IMG/VR virus record: IMGVR_UViG_3300033149_005651
Reading direction: 5' to 3' (one strand)
DNA length: 58,583 nt
Source: an uncultured virus (IMG/VR IMGVR_UViG_3300033149_005651)
Lineage: Duplodnaviria; Heunggongvirae; Uroviricota; Caudoviricetes
The position numbers were made by a program, and so were the translations under genes. The notes below the pieces were generated by a model. It was not told where the DNA came from, made no database searches, and saw nothing but the letters and a program-made list of their open reading frames with translations. Below are positions 1-58,583 of the stretch, piece by piece (position 1 is the first letter of the stretch; each line of letters begins with the position of its first letter).

Positions 1-3000
1 TCCATTGATAACACCTGGACTCATACAACCGACACTTTGCTTCAAGCGATTGATAACCCTAAGACTCATACTACCGATGCTCTGCTTCAAAGCAGTGAAG
101 AGGCATATCACCTAACAAATGCTCTCTTACAATCCACCAACAATACTTGGACTCATACAACTGACGCTTTATTATTCGCTGAAGAGACAGAGGACCATAC
201 GACAGATGCGTTACTCCAAGCGGTCGATAACTCTAAGATTCACACCACCGATGCTTTGCTTCAAGGCGGTGGTGGAATATATCATCTAACAAATGCGTTG
301 CTACAAGCGATTGATAATACTAGGGCTCACACAACAGATGCATTATTACAATCCATCGATAATTCTGAAGATCATACAACAGATGCGTTATTATTCGCTG
401 AAGAATCAGAAGATCATACGACTGACGCATTACTGCAAGCAATTAATAATGCTAAGAGCCACACTACCGATGCTTTATTATTCGCTGAAGAATCAAAGAC
501 TCATACAACTGATGCGTTACTTCAAGCAATTGATAACACCTGGGCTCATACAACAGATGCATTACTCCAATCCATTAATAATACTAAGACTCATACTACC
601 GATGCTTTGCTTCAAGGTAGCGGTGGGATATACCACCTAACAAACGCTCTTCTACAATCCGTCAATAATGATAAGAGTCATACGACAGATGCTCTATTAT
701 TCGCTGAAGAGACAAAGAATCACACCACCGATGCATTACTCAAAGCAATTGATAATACTAGGATCCACACCACCGATGCTTTACTTCAAGGCGGTGGTGG
801 GATATATCATTTAACAAACGCTCTCTTACAAACGGTTGATAATGCTAAGACCCACACTACCGATGCTTTATTACAAGCGGTTAATAATGCTAAGAGCCAT
901 ACAACAGATGCATTATTATTCGCTGAAGAAACAGAGAATCATACGACTGACGCATTACTGCAAGCAATTAATAACACCTGGACTCACACAACTGACGCTC
1001 TCTTACAATCCATCGACAATGATAAGAGTCATACAACCGATGCGTTATTATTCGCCGAAGAAACAGAGAATCATACGACTGACGCATTACTGCAAGCAAT
1101 TAATAATGCTAAGAGCCACACTACCGATGCTTTATTATTCGCTGAAGAGACAGAGGATCATACAACAGATGCGTTACTACAAGCTGTCGATAATGCTAGG
1201 AATTATACGACAGATGCGTTATTATTCGCTGAAGAATCGGAGAACCATACAACAGACGCTTTGTTACAAGCGGTCGATAATGCTAAGACTCACACAACAG
1301 ATGCTCTGCTTCAAGGTAGCGGTGGAATACATCACCTAACAAATGCTCTCCTACAAGCCGTCAATAATTCTGAAGATCATACAACTGATGCATTATTATT
1401 CGCCGAAGAGACAAAAAATCACACAACTGATGCATTATTATTCGCCGAAGAATCAGAAGATCACACAACTGATGCTTTGCTTCAAAGTAGTGAAGAGATA
1501 TATCACCTAACAAATGCATTACTGCAAACAGTTGATAATGATAAGAGCCACACAACAGACGCATTATTATTCGCTGAAGAGACAGAAGATCACACTACCG
1601 ACGCACTGCTCCAAGCAGTCGATAACTCTAAGATCCATACAACCGATGCTTTGCTTCAGGGCGGTAGTGGGATATACCACCTAACAAATGCGTTATTACA
1701 ATCCATCGATAACACTAAGATTCACACTACTGACGCTCTCTTACAAGCTGTCGATAATACTAAGACTCATACAACAGATGCTTTATTATTCGCTGAAGAA
1801 TCAAAGACTCATACGACTGACGCATTACTCCAATCCATTGATAATACTAAGACTCATACAACCGATGCTTTATTATTCGCTGAAGAGACAAAGACTCACA
1901 CCACTGATGCATTACTCCAATCCATTGATAATACTAAGAGTCATACAACCGATGCTTTGCTTCGGAGCAGTGAAGAGATATACCACTTAACAAATGCTCT
2001 CTTACAATCTGTTGATAATACTTGGGCTCACACAACCGATGCTTTATTATTCGCTGAAGAGTCAGAGAATCATGCCACCGATGCTCTATTACAGGCGACT
2101 AATAATGCTAGGGTTCACACTACTGACGCGTTACTTCAGGGCGGTAGAGGGATATATCACCTAACAAACGCTCTCCTACAATCCGTCGATAACTCTAGAA
2201 TTCATACTACCGATGCTTTACTCCAAGCAATTAATAATACTAAGACTCACACTACCGATGCTTTATTATTCGCTGAAGAGACAGAGGATCACACAACCGA
2301 TGCTCTATTACAATCCGTCGATAATACTAGGGATCACACCACCGATGCTTTGCTCCAAGCGATCGATAATTCTAGGACTCACGCTACCGATGCGTTGCTC
2401 CAAGGCAGTGAAGGGATATACCACCTAACAAACGCTCTTTTACAATCCATCGACAATTCTGAAGATCATACAACCGATGCTTTATTATTCGCCGAAGAGT
2501 CAGAAGATCATACAACCGACGCATTACTCCAAGCAATTAATAATTCTAGAACTCATACGACTGACGCTTTGCTTCAGGGTGGCGGAGGGATATACCACCT
2601 AACAAATGCATTACTACAAGCGATCGATAATTCTAAGAATCATACTACTGATGCTCTATTACAAGCGGTCGATAATGCTAAGACTCACACAACTGATTCT
2701 TTGTTATTCGCCGAGGAATCTAAGGATCATACTACTGACGCATTACTCCAAGCAATTAATAATTCTAGAACTCATACGACTGACGCTTTACTATTCGCTG
2801 AAGAATCAGAAAATCACACAACTAACGCTCTATTATTCTCCGAAGAATCAGAAGATCATACAACTGATGCTTTGCTATTTGCTGAAGAATCAGAAAATCA
2901 CACAACTGACGCTTTGCTTCAGGGTGGCGGTGGGATATACCACCTAACAAATGCATTACTACAAGCTGAAGAATCAAAGGATCATACTACCGACGCGTTA

Positions 3001-3990
3001 CTCCAAGCGATCGATAATGCTAAGACTCACACAACTGATTCTTTGTTATTCGCCGAGGAATCTAAGGATCATACTACTGACGCATTATTACAGGCGGTCG
3101 ATAATTCTAGAACTCATACGACTGACGCTTTACTATTCGCTGAAGAATCAGAAGACCACACAACTGATGCTTTATTATTCGCTGAAGAATCTGAGGATCA
3201 TACTACTGATGCTCTATTACAAGCGGTCGATAATGCTAAGGATCATACAACTGATGCTCTATTGTTCGCTAAAGAATCGGAGGATCATACAACTGACGCA
3301 TTATTACAAGCTGAGGAATCGGAGGATCATACAACTGATGCGCTATTATTTGCTGAAGAGTCAGAGGATCATACAACAGATGCGTTACTTCAGGGCGGTA
3401 GTGGGATATACCATCTAACAAATGCTCTCTTACAATCGGCTGATATTGCTAAGGATCATACGACAGATGCTTTATTGTTCGCTGAGGAATCAAAGGATCA
3501 TACGACTGATGCGTTACTACAAGCTGAAGAATCAGAGGACCATACAACAAATGCGTTACTGCAAGCGGTCGATAATACTAGGAATTATACGACCGATGCT
3601 TTATTATTGGCTGAAGTTAGTATTGAGCATTCGACTGATGCTTTATTATTGGCTGAAAGGTCTGATGAACATTCGACGGACGCTTTATTACAGAAGACAT
3701 TCGCGAAGGATCATACAACAGATGCTAAATTATTTGGTGTTGATACTGCTGTTCACACTACAGATGCTTTATTATTAGCCGAAGAATCTTTAGCACATAC
3801 AACCGATGCTAAATTATTCATCGAGGGATCAGAGGACCATACAACAGATGCTAAATTATTTGGATTAGAGGAACATTGGCATACAACAGATGCTTTATTG
3901 CAGTTTGTTAATAATTTAACGGATCATACAACAGATGCTAAATTACTCTTTACTGGGTCGAAGGATCATACAACTGATGCTCGTTTGGTT
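1..3990 (+). repeat. Coding tandem repeat array (42-45 bp units)
   Basis: The core cay-acn-acn-gay-gcn-ytn-ytn recurs with synonymous third-position variation. Three main unit types: QAIDNxKxHTTDALL, FAEESEDHTTDALL, QGGGGIYHLTNALL. Confidence 0.95.
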
Positions 3991-4968
3991 AATTTTTATA
4001 GTGGTTCTGGGACATTAATCTTTTCTGAATTTGAATTAAGTGGGTCTGGATTATTCGAAAACCCAAGTGGTGGTGTTTTAGAATTCTCTGAGTTTGAGCT
4101 TGATGGTCTTGGTACTTTTATTCCGTTTTATAGGCCAACAAAGGATTATTTTGAGCTACCCGATTTCCGAATTATTGGTGTCGGAGTATTTGAAATTCCT
4201 TTTCCTTTCTATCCTGATGAAATCGAAAAAGAAATTTTCGAAATTAATAGGAGACAGCTTGAACTCAAATCCAAATGGGGTATCGATGGTGGTTTTGGAT
4301 GTGATAAACCACAAAAACCATATCGATGCATTGTTTATAGCGATAAATTATTCCTTGGCGAACTCGACCCGATCAATGAAAATCGCCCTGAATTACTTTC
4401 TTCAAAGACTAGCACACAGGCCCAATCACAATATGATATAATCGCTGCGGATGGTCCAGATGACTTGGCGAAAGAAAAAGCTGAAGCAAGACAATTGGCG
4501 AGGATTGGGGACCCACGTCATGAATCAATCGAAGAAGAAGAAAGAATCGCTGAACTGCCACGATTCTTGACAAATTTCCATGTTAGCATGATAATCCTAA
4601 GACCACAATCTAAACCTGGTACGATTAAAAAACTCGCTATAAAAGAAGAAAAACAGGAATCACACGTAGAACCGGCAAAACCAAAAGCATCGCGAAAAAC
4701 GAAAGAAACTAGACCTAATATTCCACCAACACGAATAAGGTCTTCCTTCCACAGATCGATACCAAGGACCAAAAGACAGAGAAAATCTGGAAGAGTACGT
4801 GAAATAGGAGGTAAAATAAATCCAAAACCCGCCGATATAGAATTTATCAGCCCAAGTTCTGCTAAACTTCAACATACGGCAGTAGCAGAACCAGATGCTC
4901 CGGCAGGATTACCCTATTATCTTAATGATTTACAATCAGGATTGAGAGGCAGGAAGAGACGAAGTTAA
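1..4968 (+). CDS. Giant HTTDALL-repeat protein, probable virion fibre/structural protein; 5'-truncated by the window edge
   Basis: The frame is open from base 1, so the TTG at 37 is not the real start. Roughly 90 tandem 14-15 aa units end in H-T-T-D-A-L-L or H-L-T-N-A-L-L. These are followed by a WGIDGGFGCDKPQKPYRC...GELDPIN..RPE domain and a basic tail. Confidence 0.7.
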   Translation, partial: SIDNTWTHTTDTLLQAIDNPKTHTTDALLQSSEEAYHLTNALLQSTNNTWTHTTDALLFAEETEDHTTDALLQAVDNSKIHTTDALLQGGGGIYHLTNALLQAIDNTRAHTTDALLQSIDNSEDHTTDALLFAEESEDHTTDALLQAINNAKSHTTDALLFAEESKTHTTDALLQAIDNTWAHTTDALLQSINNTKTHTTDALLQGSGGIYHLTNALLQSVNNDKSHTTDALLFAEETKNHTTDALLKAIDNTRIHTTDALLQGGGGIYHLTNALLQTVDNAKTHTTDALLQAVNNAKSHTTDALLFAEETENHTTDALLQAINNTWTHTTDALLQSIDNDKSHTTDALLFAEETENHTTDALLQAINNAKSHTTDALLFAEETEDHTTDALLQAVDNARNYTTDALLFAEESENHTTDALLQAVDNAKTHTTDALLQGSGGIHHLTNALLQAVNNSEDHTTDALLFAEETKNHTTDALLFAEESEDHTTDALLQSSEEIYHLTNALLQTVDNDKSHTTDALLFAEETEDHTTDALLQAVDNSKIHTTDALLQGGSGIYHLTNALLQSIDNTKIHTTDALLQAVDNTKTHTTDALLFAEESKTHTTDALLQSIDNTKTHTTDALLFAEETKTHTTDALLQSIDNTKSHTTDALLRSSEEIYHLTNALLQSVDNTWAHTTDALLFAEESENHATDALLQATNNARVHTTDALLQGGRGIYHLTNALLQSVDNSRIHTTDALLQAINNTKTHTTDALLFAEETEDHTTDALLQSVDNTRDHTTDALLQAIDNSRTHATDALLQGSEGIYHLTNALLQSIDNSEDHTTDALLFAEESEDHTTDALLQAINNSRTHTTDALLQGGGGIYHLTNALLQAIDNSKNHTTDALLQAVDNAKTHTTDSLLFAEESKDHTTDALLQAINNSRTHTTDALLFAEESENHTTNALLFSEESEDHTTDALLFAEESENHTTDALLQGGGGIYHLTNALLQAEESKDHTTDALLQAIDNAKTHTTDSLLFAEESKDHTTDALLQAVDNSRTHTTDALLFAEESEDHTTDALLFAEESEDHTTDALLQAVDNAKDHTTDALLFAKESEDHTTDALLQAEESEDHTTDALLFAEESEDHTTDALLQGGSGIYHLTNALLQSADIAKDHTTDALLFAEESKDHTTDALLQAEESEDHTTNALLQAVDNTRNYTTDALLLAEVSIEHSTDALLLAERSDEHSTDALLQKTFAKDHTTDAKLFGVDTAVHTTDALLLAEESLAHTTDAKLFIEGSEDHTTDAKLFGLEEHWHTTDALLQFVNNLTDHTTDAKLLFTGSKDHTTDARLVNFYSGSGTLIFSEFELSGSGLFENPSGGVLEFSEFELDGLGTFIPFYRPTKDYFELPDFRIIGVGVFEIPFPFYPDEIEKEIFEINRRQLELKSKWGIDGGFGCDKPQKPYRCIVYSDKLFLGELDPINENRPELLSSKTSTQAQSQYDIIAADGPDDLAKEKAEARQLARIGDPRHESIEEEERIAELPRFLTNFHVSMIILRPQSKPGTIKKLAIKEEKQESHVEPAKPKASRKTKETRPNIPPTRIRSSFHRSIPRTKRQRKSGRVREIGGKINPKPADIEFISPSSAKLQHTAVAEPDAPAGLPYYLNDLQSGLRGRKRRS

Positions 4969-5274
4969 CATTTTATATGCTTGAGCAACTACTCCTACAT
5001 GTGCCCATCGGGCCGCGAGCCTCTCTTTGACCAATAATACTTCTTTTTCCGATATTTCACACTCATCGGATTGATTAATTTTTGCGGCTAATTCCCATAA
5101 TATAATACAATCTTCATTTGAAAGTGGTTTTGAAGTCCTCATACATGTTTCACAATTACCATTATGAATCATTACGGCCTGTATACAAACTTCTTTAAGA
5201 GTAAGGGTAGCATTTTCAAATTGAATTGGTTCACCATTTAACATTAATATTTCTTGTGCTAAATCAATTTTCAT
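4936..5274 (-). CDS. Small hypothetical protein, tail-fibre-locus associated type
   Basis: 112 aa ORF with AGGAG RBS at 5281-5285 (minus strand); lies between fibre-like genes. Confidence 0.65.
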   Translation of the reverse strand: MKIDLAQEILMLNGEPIQFENATLTLKEVCIQAVMIHNGNCETCMRTSKPLSNEDCIILWELAAKINQSDECEISEKEVLLVKERLAARWAHVGVVAQAYKMLTSSLPASQS

Positions 5275-5309
5275 TATAGTCTCCTGAAAAATACTATGGA
5301 GGATTTAAA

Positions 5310-6329
5310 ATGGCTGACGAATATCTGCAACAATTGACTGAAAAAGCTACTCTTACTTCAAGTGATTATGTACCTGTTTCCGATGCTGGGGCAAGTCGTC
5401 TCGGTAAAATGCTATTAAACAGATTATTTGTAGCCGAAGGGTTACCTGGTGGTCAGACCGTATATGGTGGCACCTTAGATTCGAATAATTTATCAATTTC
5501 CACCACTTCTGCCAGTACACAGGGATATTTTAATTATAATGCGTCGTGGCATTTGTTCAAGGTTAATGATGCCACTGCTATGACGTTAAATCCTACCGGA
5601 TTAGGAGTAGGAACAACTTCAGCGGCAGGACGTTTAGCAATAGCAGGTGCGTCATCACAAAGTAATTTGGCATCGATATATATGAAGCCCGCTGATGGTG
5701 AACCAGGATCACCCGTGAATGGCTCAATATGGAATGATTCTAACAAAAACTTTGTATTTTATACCTCTGGTGCTAAACACCGCACGGGGGGAGCACTCTG
5801 GACATCAAGTGCTAATAAAAATGTCTTCAGCACAGCGGCAGAAACATCATTATTAACAAGTACCGGAATTGGATCAACAACTTTTCCCACCGATTTCTGG
5901 CAAGCGGGGAAAGTTGTTGAAATAATACTAATCGGTATAGTCACTACTGGTACAAGCCCACCATGGGTAAGAATAAAAGGAAAAGTCGGTGGGACTACTC
6001 GTTTAGATTCAGCAACGATGACATTCCCGAGCGATTTAGGGCAAAGCGCTAATGCTTACGAAGGACAATATGAAATTCGAATGATATTAACATGTCATTC
6101 AACAGGATCATCTGGCCAATTTAGGATATCAGGTATTTGGAAACAAGATGCTCTTTCTGGTTTGGGCATGCTAGCATTAAGTCTTTATGCTAACGGCAGC
6201 ACAGTCTCCCCAACTTTTACCATGGACACTTCGTTAGCATCGGCTCTGGATGTGACAGTACAATTCCAAACAGCATCTATTCTAAACAATTTTGAATGTT
6301 GGTCATCTTCCATTAACGTAATTGGTTAA
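5310..6329 (+). CDS. Putative tail fibre / receptor-binding protein
   Basis: GGAGG RBS; S/T/G-rich; GLGVGTTS motif typical of fibre shafts; beta-rich C-terminal domain. Confidence 0.55.
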   Translation: MADEYLQQLTEKATLTSSDYVPVSDAGASRLGKMLLNRLFVAEGLPGGQTVYGGTLDSNNLSISTTSASTQGYFNYNASWHLFKVNDATAMTLNPTGLGVGTTSAAGRLAIAGASSQSNLASIYMKPADGEPGSPVNGSIWNDSNKNFVFYTSGAKHRTGGALWTSSANKNVFSTAAETSLLTSTGIGSTTFPTDFWQAGKVVEIILIGIVTTGTSPPWVRIKGKVGGTTRLDSATMTFPSDLGQSANAYEGQYEIRMILTCHSTGSSGQFRISGIWKQDALSGLGMLALSLYANGSTVSPTFTMDTSLASALDVTVQFQTASILNNFECWSSSINVIG

Positions 6330-7412
6330 ATGGCATCCTTCGATAAATTACTCTTAGATTCAAGTGGTGACTATTTATCTCTCGATTCATCGAGTGGTGA
6401 TGAATTATTGCTTGAACTTATACCGCTTACACAATTATCGCACACCACCGATGCTCATCTTCAAGGACAAAAAGCTCATACTACAGATATGCTTCTTTAC
6501 GCAGGGGTATGGTATACAACAGATGCTCTTCTCCAATCGAATGACAACACCAAAACTCATCTAACAGATACATTATTACAAAAAGAGGAAGCTCTAAGTC
6601 ATTCAACAGATGCTCTCCTCTATACTGCATCAACAACATATCATACAACAGATGCTTTATTACAAAAAGAAGAAAGTCCAAACCATTCAACAGATGCTAA
6701 AATAGTTTATACGTATGATGTCGGTCACACAACAGACGCTCTCCTTCGTGTTGAACTAACGACATATCACACAACAGATGCATCATTGTCCGGGGTATCA
6801 ATTCATACTACGGATGCGTTGCTCCAGCAATTGGTACAGCTTGGGCATTCAACAGATGCTAGAGTTGTTTATGTGCGAACGATCCTTAGCACTACTGATG
6901 CTAGGCTTTATTATTTATTCACCGCTGGTGGACCATTTGTTTTTAAGAAATTTGGGATAATTGGATTAGCCACATATACTCCACCTATTCCATTTTACCC
7001 GTCTGATAATTTGCCTGATGTTCAGGCTACGAATAGACAGTGGTTACAAAGTAGGGCTTTCTGGGGGATTGATGGTGGTTTTGGATGCGATAAACCGCAT
7101 AAACCATATCGGTGTGTAGTTTATGGAGATAAATTACTCCTCGGCGAACTTGACCCAATTAATGAAGGACGCCCTGAATTACTCTCTTCTTCAGAAACAA
7201 TTCAAAATATTGAGTTTCAAAAGGCGACAGAGGCTAAAGAAAAAGCTGAGAAGAGGAATTTAACAAGACAACAAGATCCATCGTATGTTGAGCCAACATG
7301 CGAAAAACCTTTGCCGGATTACTTACCAGAATATAAAGATATAGATTCATTGGTGAAAGATAGTTTAATGACTCAAGTTGATAAGTTTAGACGGAAGAAG
7401 CGAAGACATTAG
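6330..7412 (+). CDS. Short HTTDALL-repeat protein with the shared WGIDGGF domain
   Basis: About 12 degenerate H(S/T)TDAxL units, then WGIDGGFGCDKPHKPYRC...GELDPINEGRPE; ends RRKKRRH. Confidence 0.75.
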   Translation: MASFDKLLLDSSGDYLSLDSSSGDELLLELIPLTQLSHTTDAHLQGQKAHTTDMLLYAGVWYTTDALLQSNDNTKTHLTDTLLQKEEALSHSTDALLYTASTTYHTTDALLQKEESPNHSTDAKIVYTYDVGHTTDALLRVELTTYHTTDASLSGVSIHTTDALLQQLVQLGHSTDARVVYVRTILSTTDARLYYLFTAGGPFVFKKFGIIGLATYTPPIPFYPSDNLPDVQATNRQWLQSRAFWGIDGGFGCDKPHKPYRCVVYGDKLLLGELDPINEGRPELLSSSETIQNIEFQKATEAKEKAEKRNLTRQQDPSYVEPTCEKPLPDYLPEYKDIDSLVKDSLMTQVDKFRRKKRRH

Positions 7413-7419
7413 GAGAGGC

Positions 7420-7743
7420 ATGATGAGCGGCATTTTTAGTGCAATAAAACCTTTTGACCCAGATACAAAAATTATTTCAACCCATATGTTGGATTCTATT
7501 CTTTTCTTTGCGGTTACTGGACATTATACGAACGATCAGATAAAGACAAAGATTGAATCAGTATTTCGGATTTTATCGGACGATGAATCTAATGATATTC
7601 AGCAAATGCTAATAATTATTGAATCTGGAGCTGATGTTGCGGCTAGGCATGCAAAATTTGAAGCTGTGCGAACATCTATCGATTCATATGATAGTGGGAC
7701 AATAAATGAAACTGAAGCTAGAGAATTTTGGACCACTTTATGA
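7420..7743 (+). CDS. Hypothetical protein
   Basis: AGGAG RBS just upstream of ATG 7420; ATGA overlap with the next gene. Confidence 0.6.
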   Translation: MMSGIFSAIKPFDPDTKIISTHMLDSILFFAVTGHYTNDQIKTKIESVFRILSDDESNDIQQMLIIIESGADVAARHAKFEAVRTSIDSYDSGTINETEAREFWTTL

Positions 7744-8231
7744 TTACATTCCCAAAATTCGGGGTAAGCGGACAAGGAACGCTGAGGACATTACCTCCGT
7801 TTGATGCGTCTCAAACTGTTCCCCCAATAAATGCGAACAACAGAAAGCAATTAATTACCCGGCTTTTATGGGGGATTGATGGTGGGTTTGAGTGCAACAA
7901 ACCACAAAAACCATACAAATGTATAGTTCCTGGCGAACTCGACCCGATTAACAAGGAACGCCCGGAAACACAGTCGTCTGAAACTCAAGCGGTTTCTGTG
8001 GCACAAAACACCATTGAACCACAGAATCAAGAAGAAGCTAAAGAAAAGGCCAAGAAAAGGGATATACTCAGAAAACAAGACCCTTCATATATTGAACCAG
8101 CTTACGAAGAGGTAATCCCAAATATATCACACAGACGTTTACCTAGACGTATGCGGGAGAAAAACCCATTAGTCAAGGATAGTCTGATCACTCAAGTAGA
8201 TAAATTCAAACGCCGAAAAAGGAAACACTAA
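7740..8231 (+). CDS. Stand-alone WGIDGGF-domain protein (no repeats)
   Basis: WGIDGGFECNKPQKPYKC...GELDPINKERPE plus a LVKDSLITQVDKFKRRKRKH tail shared with 6330..7412. Confidence 0.75.
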   Translation: MITFPKFGVSGQGTLRTLPPFDASQTVPPINANNRKQLITRLLWGIDGGFECNKPQKPYKCIVPGELDPINKERPETQSSETQAVSVAQNTIEPQNQEEAKEKAKKRDILRKQDPSYIEPAYEEVIPNISHRRLPRRMREKNPLVKDSLITQVDKFKRRKRKH

Positions 8232-8647
8232 TGACTGTCAATATTTCAACGCAAGCACGAAACGATGCTGGTGACTCCATCGTAGATCTCATCGACATAG
8301 GAAGTACCAACGCAAACGGCGTGTTAGAAATAAGAACAGGTGCTATACCAGCAAGCCCACAAGCAGTAGTATCAGGCACACTCCTCGCTACTCTTAATTT
8401 CTCAAATCCAGCATTTGGCAATTTTAGCAACGGCAGTGCGTTTGCTAATCCTATCGCCGACGATAGTGATATCGATGCGACAGGAATTGCTAATTGGTTC
8501 CGGATTTATGACAGAGATGGCACCGCTATTATCGATGGAGAAATTACTGTTACTGGTGGCGGTGGAGATATTGAATTTGACAATATCGATTTTGTCAAGG
8601 GCGGAACTGTTGCTATTTCCCAATTACAAGGTGTGATGCCACAATGA
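8231..8647 (+). CDS. Putative virion structural protein
   Basis: ARN...LEIRTG..PASP...GTLLATL.F..PAFG...GIANWFRIYD pattern, recalled from small beta-rich phage tail-region proteins. Confidence 0.6.
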   Translation: MTVNISTQARNDAGDSIVDLIDIGSTNANGVLEIRTGAIPASPQAVVSGTLLATLNFSNPAFGNFSNGSAFANPIADDSDIDATGIANWFRIYDRDGTAIIDGEITVTGGGGDIEFDNIDFVKGGTVAISQLQGVMPQ

Positions 8648-8841
8648 CGAAATCATTTCCGAAGCTTGGCGTAAAGGGCAAAGGCCAATTCATAAAACCC
8701 CCTTCAAAACCACTTGACAAGTCCTGTCAGCTTGGAGATATAGTCAAGTGGGGTGATAATATCGGTGAATTAAAAGAATGGGAAGGTAACAAAGCTTTTA
8801 TCAAAGTACCCAATGGCCTATCTGTGGTAGAAGTGAGCTAA
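8644..8841 (+). CDS. Small hypothetical protein, SH3/KOW-like C-terminus
   Basis: ATGA overlap; the N-terminus FPKLGVKGKG matches FPKFGVSGQG of 7740..8231. Confidence 0.55.
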   Translation: MTKSFPKLGVKGKGQFIKPPSKPLDKSCQLGDIVKWGDNIGELKEWEGNKAFIKVPNGLSVVEVS

Positions 8842-8918
8842 TTCCCCATAATCATACAAACGATGACCACGATGATACCATAACCTATCCATTCTAATAT
8901 TTCCGTTACGTTATGCAT
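8838..8918 (-). CDS. Putative 26-aa membrane peptide (not in the ORF track)
   Basis: Reads MHNVTEILEWIGYGIIVVIVCMIMGN*; fills the gap downstream of 8930..9349. Confidence 0.35.
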   Translation of the reverse strand: MHNVTEILEWIGYGIIVVIVCMIMGN

Positions 8919-8929
8919 ATTGTATCCAT

Positions 8930-9349
8930 TTATTCTTGATTGTTCCGTAATGCGAGCAAAGCAAAGTATAGCTTCTTTGCTGCTTCCGACGAATCGCAAA
9001 TCAATTGTACTTTGTTATTCGTTGTGACTTGCGAAAATTTTACAGCATCAACAGCAGTTACCCCCTCTTTAAGTTTCTTTACCAATTCCGGCACTTTTAA
9101 AGCCAGCACATCCTCCATCACGGTCCCATCATCTGCAGTTTTAGCCTCATCGCCAAACAACTCTCCAATCTCATGGACAATATCCCGATAGAACTCTTCG
9201 TTACGAATGTGTCTAGCTGCTGCGTCCATCCATGACGCGATGCTTTGAGCTACTGATTCAATAAGTGCAGGATCAGTCTTTTGTTTACAACACTGTGTTG
9301 CTAATATCCGAGCGTCTTCCATGAAATCGTTAGTCATATCGTTAGTCAT
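8930..9349 (-). CDS. Hypothetical phage protein
   Basis: Likely start MTNDMTND, overlapping the upstream stop codon. Confidence 0.6.
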   Translation of the reverse strand: MTNDMTNDFMEDARILATQCCKQKTDPALIESVAQSIASWMDAAARHIRNEEFYRDIVHEIGELFGDEAKTADDGTVMEDVLALKVPELVKKLKEGVTAVDAVKFSQVTTNNKVQLICDSSEAAKKLYFALLALRNNQE

Positions 9350-9650
9350 AATCTTTAACCAATTGGTGAAATAGTGGGTCGTCCATGGTCCAGTTGTGCT
9401 CCATTGTGAACAAATACAGATCGTCAGGATCATAGCTAAATGCGATCATCTGACCTTTTGTGCTTTGCAACCCAAAGGCTACAGTGCCTTTGAGAGGTCC
9501 TTCTGAGGTTTCGATACCTTTATTACATTTGGTGAGTGTTACGGTAGATCCGGGTGGTGTCCTTGCTATTCCGCGTTTGAGGTAGTGGAAATTGGTTTTT
9601 TCATTGACCCATATTTTTTCGTTGATGGATTTACGTTTTGTGATACACAT
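9342..9650 (-). CDS. Hypothetical protein
   Basis: 102 aa ORF coupled to the downstream gene. Confidence 0.5.
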   Translation of the reverse strand: MCITKRKSINEKIWVNEKTNFHYLKRGIARTPPGSTVTLTKCNKGIETSEGPLKGTVAFGLQSTKGQMIAFSYDPDDLYLFTMEHNWTMDDPLFHQLVKDYD

Positions 9651-9778
9651 ATTAAATTCTTAAGTTTAGAGTTTAGTTCAGCTTCTTTGAGAATTCTATG
9701 GATTCGTAGGTGATGCTCTATAGACATTCTTTTGGCCATTTAACCACCGGAGATCCTGTTACAAAATGAATTTTACTG

Positions 9779-10030
9779 TTAATTCAGAGTCCAGATATTA
9801 TGTCCGGTGGCTCTTTTCACATCAGATTCCGAAAATACACGACCAACACGGTCACCTTTTATAAGATAATAATTCAAAGGTATTAAGGTACCATTATCCC
9901 TAATTTCCACTTTATTGCCGAGTCCAGAAATTTTACTCGTCACATGACTACCATCATGAAATTCAATTGTAATTATATTACCGAGCTTAGCAGCGTGGGA
10001 TAGAATATCTTCCGATTTTTGATCTAGCAT
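9779..10030 (-). CDS. Hypothetical protein
   Basis: 83 aa ORF. Confidence 0.5.
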   Translation of the reverse strand: MLDQKSEDILSHAAKLGNIITIEFHDGSHVTSKISGLGNKVEIRDNGTLIPLNYYLIKGDRVGRVFSESDVKRATGHNIWTLN

Positions 10031-10155
10031 AATTTTATATTACAAACCGATTAATGTTGTTAAGGAGGTCAAACGCGAACCAAAAGTTTCCTCAGAGCCG
10101 ACGATCGTACTCGTTCGTTTGATGCCATGACAGAACAACACTATCCGTAATACAT

Positions 10156-10178
10156 ACGATTTCCTATTAGGAAATCGT
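10156..10178. terminator. Perfect 10-bp inverted repeat (terminator or operator)
   Basis: ACGATTTCCT-att-AGGAAATCGT, just downstream of the 10188..10682 stop. Confidence 0.5.
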
Positions 10179-10187
10179 TAAGTATCC

Positions 10188-10682
10188 TTAAGCATTTGAC
10201 CAAACATCATCCCATTCTATGAGTACATCATCAGTAGTCGGGACCAATGAACCATCTGTCTCCATATCCCCCCAGATAATATCTGTATCTTCAGGATTAT
10301 CAGGATCAGCCCATCGAGATCCTTCAGTAACAATACATTCTATTTCATCAAGAACTGAGCAATTGCAGTGATATGTGAAAGGATCGGTTGGACCACCTCC
10401 ACATGGGTAATTCATCCGGATATAATCGATATATTGAGAACTACCCTCGGCGACAATCATATAACCTTCGTCTAAAGGACGAATAATTTGGCGCTTGACA
10501 GTGATCATACCCCTACGGAACAAGATATTATTCTTGACAAATCCGTCGGGTTCTTCGCCCCAGACATATGGTTGGCGAATTTCGGTTGTTATATCTAAAT
10601 CACCACGAACAGTTTCCCAATCGACGACATATTGTGCTTTATATTCGTCTTCTGTAAAAATATGTCCAGATTCAGCAATCAT
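10188..10682 (-). CDS. Hypothetical acidic protein, possibly structural
   Basis: 164 aa; GGGTG RBS and an upstream CAAAAATAAT motif. Confidence 0.6.
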   Translation of the reverse strand: MIAESGHIFTEDEYKAQYVVDWETVRGDLDITTEIRQPYVWGEEPDGFVKNNILFRRGMITVKRQIIRPLDEGYMIVAEGSSQYIDYIRMNYPCGGGPTDPFTYHCNCSVLDEIECIVTEGSRWADPDNPEDTDIIWGDMETDGSLVPTTDDVLIEWDDVWSNA

Positions 10683-10762
10683 ATATCACCCTTTCTAAGA
10701 AACAGCCGCTTTTATTATTTTTGAATATCGTAGATAAAAATACAAAAAATGGAGAAATTTTT

Positions 10763-13700
10763 ATGGTTCATACGATAGACAGACATAAGCCACAATTCAG
10801 TCTCTGGCCTGTTAATAATAACCGCACCGCCTGGAAACCTTTCGGGTTGCCGACAATACTCTCAGTCCCGCACCGAAAAACCCACTCTGGGCTCGGAATC
10901 CAAAACAGTCAAGTATTTAATGTCCGTATATTTATCGAAAACGTGCCACAAGAAGCACGAGTAGTAGGCCATCAACATCACGGTATACGATACCCAGACA
11001 GAGAACTCTACGCAGAAACAATCGATGCCTTACAACTTGCTGACCGAATAATAGACCTCTCAAATGTCGAAATCACTAGAGACGGAATAATAATTCCACT
11101 AGCTGACGCAAAAGATGGAGATATAATTTATTATATTTCAGTAAGCGGTGTCAAAGACACCATCGAATATTATATAGGAACAGACTATTACGACCTATCA
11201 GATATTAAATTAGATGTAGAATTACTACCATCAGATGATTATAATATAGTCTATAGCGCAGAATACTACACAAGACTCGTCACCCGCGATGAACAAGAAG
11301 ATTTCATCTGCATTGATATCTCATCAACATCACTAACAATCCTACGATTCCTTATCAAGCATCCAGGACCAATCCTGGACGAATTCTACCGATTAACACC
11401 ACCACCGTACTTAACAAATTCCGCAAAATCAGCAGACACAACAGTAGATCTCTACAGACCATTCACGGATTCGCTACAAAATATCACAGATGAACAGGAT
11501 TTACTGGAATCATTAAACTGGGTCTCAGAGACACCGCCAGAAGCGATTCCATATTTATCGAGCCTTTTAGGATGGGATTTACCATACTTTCCGGAATCAC
11601 TCGATAAACTCCGACGAGCAGTCCTCAGGAGGACAGTAGAATTCCAGAATTTAGCGGGGTCTCGCCGAGCAATTATTAATATTTTCCGATTGTTCGGTTT
11701 CGAAATTCTTATAAGTAATTTATGGTGGTCAAGTGACGGTAAGCGATTCATTAGACCGGATGAAGAACTCCCGGCACCGTATAAAGACGAAGAAATAATA
11801 ATTCAGGAAAACTGTCAAACAGATATATTATTAGATGGATGGGATAATCCTAAAACAGGATCTGCTTCATCTTTAACAACTTCGATAGATCAAGCATCAG
11901 AATTTGGTGTATTCAGAATACCCCTTATTTTTAGACCACAGGAAAAAGCAGGACTCGATGATTTTTCCACAGTTCTGGATGGTGGCAATATTACGATAGA
12001 CACTTATTTCGTCGAAGTAGGAAGTAATGCTGAATTAGCGTTAAAAGAAATTTCAAGCGAAATCAAAAGCAACCCATCAGAATATGGGGATTGTTCAGAA
12101 GTTGATGATGGATTCATAAACCCAATTGATATTCATGACAAATTAAGAGGAAAGGAATTAGTAGGATATAGCCAAATCCTCATAACAGGGAAATTAGGTG
12201 AAGCAACTGATGAGATGCTTGTTGGGCCGGAGATTCCTCTAACTAGTAATGGTGTAAATTTCGAAAGAGAGACTAATTATCTTAATATAAGTCTCAATGG
12301 AGCTTTAGATTTAGAGGATAAAGGTGTATTGCGGGTTTTATACCTCTTCGCTACATATAAGAAACAAACGATAGTAGTCCCTGAAATTATAAAAAATAAT
12401 CAAAGCAATCGTTTCGATATCCAGGTATTAACAGAATCATTAAATGAATTCGCTGATCCGATTACGCTTGACTTTGCTATTGAATTCTTAAACAGATTAA
12501 AAGCATTTCATAGTCAATTATATGTCATTAGACAACGCATTGAAATGACTGAGACGTATGAGGTCACAGATATTTGTGTTGGTGGTGATATACAGCAGAG
12601 ATATGATACAGACATTGGGATGCTTCAAGTCCCTCCGGCTATTATTCCAGCTATCCCGGAGGATATTAACGCTTGTGTTTTATTGGATTATAAAGCGTTG
12701 GGTTACAAAGAGGATGATATTGAATTACGCCAACGCAAATTAACTAATATGCCAGAAGAGCATGCTGCTTGGAAAGCATATGACGAAAGAGAATCAGAAA
12801 TAGTTGGACAAGAACGCCTTAAACCAGCGGAGCCTGCTCCTGGTAGGGAGGATTGTAAGTTCAATTATATTGGGCAAGATCGGATCGTACAGGGACGTAT
12901 TGAATCGCGAAATATTGTGTATATTCCTGGTCCTATGACGAATAATGGAGATGCTGGATTCCAAAAGAATCCTGATATTTCTCCGGGCGATGTGGCTATC
13001 GGTGGTGAGTATAATACAACTGGGGCCGATGTTTCAGCAAATAGTGATAGTAGTGCGTACGGTTCATTTACTAGGGAGTATACTGAGATACGAACTCCTT
13101 TTTGTGAGCTTGATAATATAACAGATTATTGTTATAAGGGACGGGTTGATGATGAGCTATTACATAGACCCACAGTAGTTGCTAATGAATATATTAGATG
13201 CCATCCTTGTAGTATTAGCGTCGGGAGTGGTGTTTATTGGACTTTCCCGTCGATTAGTGTTATGGCTACTCCTGGTCATATGAATGCGTCATCGAATAGT
13301 AAGAGTCAGGTGCCATTATTCAGTGGTGGAGCTGATCAATCTGGGATTATGCATTTTACGGACGGTCCGCAGGGTGAAAATCTTACTGTTTCTTATGATG
13401 TGAGATTGCCAGCTAAAAATGATAATTTTTATGGCAGGTTATGTCGTGATTTTGACACTCCTGTTTCGACGACGTTGCATTTTACTAATCGTCGGATTGA
13501 TTTCGATTGGGATCAGCGTCAACATTTGGCACTAGAGAGACCAAATATTGAAATAAGCAAGATTAATTTACATCTTCCGGGTTGTCGATTCCCTATGATG
13601 TATGCTTTAGAAAATGATTTTGTAAGTGATGTTTGGAGAGCTAGACCATGGGATGATCAGTATAGTGACCCATGTGGTCCTATTAGCACTTGTCATTCTG

Positions 13701-14413
13701 AACCGACGTATCTTAATGTTGATAAGACTACGGACGATGATGGCAATGAATTTTTAGTGTTTGATGATGTTCCGTATTCTATCGCTGGTAATAATCTCAT
13801 TCCTGATATTCCTAGCTTAGGAGATCATGCTTTACAGACTGGATCATCATTTTCCGAGTCGGATGCGATCCATAAGGTTTATATGAAAGATGCTGATTTA
13901 AATCCCGCAGTTGTTTTTGATCAAGTTTGTGAATATGATGGTGATGTTATTGATGGAATTATTAGCGTAGACAATCCTATTTTTTCGAGTTATGGGGATT
14001 GCGGGACTGAACTTTCTGATTTTGCGGATGGTTATGGTTGTGTTTATGGGCCGCAGCCATATGCTGGTGTTGATATTGGCTCATATGATGATGTTTTGGA
14101 TGGTCTTGGTGTTCCTTTGGGTGGTACTGATAATCCAGCGACTGTTTTGTTTTTATGTGGTTCTGGGATTCTTGATGAGTTGGGCACAAGACTGGATTGT
14201 GGGTGTTTAGTTATTAATTGTGATCAAACAGATCCGACTGATAGCCCGATTGATACGATTTGTAGTGCTGATCTCTTTTTAGATGAAAATGACTTATATG
14301 ATTGGGATTGTGATCATTTGAGATTAGAGTCACGATTGCTTGAGGAAGAAACGGTTGGGGTATGCTCTACGCGAGTTGATGGCACTATCCCAACAATGTT
14401 AGAGCTTTTATGA
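10763..14413 (+). CDS. Large baseplate/tail protein with a P2 gpI-like (tail protein I) segment
   Basis: GGAG RBS at 10751. YLSSLLGWDL...LRRAVLR..VEFQNLAGS..AI..IFRLFG resembles the baseplate-wedge gpI helical motif. Cys/Asp-rich C-terminus. Confidence 0.6.
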   Translation: MVHTIDRHKPQFSLWPVNNNRTAWKPFGLPTILSVPHRKTHSGLGIQNSQVFNVRIFIENVPQEARVVGHQHHGIRYPDRELYAETIDALQLADRIIDLSNVEITRDGIIIPLADAKDGDIIYYISVSGVKDTIEYYIGTDYYDLSDIKLDVELLPSDDYNIVYSAEYYTRLVTRDEQEDFICIDISSTSLTILRFLIKHPGPILDEFYRLTPPPYLTNSAKSADTTVDLYRPFTDSLQNITDEQDLLESLNWVSETPPEAIPYLSSLLGWDLPYFPESLDKLRRAVLRRTVEFQNLAGSRRAIINIFRLFGFEILISNLWWSSDGKRFIRPDEELPAPYKDEEIIIQENCQTDILLDGWDNPKTGSASSLTTSIDQASEFGVFRIPLIFRPQEKAGLDDFSTVLDGGNITIDTYFVEVGSNAELALKEISSEIKSNPSEYGDCSEVDDGFINPIDIHDKLRGKELVGYSQILITGKLGEATDEMLVGPEIPLTSNGVNFERETNYLNISLNGALDLEDKGVLRVLYLFATYKKQTIVVPEIIKNNQSNRFDIQVLTESLNEFADPITLDFAIEFLNRLKAFHSQLYVIRQRIEMTETYEVTDICVGGDIQQRYDTDIGMLQVPPAIIPAIPEDINACVLLDYKALGYKEDDIELRQRKLTNMPEEHAAWKAYDERESEIVGQERLKPAEPAPGREDCKFNYIGQDRIVQGRIESRNIVYIPGPMTNNGDAGFQKNPDISPGDVAIGGEYNTTGADVSANSDSSAYGSFTREYTEIRTPFCELDNITDYCYKGRVDDELLHRPTVVANEYIRCHPCSISVGSGVYWTFPSISVMATPGHMNASSNSKSQVPLFSGGADQSGIMHFTDGPQGENLTVSYDVRLPAKNDNFYGRLCRDFDTPVSTTLHFTNRRIDFDWDQRQHLALERPNIEISKINLHLPGCRFPMMYALENDFVSDVWRARPWDDQYSDPCGPISTCHSEPTYLNVDKTTDDDGNEFLVFDDVPYSIAGNNLIPDIPSLGDHALQTGSSFSESDAIHKVYMKDADLNPAVVFDQVCEYDGDVIDGIISVDNPIFSSYGDCGTELSDFADGYGCVYGPQPYAGVDIGSYDDVLDGLGVPLGGTDNPATVLFLCGSGILDELGTRLDCGCLVINCDQTDPTDSPIDTICSADLFLDENDLYDWDCDHLRLESRLLEEETVGVCSTRVDGTIPTMLELL

Positions 14414-14478
14414 TCGAAGTTATACCAACATTATAAAATTCGCAAAGCTTGGGAAAAACCGATAATCAGAAATATCCG

Positions 14479-15918
14479 ATGAAAAAGATCAATATTATCG
14501 CAATGCGGCGGTCTGGGCATCATGCTATAATCAAGTGGATTGCGGGTCATTTCGCCACGACAGCATTTCATAATGATTCTGGTAAAATTCATCGAGATCC
14601 TAAAAATGGAGTACCTGGGATTTATACTTTTGAAGGATTTGGTGATGGAGAGTGTGAGATAATAAATTATGAGGATTCGTTGGCTGAAATAGATGTAGTT
14701 GATCCCATTATCATTTTGCGTGATCCATTTAATTGTTTTGCTAGCAGATTAATGTCACGATTTGGTCTTGAAAATAAATTAAACATTAATCTTTGGAAAA
14801 ACCATGCTTATGCTGTTTTAGATAAACATAAACATATTTTATACAATGAATGGTTTGTTAGCAAAATTTATCGAGAAGGAATTTCAAGCGATTTAGGTAT
14901 GCCGCATATTGATGCATTCTTAGATGAATTATCTACTTTTGGCTTTGGATCGAGTTTTGATATACATAAGTTTACTGATTCTGCTACTAAAATGGATGTG
15001 TTGAAGAGGTGGAAGAATTGTCTCGATAACGAATCGTATTTAAAGTTAATAGAAGATAAAGAACTTATCGAATTATCATCAGCTATATTTGGCAATGGAA
15101 TTTTAAAAATGTATCAAGAATTAATACAATTTGCATTAGATCATCCTGAAACAATTGATGATGTAAATGTTATCATGAACAAAAAGGCTTTACCATATCT
15201 ATTAGATTCAGATTTATGGCCGAGGGCTGCAACACCCTCTTTAATTGTCGATCAAGAAGACGAAGAGCAACGTCATATTCGTGCGAAAGCAATAATGACC
15301 CGTTATATTAAAGAGGATTTTACTAATAAAAAATTCTTAGATTTTGGTGCTGGAGATTCAGATTGTATAAAGTTCGCTACCGGTGCCAAAGTAGCTATGG
15401 CTTATGATATAGTAAAACATGACGGTGTAACAATCAAATGGCAAGAAGTCATAGACCATAGACCATATGATATTATTCTATTATATGACGTTATCGATCA
15501 TTTGCTCCGTAATGGTCAGATCATACATTTAGATGATGTTGCTGACACTATAGCAGATATGGTAGATGTACTTGGTGATAATGGGGTGATTTATATGCGA
15601 TGCCATCCATGGACTTCACGGCATGGTACGCATGCGTATAAGTCAAAAAGCAAAAACAAAGCATTTATTCATTATTATACGGAAGAGTTCGAGATCCCAA
15701 CTATTAGAATTATTGAACCGATTTTGGCTTATGAAACAATATTTAAGAAGGCTGGCTTAAAAATAATCGAACGTAACGTAATCAAACAACCGCTGGAACC
15801 GATTTTTGGTAATCCAGCTTTCGGTTATTGGAAAAATCATTTCACGTTGAGAAATATTGGAATGTATCAAGAAATAATGTCAATAAATTTTATTGACTAT
15901 AAACTTGCTAAACTTTAG
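14479..15918 (+). CDS. Sulfotransferase-like + class I SAM methyltransferase fusion
   Basis: N-half: MRRSGHHA (5'-PSB-like) and ILRDPFNCFAS (3'-PB-like). C-half: FLDFGAGD (motif I) and YDIILLYDVIDH. Confidence 0.65.
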   Translation: MKKINIIAMRRSGHHAIIKWIAGHFATTAFHNDSGKIHRDPKNGVPGIYTFEGFGDGECEIINYEDSLAEIDVVDPIIILRDPFNCFASRLMSRFGLENKLNINLWKNHAYAVLDKHKHILYNEWFVSKIYREGISSDLGMPHIDAFLDELSTFGFGSSFDIHKFTDSATKMDVLKRWKNCLDNESYLKLIEDKELIELSSAIFGNGILKMYQELIQFALDHPETIDDVNVIMNKKALPYLLDSDLWPRAATPSLIVDQEDEEQRHIRAKAIMTRYIKEDFTNKKFLDFGAGDSDCIKFATGAKVAMAYDIVKHDGVTIKWQEVIDHRPYDIILLYDVIDHLLRNGQIIHLDDVADTIADMVDVLGDNGVIYMRCHPWTSRHGTHAYKSKSKNKAFIHYYTEEFEIPTIRIIEPILAYETIFKKAGLKIIERNVIKQPLEPIFGNPAFGYWKNHFTLRNIGMYQEIMSINFIDYKLAKL

Positions 15919-15927
15919 ACTCACCGA

Positions 15928-16020
15928 TCAGTATCCTAGCTTGCGACCACCATGTTCGTTATCAGCGACAACCTTTGCGCCGGGAACGAAGGTCAAAGCC
16001 TCAGCAATCACGTAGCTTCC
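15928..16020 (-). pseudogene. Orphan C-terminal fragment of a split conserved phage gene
   Basis: Reads GSYVIAEALTFVPGAKVVADNEHGGRKLGY* with no start codon; complements the N-terminal fragment at 16982..17083. Confidence 0.6.
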
Positions 16021-16028
16021 ATGTGATG

Positions 16029-16931
16029 CTACGCAAGCTGTGATGTGAGCCAATCTGAAATGAGTGTCTTCGGTTCCCAGCCAAGGACTCGCTTTGCTTG
16101 CGTCACATCGGCGAGGGTCTTTTTGGCTTCACCCTGTCTTGGTGCGATATATGTGATCTTATCGGAGATTATTTGGGCTATCTCTAGGACGGATATGTTC
16201 CGCCCGGAGCCGATATTGATAGTCTCGCTTGGCACCTCCGGTTCGCTAGTCATCGCCCGTATGTTGGCGTCTACTACATCACCAACATAGACAAAATCCC
16301 GGAGGCTACTACCATCACCAACCACCGTCAGAGGTTGGCCCTTCTGCAATTGATCCAGGAATAGACCGGTCACCAAGGAATACGGCCCATCGACCGGGCT
16401 ATCCTCCCCGAAGACATTGAAATATCGCAAGTTGATGGCTTTAATACCATATGTTTTAGCATAACAATGAATCATTTCTTCTGCTGCGAGTTTGGAGGCA
16501 GCATACGGGTTGAGGCAATCAGTTTTAGTTGACTCAGGAGTCGGAAATTGATCAGTTAGTCCATAAACCGAGGATGAGCTTGAATTGATGAATCGCGGTA
16601 TTCTATGGAGTCTACACGCCTCCAGGATATTGATTGTTCCGGTTATGTTGACGTTGGCTGTGCGTATTGGATTATCAATAGAGTTCTGAATTCGAGCTTC
16701 TGCAGCCAGATGGAAAACACATTCGGTATCCTTGAATAAAGTATCTTGTGGGTTTATGGTGAAGATGTCTTCATGATAATATTCAATGTTTTTATGATCG
16801 ATTTTATTCCCACTGTAATTGTTGTCGATCACAACAATTTTGGAATCGAAGCCGGAGATTCCAACCCTTAAAAGTTCACGAACCAAATGGGTACCAATGA
16901 AGCCACATCCACCAGTTACGATAATTTTCAT
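16029..16931 (-). CDS. NAD-dependent epimerase/dehydratase (extended SDR, GalE-like)
   Basis: TGGCGFIG Rossmann motif, HLAA, SSSSVYG, catalytic YAASK, LRYFNVFG, RDFVYV. Confidence 0.93.
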   Translation of the reverse strand: MKIIVTGGCGFIGTHLVRELLRVGISGFDSKIVVIDNNYSGNKIDHKNIEYYHEDIFTINPQDTLFKDTECVFHLAAEARIQNSIDNPIRTANVNITGTINILEACRLHRIPRFINSSSSSVYGLTDQFPTPESTKTDCLNPYAASKLAAEEMIHCYAKTYGIKAINLRYFNVFGEDSPVDGPYSLVTGLFLDQLQKGQPLTVVGDGSSLRDFVYVGDVVDANIRAMTSEPEVPSETINIGSGRNISVLEIAQIISDKITYIAPRQGEAKKTLADVTQAKRVLGWEPKTLISDWLTSQLA

Positions 16932-16981
16932 AAGAAGTTCCCAAGTAATTTGCTACCAGTGTTGTCTACTTTATAATACAC

Positions 16982-17083
16982 TTTGCATAACAACTGAAAC
17001 AAGTCGACGTCCCCGAAGACTTGAACGTCTACCACGTTTTTCCGCGTACCAGAGATGTCCGAATTACACAATGTCTTTTCCAT
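16982..17083 (-). pseudogene. N-terminal fragment of the split gene
   Basis: MEKTLCNSDISGTRKNVVDVQVFGDVDLFQLLCK, TAATG-coupled to the upstream gene, then runs into unrelated sequence before the epimerase. Confidence 0.6.
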
Positions 17084-17448
17084 TATATATTCATCTTTCT
17101 TGATCTTATTGATGTCCAAGATCCACCACGCAATTCTTTAATTTCGACAGTTGCTGAGTGGGATACTATTTCTTGCGCGAACATTTTATTCAGGTCATCA
17201 AGAGATCCTTCTTTGAGTTTCTGACCTGATACCCATATCCCACATTGTCGCTCGTGATCTGCTTTGACTGGTGGGTCAAGTTTGATTGTGTCGAGGGTTT
17301 TCTTGATGAGTTCTCCTTTCTTTGCTCTTTCTGTGTACCCATCTGGAATATCATCTGATAAAACCATTTGATCAGCAGCTTCTCCGATGGTTTTGAGGAA
17401 TTGGTCGCGAGTTTCTTCATTTTTAAAAGTAAATAATATACTCTTCAC
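17083..17448 (-). CDS. Hypothetical protein
   Basis: AGGAG RBS (17456-17460) before GTG 17448; the longer ORF-track start overlaps a + strand gene. Confidence 0.65.
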   Translation of the reverse strand: MKSILFTFKNEETRDQFLKTIGEAADQMVLSDDIPDGYTERAKKGELIKKTLDTIKLDPPVKADHERQCGIWVSGQKLKEGSLDDLNKMFAQEIVSHSATVEIKELRGGSWTSIRSRKMNI

Positions 17449-17505
17449 AGGTTTGCTCCTAATTTGTTGTTTGTACAACGTATATACTAAACGAAGGAAT
17501 GAAAC

Positions 17506-17880
17506 ATGAAATCTCAAAAAATCAATCGCCCAGTCGAAACTAAACAAACTACTGTCCTGTCGGAAAAAACACCAAAACCAATTCCAGACATACAACCAAC
17601 AACTAAATATCCGCTAAGAGTCATCAACTTTGTAGAAGTAGGCAGTATGGGTGGTGGGCAAATCCAACTGTTGATGCAAGAACTCAATGCTACGTACGAT
17701 CGAGCACAGGGCGGAGTTCATTATTTTCTTCCGATACGCAACGGAAAAATTGGTTCAGATATTGTCTTCGAAGAAGAATGGACAAAAATCGCCAGAGAAA
17801 CTCTCGAAGTCAATGAAGATGGTGAAATTCAAATCAAGAATGGCGCAAGAGATTGCGAAATAATTCGCAGAAAGATATGA
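17506..17880 (+). CDS. Hypothetical protein
   Basis: 124 aa; AAGGA RBS. Confidence 0.65.
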   Translation: MKSQKINRPVETKQTTVLSEKTPKPIPDIQPTTKYPLRVINFVEVGSMGGGQIQLLMQELNATYDRAQGGVHYFLPIRNGKIGSDIVFEEEWTKIARETLEVNEDGEIQIKNGARDCEIIRRKI

Positions 17881-17881
17881 G

Positions 17882-18880
17882 ATGACAAATCAAGACATTA
17901 TCAAATGGCTTTGGCAATATGGGCATTTTTATAACCCAACAATGCCAAATGTGCAAAATATTCAAGCCAGTGATATAACTTCCCTCACTGTTGATGACGA
18001 AACAGTAAAAGAGGCAATTACATCACTCCAAATGCTTGACGCGAATTTCGAACTTTTATCACAACAGCATCATAATCGTGTTGCTCAATTCGACGGAATT
18101 ATTGGTCCAGCAACGCAGGAACTTTTGATGCTCCCACGATGTGGGCAACCAGATTACGAAGATCAAACCGCAACTGGTGAAGGATCATGGCAGGTGCCGG
18201 GATGTGACCCGACTAGGCCAGATCGAGAACACGAACATTCGATTCGGGTCGCAATTAATACTTCAAATGCCAGTTCAAAAGTTAAAGGTTACCTTGATGA
18301 GTCGCTAGAAATGGTGCGAGCGGCTTATGGAGATATGGGACTCTCAGTACGTTATATTCTCGATGGGTCCACCGATGTCGAAATTGTCAAAAGATTTCAA
18401 CGATTGGCTGGGGGTACCATCGGTTGGAATCATGTTTTACAACGTTCAACATGTGCTCAAACCCTAGAAGGTCGCTTAGATAGTGGGTACCAACCAGATG
18501 CCCAATTATTCGCTATTCTTGAATGTCACGAAACCGGACATGGTGTGGGTGCTGGTCATACACGTGGCGGAATCATGAATCCATCGATTCTCAGAGTAAG
18601 CCCACTTTCATGGCGTGGTGATCCAAGCGAATCAAAAATGGTCAGATGGTTTGGCGGGGAACCAATCGATAGTGAACCAAATCCGCCAGCACCAATAATC
18701 AATCCTCCACTAGATGGAGTAATTTATGGCGATCTATTTGATCAAAATAAAATTGCGATTCGTGGTACACTTACTTTAACGATTACTGATGAAAAACCCG
18801 GAGAATATGATTATATTATCGAACCGGTACCAGGAACAGATAATAAGTTCAGAACAGTCCAAAAACCAGATGTAGGTTAA
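17882..18880 (+). CDS. Matrixin (M10, MMP-like) zinc metalloprotease with pro-domain
   Basis: Cysteine switch PRCGQPD, Zn motif HETGHGVGAGH, Met-turn GIMNP, PG-binding-like DGIIGPAT. Confidence 0.85.
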   Translation: MTNQDIIKWLWQYGHFYNPTMPNVQNIQASDITSLTVDDETVKEAITSLQMLDANFELLSQQHHNRVAQFDGIIGPATQELLMLPRCGQPDYEDQTATGEGSWQVPGCDPTRPDREHEHSIRVAINTSNASSKVKGYLDESLEMVRAAYGDMGLSVRYILDGSTDVEIVKRFQRLAGGTIGWNHVLQRSTCAQTLEGRLDSGYQPDAQLFAILECHETGHGVGAGHTRGGIMNPSILRVSPLSWRGDPSESKMVRWFGGEPIDSEPNPPAPIINPPLDGVIYGDLFDQNKIAIRGTLTLTITDEKPGEYDYIIEPVPGTDNKFRTVQKPDVG

Positions 18881-18883
18881 AAA

Positions 18884-19192
18884 ATGACAAGGCAAGTTGA
18901 TCTTGAAAACGGAATCGAAAAAGCAGCTGCAGCTCTTGCAGGACACCAAAGAGAAGAAGTTTCTACACAGTGGCAGCTAATGCGTAATAAACTTGATAGT
19001 TTATTGCTATCAACCCATACTCTCAAAACCGATGAAGTAAGAAGGTTCACTCTACAAATAGATAGTATGGATTACGAACAACGTCGTACATTCATCAACG
19101 CAAATTGGGGATCTGTTTGTTTAGAACGGTGTGTCCCTATTCTTATCCAACTTGAAGCTTTAGAGAAGCACATCGCTAAACAAAATACTTAA
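18884..19192 (+). CDS. Hypothetical protein
   Basis: 102 aa ORF following the protease. Confidence 0.55.
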   Translation: MTRQVDLENGIEKAAAALAGHQREEVSTQWQLMRNKLDSLLLSTHTLKTDEVRRFTLQIDSMDYEQRRTFINANWGSVCLERCVPILIQLEALEKHIAKQNT

Positions 19193-20127
19193 CGGTATTT
19201 ATCGCAATTATCATTAGCTATTTTCTTCATGATTGTGATATCATCATCGCCCACACCTAAATATCTAGCAAGTATAAATTCATCATCTAAGGTAATGGAA
19301 CATTGAATGGGATCATCTGTCCCCAATGTTACTTTTTGCCCAGTGTCAATAAGAGCAATAATAGGATGATAATCAGGATTTGTCCAAACACCCGTTAGAT
19401 AATTACTAGTTAATCCAAGATCAAATGTGATATCGTGATCTAACGCGATTTCCATCATTTCTGATTCGATCATTTTGATCCCATGAGCAATATTGGTTAC
19501 CCCCAAGTGCTGGATAGCATGCAAGCCATTTTCAGCACTTTGGGATTCAGCAACATGTGCTCTGAGCATTTTACCAGCGTTTTTCCATTCTTTGAATATC
19601 GGCTGGTAAAATTTATAATCAAATTGTTCTTCATCACCAACTAAGTCAAGTCCTATTAATCGGTCAGCGATATCTGGATTATTAATTAAATCGGCGTATT
19701 GTCTTTGACTGGCTTTAGTCGATTCATATTTTAGTGATAAAACCAGACCTACTCCGCCTGGTCTGTATGTTTCGAAGCATTCGTGGACGAATTTTATAGC
19801 TTCGTGTTTGTGCCATTTTAATGCGTCCATATATTTGTTGATGGAGAAGTCTAACCAGCAGTAGTCGATTTTTTCTTGTTCTAACTCATCGCATACGGAT
19901 TTAATAGAACTTGCGATTAATCCTTCGGTCCATGGCATATGATCGAGGATTGTGAATTTTGATAGGAATCTATAAAAATCTCTATGTTCATTTGGCGCGA
20001 ATGTCATCGCCGTCACAACATCGGATCGATCTTCAGCAAGATGTTTTAATCCGAGATCTCTGATGACTCGCCATATCCAGTCGATCGGTATTGAACCGCC
20101 AAGGTGTCGGTGGGTATCATATTTCAT
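19189..20127 (-). CDS. add: Adenosine deaminase family protein
   Basis: HRHLGGS, GLDLVGDE, HVAES (catalytic H/E), IAHG and LGTDDP; the metal and catalytic residues are all present. Confidence 0.88.
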   Translation of the reverse strand: MKYDTHRHLGGSIPIDWIWRVIRDLGLKHLAEDRSDVVTAMTFAPNEHRDFYRFLSKFTILDHMPWTEGLIASSIKSVCDELEQEKIDYCWLDFSINKYMDALKWHKHEAIKFVHECFETYRPGGVGLVLSLKYESTKASQRQYADLINNPDIADRLIGLDLVGDEEQFDYKFYQPIFKEWKNAGKMLRAHVAESQSAENGLHAIQHLGVTNIAHGIKMIESEMMEIALDHDITFDLGLTSNYLTGVWTNPDYHPIIALIDTGQKVTLGTDDPIQCSITLDDEFILARYLGVGDDDITIMKKIANDNCDKYR

Positions 20128-20136
20128 AGATCAGAG

Positions 20137-20493
20137 TCATCTGGAAAAGTCATAAAATTCATCAATTGTTGATAGTGATACGCCCGATTTAAGTTCACAA
20201 CATAAAGAATACAGTGGGCTATCTTTTGTGGGCATTTCACATATATCAAGGACTTTATCAACAGTTATTTCATCGATTGGTTTAACTAGACAATATCCAT
20301 GATCTGATGATGTTAATAGACCTACTTTTACCATTCTTGGCAGGATTTTTTGGACATAGCTAACTGATATTCGTACTCGTCCGGCTTTATCCATTATTTC
20401 TGCAATTTGTTTTGAGTCGTGTTCGCTATTATTATGGTGGAGGGCACGTAATACTTCTAAAGCATATTCCATCCCACGCATTTCTTTTAGCAT
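20137..20493 (-). CDS. Rrf2-family winged-helix regulator
   Basis: EYALEVL...ISVSYVQKILPRMVKVGLLTS...GYCLVKPIDEITVDKVL matches the Rrf2 pattern. Confidence 0.75.
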   Translation of the reverse strand: MLKEMRGMEYALEVLRALHHNNSEHDSKQIAEIMDKAGRVRISVSYVQKILPRMVKVGLLTSSDHGYCLVKPIDEITVDKVLDICEMPTKDSPLYSLCCELKSGVSLSTIDEFYDFSR

Positions 20494-20513
20494 AATAGTC
20501 CTTTACTGCGATA

Positions 20514-21866
20514 TTATCGGGTTTTGCCACTACAAATTGTTCTACCGGCTTGTAATACATCTTCTATTTCAGGATCTTGAAATGCGGTGATATCAATATC
20601 ACTACTTATACTATGAATACGTCTTAGGGCTCGTTTATCAAATTGTTCGAATTGTCCTTCTTCAGCGGCTATCATTATTGAGCATAAGAAGAAAAAGAAA
20701 GCTGGTGATATACGCGACACATTAGTATTATTCCTATTATTTGCCCCATCTGTTGACCAATGATAATCGCATAACATAAATGGTACTTTTTTACCAACTT
20801 TATCAGTATCTTTTGGAGAAAGTCCTAAATTAGACAATTTTTTTAATATATCAGTTCTTTCAAATTTTGATGCAGCATCTGTTAGTTCTATTGCATCCGC
20901 TAATTCTACTTGCGATCGGATATATTCACTATTTTTTTCGGATACTTCTTTAAAGAACATATAAAGCGGACCCTTTTCAAGATAATGCATAGCATACATT
21001 GGGCCTGATGTACACCATGTAGAATCCGATTTGATACTTCTATCCATTACTCCTAGTGCCATAGGATTTACATTAGCTTCGAGAGTTGGTCCTTTTCCTT
21101 TTTTCTCTTCTACCCAATTTAATTCATCTTGTGTGGCGTGTTGTAGTAAAATCCAATTGGAGCCATACTCTTGACCATCATCAAGTGTTCTAATAGCAGT
21201 TGCTAGTATTTCAATCTTCTCGTCACCATATTTTCGAGGATCATACATTACCATTTTAAATCTCTCATCTTCTAGGATGTCCGTTCCTAATTTAGCGGCC
21301 CAATCTGTGAGAGAACTTCGAGACTGGGTTTCTGCTTTATCCTCATTGAAATCCGCTAATGTAATTTGTAAATCTTGAAAGGTCTTAAATTGCATTATGT
21401 CCTTAGGACCAGTATACATCGATTTCTTTTTGATTCTATGGAATTTAGCCAAAGACGCTTTTAATGCTCCACCATCTTCTGGTAAATTTATTGATCCTGT
21501 CCCTGTGGTCCTAACAATCCATGGCATATATGTTGCTTTTCGACCCGTCGGATCAAATTGAGCTAGACTTCTAACAATAATTTCAGGATCTGCTTCTATA
21601 CTAGCTTTTTTAGCATATCTATGCATAGGGGTGAATACTTTTCGGGGTCGTTCCGGTTCTTGTTCCGGTTCTTGTTCTATCGGTTCTCCTGATTGATCTA
21701 CTTTTTTCCGCTTTCTTTTAGGTTTAGGATTTAATAATTTATTAACTTGCTTAATACGAGACTGCATTTGGCCTTCTAAGTCTTCAAGAAGGTCTAACGC
21801 AGTTTCAAGACGATAATTAAATCTTCTATCGTTTGACGCGATTAATGAGTTCTCTGACATTGTCAT
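20514..21866 (-). CDS. Hypothetical protein of the jumbo-phage WCT-motif (PcfJ-like) type
   Basis: YMPWIVR, DIMQFKTFQDL and WCTS...YLEKGPLY motifs. Confidence 0.55.
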   Translation of the reverse strand: MTMSENSLIASNDRRFNYRLETALDLLEDLEGQMQSRIKQVNKLLNPKPKRKRKKVDQSGEPIEQEPEQEPERPRKVFTPMHRYAKKASIEADPEIIVRSLAQFDPTGRKATYMPWIVRTTGTGSINLPEDGGALKASLAKFHRIKKKSMYTGPKDIMQFKTFQDLQITLADFNEDKAETQSRSSLTDWAAKLGTDILEDERFKMVMYDPRKYGDEKIEILATAIRTLDDGQEYGSNWILLQHATQDELNWVEEKKGKGPTLEANVNPMALGVMDRSIKSDSTWCTSGPMYAMHYLEKGPLYMFFKEVSEKNSEYIRSQVELADAIELTDAASKFERTDILKKLSNLGLSPKDTDKVGKKVPFMLCDYHWSTDGANNRNNTNVSRISPAFFFFLCSIMIAAEEGQFEQFDKRALRRIHSISSDIDITAFQDPEIEDVLQAGRTICSGKTR

Positions 21867-22266
21867 AAAGCTTTAATGAACGTAATTCGGGAATTGTGAA
21901 AAAACCAACAGCAGAAAATTCATGATTTGGGTCAAGGTCTGGTTTGCTACTTCTTACTTTACATGGTACAAAAGCAACATTTTTATGCTTAACCATTGTA
22001 AACGGTTCACCTACTGCTCTACATCTGACCCCAGTTTCTTCGTAGCATTCTCTTTCAGCCGCTTTTTCGGGGGATTCTCCCCTTTTTATACCACCACCTG
22101 GGTGGCACCATTTATTACTACGACCATCACCGGTTCTATTAGCTAATCCTAATAACCATCGATCCCTATCTTGAACAATAGCAACAGAAGATTTAAAATC
22201 CTCCGTGAATTCTTCTTCTAAAATGAGATCTAGCCCGCAATCAAAATCTAATATTAATTTGCTCAT
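21826..22266 (-). CDS. NUDIX hydrolase
   Basis: Nudix box GGIKRGESPEKAAERECYEETGV; likely start MSKLILD at 22266. Confidence 0.9.
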   Translation of the reverse strand: MSKLILDFDCGLDLILEEEFTEDFKSSVAIVQDRDRWLLGLANRTGDGRSNKWCHPGGGIKRGESPEKAAERECYEETGVRCRAVGEPFTMVKHKNVAFVPCKVRSSKPDLDPNHEFSAVGFFTIPELRSLKLYDNVRELINRVKR

Positions 22267-22269
22267 GTA

Positions 22270-22293
22270 GTATCTTTGAGGGGCAAAAATACA
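22270..22293. promoter_or_regulatory. Back-to-back putative late promoters
   Basis: GTATCTTTG (CAAAGATAC on minus) and CAAAAATACA (+) between divergent genes; the same motif precedes many other genes. Confidence 0.45.
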
Positions 22294-22321
22294 ATGTCCA
22301 TATAACAAATAGGATAGAATT

Positions 22322-23152
22322 ATGAAATCTGTACCATTTAGAAAAAAGCTTGATAATCTTCTAAGAGAAGACCCAACCGCCATCGAAATCGGCGAAATAA
22401 TTGGGAATAATCTCAGTAGCTTCAGAACCTCCCAAGAATTAAAAAAGCATCTCACGGAGGGATCATTATTAAATATTGGCAGAATTTCAGCCGATGCTCT
22501 CTCAATACCTAATGGTAAGTACATGATATGGACAACCGACGTCGGCCACACCATGCTCGTCCCGGTTGAAAGCACACGAAAAAATGAAGAAGTTTTCGAA
22601 AGCAATGGTCAATATGAAGTCCTAACACCAGCTCTAATGAACCAATGGAAAACTCTTGAAAAATGCCTATCAGAAGAACAACCACCAGAATTCCAAGGTG
22701 AAGAATCTGAATCTGAATCTGAATCTGATTCAGATTCCGAATCAAAAGAAAAATCAAACGATACCACAGGAAAACAATTTACCTCAAAGATCGATCCGGG
22801 AAAAATAGACAGAAACCCGATGCTACGAGCGATGGAACAACAAGGGCAAACAGTTACATCCCTAGCCAATGCTACAGGCGTCCAGCCACCGATGATTTCA
22901 CGTCTTTTGCGAACCCCAAAAGATCGACAGGGAGATCCAGGAGGTAGAAACCCAAGTATTGGACTTGCTAGCGCAGTAGCAAATACACTACGAATGGATG
23001 TCGAAGCTCTTTTCCCAGACATTTTCGGGACACCAAAAGGCGACCTTGCACCACGCCAATCACCAGGAAATCGCGGAAGCGGAATGACTGGATCAGCCCA
23101 CGGTTCTAAGCGTAAAGGTGCTGCAACCGAAAAATGGACTCAAGGATCTTAA
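22322..23152 (+). CDS. Protein with a C-terminal XRE-type HTH
   Basis: TVTSLANATGVQPPMISRL...RNPSIGLASAVANTLRMDVEALF, preceded by an acidic ES/DS linker. Confidence 0.75.
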   Translation: MKSVPFRKKLDNLLREDPTAIEIGEIIGNNLSSFRTSQELKKHLTEGSLLNIGRISADALSIPNGKYMIWTTDVGHTMLVPVESTRKNEEVFESNGQYEVLTPALMNQWKTLEKCLSEEQPPEFQGEESESESESDSDSESKEKSNDTTGKQFTSKIDPGKIDRNPMLRAMEQQGQTVTSLANATGVQPPMISRLLRTPKDRQGDPGGRNPSIGLASAVANTLRMDVEALFPDIFGTPKGDLAPRQSPGNRGSGMTGSAHGSKRKGAATEKWTQGS

Positions 23153-23155
23153 TTA

Positions 23156-23557
23156 GTGAAAATCAGAAATATCGCTAATCCTGACGTTTTCTCAGAAATG
23201 ATGTCAGGATCTATGACATCAGCATCTATGATGGATACTGATCCTGGTTCTGATATACCATTAACTTCAACAGAAATCACCCATCAAGCTGATAATATCG
23301 CAGATGAAGAAACATCCGATGAAGTAGCCGATGAATTAAGAGCTGAACAAGAAGAAGAATTAGCCGAAAAAGAACAACGACAACGAATGCTCGAACCACA
23401 AATGGATCAAATGGGAAAATCGATTGGAGCACTCGATCAAGGAATCAGCCTCGGAGCATCACAAGCACGCGATATGGACCAATCACTCGGTGGGCTCGAC
23501 ACCGATATGGCAGCATTAAAAACTGCCCTACAATCATTTGAAAAAGCCGCCTTCTAA
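23156..23557 (+). CDS. Acidic coiled-coil hypothetical protein
   Basis: 133 aa, GTG start. Confidence 0.6.
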   Translation: MKIRNIANPDVFSEMMSGSMTSASMMDTDPGSDIPLTSTEITHQADNIADEETSDEVADELRAEQEEELAEKEQRQRMLEPQMDQMGKSIGALDQGISLGASQARDMDQSLGGLDTDMAALKTALQSFEKAAF

Positions 23558-24315
23558 TGGTACCAGTAGTTATATTGGTCAGAAGAAGTTTCGACTTCTA
23601 TGTCAATAATAAAAGCACGTTGCATGAAAACGCAGCGATGCTAAATAAACACACACAAGGACGCATAGCCGCAGAAGAATGGTGGAAAGAACTATTCGGA
23701 ATCTCTTGGGAACATACTCGCCAAAAGATCTCACGCATCGCAACAGCATTTCTCATGTTCAACTGTAAACCTGACGGAATGTTATTCCATAGCGAATTCG
23801 AGTGTTTGCCGAAAGAAGGATGGATAATCCCAATAGATGATGATGATCTAATAGACCCAAAAATCATCAAAATACTAAGACAAACCGATCTAAAAAATGA
23901 AATGGTAAATTGGGGTGTTTTTAGATTAGGCCATGGGGCAATTATAAGAAGAAGAGTAGGATTCCCATCAAATGGCTACGCAATAAGTGCTGATAAAATT
24001 GTTAGCAATACAGAAATCGTTGTGCAAAGGCACTTACAAGCGGCAAAAGTACGCAGAAAGAATGAATCTATAGAAACATTAGTAACCAAATGCGTCCCAA
24101 TTGATGGGATGTATGGGTGTAAAATAACAAATCCTGCGAGCGTAGGAATGCTTAAAAGTTATAAAACCCGCGAGAATTGTGTGGCAGAAATTAAGAAATT
24201 CCAAAGATCAAATGTTGATGGATTACCAGAAGTTTATAGGACTCACGTGCGGAGAATCATAGATAATTGTTTTACATTTGCGCAGTCTGGATCTGATACT
24301 CGCCTTGTGTCTTAA
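23557..24315 (+). CDS. Hypothetical protein, possible glycosyltransferase-like
   Basis: WIIPIDDDD resembles a GT-A DxD strand; TAATG-coupled to the upstream gene. Confidence 0.4.
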   Translation: MVPVVILVRRSFDFYVNNKSTLHENAAMLNKHTQGRIAAEEWWKELFGISWEHTRQKISRIATAFLMFNCKPDGMLFHSEFECLPKEGWIIPIDDDDLIDPKIIKILRQTDLKNEMVNWGVFRLGHGAIIRRRVGFPSNGYAISADKIVSNTEIVVQRHLQAAKVRRKNESIETLVTKCVPIDGMYGCKITNPASVGMLKSYKTRENCVAEIKKFQRSNVDGLPEVYRTHVRRIIDNCFTFAQSGSDTRLVS

Positions 24316-24610
24316 AATCATAAACGTGCCCACCTACTCTCATTCCAACAACCAATTCTAAATCATCTTCAGCATCTGCGATATCTTCAAGTGCGTTTAT
24401 ATCAACGTCGAATTTTTCTGCCATTTCGCACAAGGTCGGAAGACCACCTTGTTCTTCTATCCGTTTGATATATCTTTTGATTTTTGCAACTAGTTTTTCG
24501 TGATGTTTTATTTCGGTGAGGATATTCCTCAATTCTTGTCGCTTGTGTTTTCGAATTGATAACACATTCTCAGATATATCTTCCGTTCTTTCCGTTGGCT
24601 TCCCTGACAC
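24272..24610 (-). CDS. Hypothetical protein
   Basis: GAGGAG RBS before GTG 24610. Confidence 0.6.
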   Translation of the reverse strand: MSGKPTERTEDISENVLSIRKHKRQELRNILTEIKHHEKLVAKIKRYIKRIEEQGGLPTLCEMAEKFDVDINALEDIADAEDDLELVVGMRVGGHVYDFKTQGEYQIQTAQM

Positions 24611-24690
24611 TTTACGATTCTCCTCAAGTCTTAATAACTAATCGTTGTCAATGATTTTTTTTAATACCGTCATAAAAACAAAGATATGAT

Positions 24691-25899
24691 ATGAAATTAT
24701 CACATATCACAGAAGGTTTTCGGTACGAAACAGATTTATCCTCTGATGAATTGACTGACGCAGACATCAAACTCATCAGGGATAGGGGTCGTTTCATATT
24801 TACTGATACTGATTCTCCGCAAGACTTTATTCATGTTGAAGCGGTAATGGCTAGGAAGGATTTGCAAATAAAACCAAAAGATCCAAATGCATTGTCTACA
24901 TTTGCCGGTGCTGAAATTTGGTTTGGTTTTCAATTAGTTGATCCAACAACTTATCAATCTAATGTAAAAACAGAATATCCACGCGCTGAATTGATATCCA
25001 CAATAAATGAAATTGAAAGCATAGGACATACCCCAGACGGAAGGGGAAAGATCAAAACACTTGATTCTCTAAAAGCTTTATGGAATGAATGGGCATTGTA
25101 TACTAAACAAGCGAATCCTGCATTAGGGCACGATATTGAAGAATATCAAGAACACGTCGATAAAATTAATTTATTAATCCAACAAATGGAATCCAATAGT
25201 TCCACAACGATTCCAGGTTTTCTACAAACATTGGGCAAAACCGATACAATTAGTAAAAGAAAAATTTCAAAGCATCTCAGGCATTTACAAATCGCTTTTG
25301 CTAAAGCTGTGAAAAATCCTGAGAGCGAAAGCGAATTAGAAGTTGCCGAACAATTTTTCAATATGGCAACAAAATTATTTATTACAAAAAGACCGAGAAA
25401 TTATTTATATGTTGCGTATCCTAAATCTTCTAAAGACTTTAACAAAAGTATGGCTAAAATCATAGCCAGAGAAATAGACGCAATCCCAATTCAAATCGAC
25501 AAAGTTAAAACCAAAGATGTACAAATCAATCAACATGAAATGTTGCTAAGAGCCCAGGCGATGGTACAAAAACAACATAAATTGGAAGCAATCGGAGGAA
25601 TTGAATCATCTCATCCAAATTGGCCCCAAGAATGGAGAGATAGAGAAGTTAGAAAGCTCAAATTACAATTACCTAAAAATCCAGATGCAGAGGCAACAAT
25701 AAAAGCATTACACGGGGATAAAAGAAGATATGCTCAACTTTTCGGAATTAGTGATCCAAAACTATTCGCCGGAGAATCAATTTTAGTAGTTGATGATAAT
25801 GTAGCACATCAAGGAACTATGGAAATGCTACATGCTCTCATCAACAATCAAAAACCAGCTCGACTAGACATGTACACACCGTTATTATTGCCTATTTAA
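24691..25899 (+). CDS. Type I phosphoribosyltransferase-like protein
   Basis: C-terminal ILVVDDNVAHQGTM (PRPP-binding loop-like), YPKSS loop, N-terminal MKLSHITE leader. Confidence 0.6.
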   Translation: MKLSHITEGFRYETDLSSDELTDADIKLIRDRGRFIFTDTDSPQDFIHVEAVMARKDLQIKPKDPNALSTFAGAEIWFGFQLVDPTTYQSNVKTEYPRAELISTINEIESIGHTPDGRGKIKTLDSLKALWNEWALYTKQANPALGHDIEEYQEHVDKINLLIQQMESNSSTTIPGFLQTLGKTDTISKRKISKHLRHLQIAFAKAVKNPESESELEVAEQFFNMATKLFITKRPRNYLYVAYPKSSKDFNKSMAKIIAREIDAIPIQIDKVKTKDVQINQHEMLLRAQAMVQKQHKLEAIGGIESSHPNWPQEWRDREVRKLKLQLPKNPDAEATIKALHGDKRRYAQLFGISDPKLFAGESILVVDDNVAHQGTMEMLHALINNQKPARLDMYTPLLLPI

Positions 25900-26367
25900 C
25901 TCATGCTTTGCCGCATCACGGATCTCCATCCAGATCACCCCAAGCGCATTGCTTCCTTCCCATCCGTCGTCGTTCTTGATAGCCCCCCAGAAAAGGTTAG
26001 ACCCACGTCGCCCACGATTAGTGCAATCCTCAATAATCCTCGCGTCATCGGTTTCTAACAGCATTTGGCGGAGATTATCGTGTTGTTGAACTTTCAACGT
26101 AACACAAAATCTCATATTCTGAATATCTGTTGTGCTCAATGGTTTCACAACCATTTTATCACGTTGTCCCTTGGCTTTTAGCTTTGCAGCCATCGGAGAC
26201 TTTTGGGATCGGATCTCTTCTCGGATTTCTTGAGAATCAAATCGAAGAGCTTGAAACAGAGCCTCAGAAGTACGCCATGTCTTACCAAATGCTTCAATTG
26301 GGTACGGACTCATATTACCCAACCAGCCGAATGGCAATTTTACTTTAGTAAATGAGATTTCTTTCAT
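25885..26367 (-). CDS. NADAR (YbiA/DUF1768) family protein
   Basis: FGWLGNMSPYPI, WRTSEALFQA, IIED, FWGA and GSNALG..WMEIR motifs; GAGGA RBS. Confidence 0.88.
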   Translation of the reverse strand: MKEISFTKVKLPFGWLGNMSPYPIEAFGKTWRTSEALFQALRFDSQEIREEIRSQKSPMAAKLKAKGQRDKMVVKPLSTTDIQNMRFCVTLKVQQHDNLRQMLLETDDARIIEDCTNRGRRGSNLFWGAIKNDDGWEGSNALGVIWMEIRDAAKHELNRQ

Positions 26368-26429
26368 GATATCCTCTATATTAGTGATAATACAACGATC
26401 AATTATCTGTTGCAAATCAAAATTGATCG

Positions 26430-27044
26430 TTAATTCTCAAGCTTATATAACCCCAATTTATTACTATTATTTGGGATCATAGATAATCCAAATTCTTTTT
26501 TAGATTTGGGCGTCATCGCTGCCGGATGCGTACGTTTCCCTGGTGCGGCGATTGTACCCTTCAGGTGGGTGGAGTCCCATCCATTTGCGTTCTTACAAAT
26601 ATCATGATAAGTAAACTTATAAAGCCTATAATAAGTATCTTCCTTGACTAAATACATAAAATAACAAGTATCAAATTTAGCCAGCTCAACAGCTGTATAA
26701 AACCACCTCAACTTTTTGTTTGGTATGAACAAACCTCCAACAGACCCATAAATGCATATATCTAACGAAGAATTACATCTTTTATATTCTAAAGCAGTCC
26801 ACTTATGACCACCATGAAACATATACCTATCAAGCGGAAAACCAGCAAGCCAGGACCTCACAGTCCAATCAGAATCCTCAAAATATTTATCTATATAATG
26901 ATTATATTTTTCATCCGCAACACATGGCTTCCATGAGGAACTATGCCACGTATCCGCCGTGGCTTTAAAAATAGCAGCCAACCTCTTAGCAGGATCGTCA
27001 TGCTCGACAACTTTATCAATTGTATCACCAAAGGACTCAATCAT
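26430..27044 (-). CDS. Hypothetical protein
   Basis: 204 aa; GGAG RBS. Confidence 0.6.
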   Translation of the reverse strand: MIESFGDTIDKVVEHDDPAKRLAAIFKATADTWHSSSWKPCVADEKYNHYIDKYFEDSDWTVRSWLAGFPLDRYMFHGGHKWTALEYKRCNSSLDICIYGSVGGLFIPNKKLRWFYTAVELAKFDTCYFMYLVKEDTYYRLYKFTYHDICKNANGWDSTHLKGTIAAPGKRTHPAAMTPKSKKEFGLSMIPNNSNKLGLYKLEN

Positions 27045-27061
27045 TATGACTCCATCTATAG

Positions 27062-27084
27062 AAAAAGGGGCTTTTCAGCCCCTT
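27062..27084 (-). terminator. Rho-independent terminator
   Basis: Minus strand AAGGGGCT-GAAA-AGCCCCTT-TTT, downstream of 27108..28862. Confidence 0.8.
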
Positions 27085-27107
27085 AAATACACAAAAAACG
27101 TAAAACA

Positions 27108-28862
27108 TTATCCGATCCAGGAATCGCCTGTATATGTCATGAATCTAGTCCCATTAAACCATACATCCGCGAATTCTGGATCACGCCCAAATAAGATTTT
27201 AAGACGTGGCAAGATCTCATTATCATAAAAAGTAGGATCATCACCTACATTTGTCGCATCAACTATTAATCTAACACATTGATGAACTAACGCACCTTGA
27301 TAACCAAGTCTATCGATCGACGCGTTAGGAATAATCCCAGCCTGAGATTCAAGGTCAATCTGATTACCTAACCCCTGATCCTTCTCAGTTACATATCTAT
27401 TATCATAAGAAGGATTAACAGGCAATGTCCGTCGAGATGTGCTCCCCATCAAAGCATTTGATTGACCAATAGTTGGAACATATTTAGGAACTCGACTAAT
27501 TCCATAAGAACTGATTCGTGTCGCAGACATTCCATATTCTGTATCAGCGGGATCATCAACTATTGAATCGAATTCATCAAAGAAATCATCGATTTCATCT
27601 GTAGTTCTATCCCAAAGACTAGATAATACCACATGACCACGACCAAAATGTTGTCCAAAATCAGCAGAATCCCCACCAACCTCCAGCATAAGATTACCAA
27701 TTGGTACAATACTAACTATTTCGCCTTGTACGTAACTATTTAACAAATCTAAAGTTGCAAATTCAACAGGTGATGTGCTAGGTGTACCACCAGACCCAGA
27801 ATCAGTTACATTGAACGTACCAAAATAAAAACGCAACTGGGAACCAGTACCAATTCGTTCGATCCTGGTTATCCATACTGGGTATGTTAACCCACTCGTG
27901 TCTCCAGTTGATTGATCACCTGCTGGAGCAGTAATATCAAATTCTTTGAATAAACCGATTGGGATTGTAATATTGTCGTTCGAAACCCTATTGGCTGTCG
28001 AACCAAATGGATAATTAAATGATACTATCCAAGATTGAATATCACTATCGAGCTGCGGGATAGCATTCCATGCGCTATCGGTCAGGAGACCAGTACCGTG
28101 TGATACTGCTACTGTCGCATAATCGTCGCTTACTGAAGGCCCACCAGCTACTGAATCTACGATTTCATAAATTGCTGGATTATCATAGATCCCATCACTG
28201 TTGCCGTCTGTGACATCTGTTGGCGGTTCGAGTAAGGTTAAGAAATCTATTGTTTCTTGAGCTTCTGTGTCCAGGGTTCTGAATAAGAGAAATCCAGCTA
28301 CTGTTTCTACTTCTCCGGTATCAATCGGTGTTGATTCTTCTATTGAATCTACTACTGTTAGTCGTATTGGTTGATAAGTAAGATTACTTTCGATTTGATA
28401 ATCTGCAGCAAATATAGAGACTTCAGTCGCTGAATTTTCCATATTTGCTGTAAAGATTAATCGAAGGATACCATTATATCCTGTTGTTGCTCCATTTTCA
28501 CCAGATATTCGTTTTATTTTGGCGAGTCGGAGATTTTCCCATTTCTTTGGCAGAGATGCATGAATATCCCAGATCCATCTTGCCGGAACATCAATTTGTT
28601 GAGTGCCTGATGAGACTTTCGGCTGTATTACATATGGATATAAAACAGCGTTACCAAGACTCAATTGCATACCGTCGATAGCTTTTGCCAAGACTAATTG
28701 TCTAACGGCGATATCGGCAGGTGCTCTGTTTAATGTTTCGTAAAATACTGGATCGGTCGCCACTAACCAGCGGATATTAAGTGTTGAATCATCGCCAGTA
28801 AAACTACTGAATAGTGTTCCAGGAGTTTTCGTTGGGACCATACTCGGTGTTATTGTAGTCAT
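27108..28862 (-). CDS. Putative virion structural protein
   Basis: 584 aa, acidic and S/T-rich; GGAGAG RBS; followed by a terminator. Confidence 0.5.
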   Translation of the reverse strand: MTTITPSMVPTKTPGTLFSSFTGDDSTLNIRWLVATDPVFYETLNRAPADIAVRQLVLAKAIDGMQLSLGNAVLYPYVIQPKVSSGTQQIDVPARWIWDIHASLPKKWENLRLAKIKRISGENGATTGYNGILRLIFTANMENSATEVSIFAADYQIESNLTYQPIRLTVVDSIEESTPIDTGEVETVAGFLLFRTLDTEAQETIDFLTLLEPPTDVTDGNSDGIYDNPAIYEIVDSVAGGPSVSDDYATVAVSHGTGLLTDSAWNAIPQLDSDIQSWIVSFNYPFGSTANRVSNDNITIPIGLFKEFDITAPAGDQSTGDTSGLTYPVWITRIERIGTGSQLRFYFGTFNVTDSGSGGTPSTSPVEFATLDLLNSYVQGEIVSIVPIGNLMLEVGGDSADFGQHFGRGHVVLSSLWDRTTDEIDDFFDEFDSIVDDPADTEYGMSATRISSYGISRVPKYVPTIGQSNALMGSTSRRTLPVNPSYDNRYVTEKDQGLGNQIDLESQAGIIPNASIDRLGYQGALVHQCVRLIVDATNVGDDPTFYDNEILPRLKILFGRDPEFADVWFNGTRFMTYTGDSWIG

Positions 28863-28973
28863 TCTCTCTCCTATTTCTTATAAGTAAATTTGCCAACGAA
28901 TTTGAATGATTGTACAAATCCGTTTTGCAGCATGTTTTCGGTTGATTTGATCACCAAGTATTATATACACATC

Positions 28974-29402
28974 ATGCGTTATATAGCATACAAGAAGCGA
29001 TTTGATTTTGCATTAGGAAATCATGATAAATATTTATTGTTTCTAAAAAAACATTTCACCGAAACAACACCAACATTTTATATAATAATTGCTAAAAAAC
29101 GTATTAAAACAACGGATGGGATAATGTGGATGGTCAGTTTGGCAAAAGATATTGAGAATCCAGAATATGATGTCATAGCAGAATGTAAAATAAATGGGGA
29201 AAACATATATTTATGGGATAATCATTGTTGGGGAATTGCATTACGTAAGAATGGTGATCCTGCTCGGACGCCAGTCATTGAACCTAACCAGCGTGAGACT
29301 CGACTACGAAATCAATTTGACAAAATATATAAAATTAACCAAAGATCTATGATTTGCAAAACACTGTTATTGTTTAGGATCGGTACTCAAGAGGTAGAAT
29401 AA
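28974..29402 (+). CDS. Hypothetical protein
   Basis: Likely start MRYIAY. Confidence 0.5.
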   Translation: MRYIAYKKRFDFALGNHDKYLLFLKKHFTETTPTFYIIIAKKRIKTTDGIMWMVSLAKDIENPEYDVIAECKINGENIYLWDNHCWGIALRKNGDPARTPVIEPNQRETRLRNQFDKIYKINQRSMICKTLLLFRIGTQEVE

Positions 29403-29403
29403 T

Positions 29404-29745
29404 ATGAAATCATCAACCGCTGTGCTAGCCCCTCCAGAAGAGGGTATTAATGAAGAAAAAACCAAACCAAAAATTCAACCGCCGTATGCAGTCATCATCG
29501 AAAATGATGACTTCCATACATATCCCTATGTTATAGATGTCCTGCAAAAAGTCTTTAGCTTCTCAAAAGAAAAAGCTTTTTTACATGCTGAAAAAGTTCA
29601 TGTAGAGGGAGAAGCTTTAGTATGGAGTGGAAGTCTTGAAGTTGCAGAACTTAAACGTGATCAAGTAAAAAGTGCGGGGCCAGACTTTCATGCTTCTAAC
29701 ACAGTCAAATTTCCGCTTGGTGTCCGCTTAGAACCAATGGCGTAA
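29404..29745 (+). CDS. clpS: ATP-dependent Clp protease adaptor ClpS
   Basis: PPYAVIIENDDFHTYPYVIDVLQKVF...VHVEGEALVW..SLEVAELK...PL.VRLEP. Confidence 0.9.
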   Translation: MKSSTAVLAPPEEGINEEKTKPKIQPPYAVIIENDDFHTYPYVIDVLQKVFSFSKEKAFLHAEKVHVEGEALVWSGSLEVAELKRDQVKSAGPDFHASNTVKFPLGVRLEPMA

Positions 29746-29748
29746 CTA

Positions 29749-30156
29749 TCACTTTTCTGGTTTGCTAAGTTCTTCCTCAACTTGTTTCAATATTGAATTA
29801 TTCGCAAGAATTTTTTGACAATCTCTGGGATTTTCAAATGTGCTTGCAACACCAGTCCATCTAGACATTTCTGACCGCCCATTTCCGCATATATAAAAAC
29901 ATAATGGTCTACGCATGGGTAATTCTCGCATGACGGCATCATGGTCACATATCATTCTGTCCCATAAACATAACGCATTTTCATCAAGATCTAAAATCCC
30001 CCCTAATATAAAATTTTCAGGTGGTCTTTCTATTTCTCTTTTCGCGATTGCTTTAATAAGTGATATAATTGTTTCAACCGATGGGTTTTCATATATTTTG
30101 GTTTTTCGCCCATGATAACCCTCTACATTCCATTCGTTGATATTTTCAAGTTTCAT
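29749..30156 (-). CDS. Hypothetical protein with a MKLENINE leader
   Basis: 135 aa; GGAG RBS. Confidence 0.6.
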   Translation of the reverse strand: MKLENINEWNVEGYHGRKTKIYENPSVETIISLIKAIAKREIERPPENFILGGILDLDENALCLWDRMICDHDAVMRELPMRRPLCFYICGNGRSEMSRWTGVASTFENPRDCQKILANNSILKQVEEELSKPEK

Positions 30157-30183
30157 TTTTATTCTCCATTTTAGGATTTGATT

Positions 30184-30468
30184 ATGAATTGCGACGGATG
30201 TGGTGCGTGTTGCGCAAAAATGGGGACACCACCCTTTTTAGGACATGAAATCTTTGATTTACCAGAAGATTTGCGAGATGAAGTTCTAAAATTTTACAAT
30301 CAACTAGAAGGGTTGAAAAGAGAAGAAAATCGTATGCCATGTTATTGGTATGATACAACAACCAAAAAATGTAAGCATTATGATCATCGCCCGTGGGTTT
30401 GTAAAAACTTTATCGTCGGAAGCGAATCGTGTTTGCTTTGGCGATCACTCGACCCAATCAGCCAATAA
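30184..30468 (+). CDS. YkgJ-family (CxxCxxCC) cysteine cluster protein
   Basis: CDGCGACC...PC.WYD....C..YD.RP.VC..F. Confidence 0.85.
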   Translation: MNCDGCGACCAKMGTPPFLGHEIFDLPEDLRDEVLKFYNQLEGLKREENRMPCYWYDTTTKKCKHYDHRPWVCKNFIVGSESCLLWRSLDPISQ

Positions 30469-30591
30469 TCCCATCACCAACTACAACATTAATATCGCGA
30501 GATTTTGCCCATACTTTGACAGCATCAATTGATTGTGTTGAATAACATGATGCCTTAAAAACACCGATAGCAAGATCTTTATAATGTAACA

Positions 30592-31319
30592 TTAAATATT
30601 AAGATCTTCGGTTTGATCATTTTCCGGCTCAGATTCCGACTCAGGTTGGCTAAAATCAGCTTCATCAAATGCTGACATCTCACCAGCACTAATTTTTATT
30701 TGTGTATACTCCACGCATTTTGAAACAAATAAATAAACAACAAAAGGATTAAGTTGCAATATATCAAATTTTTCAGTTCCCGGAATTGACACACCCTGAC
30801 CCACGCCTTCATAATCAGAATCATTGATTCTATCACCATAAATATCATTACTCCTTTTACTCCTTTTACTCCTTTTACTCCTTTTACTCCTTTTACTCCT
30901 TTTACTCCTGTAAAAATTGTTAAGGCTATTTGACCAAGTACAGATAAAAAGCTAGAAATAAAACTACCAATTCCTTCTATTTGTACATCAGCTAGCATAG
31001 CTTGTTTTAATTCATCGTATGCTTTATTGATCGCATAAGTAAAGAAATCACCTCTTTTTTCACCCACATGTTCCCAAAAATCAAACATTGTTGACCACCA
31101 GTCTTTACATTCTGTGGTCATTTCACCACCATCTTCACCAATTAATGAAAAATCAGCCTCCATACCTTTTTTAGCATGCCGAAACATAAAAACAGAATTA
31201 TCACAAACCATTGCCATTTCATCACTATTGGCCAATTTTTCGCCAAGTTTAGATAATCTTCGCAATCTTTTAATTGCTTCTTTATTAACTGCTGTTTCAT
31301 TTATTGATGAAATTTTCAT
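30592..31319 (-). CDS. Hypothetical protein (MKISSINE leader) interrupted by an apparent -1 frameshift at a 9-bp repeat
   Basis: Frame 0 degrades after (GVK)n. The -1 frame continues as NDIYGDRINDSDYEGVGQGVSIPGTEKFD...EDLNI* to 30592. Confidence 0.5.
30848..30909. repeat. 9-bp tandem repeat, about 7 copies (AGGAGTAAA on minus)
   Basis: CTCCT at 30851, 30860, 30869, 30878, 30887, 30896 and 30905, with no mismatches. Confidence 0.97.
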
Positions 31320-31361
31320 AATGTATTTTTGTGGTAAAAATAATGAAATAGAAAGAATACC

Positions 31362-31700
31362 ATGATTATATTACTTCTTATCTTTTCCGCTACTGAAAAT
31401 GACTATTCTGATGTTTTAGCTAACCAATTAGATGGTCAAAGAGAAGTAAGACTATGGGATGATACTAGGGTAGATATTCTTACTGATGAATACGCCATAG
31501 AAGTTGATTGGGCATATAAATGGGCAGAAGCTATAGGACAATCATTATATTATGGGATTGTCACAGGAAAGAAACCAATGATTATTATCCTTATCAAGGA
31601 TAATACAAAAGATAAAAAATATATTTATCGATGCCAAACTATTTGTACTAAATATGGTATAAAATTAAAATCATATAAAATCCAGGAATTAATCCCATAA
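31362..31700 (+). CDS. Small PD-(D/E)xK-like phage protein
   Basis: E..L.D.TRVDILT...AIEVDW..KWAEAIGQSLYY. Confidence 0.55.
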   Translation: MIILLLIFSATENDYSDVLANQLDGQREVRLWDDTRVDILTDEYAIEVDWAYKWAEAIGQSLYYGIVTGKKPMIIILIKDNTKDKKYIYRCQTICTKYGIKLKSYKIQELIP

Positions 31701-31902
31701 AACCATATTCAAATATAGAATATGCGAGAGACTTGCAACCCTCTAAGAAGGTTATATCAGACATTGTTTCGCCATTTTATAAATCTAAGTTATTTAGAAA
31801 TAAGATGATCGCATTGTGACCAATTGATAGGTTTTCCCGATGGCATCTTTGCTTCCTCCATTCTTCAAACACATCCGTATGAAAGAAAGCAAAGACTTTG
31901 AG

Positions 31903-32970
31903 CTAACCTAATATTATGCGCCAACGTACTACGATCTCAAAATCCTCTGATTTCTTCACCGGAGTTTTGAGGATACGATGGCTAAAAATTCTAAAACCAT
32001 CACGTAGAATGGCGATCTCACCAGTAATTGCATTATTTTCAGAATCTACTGGAGTTCGGTCGAGCGTGATATCACGCCCACCAAGTGCTTTATCAATTAC
32101 TAGATAATATGGAGTTACTTGATCTAATATAGCATCAGCTGCTGCAGTTGATCCAGCTTGGATGATCTTAATTTGATCACCTTCTTTGATTAAATCAACC
32201 TCTGTTTCAGACGGATCAAGAGAAACAGTAGCTGTTCCGCTGGCTGAAGCAACAAATGCATCGCCGCCTGAATTGCCGGTTAAAAAGATATCTCTCGGGT
32301 CACATTCACAAGCACCAACCGAATCTACTTCTGCTGCACCAACAAGAGCTACTTCGGTTAATGTGAAAAAATCACTGGCTGTTACACCAAAACCATTATA
32401 CTCTTCTTTAAGTAATGTTGTTTCTAACACTATTACGTTATTAATCGCTCTGATATCTGATTGTAGCAAAGGAGATCCAGCTGGTTGATAACTTGGTTCA
32501 AAATAAATCCGCTCAATTCTTTTTATAGGTCTTGTTGGTTCAGAAATAGGAACTGCATTAATCAATCCGCCATCATATTCTGCACCGGCACCAAGACTAA
32601 CTGGCACAAATCCGCCAGTTATAGAATCTTCAGTGTAATATCGTGTATCGGCGGCATCTAATGGATTACCTTCACTATCAAATGATGCACCAAAAACGAT
32701 GTATTTTACTGCAAATTCCTCGATATCTATATTATGCGTAACCCATGCTCCTGCTCCACTATCCGCGTTTCTATCCCATACTTTTTCATATGGTAACCTA
32801 TGAGCAAGGATTTCTTTTGCAAAGATTTTGACAATATTTGGTTCTCTGATGCTTTCTATAGTTCGTCCATGAACATCTCTTATTTCAAATTCGATTTCAC
32901 CTTGATATGTTTGTGCAATACCTTTGGTGGTTCGACGTAATCCATATTGTTCTGGTAGTTTGATTTGCAT
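31903..32970 (-). CDS. Putative baseplate/tail structural protein
   Basis: N-terminal G...FEIRD..G......NIV and C-terminal LTEVAL...FSHR....V.KSEDFEIVVRWRI, typical of tail-fibre-anchor/baseplate proteins. Confidence 0.6.
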   Translation of the reverse strand: MQIKLPEQYGLRRTTKGIAQTYQGEIEFEIRDVHGRTIESIREPNIVKIFAKEILAHRLPYEKVWDRNADSGAGAWVTHNIDIEEFAVKYIVFGASFDSEGNPLDAADTRYYTEDSITGGFVPVSLGAGAEYDGGLINAVPISEPTRPIKRIERIYFEPSYQPAGSPLLQSDIRAINNVIVLETTLLKEEYNGFGVTASDFFTLTEVALVGAAEVDSVGACECDPRDIFLTGNSGGDAFVASASGTATVSLDPSETEVDLIKEGDQIKIIQAGSTAAADAILDQVTPYYLVIDKALGGRDITLDRTPVDSENNAITGEIAILRDGFRIFSHRILKTPVKKSEDFEIVVRWRIILG

Positions 32971-32980
32971 TTTCGTAACC

Positions 32981-33274
32981 TTATAAATCTACAAAATGCA
33001 CCTCATAGGTGCCATCATTTCGTTTTTGAATGTCATCAACGATAAATTTACCAGCTGCCATCGGTAGTTTGATTTCTTCTAAATCAATTTGTTTCACCAC
33101 AGCTTTTCGTATACCGTCTTCATCTAAAGCGATTTTAGAAATCTCTTCAGACGCTTGACATAACGTGTCGAATATTTCAAATTGAGATAGAATCACTGGC
33201 CTTAATTCGACTTGCGTCTCAGGCATCAAATGATGTGATTCTATTAATTTGTTCAGTTTGTCTTCTAATTTCAT
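32981..33274 (-). CDS. Hypothetical protein (MKLEDKLNKLIE leader)
   Basis: ATGA overlap with the upstream gene. Confidence 0.6.
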   Translation of the reverse strand: MKLEDKLNKLIESHHLMPETQVELRPVILSQFEIFDTLCQASEEISKIALDEDGIRKAVVKQIDLEEIKLPMAAGKFIVDDIQKRNDGTYEVHFVDL

Positions 33275-33903
33275 GGTACTAATACATTTGGCACATACCA
33301 TGTTTCGGCTGGGACTCGCCGCATTACAATGGTAAAATCATCACCATTATCAAGTTCGTCTCCACCGGCCAATACTACGGATGTGGGGTTTACAGTAGAA
33401 TCCAATTGTGCGTTTCGCGGATCTAGCAAAAGACCATTTTTATAAACATATGGTCTTGAATCGGGATATAAATATGATCGTAACGATGTTGGAATTGTTA
33501 TAAAAGTTATATTATTTGCTATTGATGATCCGCTGAATGATATTTCAGGTGCAAGACTACTTAATGATGCAGATACAGAATTAAACCAGTCAGAAAGTGT
33601 GGTAATATCACCTTCTGCGTCTTCTACTGCAATAACTTCAGAATATGATTTCCAGGTTCCACCAGACCTGATTTTAAGTTGATTTGTGTTTAGATCAAAC
33701 CAAGGAGTTCCTTCTCTATATTGTGTTGGTTCATCGGTCGATGATTGATGGGAAAGCAATCCTATTAAAAACATTCGCATATGATCATATCTAGCCTGTC
33801 CTCCCGGAGGCGGATAGTCATCATGATCTTGGCTTGCTATACCTACATCATTTATAAAATCGATTCTGGTTGCTGGGAATCGCACTCTGTTATCTGTAGG
33901 CAT
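33271..33903 (-). CDS. Putative virion structural protein
   Basis: EP...REG.PWFD....LKI fibre-type motif and VYKNGLL motif; AGGAG RBS. Confidence 0.55.
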   Translation of the reverse strand: MPTDNRVRFPATRIDFINDVGIASQDHDDYPPPGGQARYDHMRMFLIGLLSHQSSTDEPTQYREGTPWFDLNTNQLKIRSGGTWKSYSEVIAVEDAEGDITTLSDWFNSVSASLSSLAPEISFSGSSIANNITFITIPTSLRSYLYPDSRPYVYKNGLLLDPRNAQLDSTVNPTSVVLAGGDELDNGDDFTIVMRRVPAETWYVPNVLVP

Positions 33904-33936
33904 CGTTTTCTCCTATGCTATCTACGTTGTCTACTA

Positions 33937-35205
33937 TTACAGTAAACCAGAACGCCTTCTCATTTTACCAGCAGATAAAACCGGTTTTTGCTGTAACTCA
34001 GCGGTTGGTTTAGGTGCGACAGCTTGAGCAGCGGCTTGCGGGGCGGCTTGAGCTTGTGGATCAACTGGTGCGGCGGCTTGTGGATCGGTTTGCATTCCAG
34101 TATTCATCTGTTGAGCAACCGCACTCTCTTGATCTTGGGGAGATATCGCTTGAGCTATGTCTCTGATTGCACGCTCTTGATCTTTCAACTCATTTTGTTT
34201 TTGAGTTAAAGTCCCAGGAGCTTCACCTTTCGCGAAATCAAGCATATTCTTCAATTGATCTTCAAAATCATTTGGTTTTTCTAACGTTTCTGATGTAATT
34301 CTAGCGATTGGTTGTGGCGAACCAGTCGTCGCATTTTTAACATATAGGATAATTGCTAAGCCATCATCCGATTTTTTCCAATTGATACCCTGTTCTTTTA
34401 GCTTATCTTGTAATGGGCCGATACCCATTTGCTGACCAAGAACTTGAAGTGCACGAGCGAATTTTGCGAAAAGATCTCCTGGTTGAGCACCGGTTGCGGT
34501 TGCCATACCATCAAGTGCTTCAAACAATTGATTATCGAAATTACTTTGTGTTGATGTTGGTTTTAGACCAAGCGTAAGGCATATCTTATTTTCAAATCTG
34601 GTTTCAGGACCTTTAGAAACTCCTTTTTTTGTGCCTTTCGAACTTTGTGATTTGGTTTTTTTACCTAGATCTATTGCTCGTGGTGACGCACCATGTTCTA
34701 CACCACCGACGGTAACATCCGATGTAAGAGCTTGTCTATTTCGACTAGTTTGATTAGCTCTGGTCATTCCACCTGTTGCACTTTTTCGTTGGCTTTCAAC
34801 GATTTTTTTAGCAGATTGGAATAATTTAGTTTCTAATGTTTCAGGTTCTTCAGTTTCTGCAACAACTGAAACCGCCGCCGCTGCTACTCGTTCTTTAAAA
34901 TTCATTGGTTCTCGTTCCTCTCCAGCATCGGATAGGATTTTAGTTATGTCTGACTCAGAGATGGCTTGTAATGAAAACGACAAGATGTTGCCACCTCGCA
35001 CTTTTATCATTTCCATATGAATATCTTCATGGCCAACCATAGGTGAGATATGATCGATAAGACCAAGAAGTTTATTCCTATTCCTCTTGAATATCATCAC
35101 ACCTTGAAGATCAGTCTCATCTGCTACAATGTCATATGGTATATTATTTTTAACACACCATTCATCTACTGCTTCACAAATTTTCTGTAATTTTGAATTT
35201 ATCAT
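33937..35205 (-). CDS. Hypothetical protein, candidate head-internal protein
   Basis: KLQKICE leader, several (I/L)-x-E sites, Q/A/P-rich tail. Confidence 0.55.
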   Translation of the reverse strand: MINSKLQKICEAVDEWCVKNNIPYDIVADETDLQGVMIFKRNRNKLLGLIDHISPMVGHEDIHMEMIKVRGGNILSFSLQAISESDITKILSDAGEEREPMNFKERVAAAAVSVVAETEEPETLETKLFQSAKKIVESQRKSATGGMTRANQTSRNRQALTSDVTVGGVEHGASPRAIDLGKKTKSQSSKGTKKGVSKGPETRFENKICLTLGLKPTSTQSNFDNQLFEALDGMATATGAQPGDLFAKFARALQVLGQQMGIGPLQDKLKEQGINWKKSDDGLAIILYVKNATTGSPQPIARITSETLEKPNDFEDQLKNMLDFAKGEAPGTLTQKQNELKDQERAIRDIAQAISPQDQESAVAQQMNTGMQTDPQAAAPVDPQAQAAPQAAAQAVAPKPTAELQQKPVLSAGKMRRRSGLL

Positions 35206-35756
35206 GATAACCCCCTCGTTTTTCTTGACATTAAACGAGGACGACTACAGTTTTTCCAAGAAACTACATCAAGCTGATTTGCTCTTTTACCTTCGACCAT
35301 CACAACACCTTGACCCATTATATCTTCGCCAAGAATTTTATAATGATTAAAAAAATGATCAAATACAGCCGTAGCTAATATATTTGTATTTTGGTGTAAA
35401 ACAATAGCCGACGGGTTATTATCTATAAATTCGTTTAGAAATGTATCATCATCCGATGACAAAGCCCAAACACCATGTTTGATGTCTGGGCTAAAATTAA
35501 GATTAGTCGATTTATACCCAATTTTACACCCAGTATCATTAACACCTATATTAAGAGAAGGGTGTTTACGACGGGTATTAAGGGCAAGATCACCAGCCAT
35601 ACCCCTTTGGGATACGACTAATTGATTTTGAAGTTCGAAAACTAATTGCTTAGCGGAGTCTAATTTCTGTATAGTCTCCAAAGCAACCTCGATAGGATTT
35701 ATCCTTACCGAGGTGTCTTCAAACATTGCGTCAAGACGATTAGAAAGTAGTGACAT
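35202..35756 (-). CDS. Hypothetical protein
   Basis: GGAGG RBS; ATGA overlap with the next gene. Confidence 0.65.
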   Translation of the reverse strand: MSLLSNRLDAMFEDTSVRINPIEVALETIQKLDSAKQLVFELQNQLVVSQRGMAGDLALNTRRKHPSLNIGVNDTGCKIGYKSTNLNFSPDIKHGVWALSSDDDTFLNEFIDNNPSAIVLHQNTNILATAVFDHFFNHYKILGEDIMGQGVVMVEGKRANQLDVVSWKNCSRPRLMSRKTRGLS

Positions 35757-35808
35757 TGCTCCTCCATACAGACTCAGTTTATTTTTGAGTTGACAGAGGA
35801 GTAATAAA

Positions 35809-37119
35809 CTATCCTAAGTCTGGTACCCAAACCGGCTTAAATTTATTATCACCAGCAGGCGTCATAGCATAAGAAAAAGTATCATCATCTTGTTCAAGCT
35901 TTAATGTGCCACGAATTACATACGCATCATTATGTAATTCACCATATAATTCACCCTCAAGCTTAGGTGCTATTATCGGCCCAGGTCCTGGCCCAGGTCC
36001 CGGCCCAGTGCCCTCAAAACCTTTAACCCATGGAAGCCAAACATAATCACAACTTAATCTATTGATGACATCCGAAGCCCACCATACCCAAGCACCTGAT
36101 GGTTTAATACCCCACCAATCTGGCCAATACTTATCAGCAGTTTCTCCACGCCAACCAGAACCCCATGTCTGATTCATAATAACTGGATAATCGTTGTCGC
36201 GAGGAGTAACCCCAATCACATCCTTACAGAATTTGCGAAATTCATCGCTATCATCACATCCAACAGCGGATTGCATGTGAGGACCAACACGACCAATCGA
36301 AAACGGAGCACTACTACCACTAGTACGTGTACCAGAAGTATGAATAATAGCACCAGCAGCAAAAGCTTTCCGCATTTCCTTCACCCCGCCTTGGAATCTG
36401 GTAATAGCACCATCTTCGTAGGGGTGATGTTCTATAAGATAATCTTTTAGCCATCCAGGCTGACTACGACACCAAGTCCGTGCACATAATTTTTCGTTCT
36501 CATCATTATCCGTAAAATCAGTGCTATTACCATCAATATTATAAGGAATCCGGAATGCAGCACCTACTTTATAAGCAGCAGAAGCAATTCCACTACCATT
36601 CCATCCATCAGAACAATACCCACGGAACGCATATTTCCACCACGCGCTTGAATACTTCCATTGTTCATTGTATTTCGGCGTTATGGCACGAACACCGAAA
36701 AGAGCACATTCGTGCTCTGCACAAGAAGCATCTACACATGACCCATATTTCTGGTGCACATCATATGGAGCAACACCTTGCCTACCATTTTTCACCCAAC
36801 AATCAAGGGCATGTCGAAAATTAACTAAAACTTCTCCAGCACCATCTCCCTCCAAACGGGGAAGGACATCGCCAAAAAGTTTAGTTTTAGTCGGCACGTT
36901 TGAATGTACTGGTGAAGTAAATTCATCATCTAACCATTTAGCAGCGCGTCTTGCCCATTCCGGTTGGTCCTCTTCGTCGATGAATACACCGACAAAGCCA
37001 GATCCTGGAGAATAGATCGCTTCAATAATTGAAGTAGCGGTAGCTGCTGACGCATTTTGCAATGCTGCTTCAATTCTATTAGTCTCAGGAATCAAACCCG
37101 CTAAAAAATTGGTAGGCAT
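35809..37119 (-). CDS. Papain-like (C1/clan CA) cysteine peptidase
   Basis: Oxyanion Gln and catalytic Cys in QKYGSCV, His in PHMQSAVG, NQTWG..W.G; then a (GP)n linker and a C-terminal domain. Confidence 0.75.
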   Translation of the reverse strand: MPTNFLAGLIPETNRIEAALQNASAATATSIIEAIYSPGSGFVGVFIDEEDQPEWARRAAKWLDDEFTSPVHSNVPTKTKLFGDVLPRLEGDGAGEVLVNFRHALDCWVKNGRQGVAPYDVHQKYGSCVDASCAEHECALFGVRAITPKYNEQWKYSSAWWKYAFRGYCSDGWNGSGIASAAYKVGAAFRIPYNIDGNSTDFTDNDENEKLCARTWCRSQPGWLKDYLIEHHPYEDGAITRFQGGVKEMRKAFAAGAIIHTSGTRTSGSSAPFSIGRVGPHMQSAVGCDDSDEFRKFCKDVIGVTPRDNDYPVIMNQTWGSGWRGETADKYWPDWWGIKPSGAWVWWASDVINRLSCDYVWLPWVKGFEGTGPGPGPGPGPIIAPKLEGELYGELHNDAYVIRGTLKLEQDDDTFSYAMTPAGDNKFKPVWVPDLG

Positions 37120-37152
37120 GGCGCTAATCCTTAATAGTTAAACGTTTTCTAA

Positions 37153-37812
37153 TTACGGAATTAGTGCCAAAATTTCAAGAATCATCTTGATGATCTTGAT
37201 AATCATCGCAATATCGATTTGAGGAGTATCAAGCCCAGATGATGCATCAAGACCATCTGAAGCTTCATATAAAAGCTTAGCATAGTCAGCATCCTGACCA
37301 CCCTCTTGTACAACAGCTATCCATTGGTCATTGAGTGTAACTCTGACCTGTTGCCATTTTTCAGTAATATTACCTGGTTTTGGGTTTAGCAGAAAATCGC
37401 CACCATATTTCACAGCTAGTGCGATATGTGCCTGTCCAGAAATTTCACCATCTGTTACTTTATCAGCAATTGCTCGATATATTGCGGCAAGTTCTGCTGC
37501 TGTTTGTGCTCTATTTGGATCCCCTTGGACAATATCTGCTTCTCTTTTGATTTCAAGACCACGTACTGTTAAATCACCGGGTCCAGGCCCAGGTCCGGGA
37601 CCAGGGGCTTCACCAAGATGATAATCTGAAGTAACTGGTGCGACAGTTGCATTACCCGCATTGTCTACAGTTACTTCAATAATATACCTGCCAACAACTG
37701 TTTTGTTGTAGGTAATAACAATAGTTCCAGTATCGCCTTGAATTGCTTCATCGGCGACCACAGCTGAACACATAAGAGCTACACACAAACCCATAACCAA
37801 TTTGGTTTTCAT
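37153..37812 (-). CDS. Exported/membrane-associated Pro-rich protein
   Basis: Signal peptide MKTKLVMGLCVALMCSAVVA, PGPGPGPG linker, helical domain, amphipathic tail IAMIIKIIKMILEILALIP. Confidence 0.7.
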   Translation of the reverse strand: MKTKLVMGLCVALMCSAVVADEAIQGDTGTIVITYNKTVVGRYIIEVTVDNAGNATVAPVTSDYHLGEAPGPGPGPGPGDLTVRGLEIKREADIVQGDPNRAQTAAELAAIYRAIADKVTDGEISGQAHIALAVKYGGDFLLNPKPGNITEKWQQVRVTLNDQWIAVVQEGGQDADYAKLLYEASDGLDASSGLDTPQIDIAMIIKIIKMILEILALIP

Positions 37813-37840
37813 AAGAATCTCCCTAAGGTTATCGAAAAGG

Positions 37841-38263
37841 TCATCTACTATAATTTGGGTCAAACATTGCTGTCATTCCCATTTCATTGTGCCTATTATT
37901 AGGCAGATCTGGTTCATCGGGGAGAGAATTAGCAAATTGTGCTATCACGTCGGTTTCAGCACCGTCATCAACAACACCATCGAGTAAATCCATGACTTCA
38001 TCGACTTTATCGATCACTTCCCGAGCTTTATCGGCAGAACCTGCCTGAATTACCAATTCACGAGCTAAGTCTAAAACTTCTGATGATACACCGTCGCATT
38101 CATCATATTCTTCGTCTGGTATACCAGAATCCGGTGAATCGCCCGGCATCATGTCCATTGTTATTGACATATCGTCAAGACCACCCGCACCACCCATTGG
38201 AGCCATGCCGGGTAATTGAACATCTTCCATCAAGTTAAGAATTTTTTGAATGCTATGGTCCAT
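37841..38263 (-). CDS. Acidic hypothetical protein
   Basis: 140 aa; IQKILNLME leader; TAATG-coupled. Confidence 0.6.
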   Translation of the reverse strand: MDHSIQKILNLMEDVQLPGMAPMGGAGGLDDMSITMDMMPGDSPDSGIPDEEYDECDGVSSEVLDLARELVIQAGSADKAREVIDKVDEVMDLLDGVVDDGAETDVIAQFANSLPDEPDLPNNRHNEMGMTAMFDPNYSR

Positions 38264-39318
38264 TAATCGTCTTCCTCTGAATCGTCGGATTCTTCTGTGT
38301 CTTCGTCTGTATCTGTATCTTCTTCCGTGTCATCAGAATCGCTGAATCCACCGCCTTCGGGGAAGTCGCCTTCAGGACCATCTGGAAAACCACCATCGTC
38401 CAAATATTCAGGACCAGCACCAGCACCGGCATTATCTTCAACACCATCGTCCAAATCATCGCCCAAATCATCGTCCAAATATTCAGGACCAGCACCAGAA
38501 CCAAAAAAGCCACTACCTTCAGTATCATGCGGAATGCCGCCAGAATTCTCAGAACCAGCTTGGACAGGAATATCAAACTGATCCAAGAAATGCTGTAAAC
38601 CAGCTGATGCTCTGGTCATCCTTACATCTTCAGTGTTGTGCCATCCTTCATTTTCCGTGCCAATAATATAAGGTTGATCATTTTTAAGAATGATATACAA
38701 CGGCATGTGGGCAATATGCTGACTGAAATTAAACGCTGACAAATATCGACGTGATCCTGGTGATGGTCTATTAATTTTTATGGCGGAAAAAGACTTATTT
38801 CTTCCTATTTCTTCAAACCCTTGTGTATTTTCGCGACCAGGATGGCGACCACCCATAGGACCAGACTCTCGCATCTGGCGACCACGTGCCTTAGGTTTAG
38901 GCATTTTTGCTGGTCTTGGAGGATTAAACGGGTCACGTCGCTTTTCTTTTCGTCGAGAAGGTGCCTTACCGGGCTTAGGACGAGTACCTGGTTTGGTAGG
39001 GGTGGGAGCGATAGGAGCCATAGGACCAGCAGCAACACCACCAGTTCCCATTTCCTCAAGGACTCTAACAATATACCCACAACTCTCTGCAAGTTTTTTA
39101 ACAGCTAATCTGGGCGAACTAATTTCCATTAATTCATCAGCATCTTCAGTTATCACCGAAGCCATAGCAGAAATAGATTCTTTCTGAACTCTTGATTCAA
39201 GAGGATCATTATTTCTAAGACCAATCACTTTTAGACCAAATTGCCGATAAATTGTTTCGGCGAAAACTCTCGGATCGCCTAATGCTAAAATCCGAAGCGA
39301 TTGTAGATTATATGCCAT
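38263..39318 (-). CDS. Low-complexity hypothetical protein, candidate head-internal protein
   Basis: ITE/LEE/MRE sites, a Pro/basic segment and a very acidic tail. Confidence 0.6.
   Translation of the reverse strand: MAYNLQSLRILALGDPRVFAETIYRQFGLKVIGLRNNDPLESRVQKESISAMASVITEDADELMEISSPRLAVKKLAESCGYIVRVLEEMGTGGVAAGPMAPIAPTPTKPGTRPKPGKAPSRRKEKRRDPFNPPRPAKMPKPKARGRQMRESGPMGGRHPGRENTQGFEEIGRNKSFSAIKINRPSPGSRRYLSAFNFSQHIAHMPLYIILKNDQPYIIGTENEGWHNTEDVRMTRASAGLQHFLDQFDIPVQAGSENSGGIPHDTEGSGFFGSGAGPEYLDDDLGDDLDDGVEDNAGAGAGPEYLDDGGFPDGPEGDFPEGGGFSDSDDTEEDTDTDEDTEESDDSEEDD
38394..38498. repeat. Exact 30-bp direct repeat within a CDS
   Basis: catcgtccaaatattcaggaccagcaccag at 38394-38423 and 38469-38498 (encodes GAGPEYLDD twice). 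Confidence 0.9.
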
Positions 39319-39363
39319 GGTAGCTCCAATATTTAAGATACTCACCATATATTTGATAAACAA

Positions 39364-40266
39364 TTATTTTGAAGCTTTTATCAACCCCTTAGCTATATCC
39401 CGCCAGATTTGGGTTATTTCCGACATTTTTTCTAATTTGCCATCATTGTATAATATTTCGATAGAATTAGATATATCATCAAACCATCCGCCCCACGCTT
39501 TTTTATTATCAAGAACACCAGCATTCCTCTTAATAGTAGTTTCTAAGACAGCATTGAGATCGGTTAGTATCCCTAATTCGATATCAGACGCTACGCTGGT
39601 GAACGCTGCAAATAGATTAGTAGCATCTCTCTTTACATCTTCATCCGTATAATTAGCATTTCGTTCTATTGATTTCACTAATTCATAAGCATTTTCTGAT
39701 ATTCCACTAAGCGGACGAAGAAAATTCGTTGTAATTGGTGTAGATTCAGAAGTTTCAGTTTGGAGGATACTTCTGATTATCTGCACATCTTGCCTCAGAG
39801 TAACTGCTTTTTGCTGAATACTAATTTCATTTTCCGGTCCTAATTCAGCAAAAACAAATGAAACTGTAAGGACAACAATATACGCATCATGCTTGGTACC
39901 AGTACCAAATAGGATTTTCGAACCATCTGGCCACACAGTAATATCACGATCCGGAAGAACAGTCCAAGAATATTTCAATGAATTGATAGATTCATCCGAA
40001 TTTATTTCTGCTTTAAGTTGGATTAATTCTCCGATTTCTATTGGTTGTTCACCACCAACAATAGTCACCGTCGGAATAACAATATCAAGAGGCATCAAAG
40101 AAAAATCTGGTTCCGGTTCTACAATCAATTCTTCCTCTTCAATTTGTGATACAACGACTTGTGGTTGAATAAGTCGAAATGGTTCTTGTGGGATTAAAGG
40201 AGTTGTAAAACAAAAAATGCTATAAGAATATACAACCATCATCGTAAACAATCTGCTCTTGAACAT
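39364..40266 (-). CDS. Membrane-anchored protein with an Ig/PKD-like domain and a helical domain related to 37153..37812
   Basis: N-terminal hydrophobic segment; GELIQLKA...YSWTV; LFAAFTSVASDI..G...W..W...IWRDIAKGL. Confidence 0.6.
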   Translation of the reverse strand: MFKSRLFTMMVVYSYSIFCFTTPLIPQEPFRLIQPQVVVSQIEEEELIVEPEPDFSLMPLDIVIPTVTIVGGEQPIEIGELIQLKAEINSDESINSLKYSWTVLPDRDITVWPDGSKILFGTGTKHDAYIVVLTVSFVFAELGPENEISIQQKAVTLRQDVQIIRSILQTETSESTPITTNFLRPLSGISENAYELVKSIERNANYTDEDVKRDATNLFAAFTSVASDIELGILTDLNAVLETTIKRNAGVLDNKKAWGGWFDDISNSIEILYNDGKLEKMSEITQIWRDIAKGLIKASK

Positions 40267-40355
40267 AACTAGAACCTTTCTTAAACATGTTAAAAATATC
40301 ATCATCTCTTACCCACACTGTCTTTTACTTATATACATTAAAAGTATATAGGAGC

Positions 40356-41039
40356 ATGACAGAAGAATATAAATATCCACTAGTATCAGCAATAACTCTG
40401 ATTGGACGAAATACTATAGATGATATCTTATCATGTGTTAAATGCTTCGAGCACCAGACATACCCAAATAAAGAATTAATATTGATTAATAATGCTAAAA
40501 ATCAATTTGATGCCAGCGAGATCGATATAAAAAAGAAAAATGTGCTTACCATTGATCTTCCAGCACATTGTACCACCGGATTAGCTAGAAACTATGGACA
40601 ATCGGCATCAAACGGACAAATAATTGCTCAATTTGACGCTGATTGTTGGCATCATCCCAAAAGATTAGAAATTCAAATAGCAGCACTCGCTGAAAAAGAA
40701 GCACAAATTTCTTTATTATCAAAAACACTGCAATATAGTTTCATATCCGGAAGAGCAACATATTATACAAATCAGCGTAATATTATTCTTAACACGATGA
40801 TCCATTTAAGACAAAAAGGAGTAGATTATCCATCCAATGCTGAGAAAAACGAAGAATGGATATTTTTACAAGCATTGATCGATAAAACTAAATATAAACC
40901 AATTTCAATTGACATACCAGAATTATATTGTAAATTATTATTAACAAAAGAAAATCGTATAATTAATCCGATAAATAAAAATTTGTCCCCAGAACATTTT
41001 AAAAGCATACAACAAATCATTGGGCAATATTCTATCTAA
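40356..41039 (+). CDS. Glycosyltransferase family 2
   Basis: PLVSAI, QTYPNKELILIN, GLARNYG, IAQFDADCWHHPKRLE.Q. Confidence 0.85.
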   Translation: MTEEYKYPLVSAITLIGRNTIDDILSCVKCFEHQTYPNKELILINNAKNQFDASEIDIKKKNVLTIDLPAHCTTGLARNYGQSASNGQIIAQFDADCWHHPKRLEIQIAALAEKEAQISLLSKTLQYSFISGRATYYTNQRNIILNTMIHLRQKGVDYPSNAEKNEEWIFLQALIDKTKYKPISIDIPELYCKLLLTKENRIINPINKNLSPEHFKSIQQIIGQYSI

Positions 41040-41083
41040 ATACCAATTCAAATATATTCTAAACACACAAATGGAGATTTCAT

Positions 41084-43171
41084 ATGTATACGATATTAAG
41101 TAGGCTCAATAGAAAACTTCACGCACTATGTGAATCAAAAGAATCTTGGAAAGATCCGTACAGCCCAGACTATGATCGACAATGGGCAGAAGACGCACTT
41201 TTTCATGTTCTTGGACCATTAACAGATGATCCAACATGGGTTAACTCACAATGGTATGCCAAATTATCTGGTAACCCACCTGTTCCAGGATTCGACCCTG
41301 GAAAACCAGCGCCACAATGGACAACAGAAGAAATTGTCTTTGCTATGGCTGGAGACCCAAATCTCCTGTTTAGAGCTTCAGGCAACCCAAAAAGTCCTGG
41401 ATATGGATCGAAGGGAGGCGGTGCACCCCTCTTTAGATTAGCAAAAAGAGTTGCAAGGACTTACGGGCGTGAAAATGATAAACCATTCATCGCGGACATG
41501 TATCAAAATGGTATGGTCCCCCTGATGAAAATGATGCAACCTGGATTCGATGAAAGTCGCAAACCATTTATTTCATATGTCATGCGAACAATCCAAAGTG
41601 CTATGGAGCATGGCACGGGTGGTGGAAGAGAAGAAAGTAGAGCAGGTGGTGAATCAAGTGAATACTTCGTGGACCCAACAGGTAAAATGCGTGACAGATT
41701 GCCATCTGGATTAGAAAAAAATTCAAGAGGCAAAATAAAAATGCCCAAGGGATGGGAAAGAATACAAGTAACAGGAATCCAAAATATTCTAAAGCTTAAA
41801 GATCCCAAACAGATACGTGCGGCAGCAGATATAGTAAAAGATGAATTCCGCACAAAACGAGCCCACGATAAACATCCAAGTAATCCATTCGGACCATTCT
41901 CGCCAGCCTATTACAGAATTGTAAATAATTATGCTGATGCAATAGAAAGCAAAAACAAAGAAAGAATAGAAGCCGCACAGAGCCAATTACACCAACTCAT
42001 GGATGAAATTAATGATTCAGCAACCAATATCGTGGGTGCATCGACCGGTATAGGACAAGCAATATCAACTCTTGATAGAGCTAAAGATCCTAGGAAAGTA
42101 ATCCCACAAAAGCTAGATGCTCTTGACATTGGGCGAAAAACTGTTATCTATGATACAGAAATTCAAAGAACCGGCGAGGACGAATTTAGTTATCAATATA
42201 GGGACGCAAAAGGTGATGAAAAATTCCAAACGCTCAGCAGAGATGAAGTAATTGATTCATTAGCCACTAGACAGGGGTTAGGAATTCAAAGCATGGATGT
42301 ACCAGGAGACGATGGACAAGGAAGTGCAGCTGGAAATATCCAAGGTGCAGAAAGTGATGCCGAAGAAAAAGTAATCAACAAAGATGCAATTCAATATGTT
42401 CTCACAATGGCGATGGAACATGATCTTGGCCAAATTCTTAAAAACAGCAAAAAATATTTAAAAATGGCACAAGATATGAAATGCAAGAAAAATAAAGATG
42501 GTAAGCCAAATATTGGTGGGCCTATGACACCACAAGAATTCAGATTTATTATTCGTTATATGGGATGGATCGGGCAGAACTACCCAGGAATAGGAGTAGT
42601 TCGCGAAAATGTTGATATTCCACGAGATGGGAAAAAGAAAAGTAGAAATTGGTTGCAACCTGGAGAAGACCCAGAAATAGAACCATTGCCAGAAAAGGGG
42701 AATAATCCAGATGGTTTATGGCACTCACAATGGGCCAGAAATGATTATCCTCAATTAGGACCTGTTGAGATCGCCGAAGAGATGACAACAGAGACAAAAG
42801 AATTCATAAAACTTGGAATCCCATCAGCACGTGCTGATCGTGTAGCGGCTGGTAAACCAGCACTTTCTAAAGAAGCGGCGGGGAATACTGCAAAAGCTGC
42901 CAGAATAAAAATAACCATTATGTCTGATATTCATGGGCTCAGGACTAATGCCCTAGATGAATCGATTGAAAAATCACCTATCATCGAATCGATAAGATTA
43001 ATGGATGCTATTGACAAAGAGTTGATAGTAACCACCTGCGAGGCGATGATACGAAAATTAGATCAAGCTATTGATATATTAGATCCAAAATCCATCCGAT
43101 TAAAAAAACAAATACAAATACGACCGATAAACGAAAGAATGCATGCTTTAGACACAATTGAATCGTATTAA
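41084..43171 (+). CDS. Highly divergent, insertion-expanded sigma-70-like factor
   Basis: Region 2-like ADMYQNGMVPLMKM...FDESR.PFISYVMRTIQSAM; region 3-like IQSMDVP; region 4-like MTPQEFRFIIRYMG...EIAEEM...LSKEAA...AARIKI. Confidence 0.55.
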   Translation: MYTILSRLNRKLHALCESKESWKDPYSPDYDRQWAEDALFHVLGPLTDDPTWVNSQWYAKLSGNPPVPGFDPGKPAPQWTTEEIVFAMAGDPNLLFRASGNPKSPGYGSKGGGAPLFRLAKRVARTYGRENDKPFIADMYQNGMVPLMKMMQPGFDESRKPFISYVMRTIQSAMEHGTGGGREESRAGGESSEYFVDPTGKMRDRLPSGLEKNSRGKIKMPKGWERIQVTGIQNILKLKDPKQIRAAADIVKDEFRTKRAHDKHPSNPFGPFSPAYYRIVNNYADAIESKNKERIEAAQSQLHQLMDEINDSATNIVGASTGIGQAISTLDRAKDPRKVIPQKLDALDIGRKTVIYDTEIQRTGEDEFSYQYRDAKGDEKFQTLSRDEVIDSLATRQGLGIQSMDVPGDDGQGSAAGNIQGAESDAEEKVINKDAIQYVLTMAMEHDLGQILKNSKKYLKMAQDMKCKKNKDGKPNIGGPMTPQEFRFIIRYMGWIGQNYPGIGVVRENVDIPRDGKKKSRNWLQPGEDPEIEPLPEKGNNPDGLWHSQWARNDYPQLGPVEIAEEMTTETKEFIKLGIPSARADRVAAGKPALSKEAAGNTAKAARIKITIMSDIHGLRTNALDESIEKSPIIESIRLMDAIDKELIVTTCEAMIRKLDQAIDILDPKSIRLKKQIQIRPINERMHALDTIESY

Positions 43172-43185
43172 GACGTGAAAACAAT

Positions 43186-44826
43186 ATGAAGTTAGTCGAT
43201 GCTACACAATATTCACTCATCGAAGCCAGAATTGTTTATGGTTCGATGGCTATTGTAGAGGATGGTGAAGCTCCTCGATGGCAATTCGCATATAATAATT
43301 ATCAACACGACCCACGACCAGACATTTTACTTTTAGGAGCATATAAACACCCAACTACGGGCAATAATTTAGTTGGTGGAATCAATATACATTATTTATC
43401 AGATGATCAACGGAATAATCTTGCCAAAATCCTACCGCAAATCATGCAGGCTTCAGATTTAAAAACTCGCTATTGGGTAGGTCGTAAACTTCTCCCAGAT
43501 GTTTTCACAAATTTCTATCGCACATATGATTCCAAATTTATACGAGGCGTCAGAAAAGACGTCATGTATCCTAAATTTGGATTTATGAAAACAGCCCAAA
43601 AATGGCTAACTAAAAAACTGGGAAGTATTTTCAAAAGCAAGGAACAAAGAAAAAAAGAAATTGAACCACAATATCCATCAGATCTAGAGAGTATGGATGA
43701 CAAACTGGATCAAATAGTTCTACAATTGCAGAAGCAGCAAGCAGAACCAGAAGACACCCCAGAAATGCAAGCCGCAAGAGCGAATTTTAAAGATCTTATG
43801 CGACATCGTACTTTACGGGATATAGAAAAACGCGAAGATGAACCAATGGTTCAAGCACAAACAGATCTTGAAAAACAACAACAAAGACCAAAAAGAGAAG
43901 ACCCAAGACAAGCTGAAGCCGATTTCAACAAAGACAGAGAAGAAAATAAAGAAGAATTAGAAGACCCAGATAATGAACTCGATCTTGGCGAAGCAATTTC
44001 CTACTATTCACCAAGATTACGACGATATATTATTGAACCACACAAAATCTCAGAAAGTAAAGGATGGCTAGAAACAGAACTATTGCAAATGCGTGGTAAA
44101 ATCGTCCAAACAGCCCAGCAGATTTATAATGAATGGGATCAAGATGATAATGATCTTTATGGCGGCGGCGGTATCTGTGATGAAATATGCAACGCAATAG
44201 GTGACGTACTCGATGCTCACGATATTAATTGGACAGAAGGCGGTCATGAAGGAGATGACCATGCTTATGCTATAGCATATACGGATGACGAATCTTTCGC
44301 TGTTGATATCCCAGCATATGTTTATGAAACAGGTGGCGGATACTCATGGCAGAAAATCCATGATATCCAAATTTTACCAAATGATGTTAATATTATCGAA
44401 GTTCAAAGGCCCGATTGGATCGACCCACTTGAAGAATCAAGTCCTTACGATAAATTAGACGACACAGATCAATTCGGTACTATCGCAATATCACCAATCA
44501 GACTTGGGCCATATACTATCGGTGGTGAAACCGATACAACAATGAATATAGATCAAGAATATGAAAATGATTTAACAATTTCATATAATAATTTAACAGT
44601 CCCAGTTCATCGTGCCGCTGTGCTGAATGATCGACATAGCACACATGATGCGATAACAGAACTCATCCAACTTATAAAAAACGAATATCCAGATGTATGG
44701 AAAAGACATTATGGCTCATACGATCGAAGATTTCATTATTTAGAAATTTTACATTTTGCGTTAACAGATCTAATTGAAGAAGTGTACCCAGAATTATTTT
44801 CTAACACTTATGCAGAATCAGTATAA
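43186..44826 (+). CDS. Multidomain protein: T4 gp2 (DNA end protector)-like N-terminus plus a Cys-His-Asp domain
   Basis: HDPRPDILLLG...GGINIHYL...RTY; later GGICDEIC...DHAYA...AVDIP; domains separated by LGE/ISE/LEE. Confidence 0.5.
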   Translation: MKLVDATQYSLIEARIVYGSMAIVEDGEAPRWQFAYNNYQHDPRPDILLLGAYKHPTTGNNLVGGINIHYLSDDQRNNLAKILPQIMQASDLKTRYWVGRKLLPDVFTNFYRTYDSKFIRGVRKDVMYPKFGFMKTAQKWLTKKLGSIFKSKEQRKKEIEPQYPSDLESMDDKLDQIVLQLQKQQAEPEDTPEMQAARANFKDLMRHRTLRDIEKREDEPMVQAQTDLEKQQQRPKREDPRQAEADFNKDREENKEELEDPDNELDLGEAISYYSPRLRRYIIEPHKISESKGWLETELLQMRGKIVQTAQQIYNEWDQDDNDLYGGGGICDEICNAIGDVLDAHDINWTEGGHEGDDHAYAIAYTDDESFAVDIPAYVYETGGGYSWQKIHDIQILPNDVNIIEVQRPDWIDPLEESSPYDKLDDTDQFGTIAISPIRLGPYTIGGETDTTMNIDQEYENDLTISYNNLTVPVHRAAVLNDRHSTHDAITELIQLIKNEYPDVWKRHYGSYDRRFHYLEILHFALTDLIEEVYPELFSNTYAESV

Positions 44827-44835
44827 TATTAACCA

Positions 44836-46500
44836 ATGATCACATTCGAAGATGAAATTAAAGCTCTCAGACCCAAATTTGCCGCTGTTGACAAAGAAGA
44901 CCCAGCAGCTCTCCGGCAATGGTTTGAAACATATTCTTATCTAAAAACAAACGAACATGCTATAATTGCACAAAAACGCTCAACATATATCAGAAAATTG
45001 AAAAAACTCGCCGGACTCGGCGGCAAGATACCGGTGCATGAAACACCAAGAAATGGCTACCATCGGGTGATAAATACTCTACAAGCGCCAGATGATTGGG
45101 ATAATGTTGAATGGTTGCGAGAAGCTAGAAAAATCAATAGTATCAAAATAATAGCTAGTGCGGTAGGTGCGTCATACGCAACAGTTTATAGAAGATTGGC
45201 AAAATATGGCTTGGATACAAAACCAAAGAAACGCATAATAAATAAATATTATACTAAAGAATGGATTCAAGAATATTATGTCAACCGGGGCTGGAGTCAA
45301 GCAAAATGTGCAAAATTCGTCGGGATAGCCCAACAAACATTTGGATTATGGCTATCGTATTTTGAGATACCATCCAGAACAATACAAGAAACAGCTAAAA
45401 AACACACTGACGTTAGGCTTTGGGTGAGAGAACTTTGTGTTAAACTAAAAAAACAACCGATAGTCAACAAGGTCTTTCTGCGAAAGGACCACGTTCATCT
45501 AAGATTTCACAATTATTATTGGGAAACATATTATTTAGATAAATCCGCAAAACACGGTCCTAGTAGAATTCCGCGAAGTTTTGGGATTACTAAAAATATG
45601 GCAGGTGTGGAAAACGTACCACAAGTTATAGATCAATATGAGTCTGATTTAGGTGGTGACAAACATAAAGCTCATATAATAATCCCAACAAAACAATGGG
45701 AAAAATCAACATTTATCGAACAAAGATTGGCAGTTCATGAATTTGCTCGACAAATAACACGAAGAGGATGGATTTGGCCAACATACCCCGATAGTGTAAT
45801 CGAGAGAGAATTAAAAAGAATTCAAAAAGCAAATCCGGCAAAATACATGAACAAAGGGGTTTTCACTATTTTTCCCCCTTATGGCCGTTATCCGCCGCCT
45901 GGAAGAAGATTATTAGAACATTTCTTTGATTTGAGTGAACTTTGGGAAGTATTGTCTAGCCCCCGATGGACTATGATAGGTCTTAATCAGTTGACTAAAA
46001 AGAAAGTTGTGTATGATACACATAATTTCTTTCGTGCGATGATGGTGCATATGCCCACCTTTTCGAAAAAGGTGCCGGTTGTTACCGATCCTGGATTTTA
46101 TTCCGTGTTATTTAAAAGATTAGGAATTCGAGGAAGAGTTCTTGATTTAAGTCCTAATCATGGTAGCAGAGCCTTAGCATGTGCTATTAATGGTTTAGTA
46201 TATTCAACAGAACCGAATGTTAAAATAGATCTTGCGATAAATCGTGGATTTAGTGACTTTACCGGTTTAAAATATGAACAACATGATGGTAGTCCCGCTG
46301 ATTTGGTAATACTTGATAATGATCTAAGAGATTGTTCCATCAGACATGCTTTAACGTACGCCAAACAAGCGAGAAGAATAATTGTCTTTGTACCACAACA
46401 TAAAAAATTCGCACTTGCTGCGAAATACAAACCTGAGTCGATGATTCCCGTAAAATCAAAAATTTATATCAAAACACCTGATTATTTGTTTTTGTGGTAA
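44836..46500 (+). CDS. Tandem-HTH protein with a degenerate methyltransferase-like C-terminus
   Basis: IASAVGASYATVYRRL and SQAKCAKFVGIAQQTFGLWL (HTH-like); VLDLSPNHGSRALA resembles SAM motif I; no PPY-type motif after it. Confidence 0.5.
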   Translation: MITFEDEIKALRPKFAAVDKEDPAALRQWFETYSYLKTNEHAIIAQKRSTYIRKLKKLAGLGGKIPVHETPRNGYHRVINTLQAPDDWDNVEWLREARKINSIKIIASAVGASYATVYRRLAKYGLDTKPKKRIINKYYTKEWIQEYYVNRGWSQAKCAKFVGIAQQTFGLWLSYFEIPSRTIQETAKKHTDVRLWVRELCVKLKKQPIVNKVFLRKDHVHLRFHNYYWETYYLDKSAKHGPSRIPRSFGITKNMAGVENVPQVIDQYESDLGGDKHKAHIIIPTKQWEKSTFIEQRLAVHEFARQITRRGWIWPTYPDSVIERELKRIQKANPAKYMNKGVFTIFPPYGRYPPPGRRLLEHFFDLSELWEVLSSPRWTMIGLNQLTKKKVVYDTHNFFRAMMVHMPTFSKKVPVVTDPGFYSVLFKRLGIRGRVLDLSPNHGSRALACAINGLVYSTEPNVKIDLAINRGFSDFTGLKYEQHDGSPADLVILDNDLRDCSIRHALTYAKQARRIIVFVPQHKKFALAAKYKPESMIPVKSKIYIKTPDYLFLW

Positions 46501-46548
46501 GTAAGAAACAAAAATAGAATGTAAATACCCGCTACTAGGGAGTCAATA

Positions 46549-49029
46549 ATGGCATTAGTTTCAATTCCTCCGGCATCAACACTACAAGATGGTCAATTCA
46601 TCCAGGTCCAAGGACCCGATGGGATTACCACTGGTTATCATTACGATAAACAGCAAAAGGCTCTGTATTTTAAAGAGTCACAAGTATTATTTCCCAGTTT
46701 CCATGGCGCTACACATATCGCGGAAGATCCTGTACCAGGCGCATCATGTGATACATCTGGGCTTATGTCATCGGATGATAAATGCAAACTCGACGCAATT
46801 TTGCAAATGCGAGTTGGTGTTCTTGGATTCCAAGGTGCTGGGTTCCCAGACGATGGAGGGTGGTTACAGGGTGATATAATTCTTGCTGCTGGTACAGAAT
46901 TTATCAGCTTAGAAAGAGTTGGTAATGTCGTCAGATTCACCGTCGATAGCCCAATTCCTCTCAATTGTGCATGCGAAGAATGCCAACAAATTTTTTGGGT
47001 TCAGGATGAAACCGATATTGCATCGATTAGACCACCAACATGTAGTGGAAAACTTCCGGGCACAAATTCTTACGGTGAAATGAAAATATATTTATTCCCT
47101 GAATCGACCATTGCTGACCCCAATAATACTGGTGCTACGCTGCAGAATAAAGGTGATCATCCTTCCTTCATTTTCAAACGATATGATGATTCAATTATTC
47201 CGGGTGCTGCAGAACACGAAATGGTTCTAAAAAGAGATAGTAGTAATAGATTACAAACAGAAATCGGATGGGCCTTCACACCAGGAGCCACAGGCGTACC
47301 AGAAATGGTATGGTTTATGGGCAAGGATCTCGAAGGAAACCAAATCAGATTCGATTTGGAAACAACATCGGAGCCAGGATTACTAGGATCTTTATTATAT
47401 AAGGGTAATTTGCTCACAAAAAAGATGGGTGTAATCATTGATTATACCAGCACTATTTTGAGCACGAACCAATATACCATTCGTGAATGGAATACTGACG
47501 GAAAAGAAGCTGTAGGCGATCCATTCACCGCCACAAACACTTGGATGTTCGCAAATCCAGAAAACGCAGCAACTGGTGTTAATCCAAAAACACTAATCAT
47601 GGATTCTACCGTTGATCTGCTGCCAATAGGAACATTAATCAATCTCTGGTCATTCAAAGTAGGTGAAGTTTCTGGCGAACCGATTTTACGCTATTACTTC
47701 AGAGAAAAACCACGATTCAATCCAAACCACGCATGGACCTGGATAGGTAATACGCAATTTGGCGATGTAGTTGTCGCAAGAGAGGAAATGTTACCAGGTC
47801 CTGGTAGTGAAGATAAAGATTCTGCGGTCCAATTATCAGCAGTTCGTGGACTCGAAAAGAATACTTGGGGTTTAACTGGATACGACGATCCTTTATTCAG
47901 TTATGATATTGCTTCGACCGCTGGAACAGAAGCATCAGAAATCAATATCCAACATAAAGCTTATATTGATACGTCTTTGCCTGGGTTGGTTGTAATCGCA
48001 AGTGACGTCGCACCGGATGATTTCAGCGAAAGACCTGTTTGGTTATGGAATCGAAGAAATCTTTGTAACGCTTTAGTTAGAACTGATATTGGGCGTCCTG
48101 ATTCTTCCGAATTCGTTCCATTTGATTTAGCATTACGGGCTGATATTGATGAACATACGAACCGATATTGCAAGGTAATGGGTAAAGGCACCATCGATGG
48201 TTTGAATTATGTAAGAATTTGCGGGTTACATTTTCATGATTTGCCACAATTTGGCACTCTTCGGATTTTATCACCAGAATCTAATCAAAACTTAATCTTT
48301 AATTATACTAGGAAATTCGCTTTTCCTTCATTGATAACTGAAGGAGCAGAACCAACCAGCGGATTTGCAGCGAATCCCGGCGATTGCGATTCGCTTATTC
48401 TTACCGGCGATGCTTCAGATAATGCTGTTTATCCCGGTGATTCTGGCGATATTTGCGAGCTTTTGCATCAAGAATATAATTCTCCAATTGTCAGGGTTGA
48501 ATTCTCATATAATTCAGCAACAGGGCTTGTTGAATTACAGTTCAAAGTTGGTGTTCTTGATATGAGCTTGCCATATGAAGAAGATATTGACGATGATATT
48601 GACGATTATGTTAGAGGTCTCGCTCCTGGTTATGTTGTTAGCGCGGTATATTCTCAAGCTGGTACATTTTCTGGTGTTGGGACCCAACCAAGTGCTTCAC
48701 CAGAAGGTTTTATTGTTTACGATGGTGGATCAGTAATCGGTGGTACACAAGACGAATTTTGGAACCGATTAGAAGTTATGGTAAGAGATAATCAAGTTTG
48801 GATTTGGTGGAACCAGCTTCTGATTCCACCAAGTGCTACATTAAGCTCTTCATTACCAACACCAGTAGATATTAGCACACCATACTTTCCGATTGAACAA
48901 GATCCCGATAAACAATTCGGAAAAATCGGTCTTAGAATGTTTCCTGGTTCTAAAGTACGAAGATTAGATGTTAGAACTCAGATTACATTATTCAATGAGT
49001 TCACATACGGACAGCTCGAAGTAACTTAA
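46549..49029 (+). CDS. Putative tail/fibre structural protein
   Basis: H..TH..EDP.P.A.....GLMSSDDKCKLD tail-fibre motif; beta-rich C-terminus. Confidence 0.6.
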   Translation: MALVSIPPASTLQDGQFIQVQGPDGITTGYHYDKQQKALYFKESQVLFPSFHGATHIAEDPVPGASCDTSGLMSSDDKCKLDAILQMRVGVLGFQGAGFPDDGGWLQGDIILAAGTEFISLERVGNVVRFTVDSPIPLNCACEECQQIFWVQDETDIASIRPPTCSGKLPGTNSYGEMKIYLFPESTIADPNNTGATLQNKGDHPSFIFKRYDDSIIPGAAEHEMVLKRDSSNRLQTEIGWAFTPGATGVPEMVWFMGKDLEGNQIRFDLETTSEPGLLGSLLYKGNLLTKKMGVIIDYTSTILSTNQYTIREWNTDGKEAVGDPFTATNTWMFANPENAATGVNPKTLIMDSTVDLLPIGTLINLWSFKVGEVSGEPILRYYFREKPRFNPNHAWTWIGNTQFGDVVVAREEMLPGPGSEDKDSAVQLSAVRGLEKNTWGLTGYDDPLFSYDIASTAGTEASEINIQHKAYIDTSLPGLVVIASDVAPDDFSERPVWLWNRRNLCNALVRTDIGRPDSSEFVPFDLALRADIDEHTNRYCKVMGKGTIDGLNYVRICGLHFHDLPQFGTLRILSPESNQNLIFNYTRKFAFPSLITEGAEPTSGFAANPGDCDSLILTGDASDNAVYPGDSGDICELLHQEYNSPIVRVEFSYNSATGLVELQFKVGVLDMSLPYEEDIDDDIDDYVRGLAPGYVVSAVYSQAGTFSGVGTQPSASPEGFIVYDGGSVIGGTQDEFWNRLEVMVRDNQVWIWWNQLLIPPSATLSSSLPTPVDISTPYFPIEQDPDKQFGKIGLRMFPGSKVRRLDVRTQITLFNEFTYGQLEVT

Positions 49030-49703
49030 TGTTGCTGCATCATCAAACAAATTTTGTAATCATGGCAAGGGGGCGATGCGGATCTACATGGTTATCATTC
49101 ACACTTAATAAGCACAGTATGATTGATTGTGCCAATGAATTACAGCTTACGCTGAATATATCCCCACAATCTATCTGGCCAAAATTAATAAAAGAACAAT
49201 ATAATAAAAATTGCCGAAGTAATGGATTCACATTTTTCTATAATCACATGGCTGGTAAAGATTATGAAACCAGTTTAGATTTAATAGACAGCCATGATCC
49301 AGTCATATTCATCCTCGAACGGAAAAACATATTAGACCAATACTTATCAACTGTTCTTTCAAATAATTCAGAAATATGGGTAATTAATAAAAAATCCCCA
49401 TTATCATATTGCGATAAATACAACACGGCAACATATTTAAAATTCAAAGATTTTAAATACTATGCCGCAGGAGCATATCATTGGCGAGCTAAAATATACA
49501 AACGTTATAAAGACGCAAAACTCCTTTGGTATGAAGATCTCGATATCGGGTCTGTAGTTGAAGCACTTGGGTTACCACCAGAAAAACATACAGACCATAC
49601 ATTCAAAATGCGAACAAAATCAAAAAAGGAATTAATAAAGAATTTTGATGAATTTGAGAAATTGTTAAAAGGAACTGAAGACGAATGGATGCTTGATAAT
49701 TAA
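49029..49703 (+). CDS. Stf0-like sulfotransferase
   Basis: RGRCGSTWL (5'-PSB), ILERKNILDQYLS (3'-PB-like), WYEDL; TAATG-coupled to the structural gene. Confidence 0.75.
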   Translation: MLLHHQTNFVIMARGRCGSTWLSFTLNKHSMIDCANELQLTLNISPQSIWPKLIKEQYNKNCRSNGFTFFYNHMAGKDYETSLDLIDSHDPVIFILERKNILDQYLSTVLSNNSEIWVINKKSPLSYCDKYNTATYLKFKDFKYYAAGAYHWRAKIYKRYKDAKLLWYEDLDIGSVVEALGLPPEKHTDHTFKMRTKSKKELIKNFDEFEKLLKGTEDEWMLDN

Positions 49704-49743
49704 CACCTCCAGTGGTTTTGCAACATCCTATCGGAGGTATTTT

Positions 49744-50088
49744 ATGAGATTTTTAATTAGAATGATTCCTGCTTCGTTTAAGCAGCATATAGAGAATAAT
49801 TGTACCGCTATCCTGCGAACTAAAAGCACGGTCCACGAATTAGATGATCCGACCAATCCGATTGCAGTATCTAGTGAATTATTTCTAGAACTTCGCGGTA
49901 TTGATGGAGAATTAATACCAGGTGATTTCAAAATACTCCAAGAATCAAATATTGTTATAGAGGGAGAACTTGTTAATGGGAAATCAGAACATTTAGACCT
50001 AGACGAGAGACCACTTGTTCGTGGTATAGCTTATGAAATTATCGTTAATCCAAGAGGCGACCATAAAATGGACGGGTCCTCTACATAA
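49744..50088 (+). CDS. Hypothetical protein
   Basis: GGAGG RBS before ATG 49744. Confidence 0.6.
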   Translation: MRFLIRMIPASFKQHIENNCTAILRTKSTVHELDDPTNPIAVSSELFLELRGIDGELIPGDFKILQESNIVIEGELVNGKSEHLDLDERPLVRGIAYEIIVNPRGDHKMDGSST

Positions 50089-50821
50089 TTTTTTAGGTGA
50101 TGGTTCAGATTGGACTCTCAATTTTGGCACCGGCGATACATCGCGATCATCATTTCTATATATCAAAGCCCCCATGAGTTTAATAAACTCCTCGATAAAG
50201 CACATCGCACAAAGTCAGCTCATTTGGGCTTTACCAAATGCTACAGAAGGTGTATGTGAAAATATCGGCACGGATAAGAATAAAACAAAAGAAAGAATTG
50301 CTACAATTCAAAGTGCGTATCCTGACGCCGAGATTTATGCATATCCGAAATTAACGCATGTTGGCGAATCCCATATAACAATTTCAATGGATCCAGAACT
50401 TAGAAAAGCTTTGGATAATTTACCAACTATCGGAACAGGATTAGCTCGTGATATCAAAGCTCTTCAATACTTAAAAATTGGTAAAAAACATCTTTTTGAT
50501 AATTCCGGAAAGGGTTTAACAACCGATTATTTATTAGAAACCGAAGAACCATATAAAGTTCTTCGAGCGGGGTATTATTCTGACGATTATGATCCAACAG
50601 GGCCAATGTTGGTTGCACTCAATTTACTCACAGATCTCTATAGTGATGTTAGAGAAGCCCTGAATTTACCGGCCAAATTTGTGATGAATAATGGGATCGC
50701 TTGGAAGCAACATGTCACTATTGGTTACATCCCGCAAAAGAATCTAATCAATCGATCATTTGTTGATAAGCATGGTAGCTCGCCAAGACAAAAATCTAAA
50801 GCATTCCAAGATCAATTTTAA
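50033..50821 (+). CDS. 2H phosphoesterase (Acb1/gp57B-like fold)
   Basis: Two HxT motifs, SHITI (~50372) and QHVTIG (~50711); N-terminal MKLSLIQE leader. Confidence 0.65.
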   Translation: MKLSLIQEATIKWTGPLHNFLGDGSDWTLNFGTGDTSRSSFLYIKAPMSLINSSIKHIAQSQLIWALPNATEGVCENIGTDKNKTKERIATIQSAYPDAEIYAYPKLTHVGESHITISMDPELRKALDNLPTIGTGLARDIKALQYLKIGKKHLFDNSGKGLTTDYLLETEEPYKVLRAGYYSDDYDPTGPMLVALNLLTDLYSDVREALNLPAKFVMNNGIAWKQHVTIGYIPQKNLINRSFVDKHGSSPRQKSKAFQDQF

Positions 50822-51101
50822 AATCGGCATATGTCATTGATTGATATTTTGCTTTTATTTTGGCTATTTTGTGATTGTATTTTCTAAGAACGTCTTCTGG
50901 TTCTGGTTCTTCGTGTGACATCATCGCTGGGGAATGAGAAAAGATTATGTTGTTCGTTGATTCGGGTATTATAGAAATGGATTCGGATATTATGGAAATG
51001 GTTATCAGTGGTTGTTTATTTGGGTGATATTCACCAATAAGTTCAATAATTAAATCTTCCGGCGTATCTGATATTGCTAATTCTTCAGCAAACCATATCA
51101 T
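50796..51101 (-). CDS. Hypothetical protein
   Basis: ATGA-coupled to the upstream gene. Confidence 0.5.
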   Translation of the reverse strand: MIWFAEELAISDTPEDLIIELIGEYHPNKQPLITISIISESISIIPESTNNIIFSHSPAMMSHEEPEPEDVLRKYNHKIAKIKAKYQSMTYADFKIDLGML

Positions 51102-51397
51102 TTGAGTTTTTTCTTTCTGCTATTTGTCCTGACGATCGTTTCATTAGACTCGACCATATACGCTGTGATTTGTTCAAATCTTTCACAAGCATCAAGCATA
51201 GCATCAAGAAGCTGTCCTGTACCGTTGACTACCATAACTTTCGGTAATATTGTTCCACCACGTATTGTATTCACGCAGTTTCTTGCGATAGTATTAGCTT
51301 CTTCTGAAGATGAACTAGCTCCTCCGAAATATACCCCTTGTAAATTAATGTTTTCTTTGTCCGCGATAATTTTTGCATAAGCGACAATATATTTCAC
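51098..51397 (-). CDS. Hypothetical protein
   Basis: GGGAG RBS, GTG start. Confidence 0.6.
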   Translation of the reverse strand: MKYIVAYAKIIADKENINLQGVYFGGASSSSEEANTIARNCVNTIRGGTILPKVMVVNGTGQLLDAMLDACERFEQITAYMVESNETIVRTNSRKKKLK

Positions 51398-51429
51398 TGC
51401 GATACTCCCTAGAAGCAGTTAAACGAATC

Positions 51430-52185
51430 CTATTTCCCGCTTGAGCCCCACCCATTATCAGCTCTACCATTTTGCACTGGGCTAAATTCATTGACCACCA
51501 TAAAATCGGCATGTATTATCTTATGGAGCACTAACTGTGCTATTCTATCACCCTCTCGAACATTGTAGGGCACATTAGAATTATTAACGAGCATCACTTT
51601 TAAAAGTCCTTGATATGTTCCATCTATAATCCCTCTGTACGGTGTAACACCATCTGAAAAAACACTAGACCGCCCTTCAATTGTATAATACGTATCTTCG
51701 GGTGGTGATACTATAATTCCAGTATCAATATTTGCTACAGCGTGTGCTTCAATTATTACATTTTCTACCGAATGAACATCATAACCAGCATCGCTAGTTC
51801 TCTTACGATATGGCAACTGTCCCTTTTCATGTACTATTTTACATTCTAATCTGACATAAGGACTAAAATTGCGAGATTGTAAAGGTTGTGGCCATGTGCA
51901 ACCTTTACATAAATAGGTCAATCCATCGTATGTATTATCAGCAGAAAAAGATGAATATGGCAAATATTCTTCGCAACCATCACACCATTTTACTTTAAGA
52001 CCATCATCTCGTACAACATGTGTTGGACAGGAATGTAATAAATGAATATTTTTAAATTCCCTTAAAAATTTTTCCCCACATTTGATACAACGTACATAAA
52101 CCTGTTCGTGCGAACCAACAAGCTTATGAAATTCCTCACTGGTCTTTTTATCCAATAACTCGACATTTCCGAATCTTCTAAACAT
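51430..52185 (-). CDS. dut: Trimeric dUTPase with an N-terminal Cys-rich extension
   Basis: AGYDV, GRSS, GIIDGTYQG, GDRIAQLV and RADNGWGSSG (motifs I-V). Confidence 0.92.
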   Translation of the reverse strand: MFRRFGNVELLDKKTSEEFHKLVGSHEQVYVRCIKCGEKFLREFKNIHLLHSCPTHVVRDDGLKVKWCDGCEEYLPYSSFSADNTYDGLTYLCKGCTWPQPLQSRNFSPYVRLECKIVHEKGQLPYRKRTSDAGYDVHSVENVIIEAHAVANIDTGIIVSPPEDTYYTIEGRSSVFSDGVTPYRGIIDGTYQGLLKVMLVNNSNVPYNVREGDRIAQLVLHKIIHADFMVVNEFSPVQNGRADNGWGSSGK

Positions 52186-52447
52186 GGGTAAAATTTTCTC
52201 GTATCGGGCTATTAATACTAAAGGGATAATTGTCGAAGGCAGGGTGGAATCACGTGATTTTAGTAGTTTAGCTCTATCACTCAGAGAAGAACAACTTCAA
52301 ATAATAGAGGCAATAGTATCACCGGGGACAAATTTAGCAGAAAATCGTTTAGAAAAAATGTATAGTCGCGTCACCCCGGCCAAACATTGCCTTCCAAAAC
52401 CGCCAATACATAAACTGATCAGGTTGATAAGATTATTATTTTCCTGA
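52184..52447 (+). CDS. Small protein resembling the N-terminus of PilC/GspF
   Basis: FSYRAINTKG..VEG.VES.....LALSLREEQLQII; no transmembrane or GspF helical domains. Confidence 0.55.
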   Translation: MGKIFSYRAINTKGIIVEGRVESRDFSSLALSLREEQLQIIEAIVSPGTNLAENRLEKMYSRVTPAKHCLPKPPIHKLIRLIRLLFS

Positions 52448-53149
52448 ACAAACAACACGCTCCTTGATTAAAGCAATTAAATCCTGAACAATCTCAGATG
52501 CCACATGATGCAATGACATCGAAGAGTCAATATATTTTACATTTTCTAATGCTACTGATTTCGCAAGTGCCATTGTTCGTTCAGGAGGACCAGTAAGAAA
52601 ATTATCATATATATCAATGATCTTTTCAAAAAAATCATCTGGCTTATCATCAAAATAATCTTTTCCAACACGTGTTTTCCTTACACGATCGATAGCGATT
52701 TTTGGTGGACATCTAAAAATATATAAACGATCCGCTTTTGGAATAGTTACCATAGTAAAGAGGCGTTGTATCTGTTCTATGCTGACATCCTCGGCGCTAC
52801 CATAAGCTATAGCACTAACCAAATTCGATCGATCAGCAAACACCCATTTATTATCTGCTAAAGCTGGTTTTAACAGAGATTTAGTGAAACTAATCAAATC
52901 GATCGTATAAAGCATTTGACGAGATAAAGGATCAATTTCGATATTCGGATCGATCTCTTCCGAGTTTTTGACTAGTTTCCTGATATGTTTACCAAGTGGT
53001 GTACTACCAGGATGATATGTCAACTCGATAGGTCTATTTTCGAGTCCATTGGCTATTAACGCATCTGGGAGCATTTTCGCAACTAATTTCATTGTTGTTG
53101 ATTTGCCGGTCCCATCTGCACCTTCAAATATTATATATAATCCTCTCAA
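52436..53149 (-). CDS. tmk: Thymidylate kinase
   Basis: IIFEGADGTGKST P-loop, HPG.T.LG, FADRS...S.IAYG. Confidence 0.9.
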   Translation of the reverse strand: MRGLYIIFEGADGTGKSTTMKLVAKMLPDALIANGLENRPIELTYHPGSTPLGKHIRKLVKNSEEIDPNIEIDPLSRQMLYTIDLISFTKSLLKPALADNKWVFADRSNLVSAIAYGSAEDVSIEQIQRLFTMVTIPKADRLYIFRCPPKIAIDRVRKTRVGKDYFDDKPDDFFEKIIDIYDNFLTGPPERTMALAKSVALENVKYIDSSMSLHHVASEIVQDLIALIKERVVCSGK

Positions 53150-53170
53150 TTTATTTTCTTTCTGTAATGG

Positions 53171-53647
53171 TTATCTGCGCGGGTTCTTTGGGATACATAA
53201 TAGTTTATGGTTTTCCCACTCTGTTTCTAAAAAGCAATCTATACCTTTTGCTATCTTTAGTTTGTTAAGCATTTTTCTCGTTTGGCCAGCAGCTTTCCAT
53301 ACTGCTGATTCATAATCGCTAAAACCTTGTGGTTTAATTGGCCGTTTTCCTTTTTTATACAAACTACGAGCCTTAACGATAGATACTTTACGTTCTTTCG
53401 CCAAAAGAGTACAAGAATATTTTCTAAGTTCTCCAGCAAGCTTCCAAATATCTTTCTCTAAGACCTTCGCCTTCTCTATAGCGTCACCACTAGTGATAAA
53501 ATACGCATTTGGATCAATCGAATTAAAATCCTCCATCTCTAATCCGTATTTAAAAGGATTAATGTTCCCAATATGGTCATTAATTCGTAATTCAAATACA
53601 GAAGGCTTAATATCACCAAAGTCTTGACCAACTAGTGGTAAACCCAT
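53171..53647 (-). CDS. Hypothetical protein
   Basis: AAGGA RBS before MGLPL. Confidence 0.6.
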   Translation of the reverse strand: MGLPLVGQDFGDIKPSVFELRINDHIGNINPFKYGLEMEDFNSIDPNAYFITSGDAIEKAKVLEKDIWKLAGELRKYSCTLLAKERKVSIVKARSLYKKGKRPIKPQGFSDYESAVWKAAGQTRKMLNKLKIAKGIDCFLETEWENHKLLCIPKNPRR

Positions 53648-53670
53648 AATAATATCCTTTTGAAAAAACA

Positions 53671-54315
53671 ATGCATTATATACCAATTAATCGCCATTCA
53701 TTAGTGACAAATAAACGATTTGACACAAAAATAGATTTATCAAAAATCAAAATCGATGAAGCTCTTTCACAATATTATGTATCACAACCAAAATCAAAAT
53801 ATATCAATATATTATACCCAAAAGAAGCGATAGATATTTTATGTTTGTCAAGATCAGACAAATGGCCAATTAATGGACCGCCAGATCCGATTTTAGAAAA
53901 GGTCTTGACATTATGGCTACGCGATAGGATCGATCCGAATCAATATTCAATTCAATTATTTGAAGCAATTAAAAAATTAGACTGTTTGGATGGAGTATAT
54001 CTTAGGCTTAATTTTGATATAATTACCCAACCAACAGCAACATATATTAAAGTTGATGGTGTTACTAAAAATAAAAGTAAGACCCAATTTTCAGGAGAAA
54101 CACGTATACGAATCAAACAATTCCTAAAGCAAGATGGGAAATACTTATCGCATATTGATGATGTTTATAATGGCCTTAGAAGAATCCACGAGCAATACGA
54201 TTTAGAACAATCGCTTTTAGCATGGATGGCATATTTAGTAATCAAAGCAGTAGCTGAAAATGCTCAACCGCATCTTAGAAATAATCAATTATTATTAGAA
54301 ACTTCTCTTAAATAA
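53671..54315 (+). CDS. Hypothetical protein
   Basis: 214 aa ORF. Confidence 0.55.
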   Translation: MHYIPINRHSLVTNKRFDTKIDLSKIKIDEALSQYYVSQPKSKYINILYPKEAIDILCLSRSDKWPINGPPDPILEKVLTLWLRDRIDPNQYSIQLFEAIKKLDCLDGVYLRLNFDIITQPTATYIKVDGVTKNKSKTQFSGETRIRIKQFLKQDGKYLSHIDDVYNGLRRIHEQYDLEQSLLAWMAYLVIKAVAENAQPHLRNNQLLLETSLK

Positions 54316-54587
54316 TTCATTATCGTAGCCCAGTCTCCAAAAACTGGCATAAATGTTTCATGTTGATTTTTCAAATAAACTTCAAAACGCTTTAAGATTC
54401 TGTCGATTCGCAAATGACCATTAATACCATCTTTAGCTATATTAATTATTATAGCGTGGTCAAAATTATCGATTTCAGATGTTAAAATATAAAGTGATTC
54501 TATTTGTTCGCAAAAATGATCTATACATACATCATTAACTTTATACTTTAAATCGAATAATTCATTATTTATTTGTTTTGGTATCAC
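54285..54587 (-). CDS. Hypothetical protein
   Basis: 100 aa ORF. Confidence 0.45.
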   Translation of the reverse strand: MIPKQINNELFDLKYKVNDVCIDHFCEQIESLYILTSEIDNFDHAIIINIAKDGINGHLRIDRILKRFEVYLKNQHETFMPVFGDWATIMNYLREVSNNN

Positions 54588-54604
54588 TACCGATCAAATA
54601 CAGA

Positions 54605-54844
54605 TTAGAAATAAAGCACTTCATTTTTAATCTCTTTGAGTGATTCAGCCATTCTTTCTATTTCTGATGCTTTATTTGGTGGTAAAAAATTAGCTATTCT
54701 ATCGATAATTTCACGGCAATCGGTAAGTCCTAAAAGCGCCGATCTATGATCTTTCGTTTTAACTGCTTTAATCACATCATCGATATGATGTGATAATACT
54801 AATAATTCATTTTGCAATTGATCAGGTGATATTTGATTAACCAT
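54605..54844 (-). CDS. Hypothetical protein
   Basis: GGAGG RBS before MVNQ. Confidence 0.6.
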   Translation of the reverse strand: MVNQISPDQLQNELLVLSHHIDDVIKAVKTKDHRSALLGLTDCREIIDRIANFLPPNKASEIERMAESLKEIKNEVLYF

Positions 54845-54861
54845 TTCATACCCTCCATACA

Positions 54862-54889
54862 ACAAGAACCACCTTTCGGTGGTTCTTGT
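54862..54889 (-). terminator. Terminator hairpin
   Basis: Minus strand ACAAGAACCACC-GAAA-GGTGGTTCTTGT, downstream of 54914..57943. Confidence 0.75.
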
Positions 54890-54913
54890 GTGTCCAAAGC
54901 AGCGAAAACCAAA

Positions 54914-57900
54914 CTAACTAACTATCGTAACAGCACTACCCCATCGATGCTTCCCAACACGACAGGCAGTACCTTTAGAAACCAAACCCTCTGCAAAAGC
55001 TTCGGCTGTCCTGTTAAATCTGAATAGTGCTTTACCACCAGAAACAATTGGACGCCGAACTTTAACTTGAGTCAATGGAATATTATACTTCCTAAGGCAT
55101 CGCTTGCCTTTACCATAATATGTTTCTAAAACAACTTGATCAGCCGGATGCATTTGCAATAATTCCTCAGCATCCGCAAGTGCTTCCGCAAGTCGTTTAC
55201 GTCCAATTGTTCTTTTCAAACCGTTGCCTTCATTTACAAGGCAAGTAAATTGAACGGTGAATTTTCCTCGCAAACCTTTCGCACCTTCTCTAATCGGTTT
55301 TCTAATATATTTAGCTAACCGATTAACATTCTCTTTTACTGATTTTGCTTGACCACCGGTTCCAGTCATACCCTTCTCAGTGCCCTTAATAATCGGGGTT
55401 TCCTCTGGGCTACTCTGAGTTTTATGCTTTCGCGGCCAAGCTTCGCCTTCATCTGTAGTATCAGAATCAGACTTTGGTAAAAATTCAGATGTATTGCTAG
55501 CACTTCCATCAGATATTTTATTACCTGACGCACCATCCATAGCATCTGAACCGCCTTCAGTCAATGGATTAAATCCAGGAAATTTATTCATCAATTCTTG
55601 AAGCGAGCCTTTAACTTTCGTCGGGCACCGACGTGGGTTGATCCCATTAGCGTGATAATCCCACGAATGATTTAATGCTTCACCAATTGTTGTTCGACGA
55701 TTTCCTTGATTTCTTCCGATAATATTTCGAGCAGAAACCATAAATCGCTTCAGAGATTCTTCCATGTTTGGGCTGAATTCGGTTTCCATTTCAGCAAATT
55801 CATCATCTTCTTCTCCGCCCATTCCGCCCATTCTGCCCATTTCGTCCATTCCGCCTATTCCGAATTCATCTCCGAATCCATCTCCGAATTCATCTTCATC
55901 TTCGAATTCATCTTCGCCACCCATTTCAGCACCGAAATCTAAATTCTCATCTACATCATCTTCAAAACTTCCCATCGGATCAGGAAGCATTCCTTCATCC
56001 CCGATTCCACCGGCGTCCATACCCATTCCGCCCATTCCGTCCATTTCAGCACCGCATTCAGGACACACAGCTTCACCAGGTGCTTCTGCGCCACATTCCG
56101 GGCATGAATCATCAGAACCATAAGAACCTGGTCCTGTCATGGCTTCATCTGCTCGAAAATCCGCCAGATTATCTTCATAATAGTCAGAATCTTCAAGATC
56201 TTGACCCATACCAGGTCCCATATCAGGTCCTATACCAGGTCCTATACCAGGTCCAGGTCCCATATCAGGTCCCATACCAGGTCTATCAGGTCTATCAGGT
56301 CTACCAACCTGTAATTCATTAATCATTCTACGACGATGACGACGACGATTTTCTTTCAATGTTCGACGACGACCTTTACCACGACTCCGACTTTCCCATG
56401 GCTTACCTGAATCGGTATCAGAATCATCCGAATCTGAATCATCACAGTCCGAATCCGAAGAATCCGCATCAGAATCATCACAATCCGAATCCGAGGAATC
56501 CGAATCAGAGTCTGAATCGTCGCTACCAAATAATGGTGCAGCACCTGGGAATGGTCCTTTACCCTCAGCAAGAGGCGTTGGGACCCAGTAAGGACCATTC
56601 GCGTCAGTGCCTTCATAGAAGATAAATTCGCGATTAGCCTTCATCAACTGAACCAAAGATGTTTCATCTAGATTGATTTCGCAACCATGAGCTTTGCAAA
56701 GTGATTGGAAATCTTCGAGACACACAGCTTCTATGTCTCTCGCATAACTATTAAAGAGAACATGAACATTCGTCTCGCCTTCCATCATAGTAGCAAACAA
56801 TGATGGGGTCCATCTTCCTTCACTTGGTTGTCCGTACTGAGGACCACTAGTACCAGTAATAGTACCCTTGCTTGGCATACCAGATCCGCCAGATTTAATG
56901 GACAATTCATCTTGTCCAGATCCACCCTTTAGTGTTCCGCCATCGCTCCAGCGATTGCCTTCGAATGGCTCAGCAACACCGCTACCGGAGTTTTTGGCTT
57001 CATCTGGCCAATTATGACCCATTTCGGTTTGATGACCGTCCGTTGGTTCTCCAACAGAACTTTCATGGCTACCTTGTGGTTTGTTTTCGACACCATCGTC
57101 GTCAACATCACACATCGCAGGAGTATCATTGTGTTTTCTGGGCCATTCCTTGCCCTGGTTACTTGTGTTGGTATCATATGAACCAACTTTATCCTTCTTC
57201 GGCTTCCTTTCCGCAACTCCATTGCCAATTGGACTTGGCATTTGATAATCACCGGGATCGTAATCGCCTCCACCAGCGAAGGACGGTTCCCATTCTCTTA
57301 AGATTCTTTTATTAACTGGCATGAGACTCTCCGAAGTATCGATGGCTTTGTCTTGGTCATCCTCATCGTCCTCGTCGTCGAGGGTGTCATAAGGAGCAGG
57401 TCCGATTGCTATTGCACCAGTCCCTGTGAACGATTCCGAATGTGTGGCCCCATAATCGAGCCTATCGCCGCCATATCCTGTAATATATTTGTTTCGAGAC
57501 GGTTTACCTCGAACCGCACTAGCTTTGATTCTAGATTTTATTCTAGATAGCTCTGGGCCATCAGAGGCTTGTTTTGTAGTAGACGTAAAATCGTTTGGAG
57601 AATCTTGAGCAATTCTCTCCTCCTCGTGATCACCCCTAACGAGTTGTGGAGCACTATCTGCTGACCCCATCGGAGTAACAGCATTGTGTGTTCTTTCATA
57701 ACCTTGCTGCTCTGGAGACATAGCCGGAGAAGGACCGGCAAAATCAACACCTTCACCATAGTATTCAATCATCTCACAGAGATCTTCAGCAAGTTCGCTC
57801 AAAGTCTCTTCATCTTTCTCGCCTTTTTTCTTAATAACTAATTCTTTATCGCCAGTTGGATTAAGCCTATAATGAGCATCATGGCGCTCAATTTCACCAT

Positions 57901-57943
57901 CATCTGGTTCAATTTCCGGCATTTCTGGAGCTTTATCGGTCAT
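54914..57943 (-). CDS. Large acidic low-complexity protein, candidate prohead core/scaffold or internal polyprotein
   Basis: Many hydrophobic-x-E sites, DS/GP/GM repeats, a double CPECG knuckle; followed by a terminator. Confidence 0.55.
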   Translation of the reverse strand: MTDKAPEMPEIEPDDGEIERHDAHYRLNPTGDKELVIKKKGEKDEETLSELAEDLCEMIEYYGEGVDFAGPSPAMSPEQQGYERTHNAVTPMGSADSAPQLVRGDHEEERIAQDSPNDFTSTTKQASDGPELSRIKSRIKASAVRGKPSRNKYITGYGGDRLDYGATHSESFTGTGAIAIGPAPYDTLDDEDDEDDQDKAIDTSESLMPVNKRILREWEPSFAGGGDYDPGDYQMPSPIGNGVAERKPKKDKVGSYDTNTSNQGKEWPRKHNDTPAMCDVDDDGVENKPQGSHESSVGEPTDGHQTEMGHNWPDEAKNSGSGVAEPFEGNRWSDGGTLKGGSGQDELSIKSGGSGMPSKGTITGTSGPQYGQPSEGRWTPSLFATMMEGETNVHVLFNSYARDIEAVCLEDFQSLCKAHGCEINLDETSLVQLMKANREFIFYEGTDANGPYWVPTPLAEGKGPFPGAAPLFGSDDSDSDSDSSDSDCDDSDADSSDSDCDDSDSDDSDTDSGKPWESRSRGKGRRRTLKENRRRHRRRMINELQVGRPDRPDRPGMGPDMGPGPGIGPGIGPDMGPGMGQDLEDSDYYEDNLADFRADEAMTGPGSYGSDDSCPECGAEAPGEAVCPECGAEMDGMGGMGMDAGGIGDEGMLPDPMGSFEDDVDENLDFGAEMGGEDEFEDEDEFGDGFGDEFGIGGMDEMGRMGGMGGEEDDEFAEMETEFSPNMEESLKRFMVSARNIIGRNQGNRRTTIGEALNHSWDYHANGINPRRCPTKVKGSLQELMNKFPGFNPLTEGGSDAMDGASGNKISDGSASNTSEFLPKSDSDTTDEGEAWPRKHKTQSSPEETPIIKGTEKGMTGTGGQAKSVKENVNRLAKYIRKPIREGAKGLRGKFTVQFTCLVNEGNGLKRTIGRKRLAEALADAEELLQMHPADQVVLETYYGKGKRCLRKYNIPLTQVKVRRPIVSGGKALFRFNRTAEAFAEGLVSKGTACRVGKHRWGSAVTIVS

Positions 57944-57993
57944 TTTAATAAACCACGTATGTCTCGCGGGTCTACTTTCATTTTTATTCTACA

Positions 57994-58524
57994 TCATATC
58001 ATATTTTTGCGGTAAGTAGTAATTTGCCAGTTCTTTTCAGGGATCTGATCAACAATTTTCAAATCTGATTTCGTAAGATATTCTATATACGCCCGATCAT
58101 CAATTATAATAAAATCATGCTTAATTTTATCAGCAATAAATTCTTTAATTTGCTGTCGAAGATCATCCGGCGAACCAACAAAAATAATCCTATGCGGATA
58201 AGTAATAATATCCGGCTTATAAACTTCAAAAACATTATGCACATCAAATGATTCAGAATCAGATCGAATCTGCTCAGTAGTGATATCTTCCTGAATCACA
58301 TCTGGGTGATAAACTGAAAGAAAATCAAACAAATCACCTTCGCCATTAAGCCTATCGATTTTGCGAAGAACATCCGCCATTATTTCACGATTAGCATTAC
58401 AACCAGCAGAAACACGCAATTTAGCCAAAAAAGAATCATATAAACCAGTATTATAGTTATAAAGCCAAGACTGCCACGATGGACTAGTCGCAAGAATACA
58501 AAATTTCTCTGTTAAAATCTTCAT
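57994..58524 (-). CDS. Hypothetical protein (MKILTE leader)
   Basis: 176 aa ORF. Confidence 0.55.
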   Translation of the reverse strand: MKILTEKFCILATSPSWQSWLYNYNTGLYDSFLAKLRVSAGCNANREIMADVLRKIDRLNGEGDLFDFLSVYHPDVIQEDITTEQIRSDSESFDVHNVFEVYKPDIITYPHRIIFVGSPDDLRQQIKEFIADKIKHDFIIIDDRAYIEYLTKSDLKIVDQIPEKNWQITTYRKNMI

Positions 58525-58583
58525 ACTATAGGGAATAAAATTGTCATTAATTGATGAGAAAGATGCCTAAAACCATTAGGATT

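Follow-up and report, generated by a model that had tools for sequence, protein, structure and literature searches.

Two unrelated proteases of an uncultured phage end in a common beta-strand tail, possibly a dock for an exported phage partner

Why would two proteases of unrelated mechanism, encoded by one uncultured phage, end in the same short tail, and what might that tail bind? The question arises from a 58,583-nucleotide stretch of phage DNA (the window), for which the original prediction had proposed a C-terminal targeting module that docks swappable protease heads on the virion or on a host envelope component. Both open reading frames and both tails that it described are present where it had placed them.

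Protease A (17882..18880, + strand; 332 aa) appears, from its homologues and profiles, to be a latent matrixin-like metzincin with the tail at its C-terminus. It has a prodomain with a cysteine switch (C87), the zinc motif HExxHxxGxxH (H216, E217, H220, H226) and a Met-turn (M232), and these residues are invariant in 113 homologues. Its profile matched adamalysins in the PDB (E 7e-9), and profile positions 71-95 aligned with the MMP-9 prodomain (E 0.004). The window protein had no PF00413 match at the Pfam threshold; among the 113 members, PF00413 was matched by 12 (E<=0.01, best 2.9e-5) and PG_binding_1 by three. Like matrixins (PF00413) and adamalysins, protease A combines a prodomain, a cysteine switch, a three-histidine zinc motif, a Met-turn and a Pro-rich hinge, the latter lying at approximately 18662..18700 (+ strand, delimited from the sequence) and found in 112 of 120 homologues. 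Unlike matrixins, it falls below the Pfam threshold, has no signal peptide and carries the tail in place of the hemopexin domain, which occupies this position in the MMP layout.

Protease B (35809..37119, - strand; 436 aa) is predicted to adopt a C1A-like papain fold behind an N-terminal extension, according to its homologues, a structure model (pLDDT 93) and Foldseek. The top PDB matches were all C1A enzymes (xylellain, E 2.5e-4, falcipains and procathepsins; TM by target 0.51) and the best BFVD match had an E of 1.1e-5, while a Pfam match was absent in all 57 family members. Q123, C128 and H281 are invariant in the 57 homologues. Gln317, present in at least 90% of them, stands at what we take to be the usual position of the catalytic Asn, a placement made by motif and not by superposition. 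C169 and C217 are conserved in the family alignment, and conserved non-catalytic Cys pairs, which may form disulfides, would fit an oxidising site. A Gly-Pro linker (approximately 35974..36012, - strand; from sequence and low model pLDDT) leads to the tail. Compared with xylellain-type C1A enzymes (PDB 3ois), protease B has the same fold with Gln-Cys-His in place, but differs in its low identity (~14%), the Gln at the usual Asn position and the C-terminal beta tail. Such xylellain-type enzymes are described from tailed phages (PMC10380794).

The two heads are mechanistically unrelated, as had been claimed, with hhalign of head-only profiles giving E 0.18. A crude hydropathy test detected a signal-like N-terminal stretch in none of 120 metzincin and none of 61 papain homologues, in agreement with the earlier remark that neither protease has an obvious signal peptide.

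Tail A (18701..18877, + strand; 59 aa) and tail B (35812..35973, - strand; 54 aa) were delimited by alignment, family profiles and structure models. They share 39.7% identity across 58 aligned columns (tblastn against the window, E 1.2e-7), and their local BLOSUM62 score of 88 lies far above 5000 shuffles (mean 22.7, sd 4.4, max 49). When whole proteases were compared, the top local alignment was the linker plus tail (score 112; 2000 shuffles, mean 36.2, max 66). A third copy of the tail was not found within the window, and at tail B a contig from a public run spans 35825-35975 with zero differences. Across both families, a profile built from 14 metzincin tails matched 41 of 61 papain-family proteins and a profile of 40 papain tails matched 19 of 120 metzincin proteins; both were built without the window protein and its nearest relative, and each matched 0 of 181 reversed decoys (E<1e-3). 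The claimed homology is thus borne out by both the shuffles and the reciprocal profiles, and two unrelated proteases of one phage end in a common, small and previously undescribed beta-strand tail. Concerted evolution of both tails inside one genome was also considered and set aside, as it was unsupported outside this phage's lineage.

The AlphaFold2 model of tail A (pLDDT 90) predicts four antiparallel strands (residues 4-13, 17-28, 34-42 and 50-54). Searching 48 tails against Pfam returned six families, each in one of the 48 members (best E 0.024), and no curated-family match. Against 48,161 structure chains the top Z was 4.3 and none reached 5, in a comparison where a 59-residue sheet yields little signal; the top, non-significant neighbours were lectin propeller blades (rmsd 2.6 over 43 residues). 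BFVD gave nothing at E<=0.001, and the Atlas gave no tail match >=0.9 and no usable F2 match (F2 being the candidate partner introduced below), an Atlas blank being itself uninformative. The tail matched no known binding domain in the Pfam, PDB and BFVD searches. A modelled single sheet resembling one propeller blade, with neighbours that include a lectin whose propeller is multi-chain (Z 4.3, non-significant), would also suit a tail that self-oligomerises, one blade per chain, clustering the enzymes and co-assembling A with B. That reading leaves both the linkage to F2 and the covariation with it unexplained, and we hold it to be very unlikely.

How freely is the tail exchanged? A search of 1.84 billion proteins returned 22 full C-terminal tail matches, and because 18 of the 22 carry the same metzincin or papain heads, we regard head swapping as real but narrow. 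The proposed swappable module therefore holds as to mobility between unrelated protease heads, though not as to a wide range. The tail also terminates a third, unrelated head (P0195), for which there was neither a sequence match in Pfam, NCBIfam, PHROG or PDB nor a gene locus in the searches made, and which, judged from its motifs, is presumably another papain-like family. Short tails of 12-34 residues occur in 67 of 120 metzincins and 7 of 61 papains, two- to three-strand forms being common. The "longer" tail-profile search yielded 11 matches, all on the two known heads, which is weak evidence. Among 46 matches in the tail search, 24 multi-stretch ones were rejected as repeat noise (9 of the 24 were scanned and 4 had PKD_5 repeats), as were tail-profile matches to designed propeller repeats. 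Scans of viral contigs with single proteins A and B gave no matches, so alignments were required as queries. No match to the tail profile appeared in any of 401 genomes from the sampled phylum, in a scan without a positive control.

Gene neighbourhoods point to a candidate ligand. The candidate is the product of the gene F2 (37153..37863, - strand; likely start ATG at 37803). Among 23 related papain loci that include upstream DNA, 22 have F2 immediately upstream of the protease gene, and 7 of 10 metzincin loci have it in the corresponding position. Heads are therefore exchanged beside one fixed partner, which is a new observation of this analysis, and the tail is the sole part common to both heads. 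One locus (L007) has a tandem F2-papain-metzincin arrangement with both proteases tailed. Furthermore, loci without a short-module F2 are often without the tail: in L037, without F2, the metzincin ends after its catalytic domain; in L029, also without F2, the protease has another C-terminus; and in L027 and L045 an Ig-class F2 stands beside papains without the beta tail. Counting against docking, the metzincins of L030 and L036 are extended at the C-terminus, but the exported protein encoded upstream of them fails to score as F2. In this phage, protease A has no adjoining partner gene, and it would act with F2 in trans, the F2 gene being 18 kb distant. Relatives of the genes for F2, protease A and protease B were found in none of 50,697 deposited phage records.

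F2 comprises a signal-like N-terminus, a short beta module (37615..37731, - strand; 39 aa, 28-45 aa in relatives) with a conserved Gly-x-Tyr, a Pro linker, a helical domain and a C-terminal amphipathic helix; it is mostly helical by sequence pattern. It had no match in Pfam, PHROGs or NCBIfam, and the TIMP family was likewise unmatched. A signal-like stretch was present in 26 of 31 F2 rows versus 0 of 181 proteases, and by eye these leaders resemble ordinary cleavable signals. A second F2-like protein (39364..40305, - strand) has a complete Ig/PKD-like domain at its N-terminus and lacks the C-terminal amphipathic helix; an F2 profile built without it matches it at E 6.9e-7, and its match to PKD_4 (E 0.098) is below threshold. 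Scanned against 391 genomes from the sampled phylum, the Ig-class profile recovered nothing beyond its own seed.

Could F2 instead be an inhibitor, timer or substrate of the proteases, the pair protecting or timing the envelope? In Listeria, a metzincin of phage origin, Mtz, is described with an adjacent exported partner, Tim, as acting on the envelope and promoting lysis, and Mtz cleaves Tim (PMC8235301). Such a pair, a phage-derived metzincin with a TIMP-like partner, together with the strict two-gene linkage of F2 to either head, would fit this alternative. Unlike protease A, Mtz carries a signal peptide, and its partner Tim is a lipoprotein resembling TIMP; the description of the pair used here mentions neither a docking tail in common nor a papain alternative (PMC8235301). 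A single F2 protein would need to block the active sites of two unrelated enzymes, its sequence pattern is mostly helical without a TIMP or other family match, and both proteases look latent already; we consider such a role clearly unlikely.

The virion is the other site that had been proposed. A tail fixing the proteases to the particle, whether to help it enter across an envelope rich in protein or to mature it, would agree with their lack of signal peptides, with the virion and tail genes encoded in the window and with cassettes that sit among head or tail genes (L003, L004, L020 and L031). A distant Ig-class F2 relative also matches PHROG 34543, named "virion structural protein" (E 2e-5), which counts against docking on F2. 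However, tailed virions assemble in the cytoplasm, for which the signal-like N-terminus of most F2 rows is ill-suited, and this N-terminus argues against a virion site; the cassette also occupies several genome positions. Virion attachment is thus quite improbable, and less likely than docking on F2.

Complex prediction and covariation bear on F2 directly. The original prediction had suggested co-folding with the 37153..37812 protein. ESMFold2 scored the complex of F2 (192 aa) and tail B at 0.48 (runs 0.51, 0.48 and 0.43) versus 0.01 for the best of three controls, with contact agreement of at least 71% and partner pLDDT of at least 69. The mark applied lets through 116 of 157 solved pairs and 2 of 215 mismatched ones, and scores <=0.60 among passing pairs include just 18 of the 157 solved pairs but both passing mismatches. 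The predicted complex is therefore a weak pass, a score above the mark that came without a returned interface. In Mantel tests on 17 papain-F2 pairs, which are related so that independence is overstated, tail distance correlated with that of the F2 helical domain (r 0.42, p 0.001; partial 0.36), the F2 beta module (0.26; partial 0.19, p 0.048) and its own papain head (0.20, p 0.086). The tail follows F2 more closely than its own head, though the head lies between F2 and the tail. Two findings count against docking: F2 distance follows the papain head too (r 0.53, 17 pairs), and same-genome tails are not consistently mutual best matches, with ranks 1/25 and 4/60 in this phage, 7 and 11 in L007, and 10 and 41 for P0075/P0163. 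On gene linkage, complex score and covariation, the best candidate ligand is the phage-encoded, exported F2, and the earlier choice of a virion or host component is revised.

A host ligand nevertheless deserves weight. The tail could bind a host envelope component like an endolysin cell-wall-binding domain, F2 being a separate lysis accessory that disrupts membranes via its amphipathic helix. Modular phage endolysins consist of a catalytic domain, a Pro-rich linker and a swappable cell-wall-binding domain, the same layout as here; lectin blades are the best, albeit non-significant, fold neighbours (Z 4.3); certain BFVD phage proteins with a papain fold bear the name muramidase or peptidoglycan-binding (E 3e-3); and gene linkage alone does not require binding. 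Proteases A and B also resemble endolysins in sharing one C-terminal module behind a flexible linker, without a signal peptide and often in the lysis slot. They differ in their heads, where a zymogen of the metzincin type and an enzyme with a C1A-like papain fold stand in place of muralytic families, and in a tail that has no known binding-domain match and is seemingly tied to a phage-encoded partner. As tails of 12-34 residues are probably too short for an independent ligand-binding fold, and as tail and F2 covary and their pair passes the complex mark, if weakly, we judge this alternative unlikely.

Our tentative reading, possible though far from secure, is that the tail is a docking module tying either latent protease to a phage-made, exported and membrane-tethered F2 for envelope breakdown at lysis, probably of a planctomycete host. 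We infer the lysis role, the export route and the substrate, and the hosts are likely planctomycetes on thin evidence. F2 would leave the cytoplasm by way of its signal peptide and stay at a membrane through its C-terminal amphipathic helix. The proteases would be made as cytoplasmic zymogens, A by homology of its prodomain and cysteine switch and B presumably through its N-terminal extension, and would cross the inner membrane late, probably via a holin lesion. There the tail may add its strands to F2, a step for which gene linkage is observed and binding weakly predicted, and the docked enzymes would cut envelope proteins or peptide cross-links, aiding progeny release. In related loci the cassette often has replication genes on one side and the terminase on the other, a usual site of lysis genes, and its position varies between several genome sites; small hydrophobic ORFs adjoin it in several of them. 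No endolysin, holin or spanin family was found among 144 flanking ORFs of 16 loci (flanks only), and no muralytic family in the window or the locus flanks. The window also has no holin-like gene beside either protease, which counts against the docking reading. Promoter-like sites between 33000 and 41000 were at chance level (22 versus 25.6±4.2 expected).

A bolder form of F2 docking, which we consider doubtful, is that the tail and the short F2 beta module are two halves of one split beta-sandwich, with fold complementation as a universal plug recruiting hydrolases. The pattern of loci is a whole Ig/PKD-like F2 beside tailless papains (L027 and L045) and a three- or four-strand F2 beside tailed proteases. 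Further hints are that F2-module length goes with that of the first hairpin in the tail (6 short versus 8 long pairs, U=2, p=0.005, uncorrected for kinship) and a single record (P0219), possibly a deletion or chimera, in which an F2 module is joined with a tail. When the split was tested directly with profiles, the scores fell short of significance. Homology of the F2 module to the tail, an impression by eye, found no support (hhalign 7.9 versus 6.6±1.4, max 11.1, in 60 column shuffles). The tail scored 11.9 against the Ig-class F2 N-domain profile (shuffles 8.0±1.7, max 12.2), the F2 module scored 8.6 in the Ig/PKD-like profile comparison (shuffles 7.1±1.5), and the tail scored 18.3 against PKD_5 repeats (shuffles 8.1±1.3) from proteins that had been chosen by the tail search. 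The F2-module profile matched seven proteins above 6 bits, six of these matches lying within tails.

Among known systems, the streptococcal phage C1 lysin PlyC has a chain with a papain-like domain, PlyCA, that docks on separately encoded PlyCB. The likeness, by layout alone, is a catalytic chain with a separate partner; here, unlike in PlyC, the partner carries a signal-like leader for export and the dock would be common to two unrelated enzymes. Cohesin-dockerin systems likewise use a short module at one end of the protein to bring different enzymes to a scaffold anchored in the envelope; unlike dockerin, the tail is all-beta, without calcium-binding repeats, and belongs to no Pfam family at threshold.

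A published description of planctomycetes portrays their envelope as a protein sacculus held together by disulfide links (PMC2754498). The way in which phages leave such hosts is a question that the protease cassette touches. Peptidoglycan was later found in planctomycetes as well. What was a vague "protease cassette" can now be cast as a mechanism of two parts that is open to testing, with the 55-residue tail and F2 as its named partner, both small enough for expression and assay. If binding is confirmed, they would form a new protein-protein docking pair that explains the exchange of unrelated enzymes in one cassette, and possibly a small tag-and-catcher pair for protein engineering. Should the split sandwich also prove true, planctomycete phages would recruit any hydrolase to an exported scaffold, a protease-based lysis without a muralytic enzyme.

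Protease A (17882-18880, plus strand, 332 aa) and protease B (35809-37119, minus strand, 436 aa) both carry the C-terminal tail described in the original prediction, a beta module of about 55 aa. The proposed homology of the two tails held up, with 39.7% identity over 58 columns and an alignment score of 88 against 22.7±4.4 (maximum 49) in 5000 shuffles. No third copy was found in a search within the window. Homologue searches retrieved 147 proteins for protease A, 120 of which were listed, and 61 for protease B. Tail profiles from which both window proteins and the closest relative of each had been withheld crossed between the families: 41 of the 61 B-family proteins were matched by the profile of 14 A-family tails, and 19 of the 120 listed A-family proteins by that of 40 B-family tails, while reversed decoys gave 0/181 with either. 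A shorter tail, 12-34 residues past the linker, was present in 67/120 listed A-family and 7/61 B-family proteins, and the final residue was V, I, L or F in 76/120 and 51/61, respectively. AlphaFold2 predicted a fold of four antiparallel strands (pLDDT 90, pTM 0.68). The tail matched no Pfam family and nothing convincingly among PDB sequences, and fold comparison yielded nothing above Z 4.3 and, in BFVD, nothing at E<=0.001.

The heads, predicted to be mechanistically unrelated, are indeed unrelated, one being a metzincin and the other an enzyme with a papain-like fold. C87, H216, E217, H220, H226, and M232 of protease A were invariant in 113/113 aligned members. Since the A-family profile matches adamalysins (E 7e-9) as well as the prodomain of MMP-9, protease A is classified by sequence as a latent metzincin. 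Protease B, in whose family Q123, C128, and H281 are kept, gave a model (pLDDT 93) resembling papain-family enzymes, with xylellain closest (E 2.5e-4). Each family has one extra conserved Cys pair, namely C108 and C191 in A and C169 and C217 in B. One B-family protease (P0183, 784 aa) is split immediately beside its catalytic Cys motif by an intein that contains a LAGLIDADG domain. Another B-family head (L029:9566-10954) has a different C-terminal domain weakly matching tail fibre J (E 0.006) and lacks the exported partner F2 upstream.

Searching 1.84 billion protein representatives with the tail profile gave 46 matches, comprising 22 single C-terminal matches and 24 multi-stretch matches in repeat proteins. 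The C-terminal matches were borne by 13 B-family and 5 A-family heads; the others, one each, were an unrelated head (P0195), a membrane protein (P0184), an F2 N-terminal fusion (P0219), and a 42-residue piece (P0207). The two heads were intermixed in a tree of 85 tails, with 8 changes (bootstrap range 7-10) against a shuffled mean of 22; at least two head changes were forced by well-supported branches, with the bootstrap not settled. Judging from this head-mixed tree and the search outcome, the tail has passed from one head to another, probably on more than one occasion, yet is confined to few of them. P0184 (264 aa) has hydrophobic segments, a full C-terminal tail (62.6 bits), and no protease motif. 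In P0219 (164 aa), known from a single record, a signal peptide, the F2 beta module, the linker, and the start of the helical domain are in-frame with a tail; it may be a deletion or an assembly chimera. The free-standing piece P0207 agrees with the tailed metzincin P0046 in the number of contigs (2) and the length of the longest (3462), and may derive from the truncated end of an adjacent protease gene.

Directly upstream of protease B lies F2 (37153-37863, minus strand). Behind a signal-like leader, its product has a beta module of 39 residues and, after a Pro linker, a helical domain followed by an amphipathic helix at the C-terminus. The lack of an obvious signal peptide in the proteases, stated in the original prediction, agrees with a crude hydropathy test, which found a signal-like N-terminus in 0/181 A- and B-family proteins. 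Of 29 papain loci, 23 remained once 2 duplicates and the 4 lacking upstream DNA were set aside; F2 was upstream of the papain gene in 22 of these, with an intervening gene in one case. Among 10 metzincin loci, 7 likewise have F2 upstream of the protease gene. One locus (L007) has the tandem order F2, papain, metzincin, with both proteases tailed. Where the short-module F2 is absent, the tail is often absent as well (L037, L029, and the pairs L027 and L045, whose F2 relatives are of the Ig class). L030 and L036 fit this pattern less cleanly, with metzincins carrying other C-terminal extensions and upstream exported proteins without an F2 score. The protein encoded immediately upstream of the L030 metzincin (1016-2080) is exported, with Ig-like and helical parts and, by eye, probably a thioredoxin-like part. 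In L013 (8316-9188), L031 (8782-9750), and L044 (1480-2466), the open reading frames of F2 continue upstream and add hydrophobic stretches, which would be consistent with fusion of a small membrane protein ahead of the leader. Small genes behind the protease (L009:11325-11549, L004:11791-12222, L032:11186-11416, and L033:11528-11809) encode an F2-like terminal amphipathic helix and are candidate membrane-active accessories. The window encodes a second, exported F2 relative at 39364-40305 (minus strand; E 6.9e-7 with a profile built without it), which has a whole Ig/PKD-like N-terminal domain. No protease gene lies directly behind it, and two acidic low-complexity genes (37841-39363) separate it from F2.

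The original prediction named the product of 37153..37812 for co-folding, and a tie to the tail was obtained, weakly: F2 (192 aa) paired with the 55-aa tail B scored 0.48 against 0.01 for the best of 3 controls. This pair, the sole complex folded, was picked in advance from gene linkage. The mark for a complex was reached by 116/157 solved complexes versus 2/215 mismatches, and those passing at <=0.60 were just 18/157 solved complexes and both passing mismatches. Runs agreed in at least 71% of contacts, with partner pLDDT of at least 69. Across 17 papain-F2 pairs, tail distances correlated more strongly with those of the F2 helical domain (r 0.42) and the F2 beta module (0.26) than with those of the tail's own head (0.20); F2 distances track the head too (0.53). 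Partial correlations with the tail were 0.36 (p 0.005) for the helical domain and 0.19 (p 0.048) for the beta module, in 17 related, non-independent pairs. A short first tail hairpin accompanied a short F2 module (U=2, p=0.005) in the 14 pairs whose tails have four strands, the 3 with two strands being excluded and one hairpin recounted by eye; on the head tree 2 of 3 contrasts agreed, that between L005 and L012 disagreeing. Homology was not significant between F2 module and tail, or between either and an Ig-like domain. Ig half-domains are reported to be capable of swapping between chains (PMC8470474). Binding of F2 by the tail is weakly supported, and we lean slightly towards physical docking on F2, for whatever purpose.

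The window looks, from its gene content, like a section of a large phage genome; the longest contig given by the protein records has 120,583 bases. Most of the 56 ORFs scanned lack assignment; those with a match include a virion structural protein (PHROG 3758, E 1e-28) and a Tail_P2_I-like protein, as well as dUTPase, thymidylate kinase, ClpS, and a sugar epimerase. Host-like genes (adenosine deaminase-like, Rrf2 regulator, ClpS adaptor) lie at 19189-20493 and 29404-29745. Within 37-8231, three genes (37-4968, 6330-7412, and 7728-8231) have sequence in common, and the first encodes a repeat-rich product of 1643 aa. The single papain match among 185,579 species genomes was a record of uncultured Pirellulaceae; of 401 genomes from that phylum, the only one sampled, 4 had a match to F2 and 2 to the metzincin. 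The location of one F2-papain pair, deep inside a large contig, and its identity to a viral contig fit a prophage. Of 16 loci, 6 have a gene for the terminase large subunit in their flanks, 4 have an upstream primase gene, and others have head or tail genes; none of the 144 flanking ORFs had an endolysin, holin, or spanin among the best 5 families for its protein. Small hydrophobic ORFs adjoin the cassette in several loci and none does in the window.

On the established footing of a common tail, two head families, one partner linked to either head, and a signal-like leader on the partner only, a mechanism can be proposed in which the proteases would stay latent in the cytoplasm, pass through a holin lesion, and be activated outside the inner membrane, where they would cleave envelope proteins and so cause lysis. 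Counting against an envelope role, the PHROG match of one Ig-class F2 relative, P0227, is to a family annotated as virion structural protein (E 2e-5). The full sequence, from docking of latent proteases on F2 by the tail to envelope attack and lysis, is plausible and falls a little short of probable. Protease A, protease B, and F2 had 0 matches among deposited phage records. Full-text literature searches covering lysis by planctomycete phages, matrixins and papains encoded by phages, and split Ig domains yielded no description of the tail, partner, or cassette; that coverage excludes most subscription journals, and an unnamed domain is hard to find in it. The tailed proteases and F2 are similar in design to modular or two-chain lysins; the tail domain and the partner underlying this lysin-like design are undescribed.
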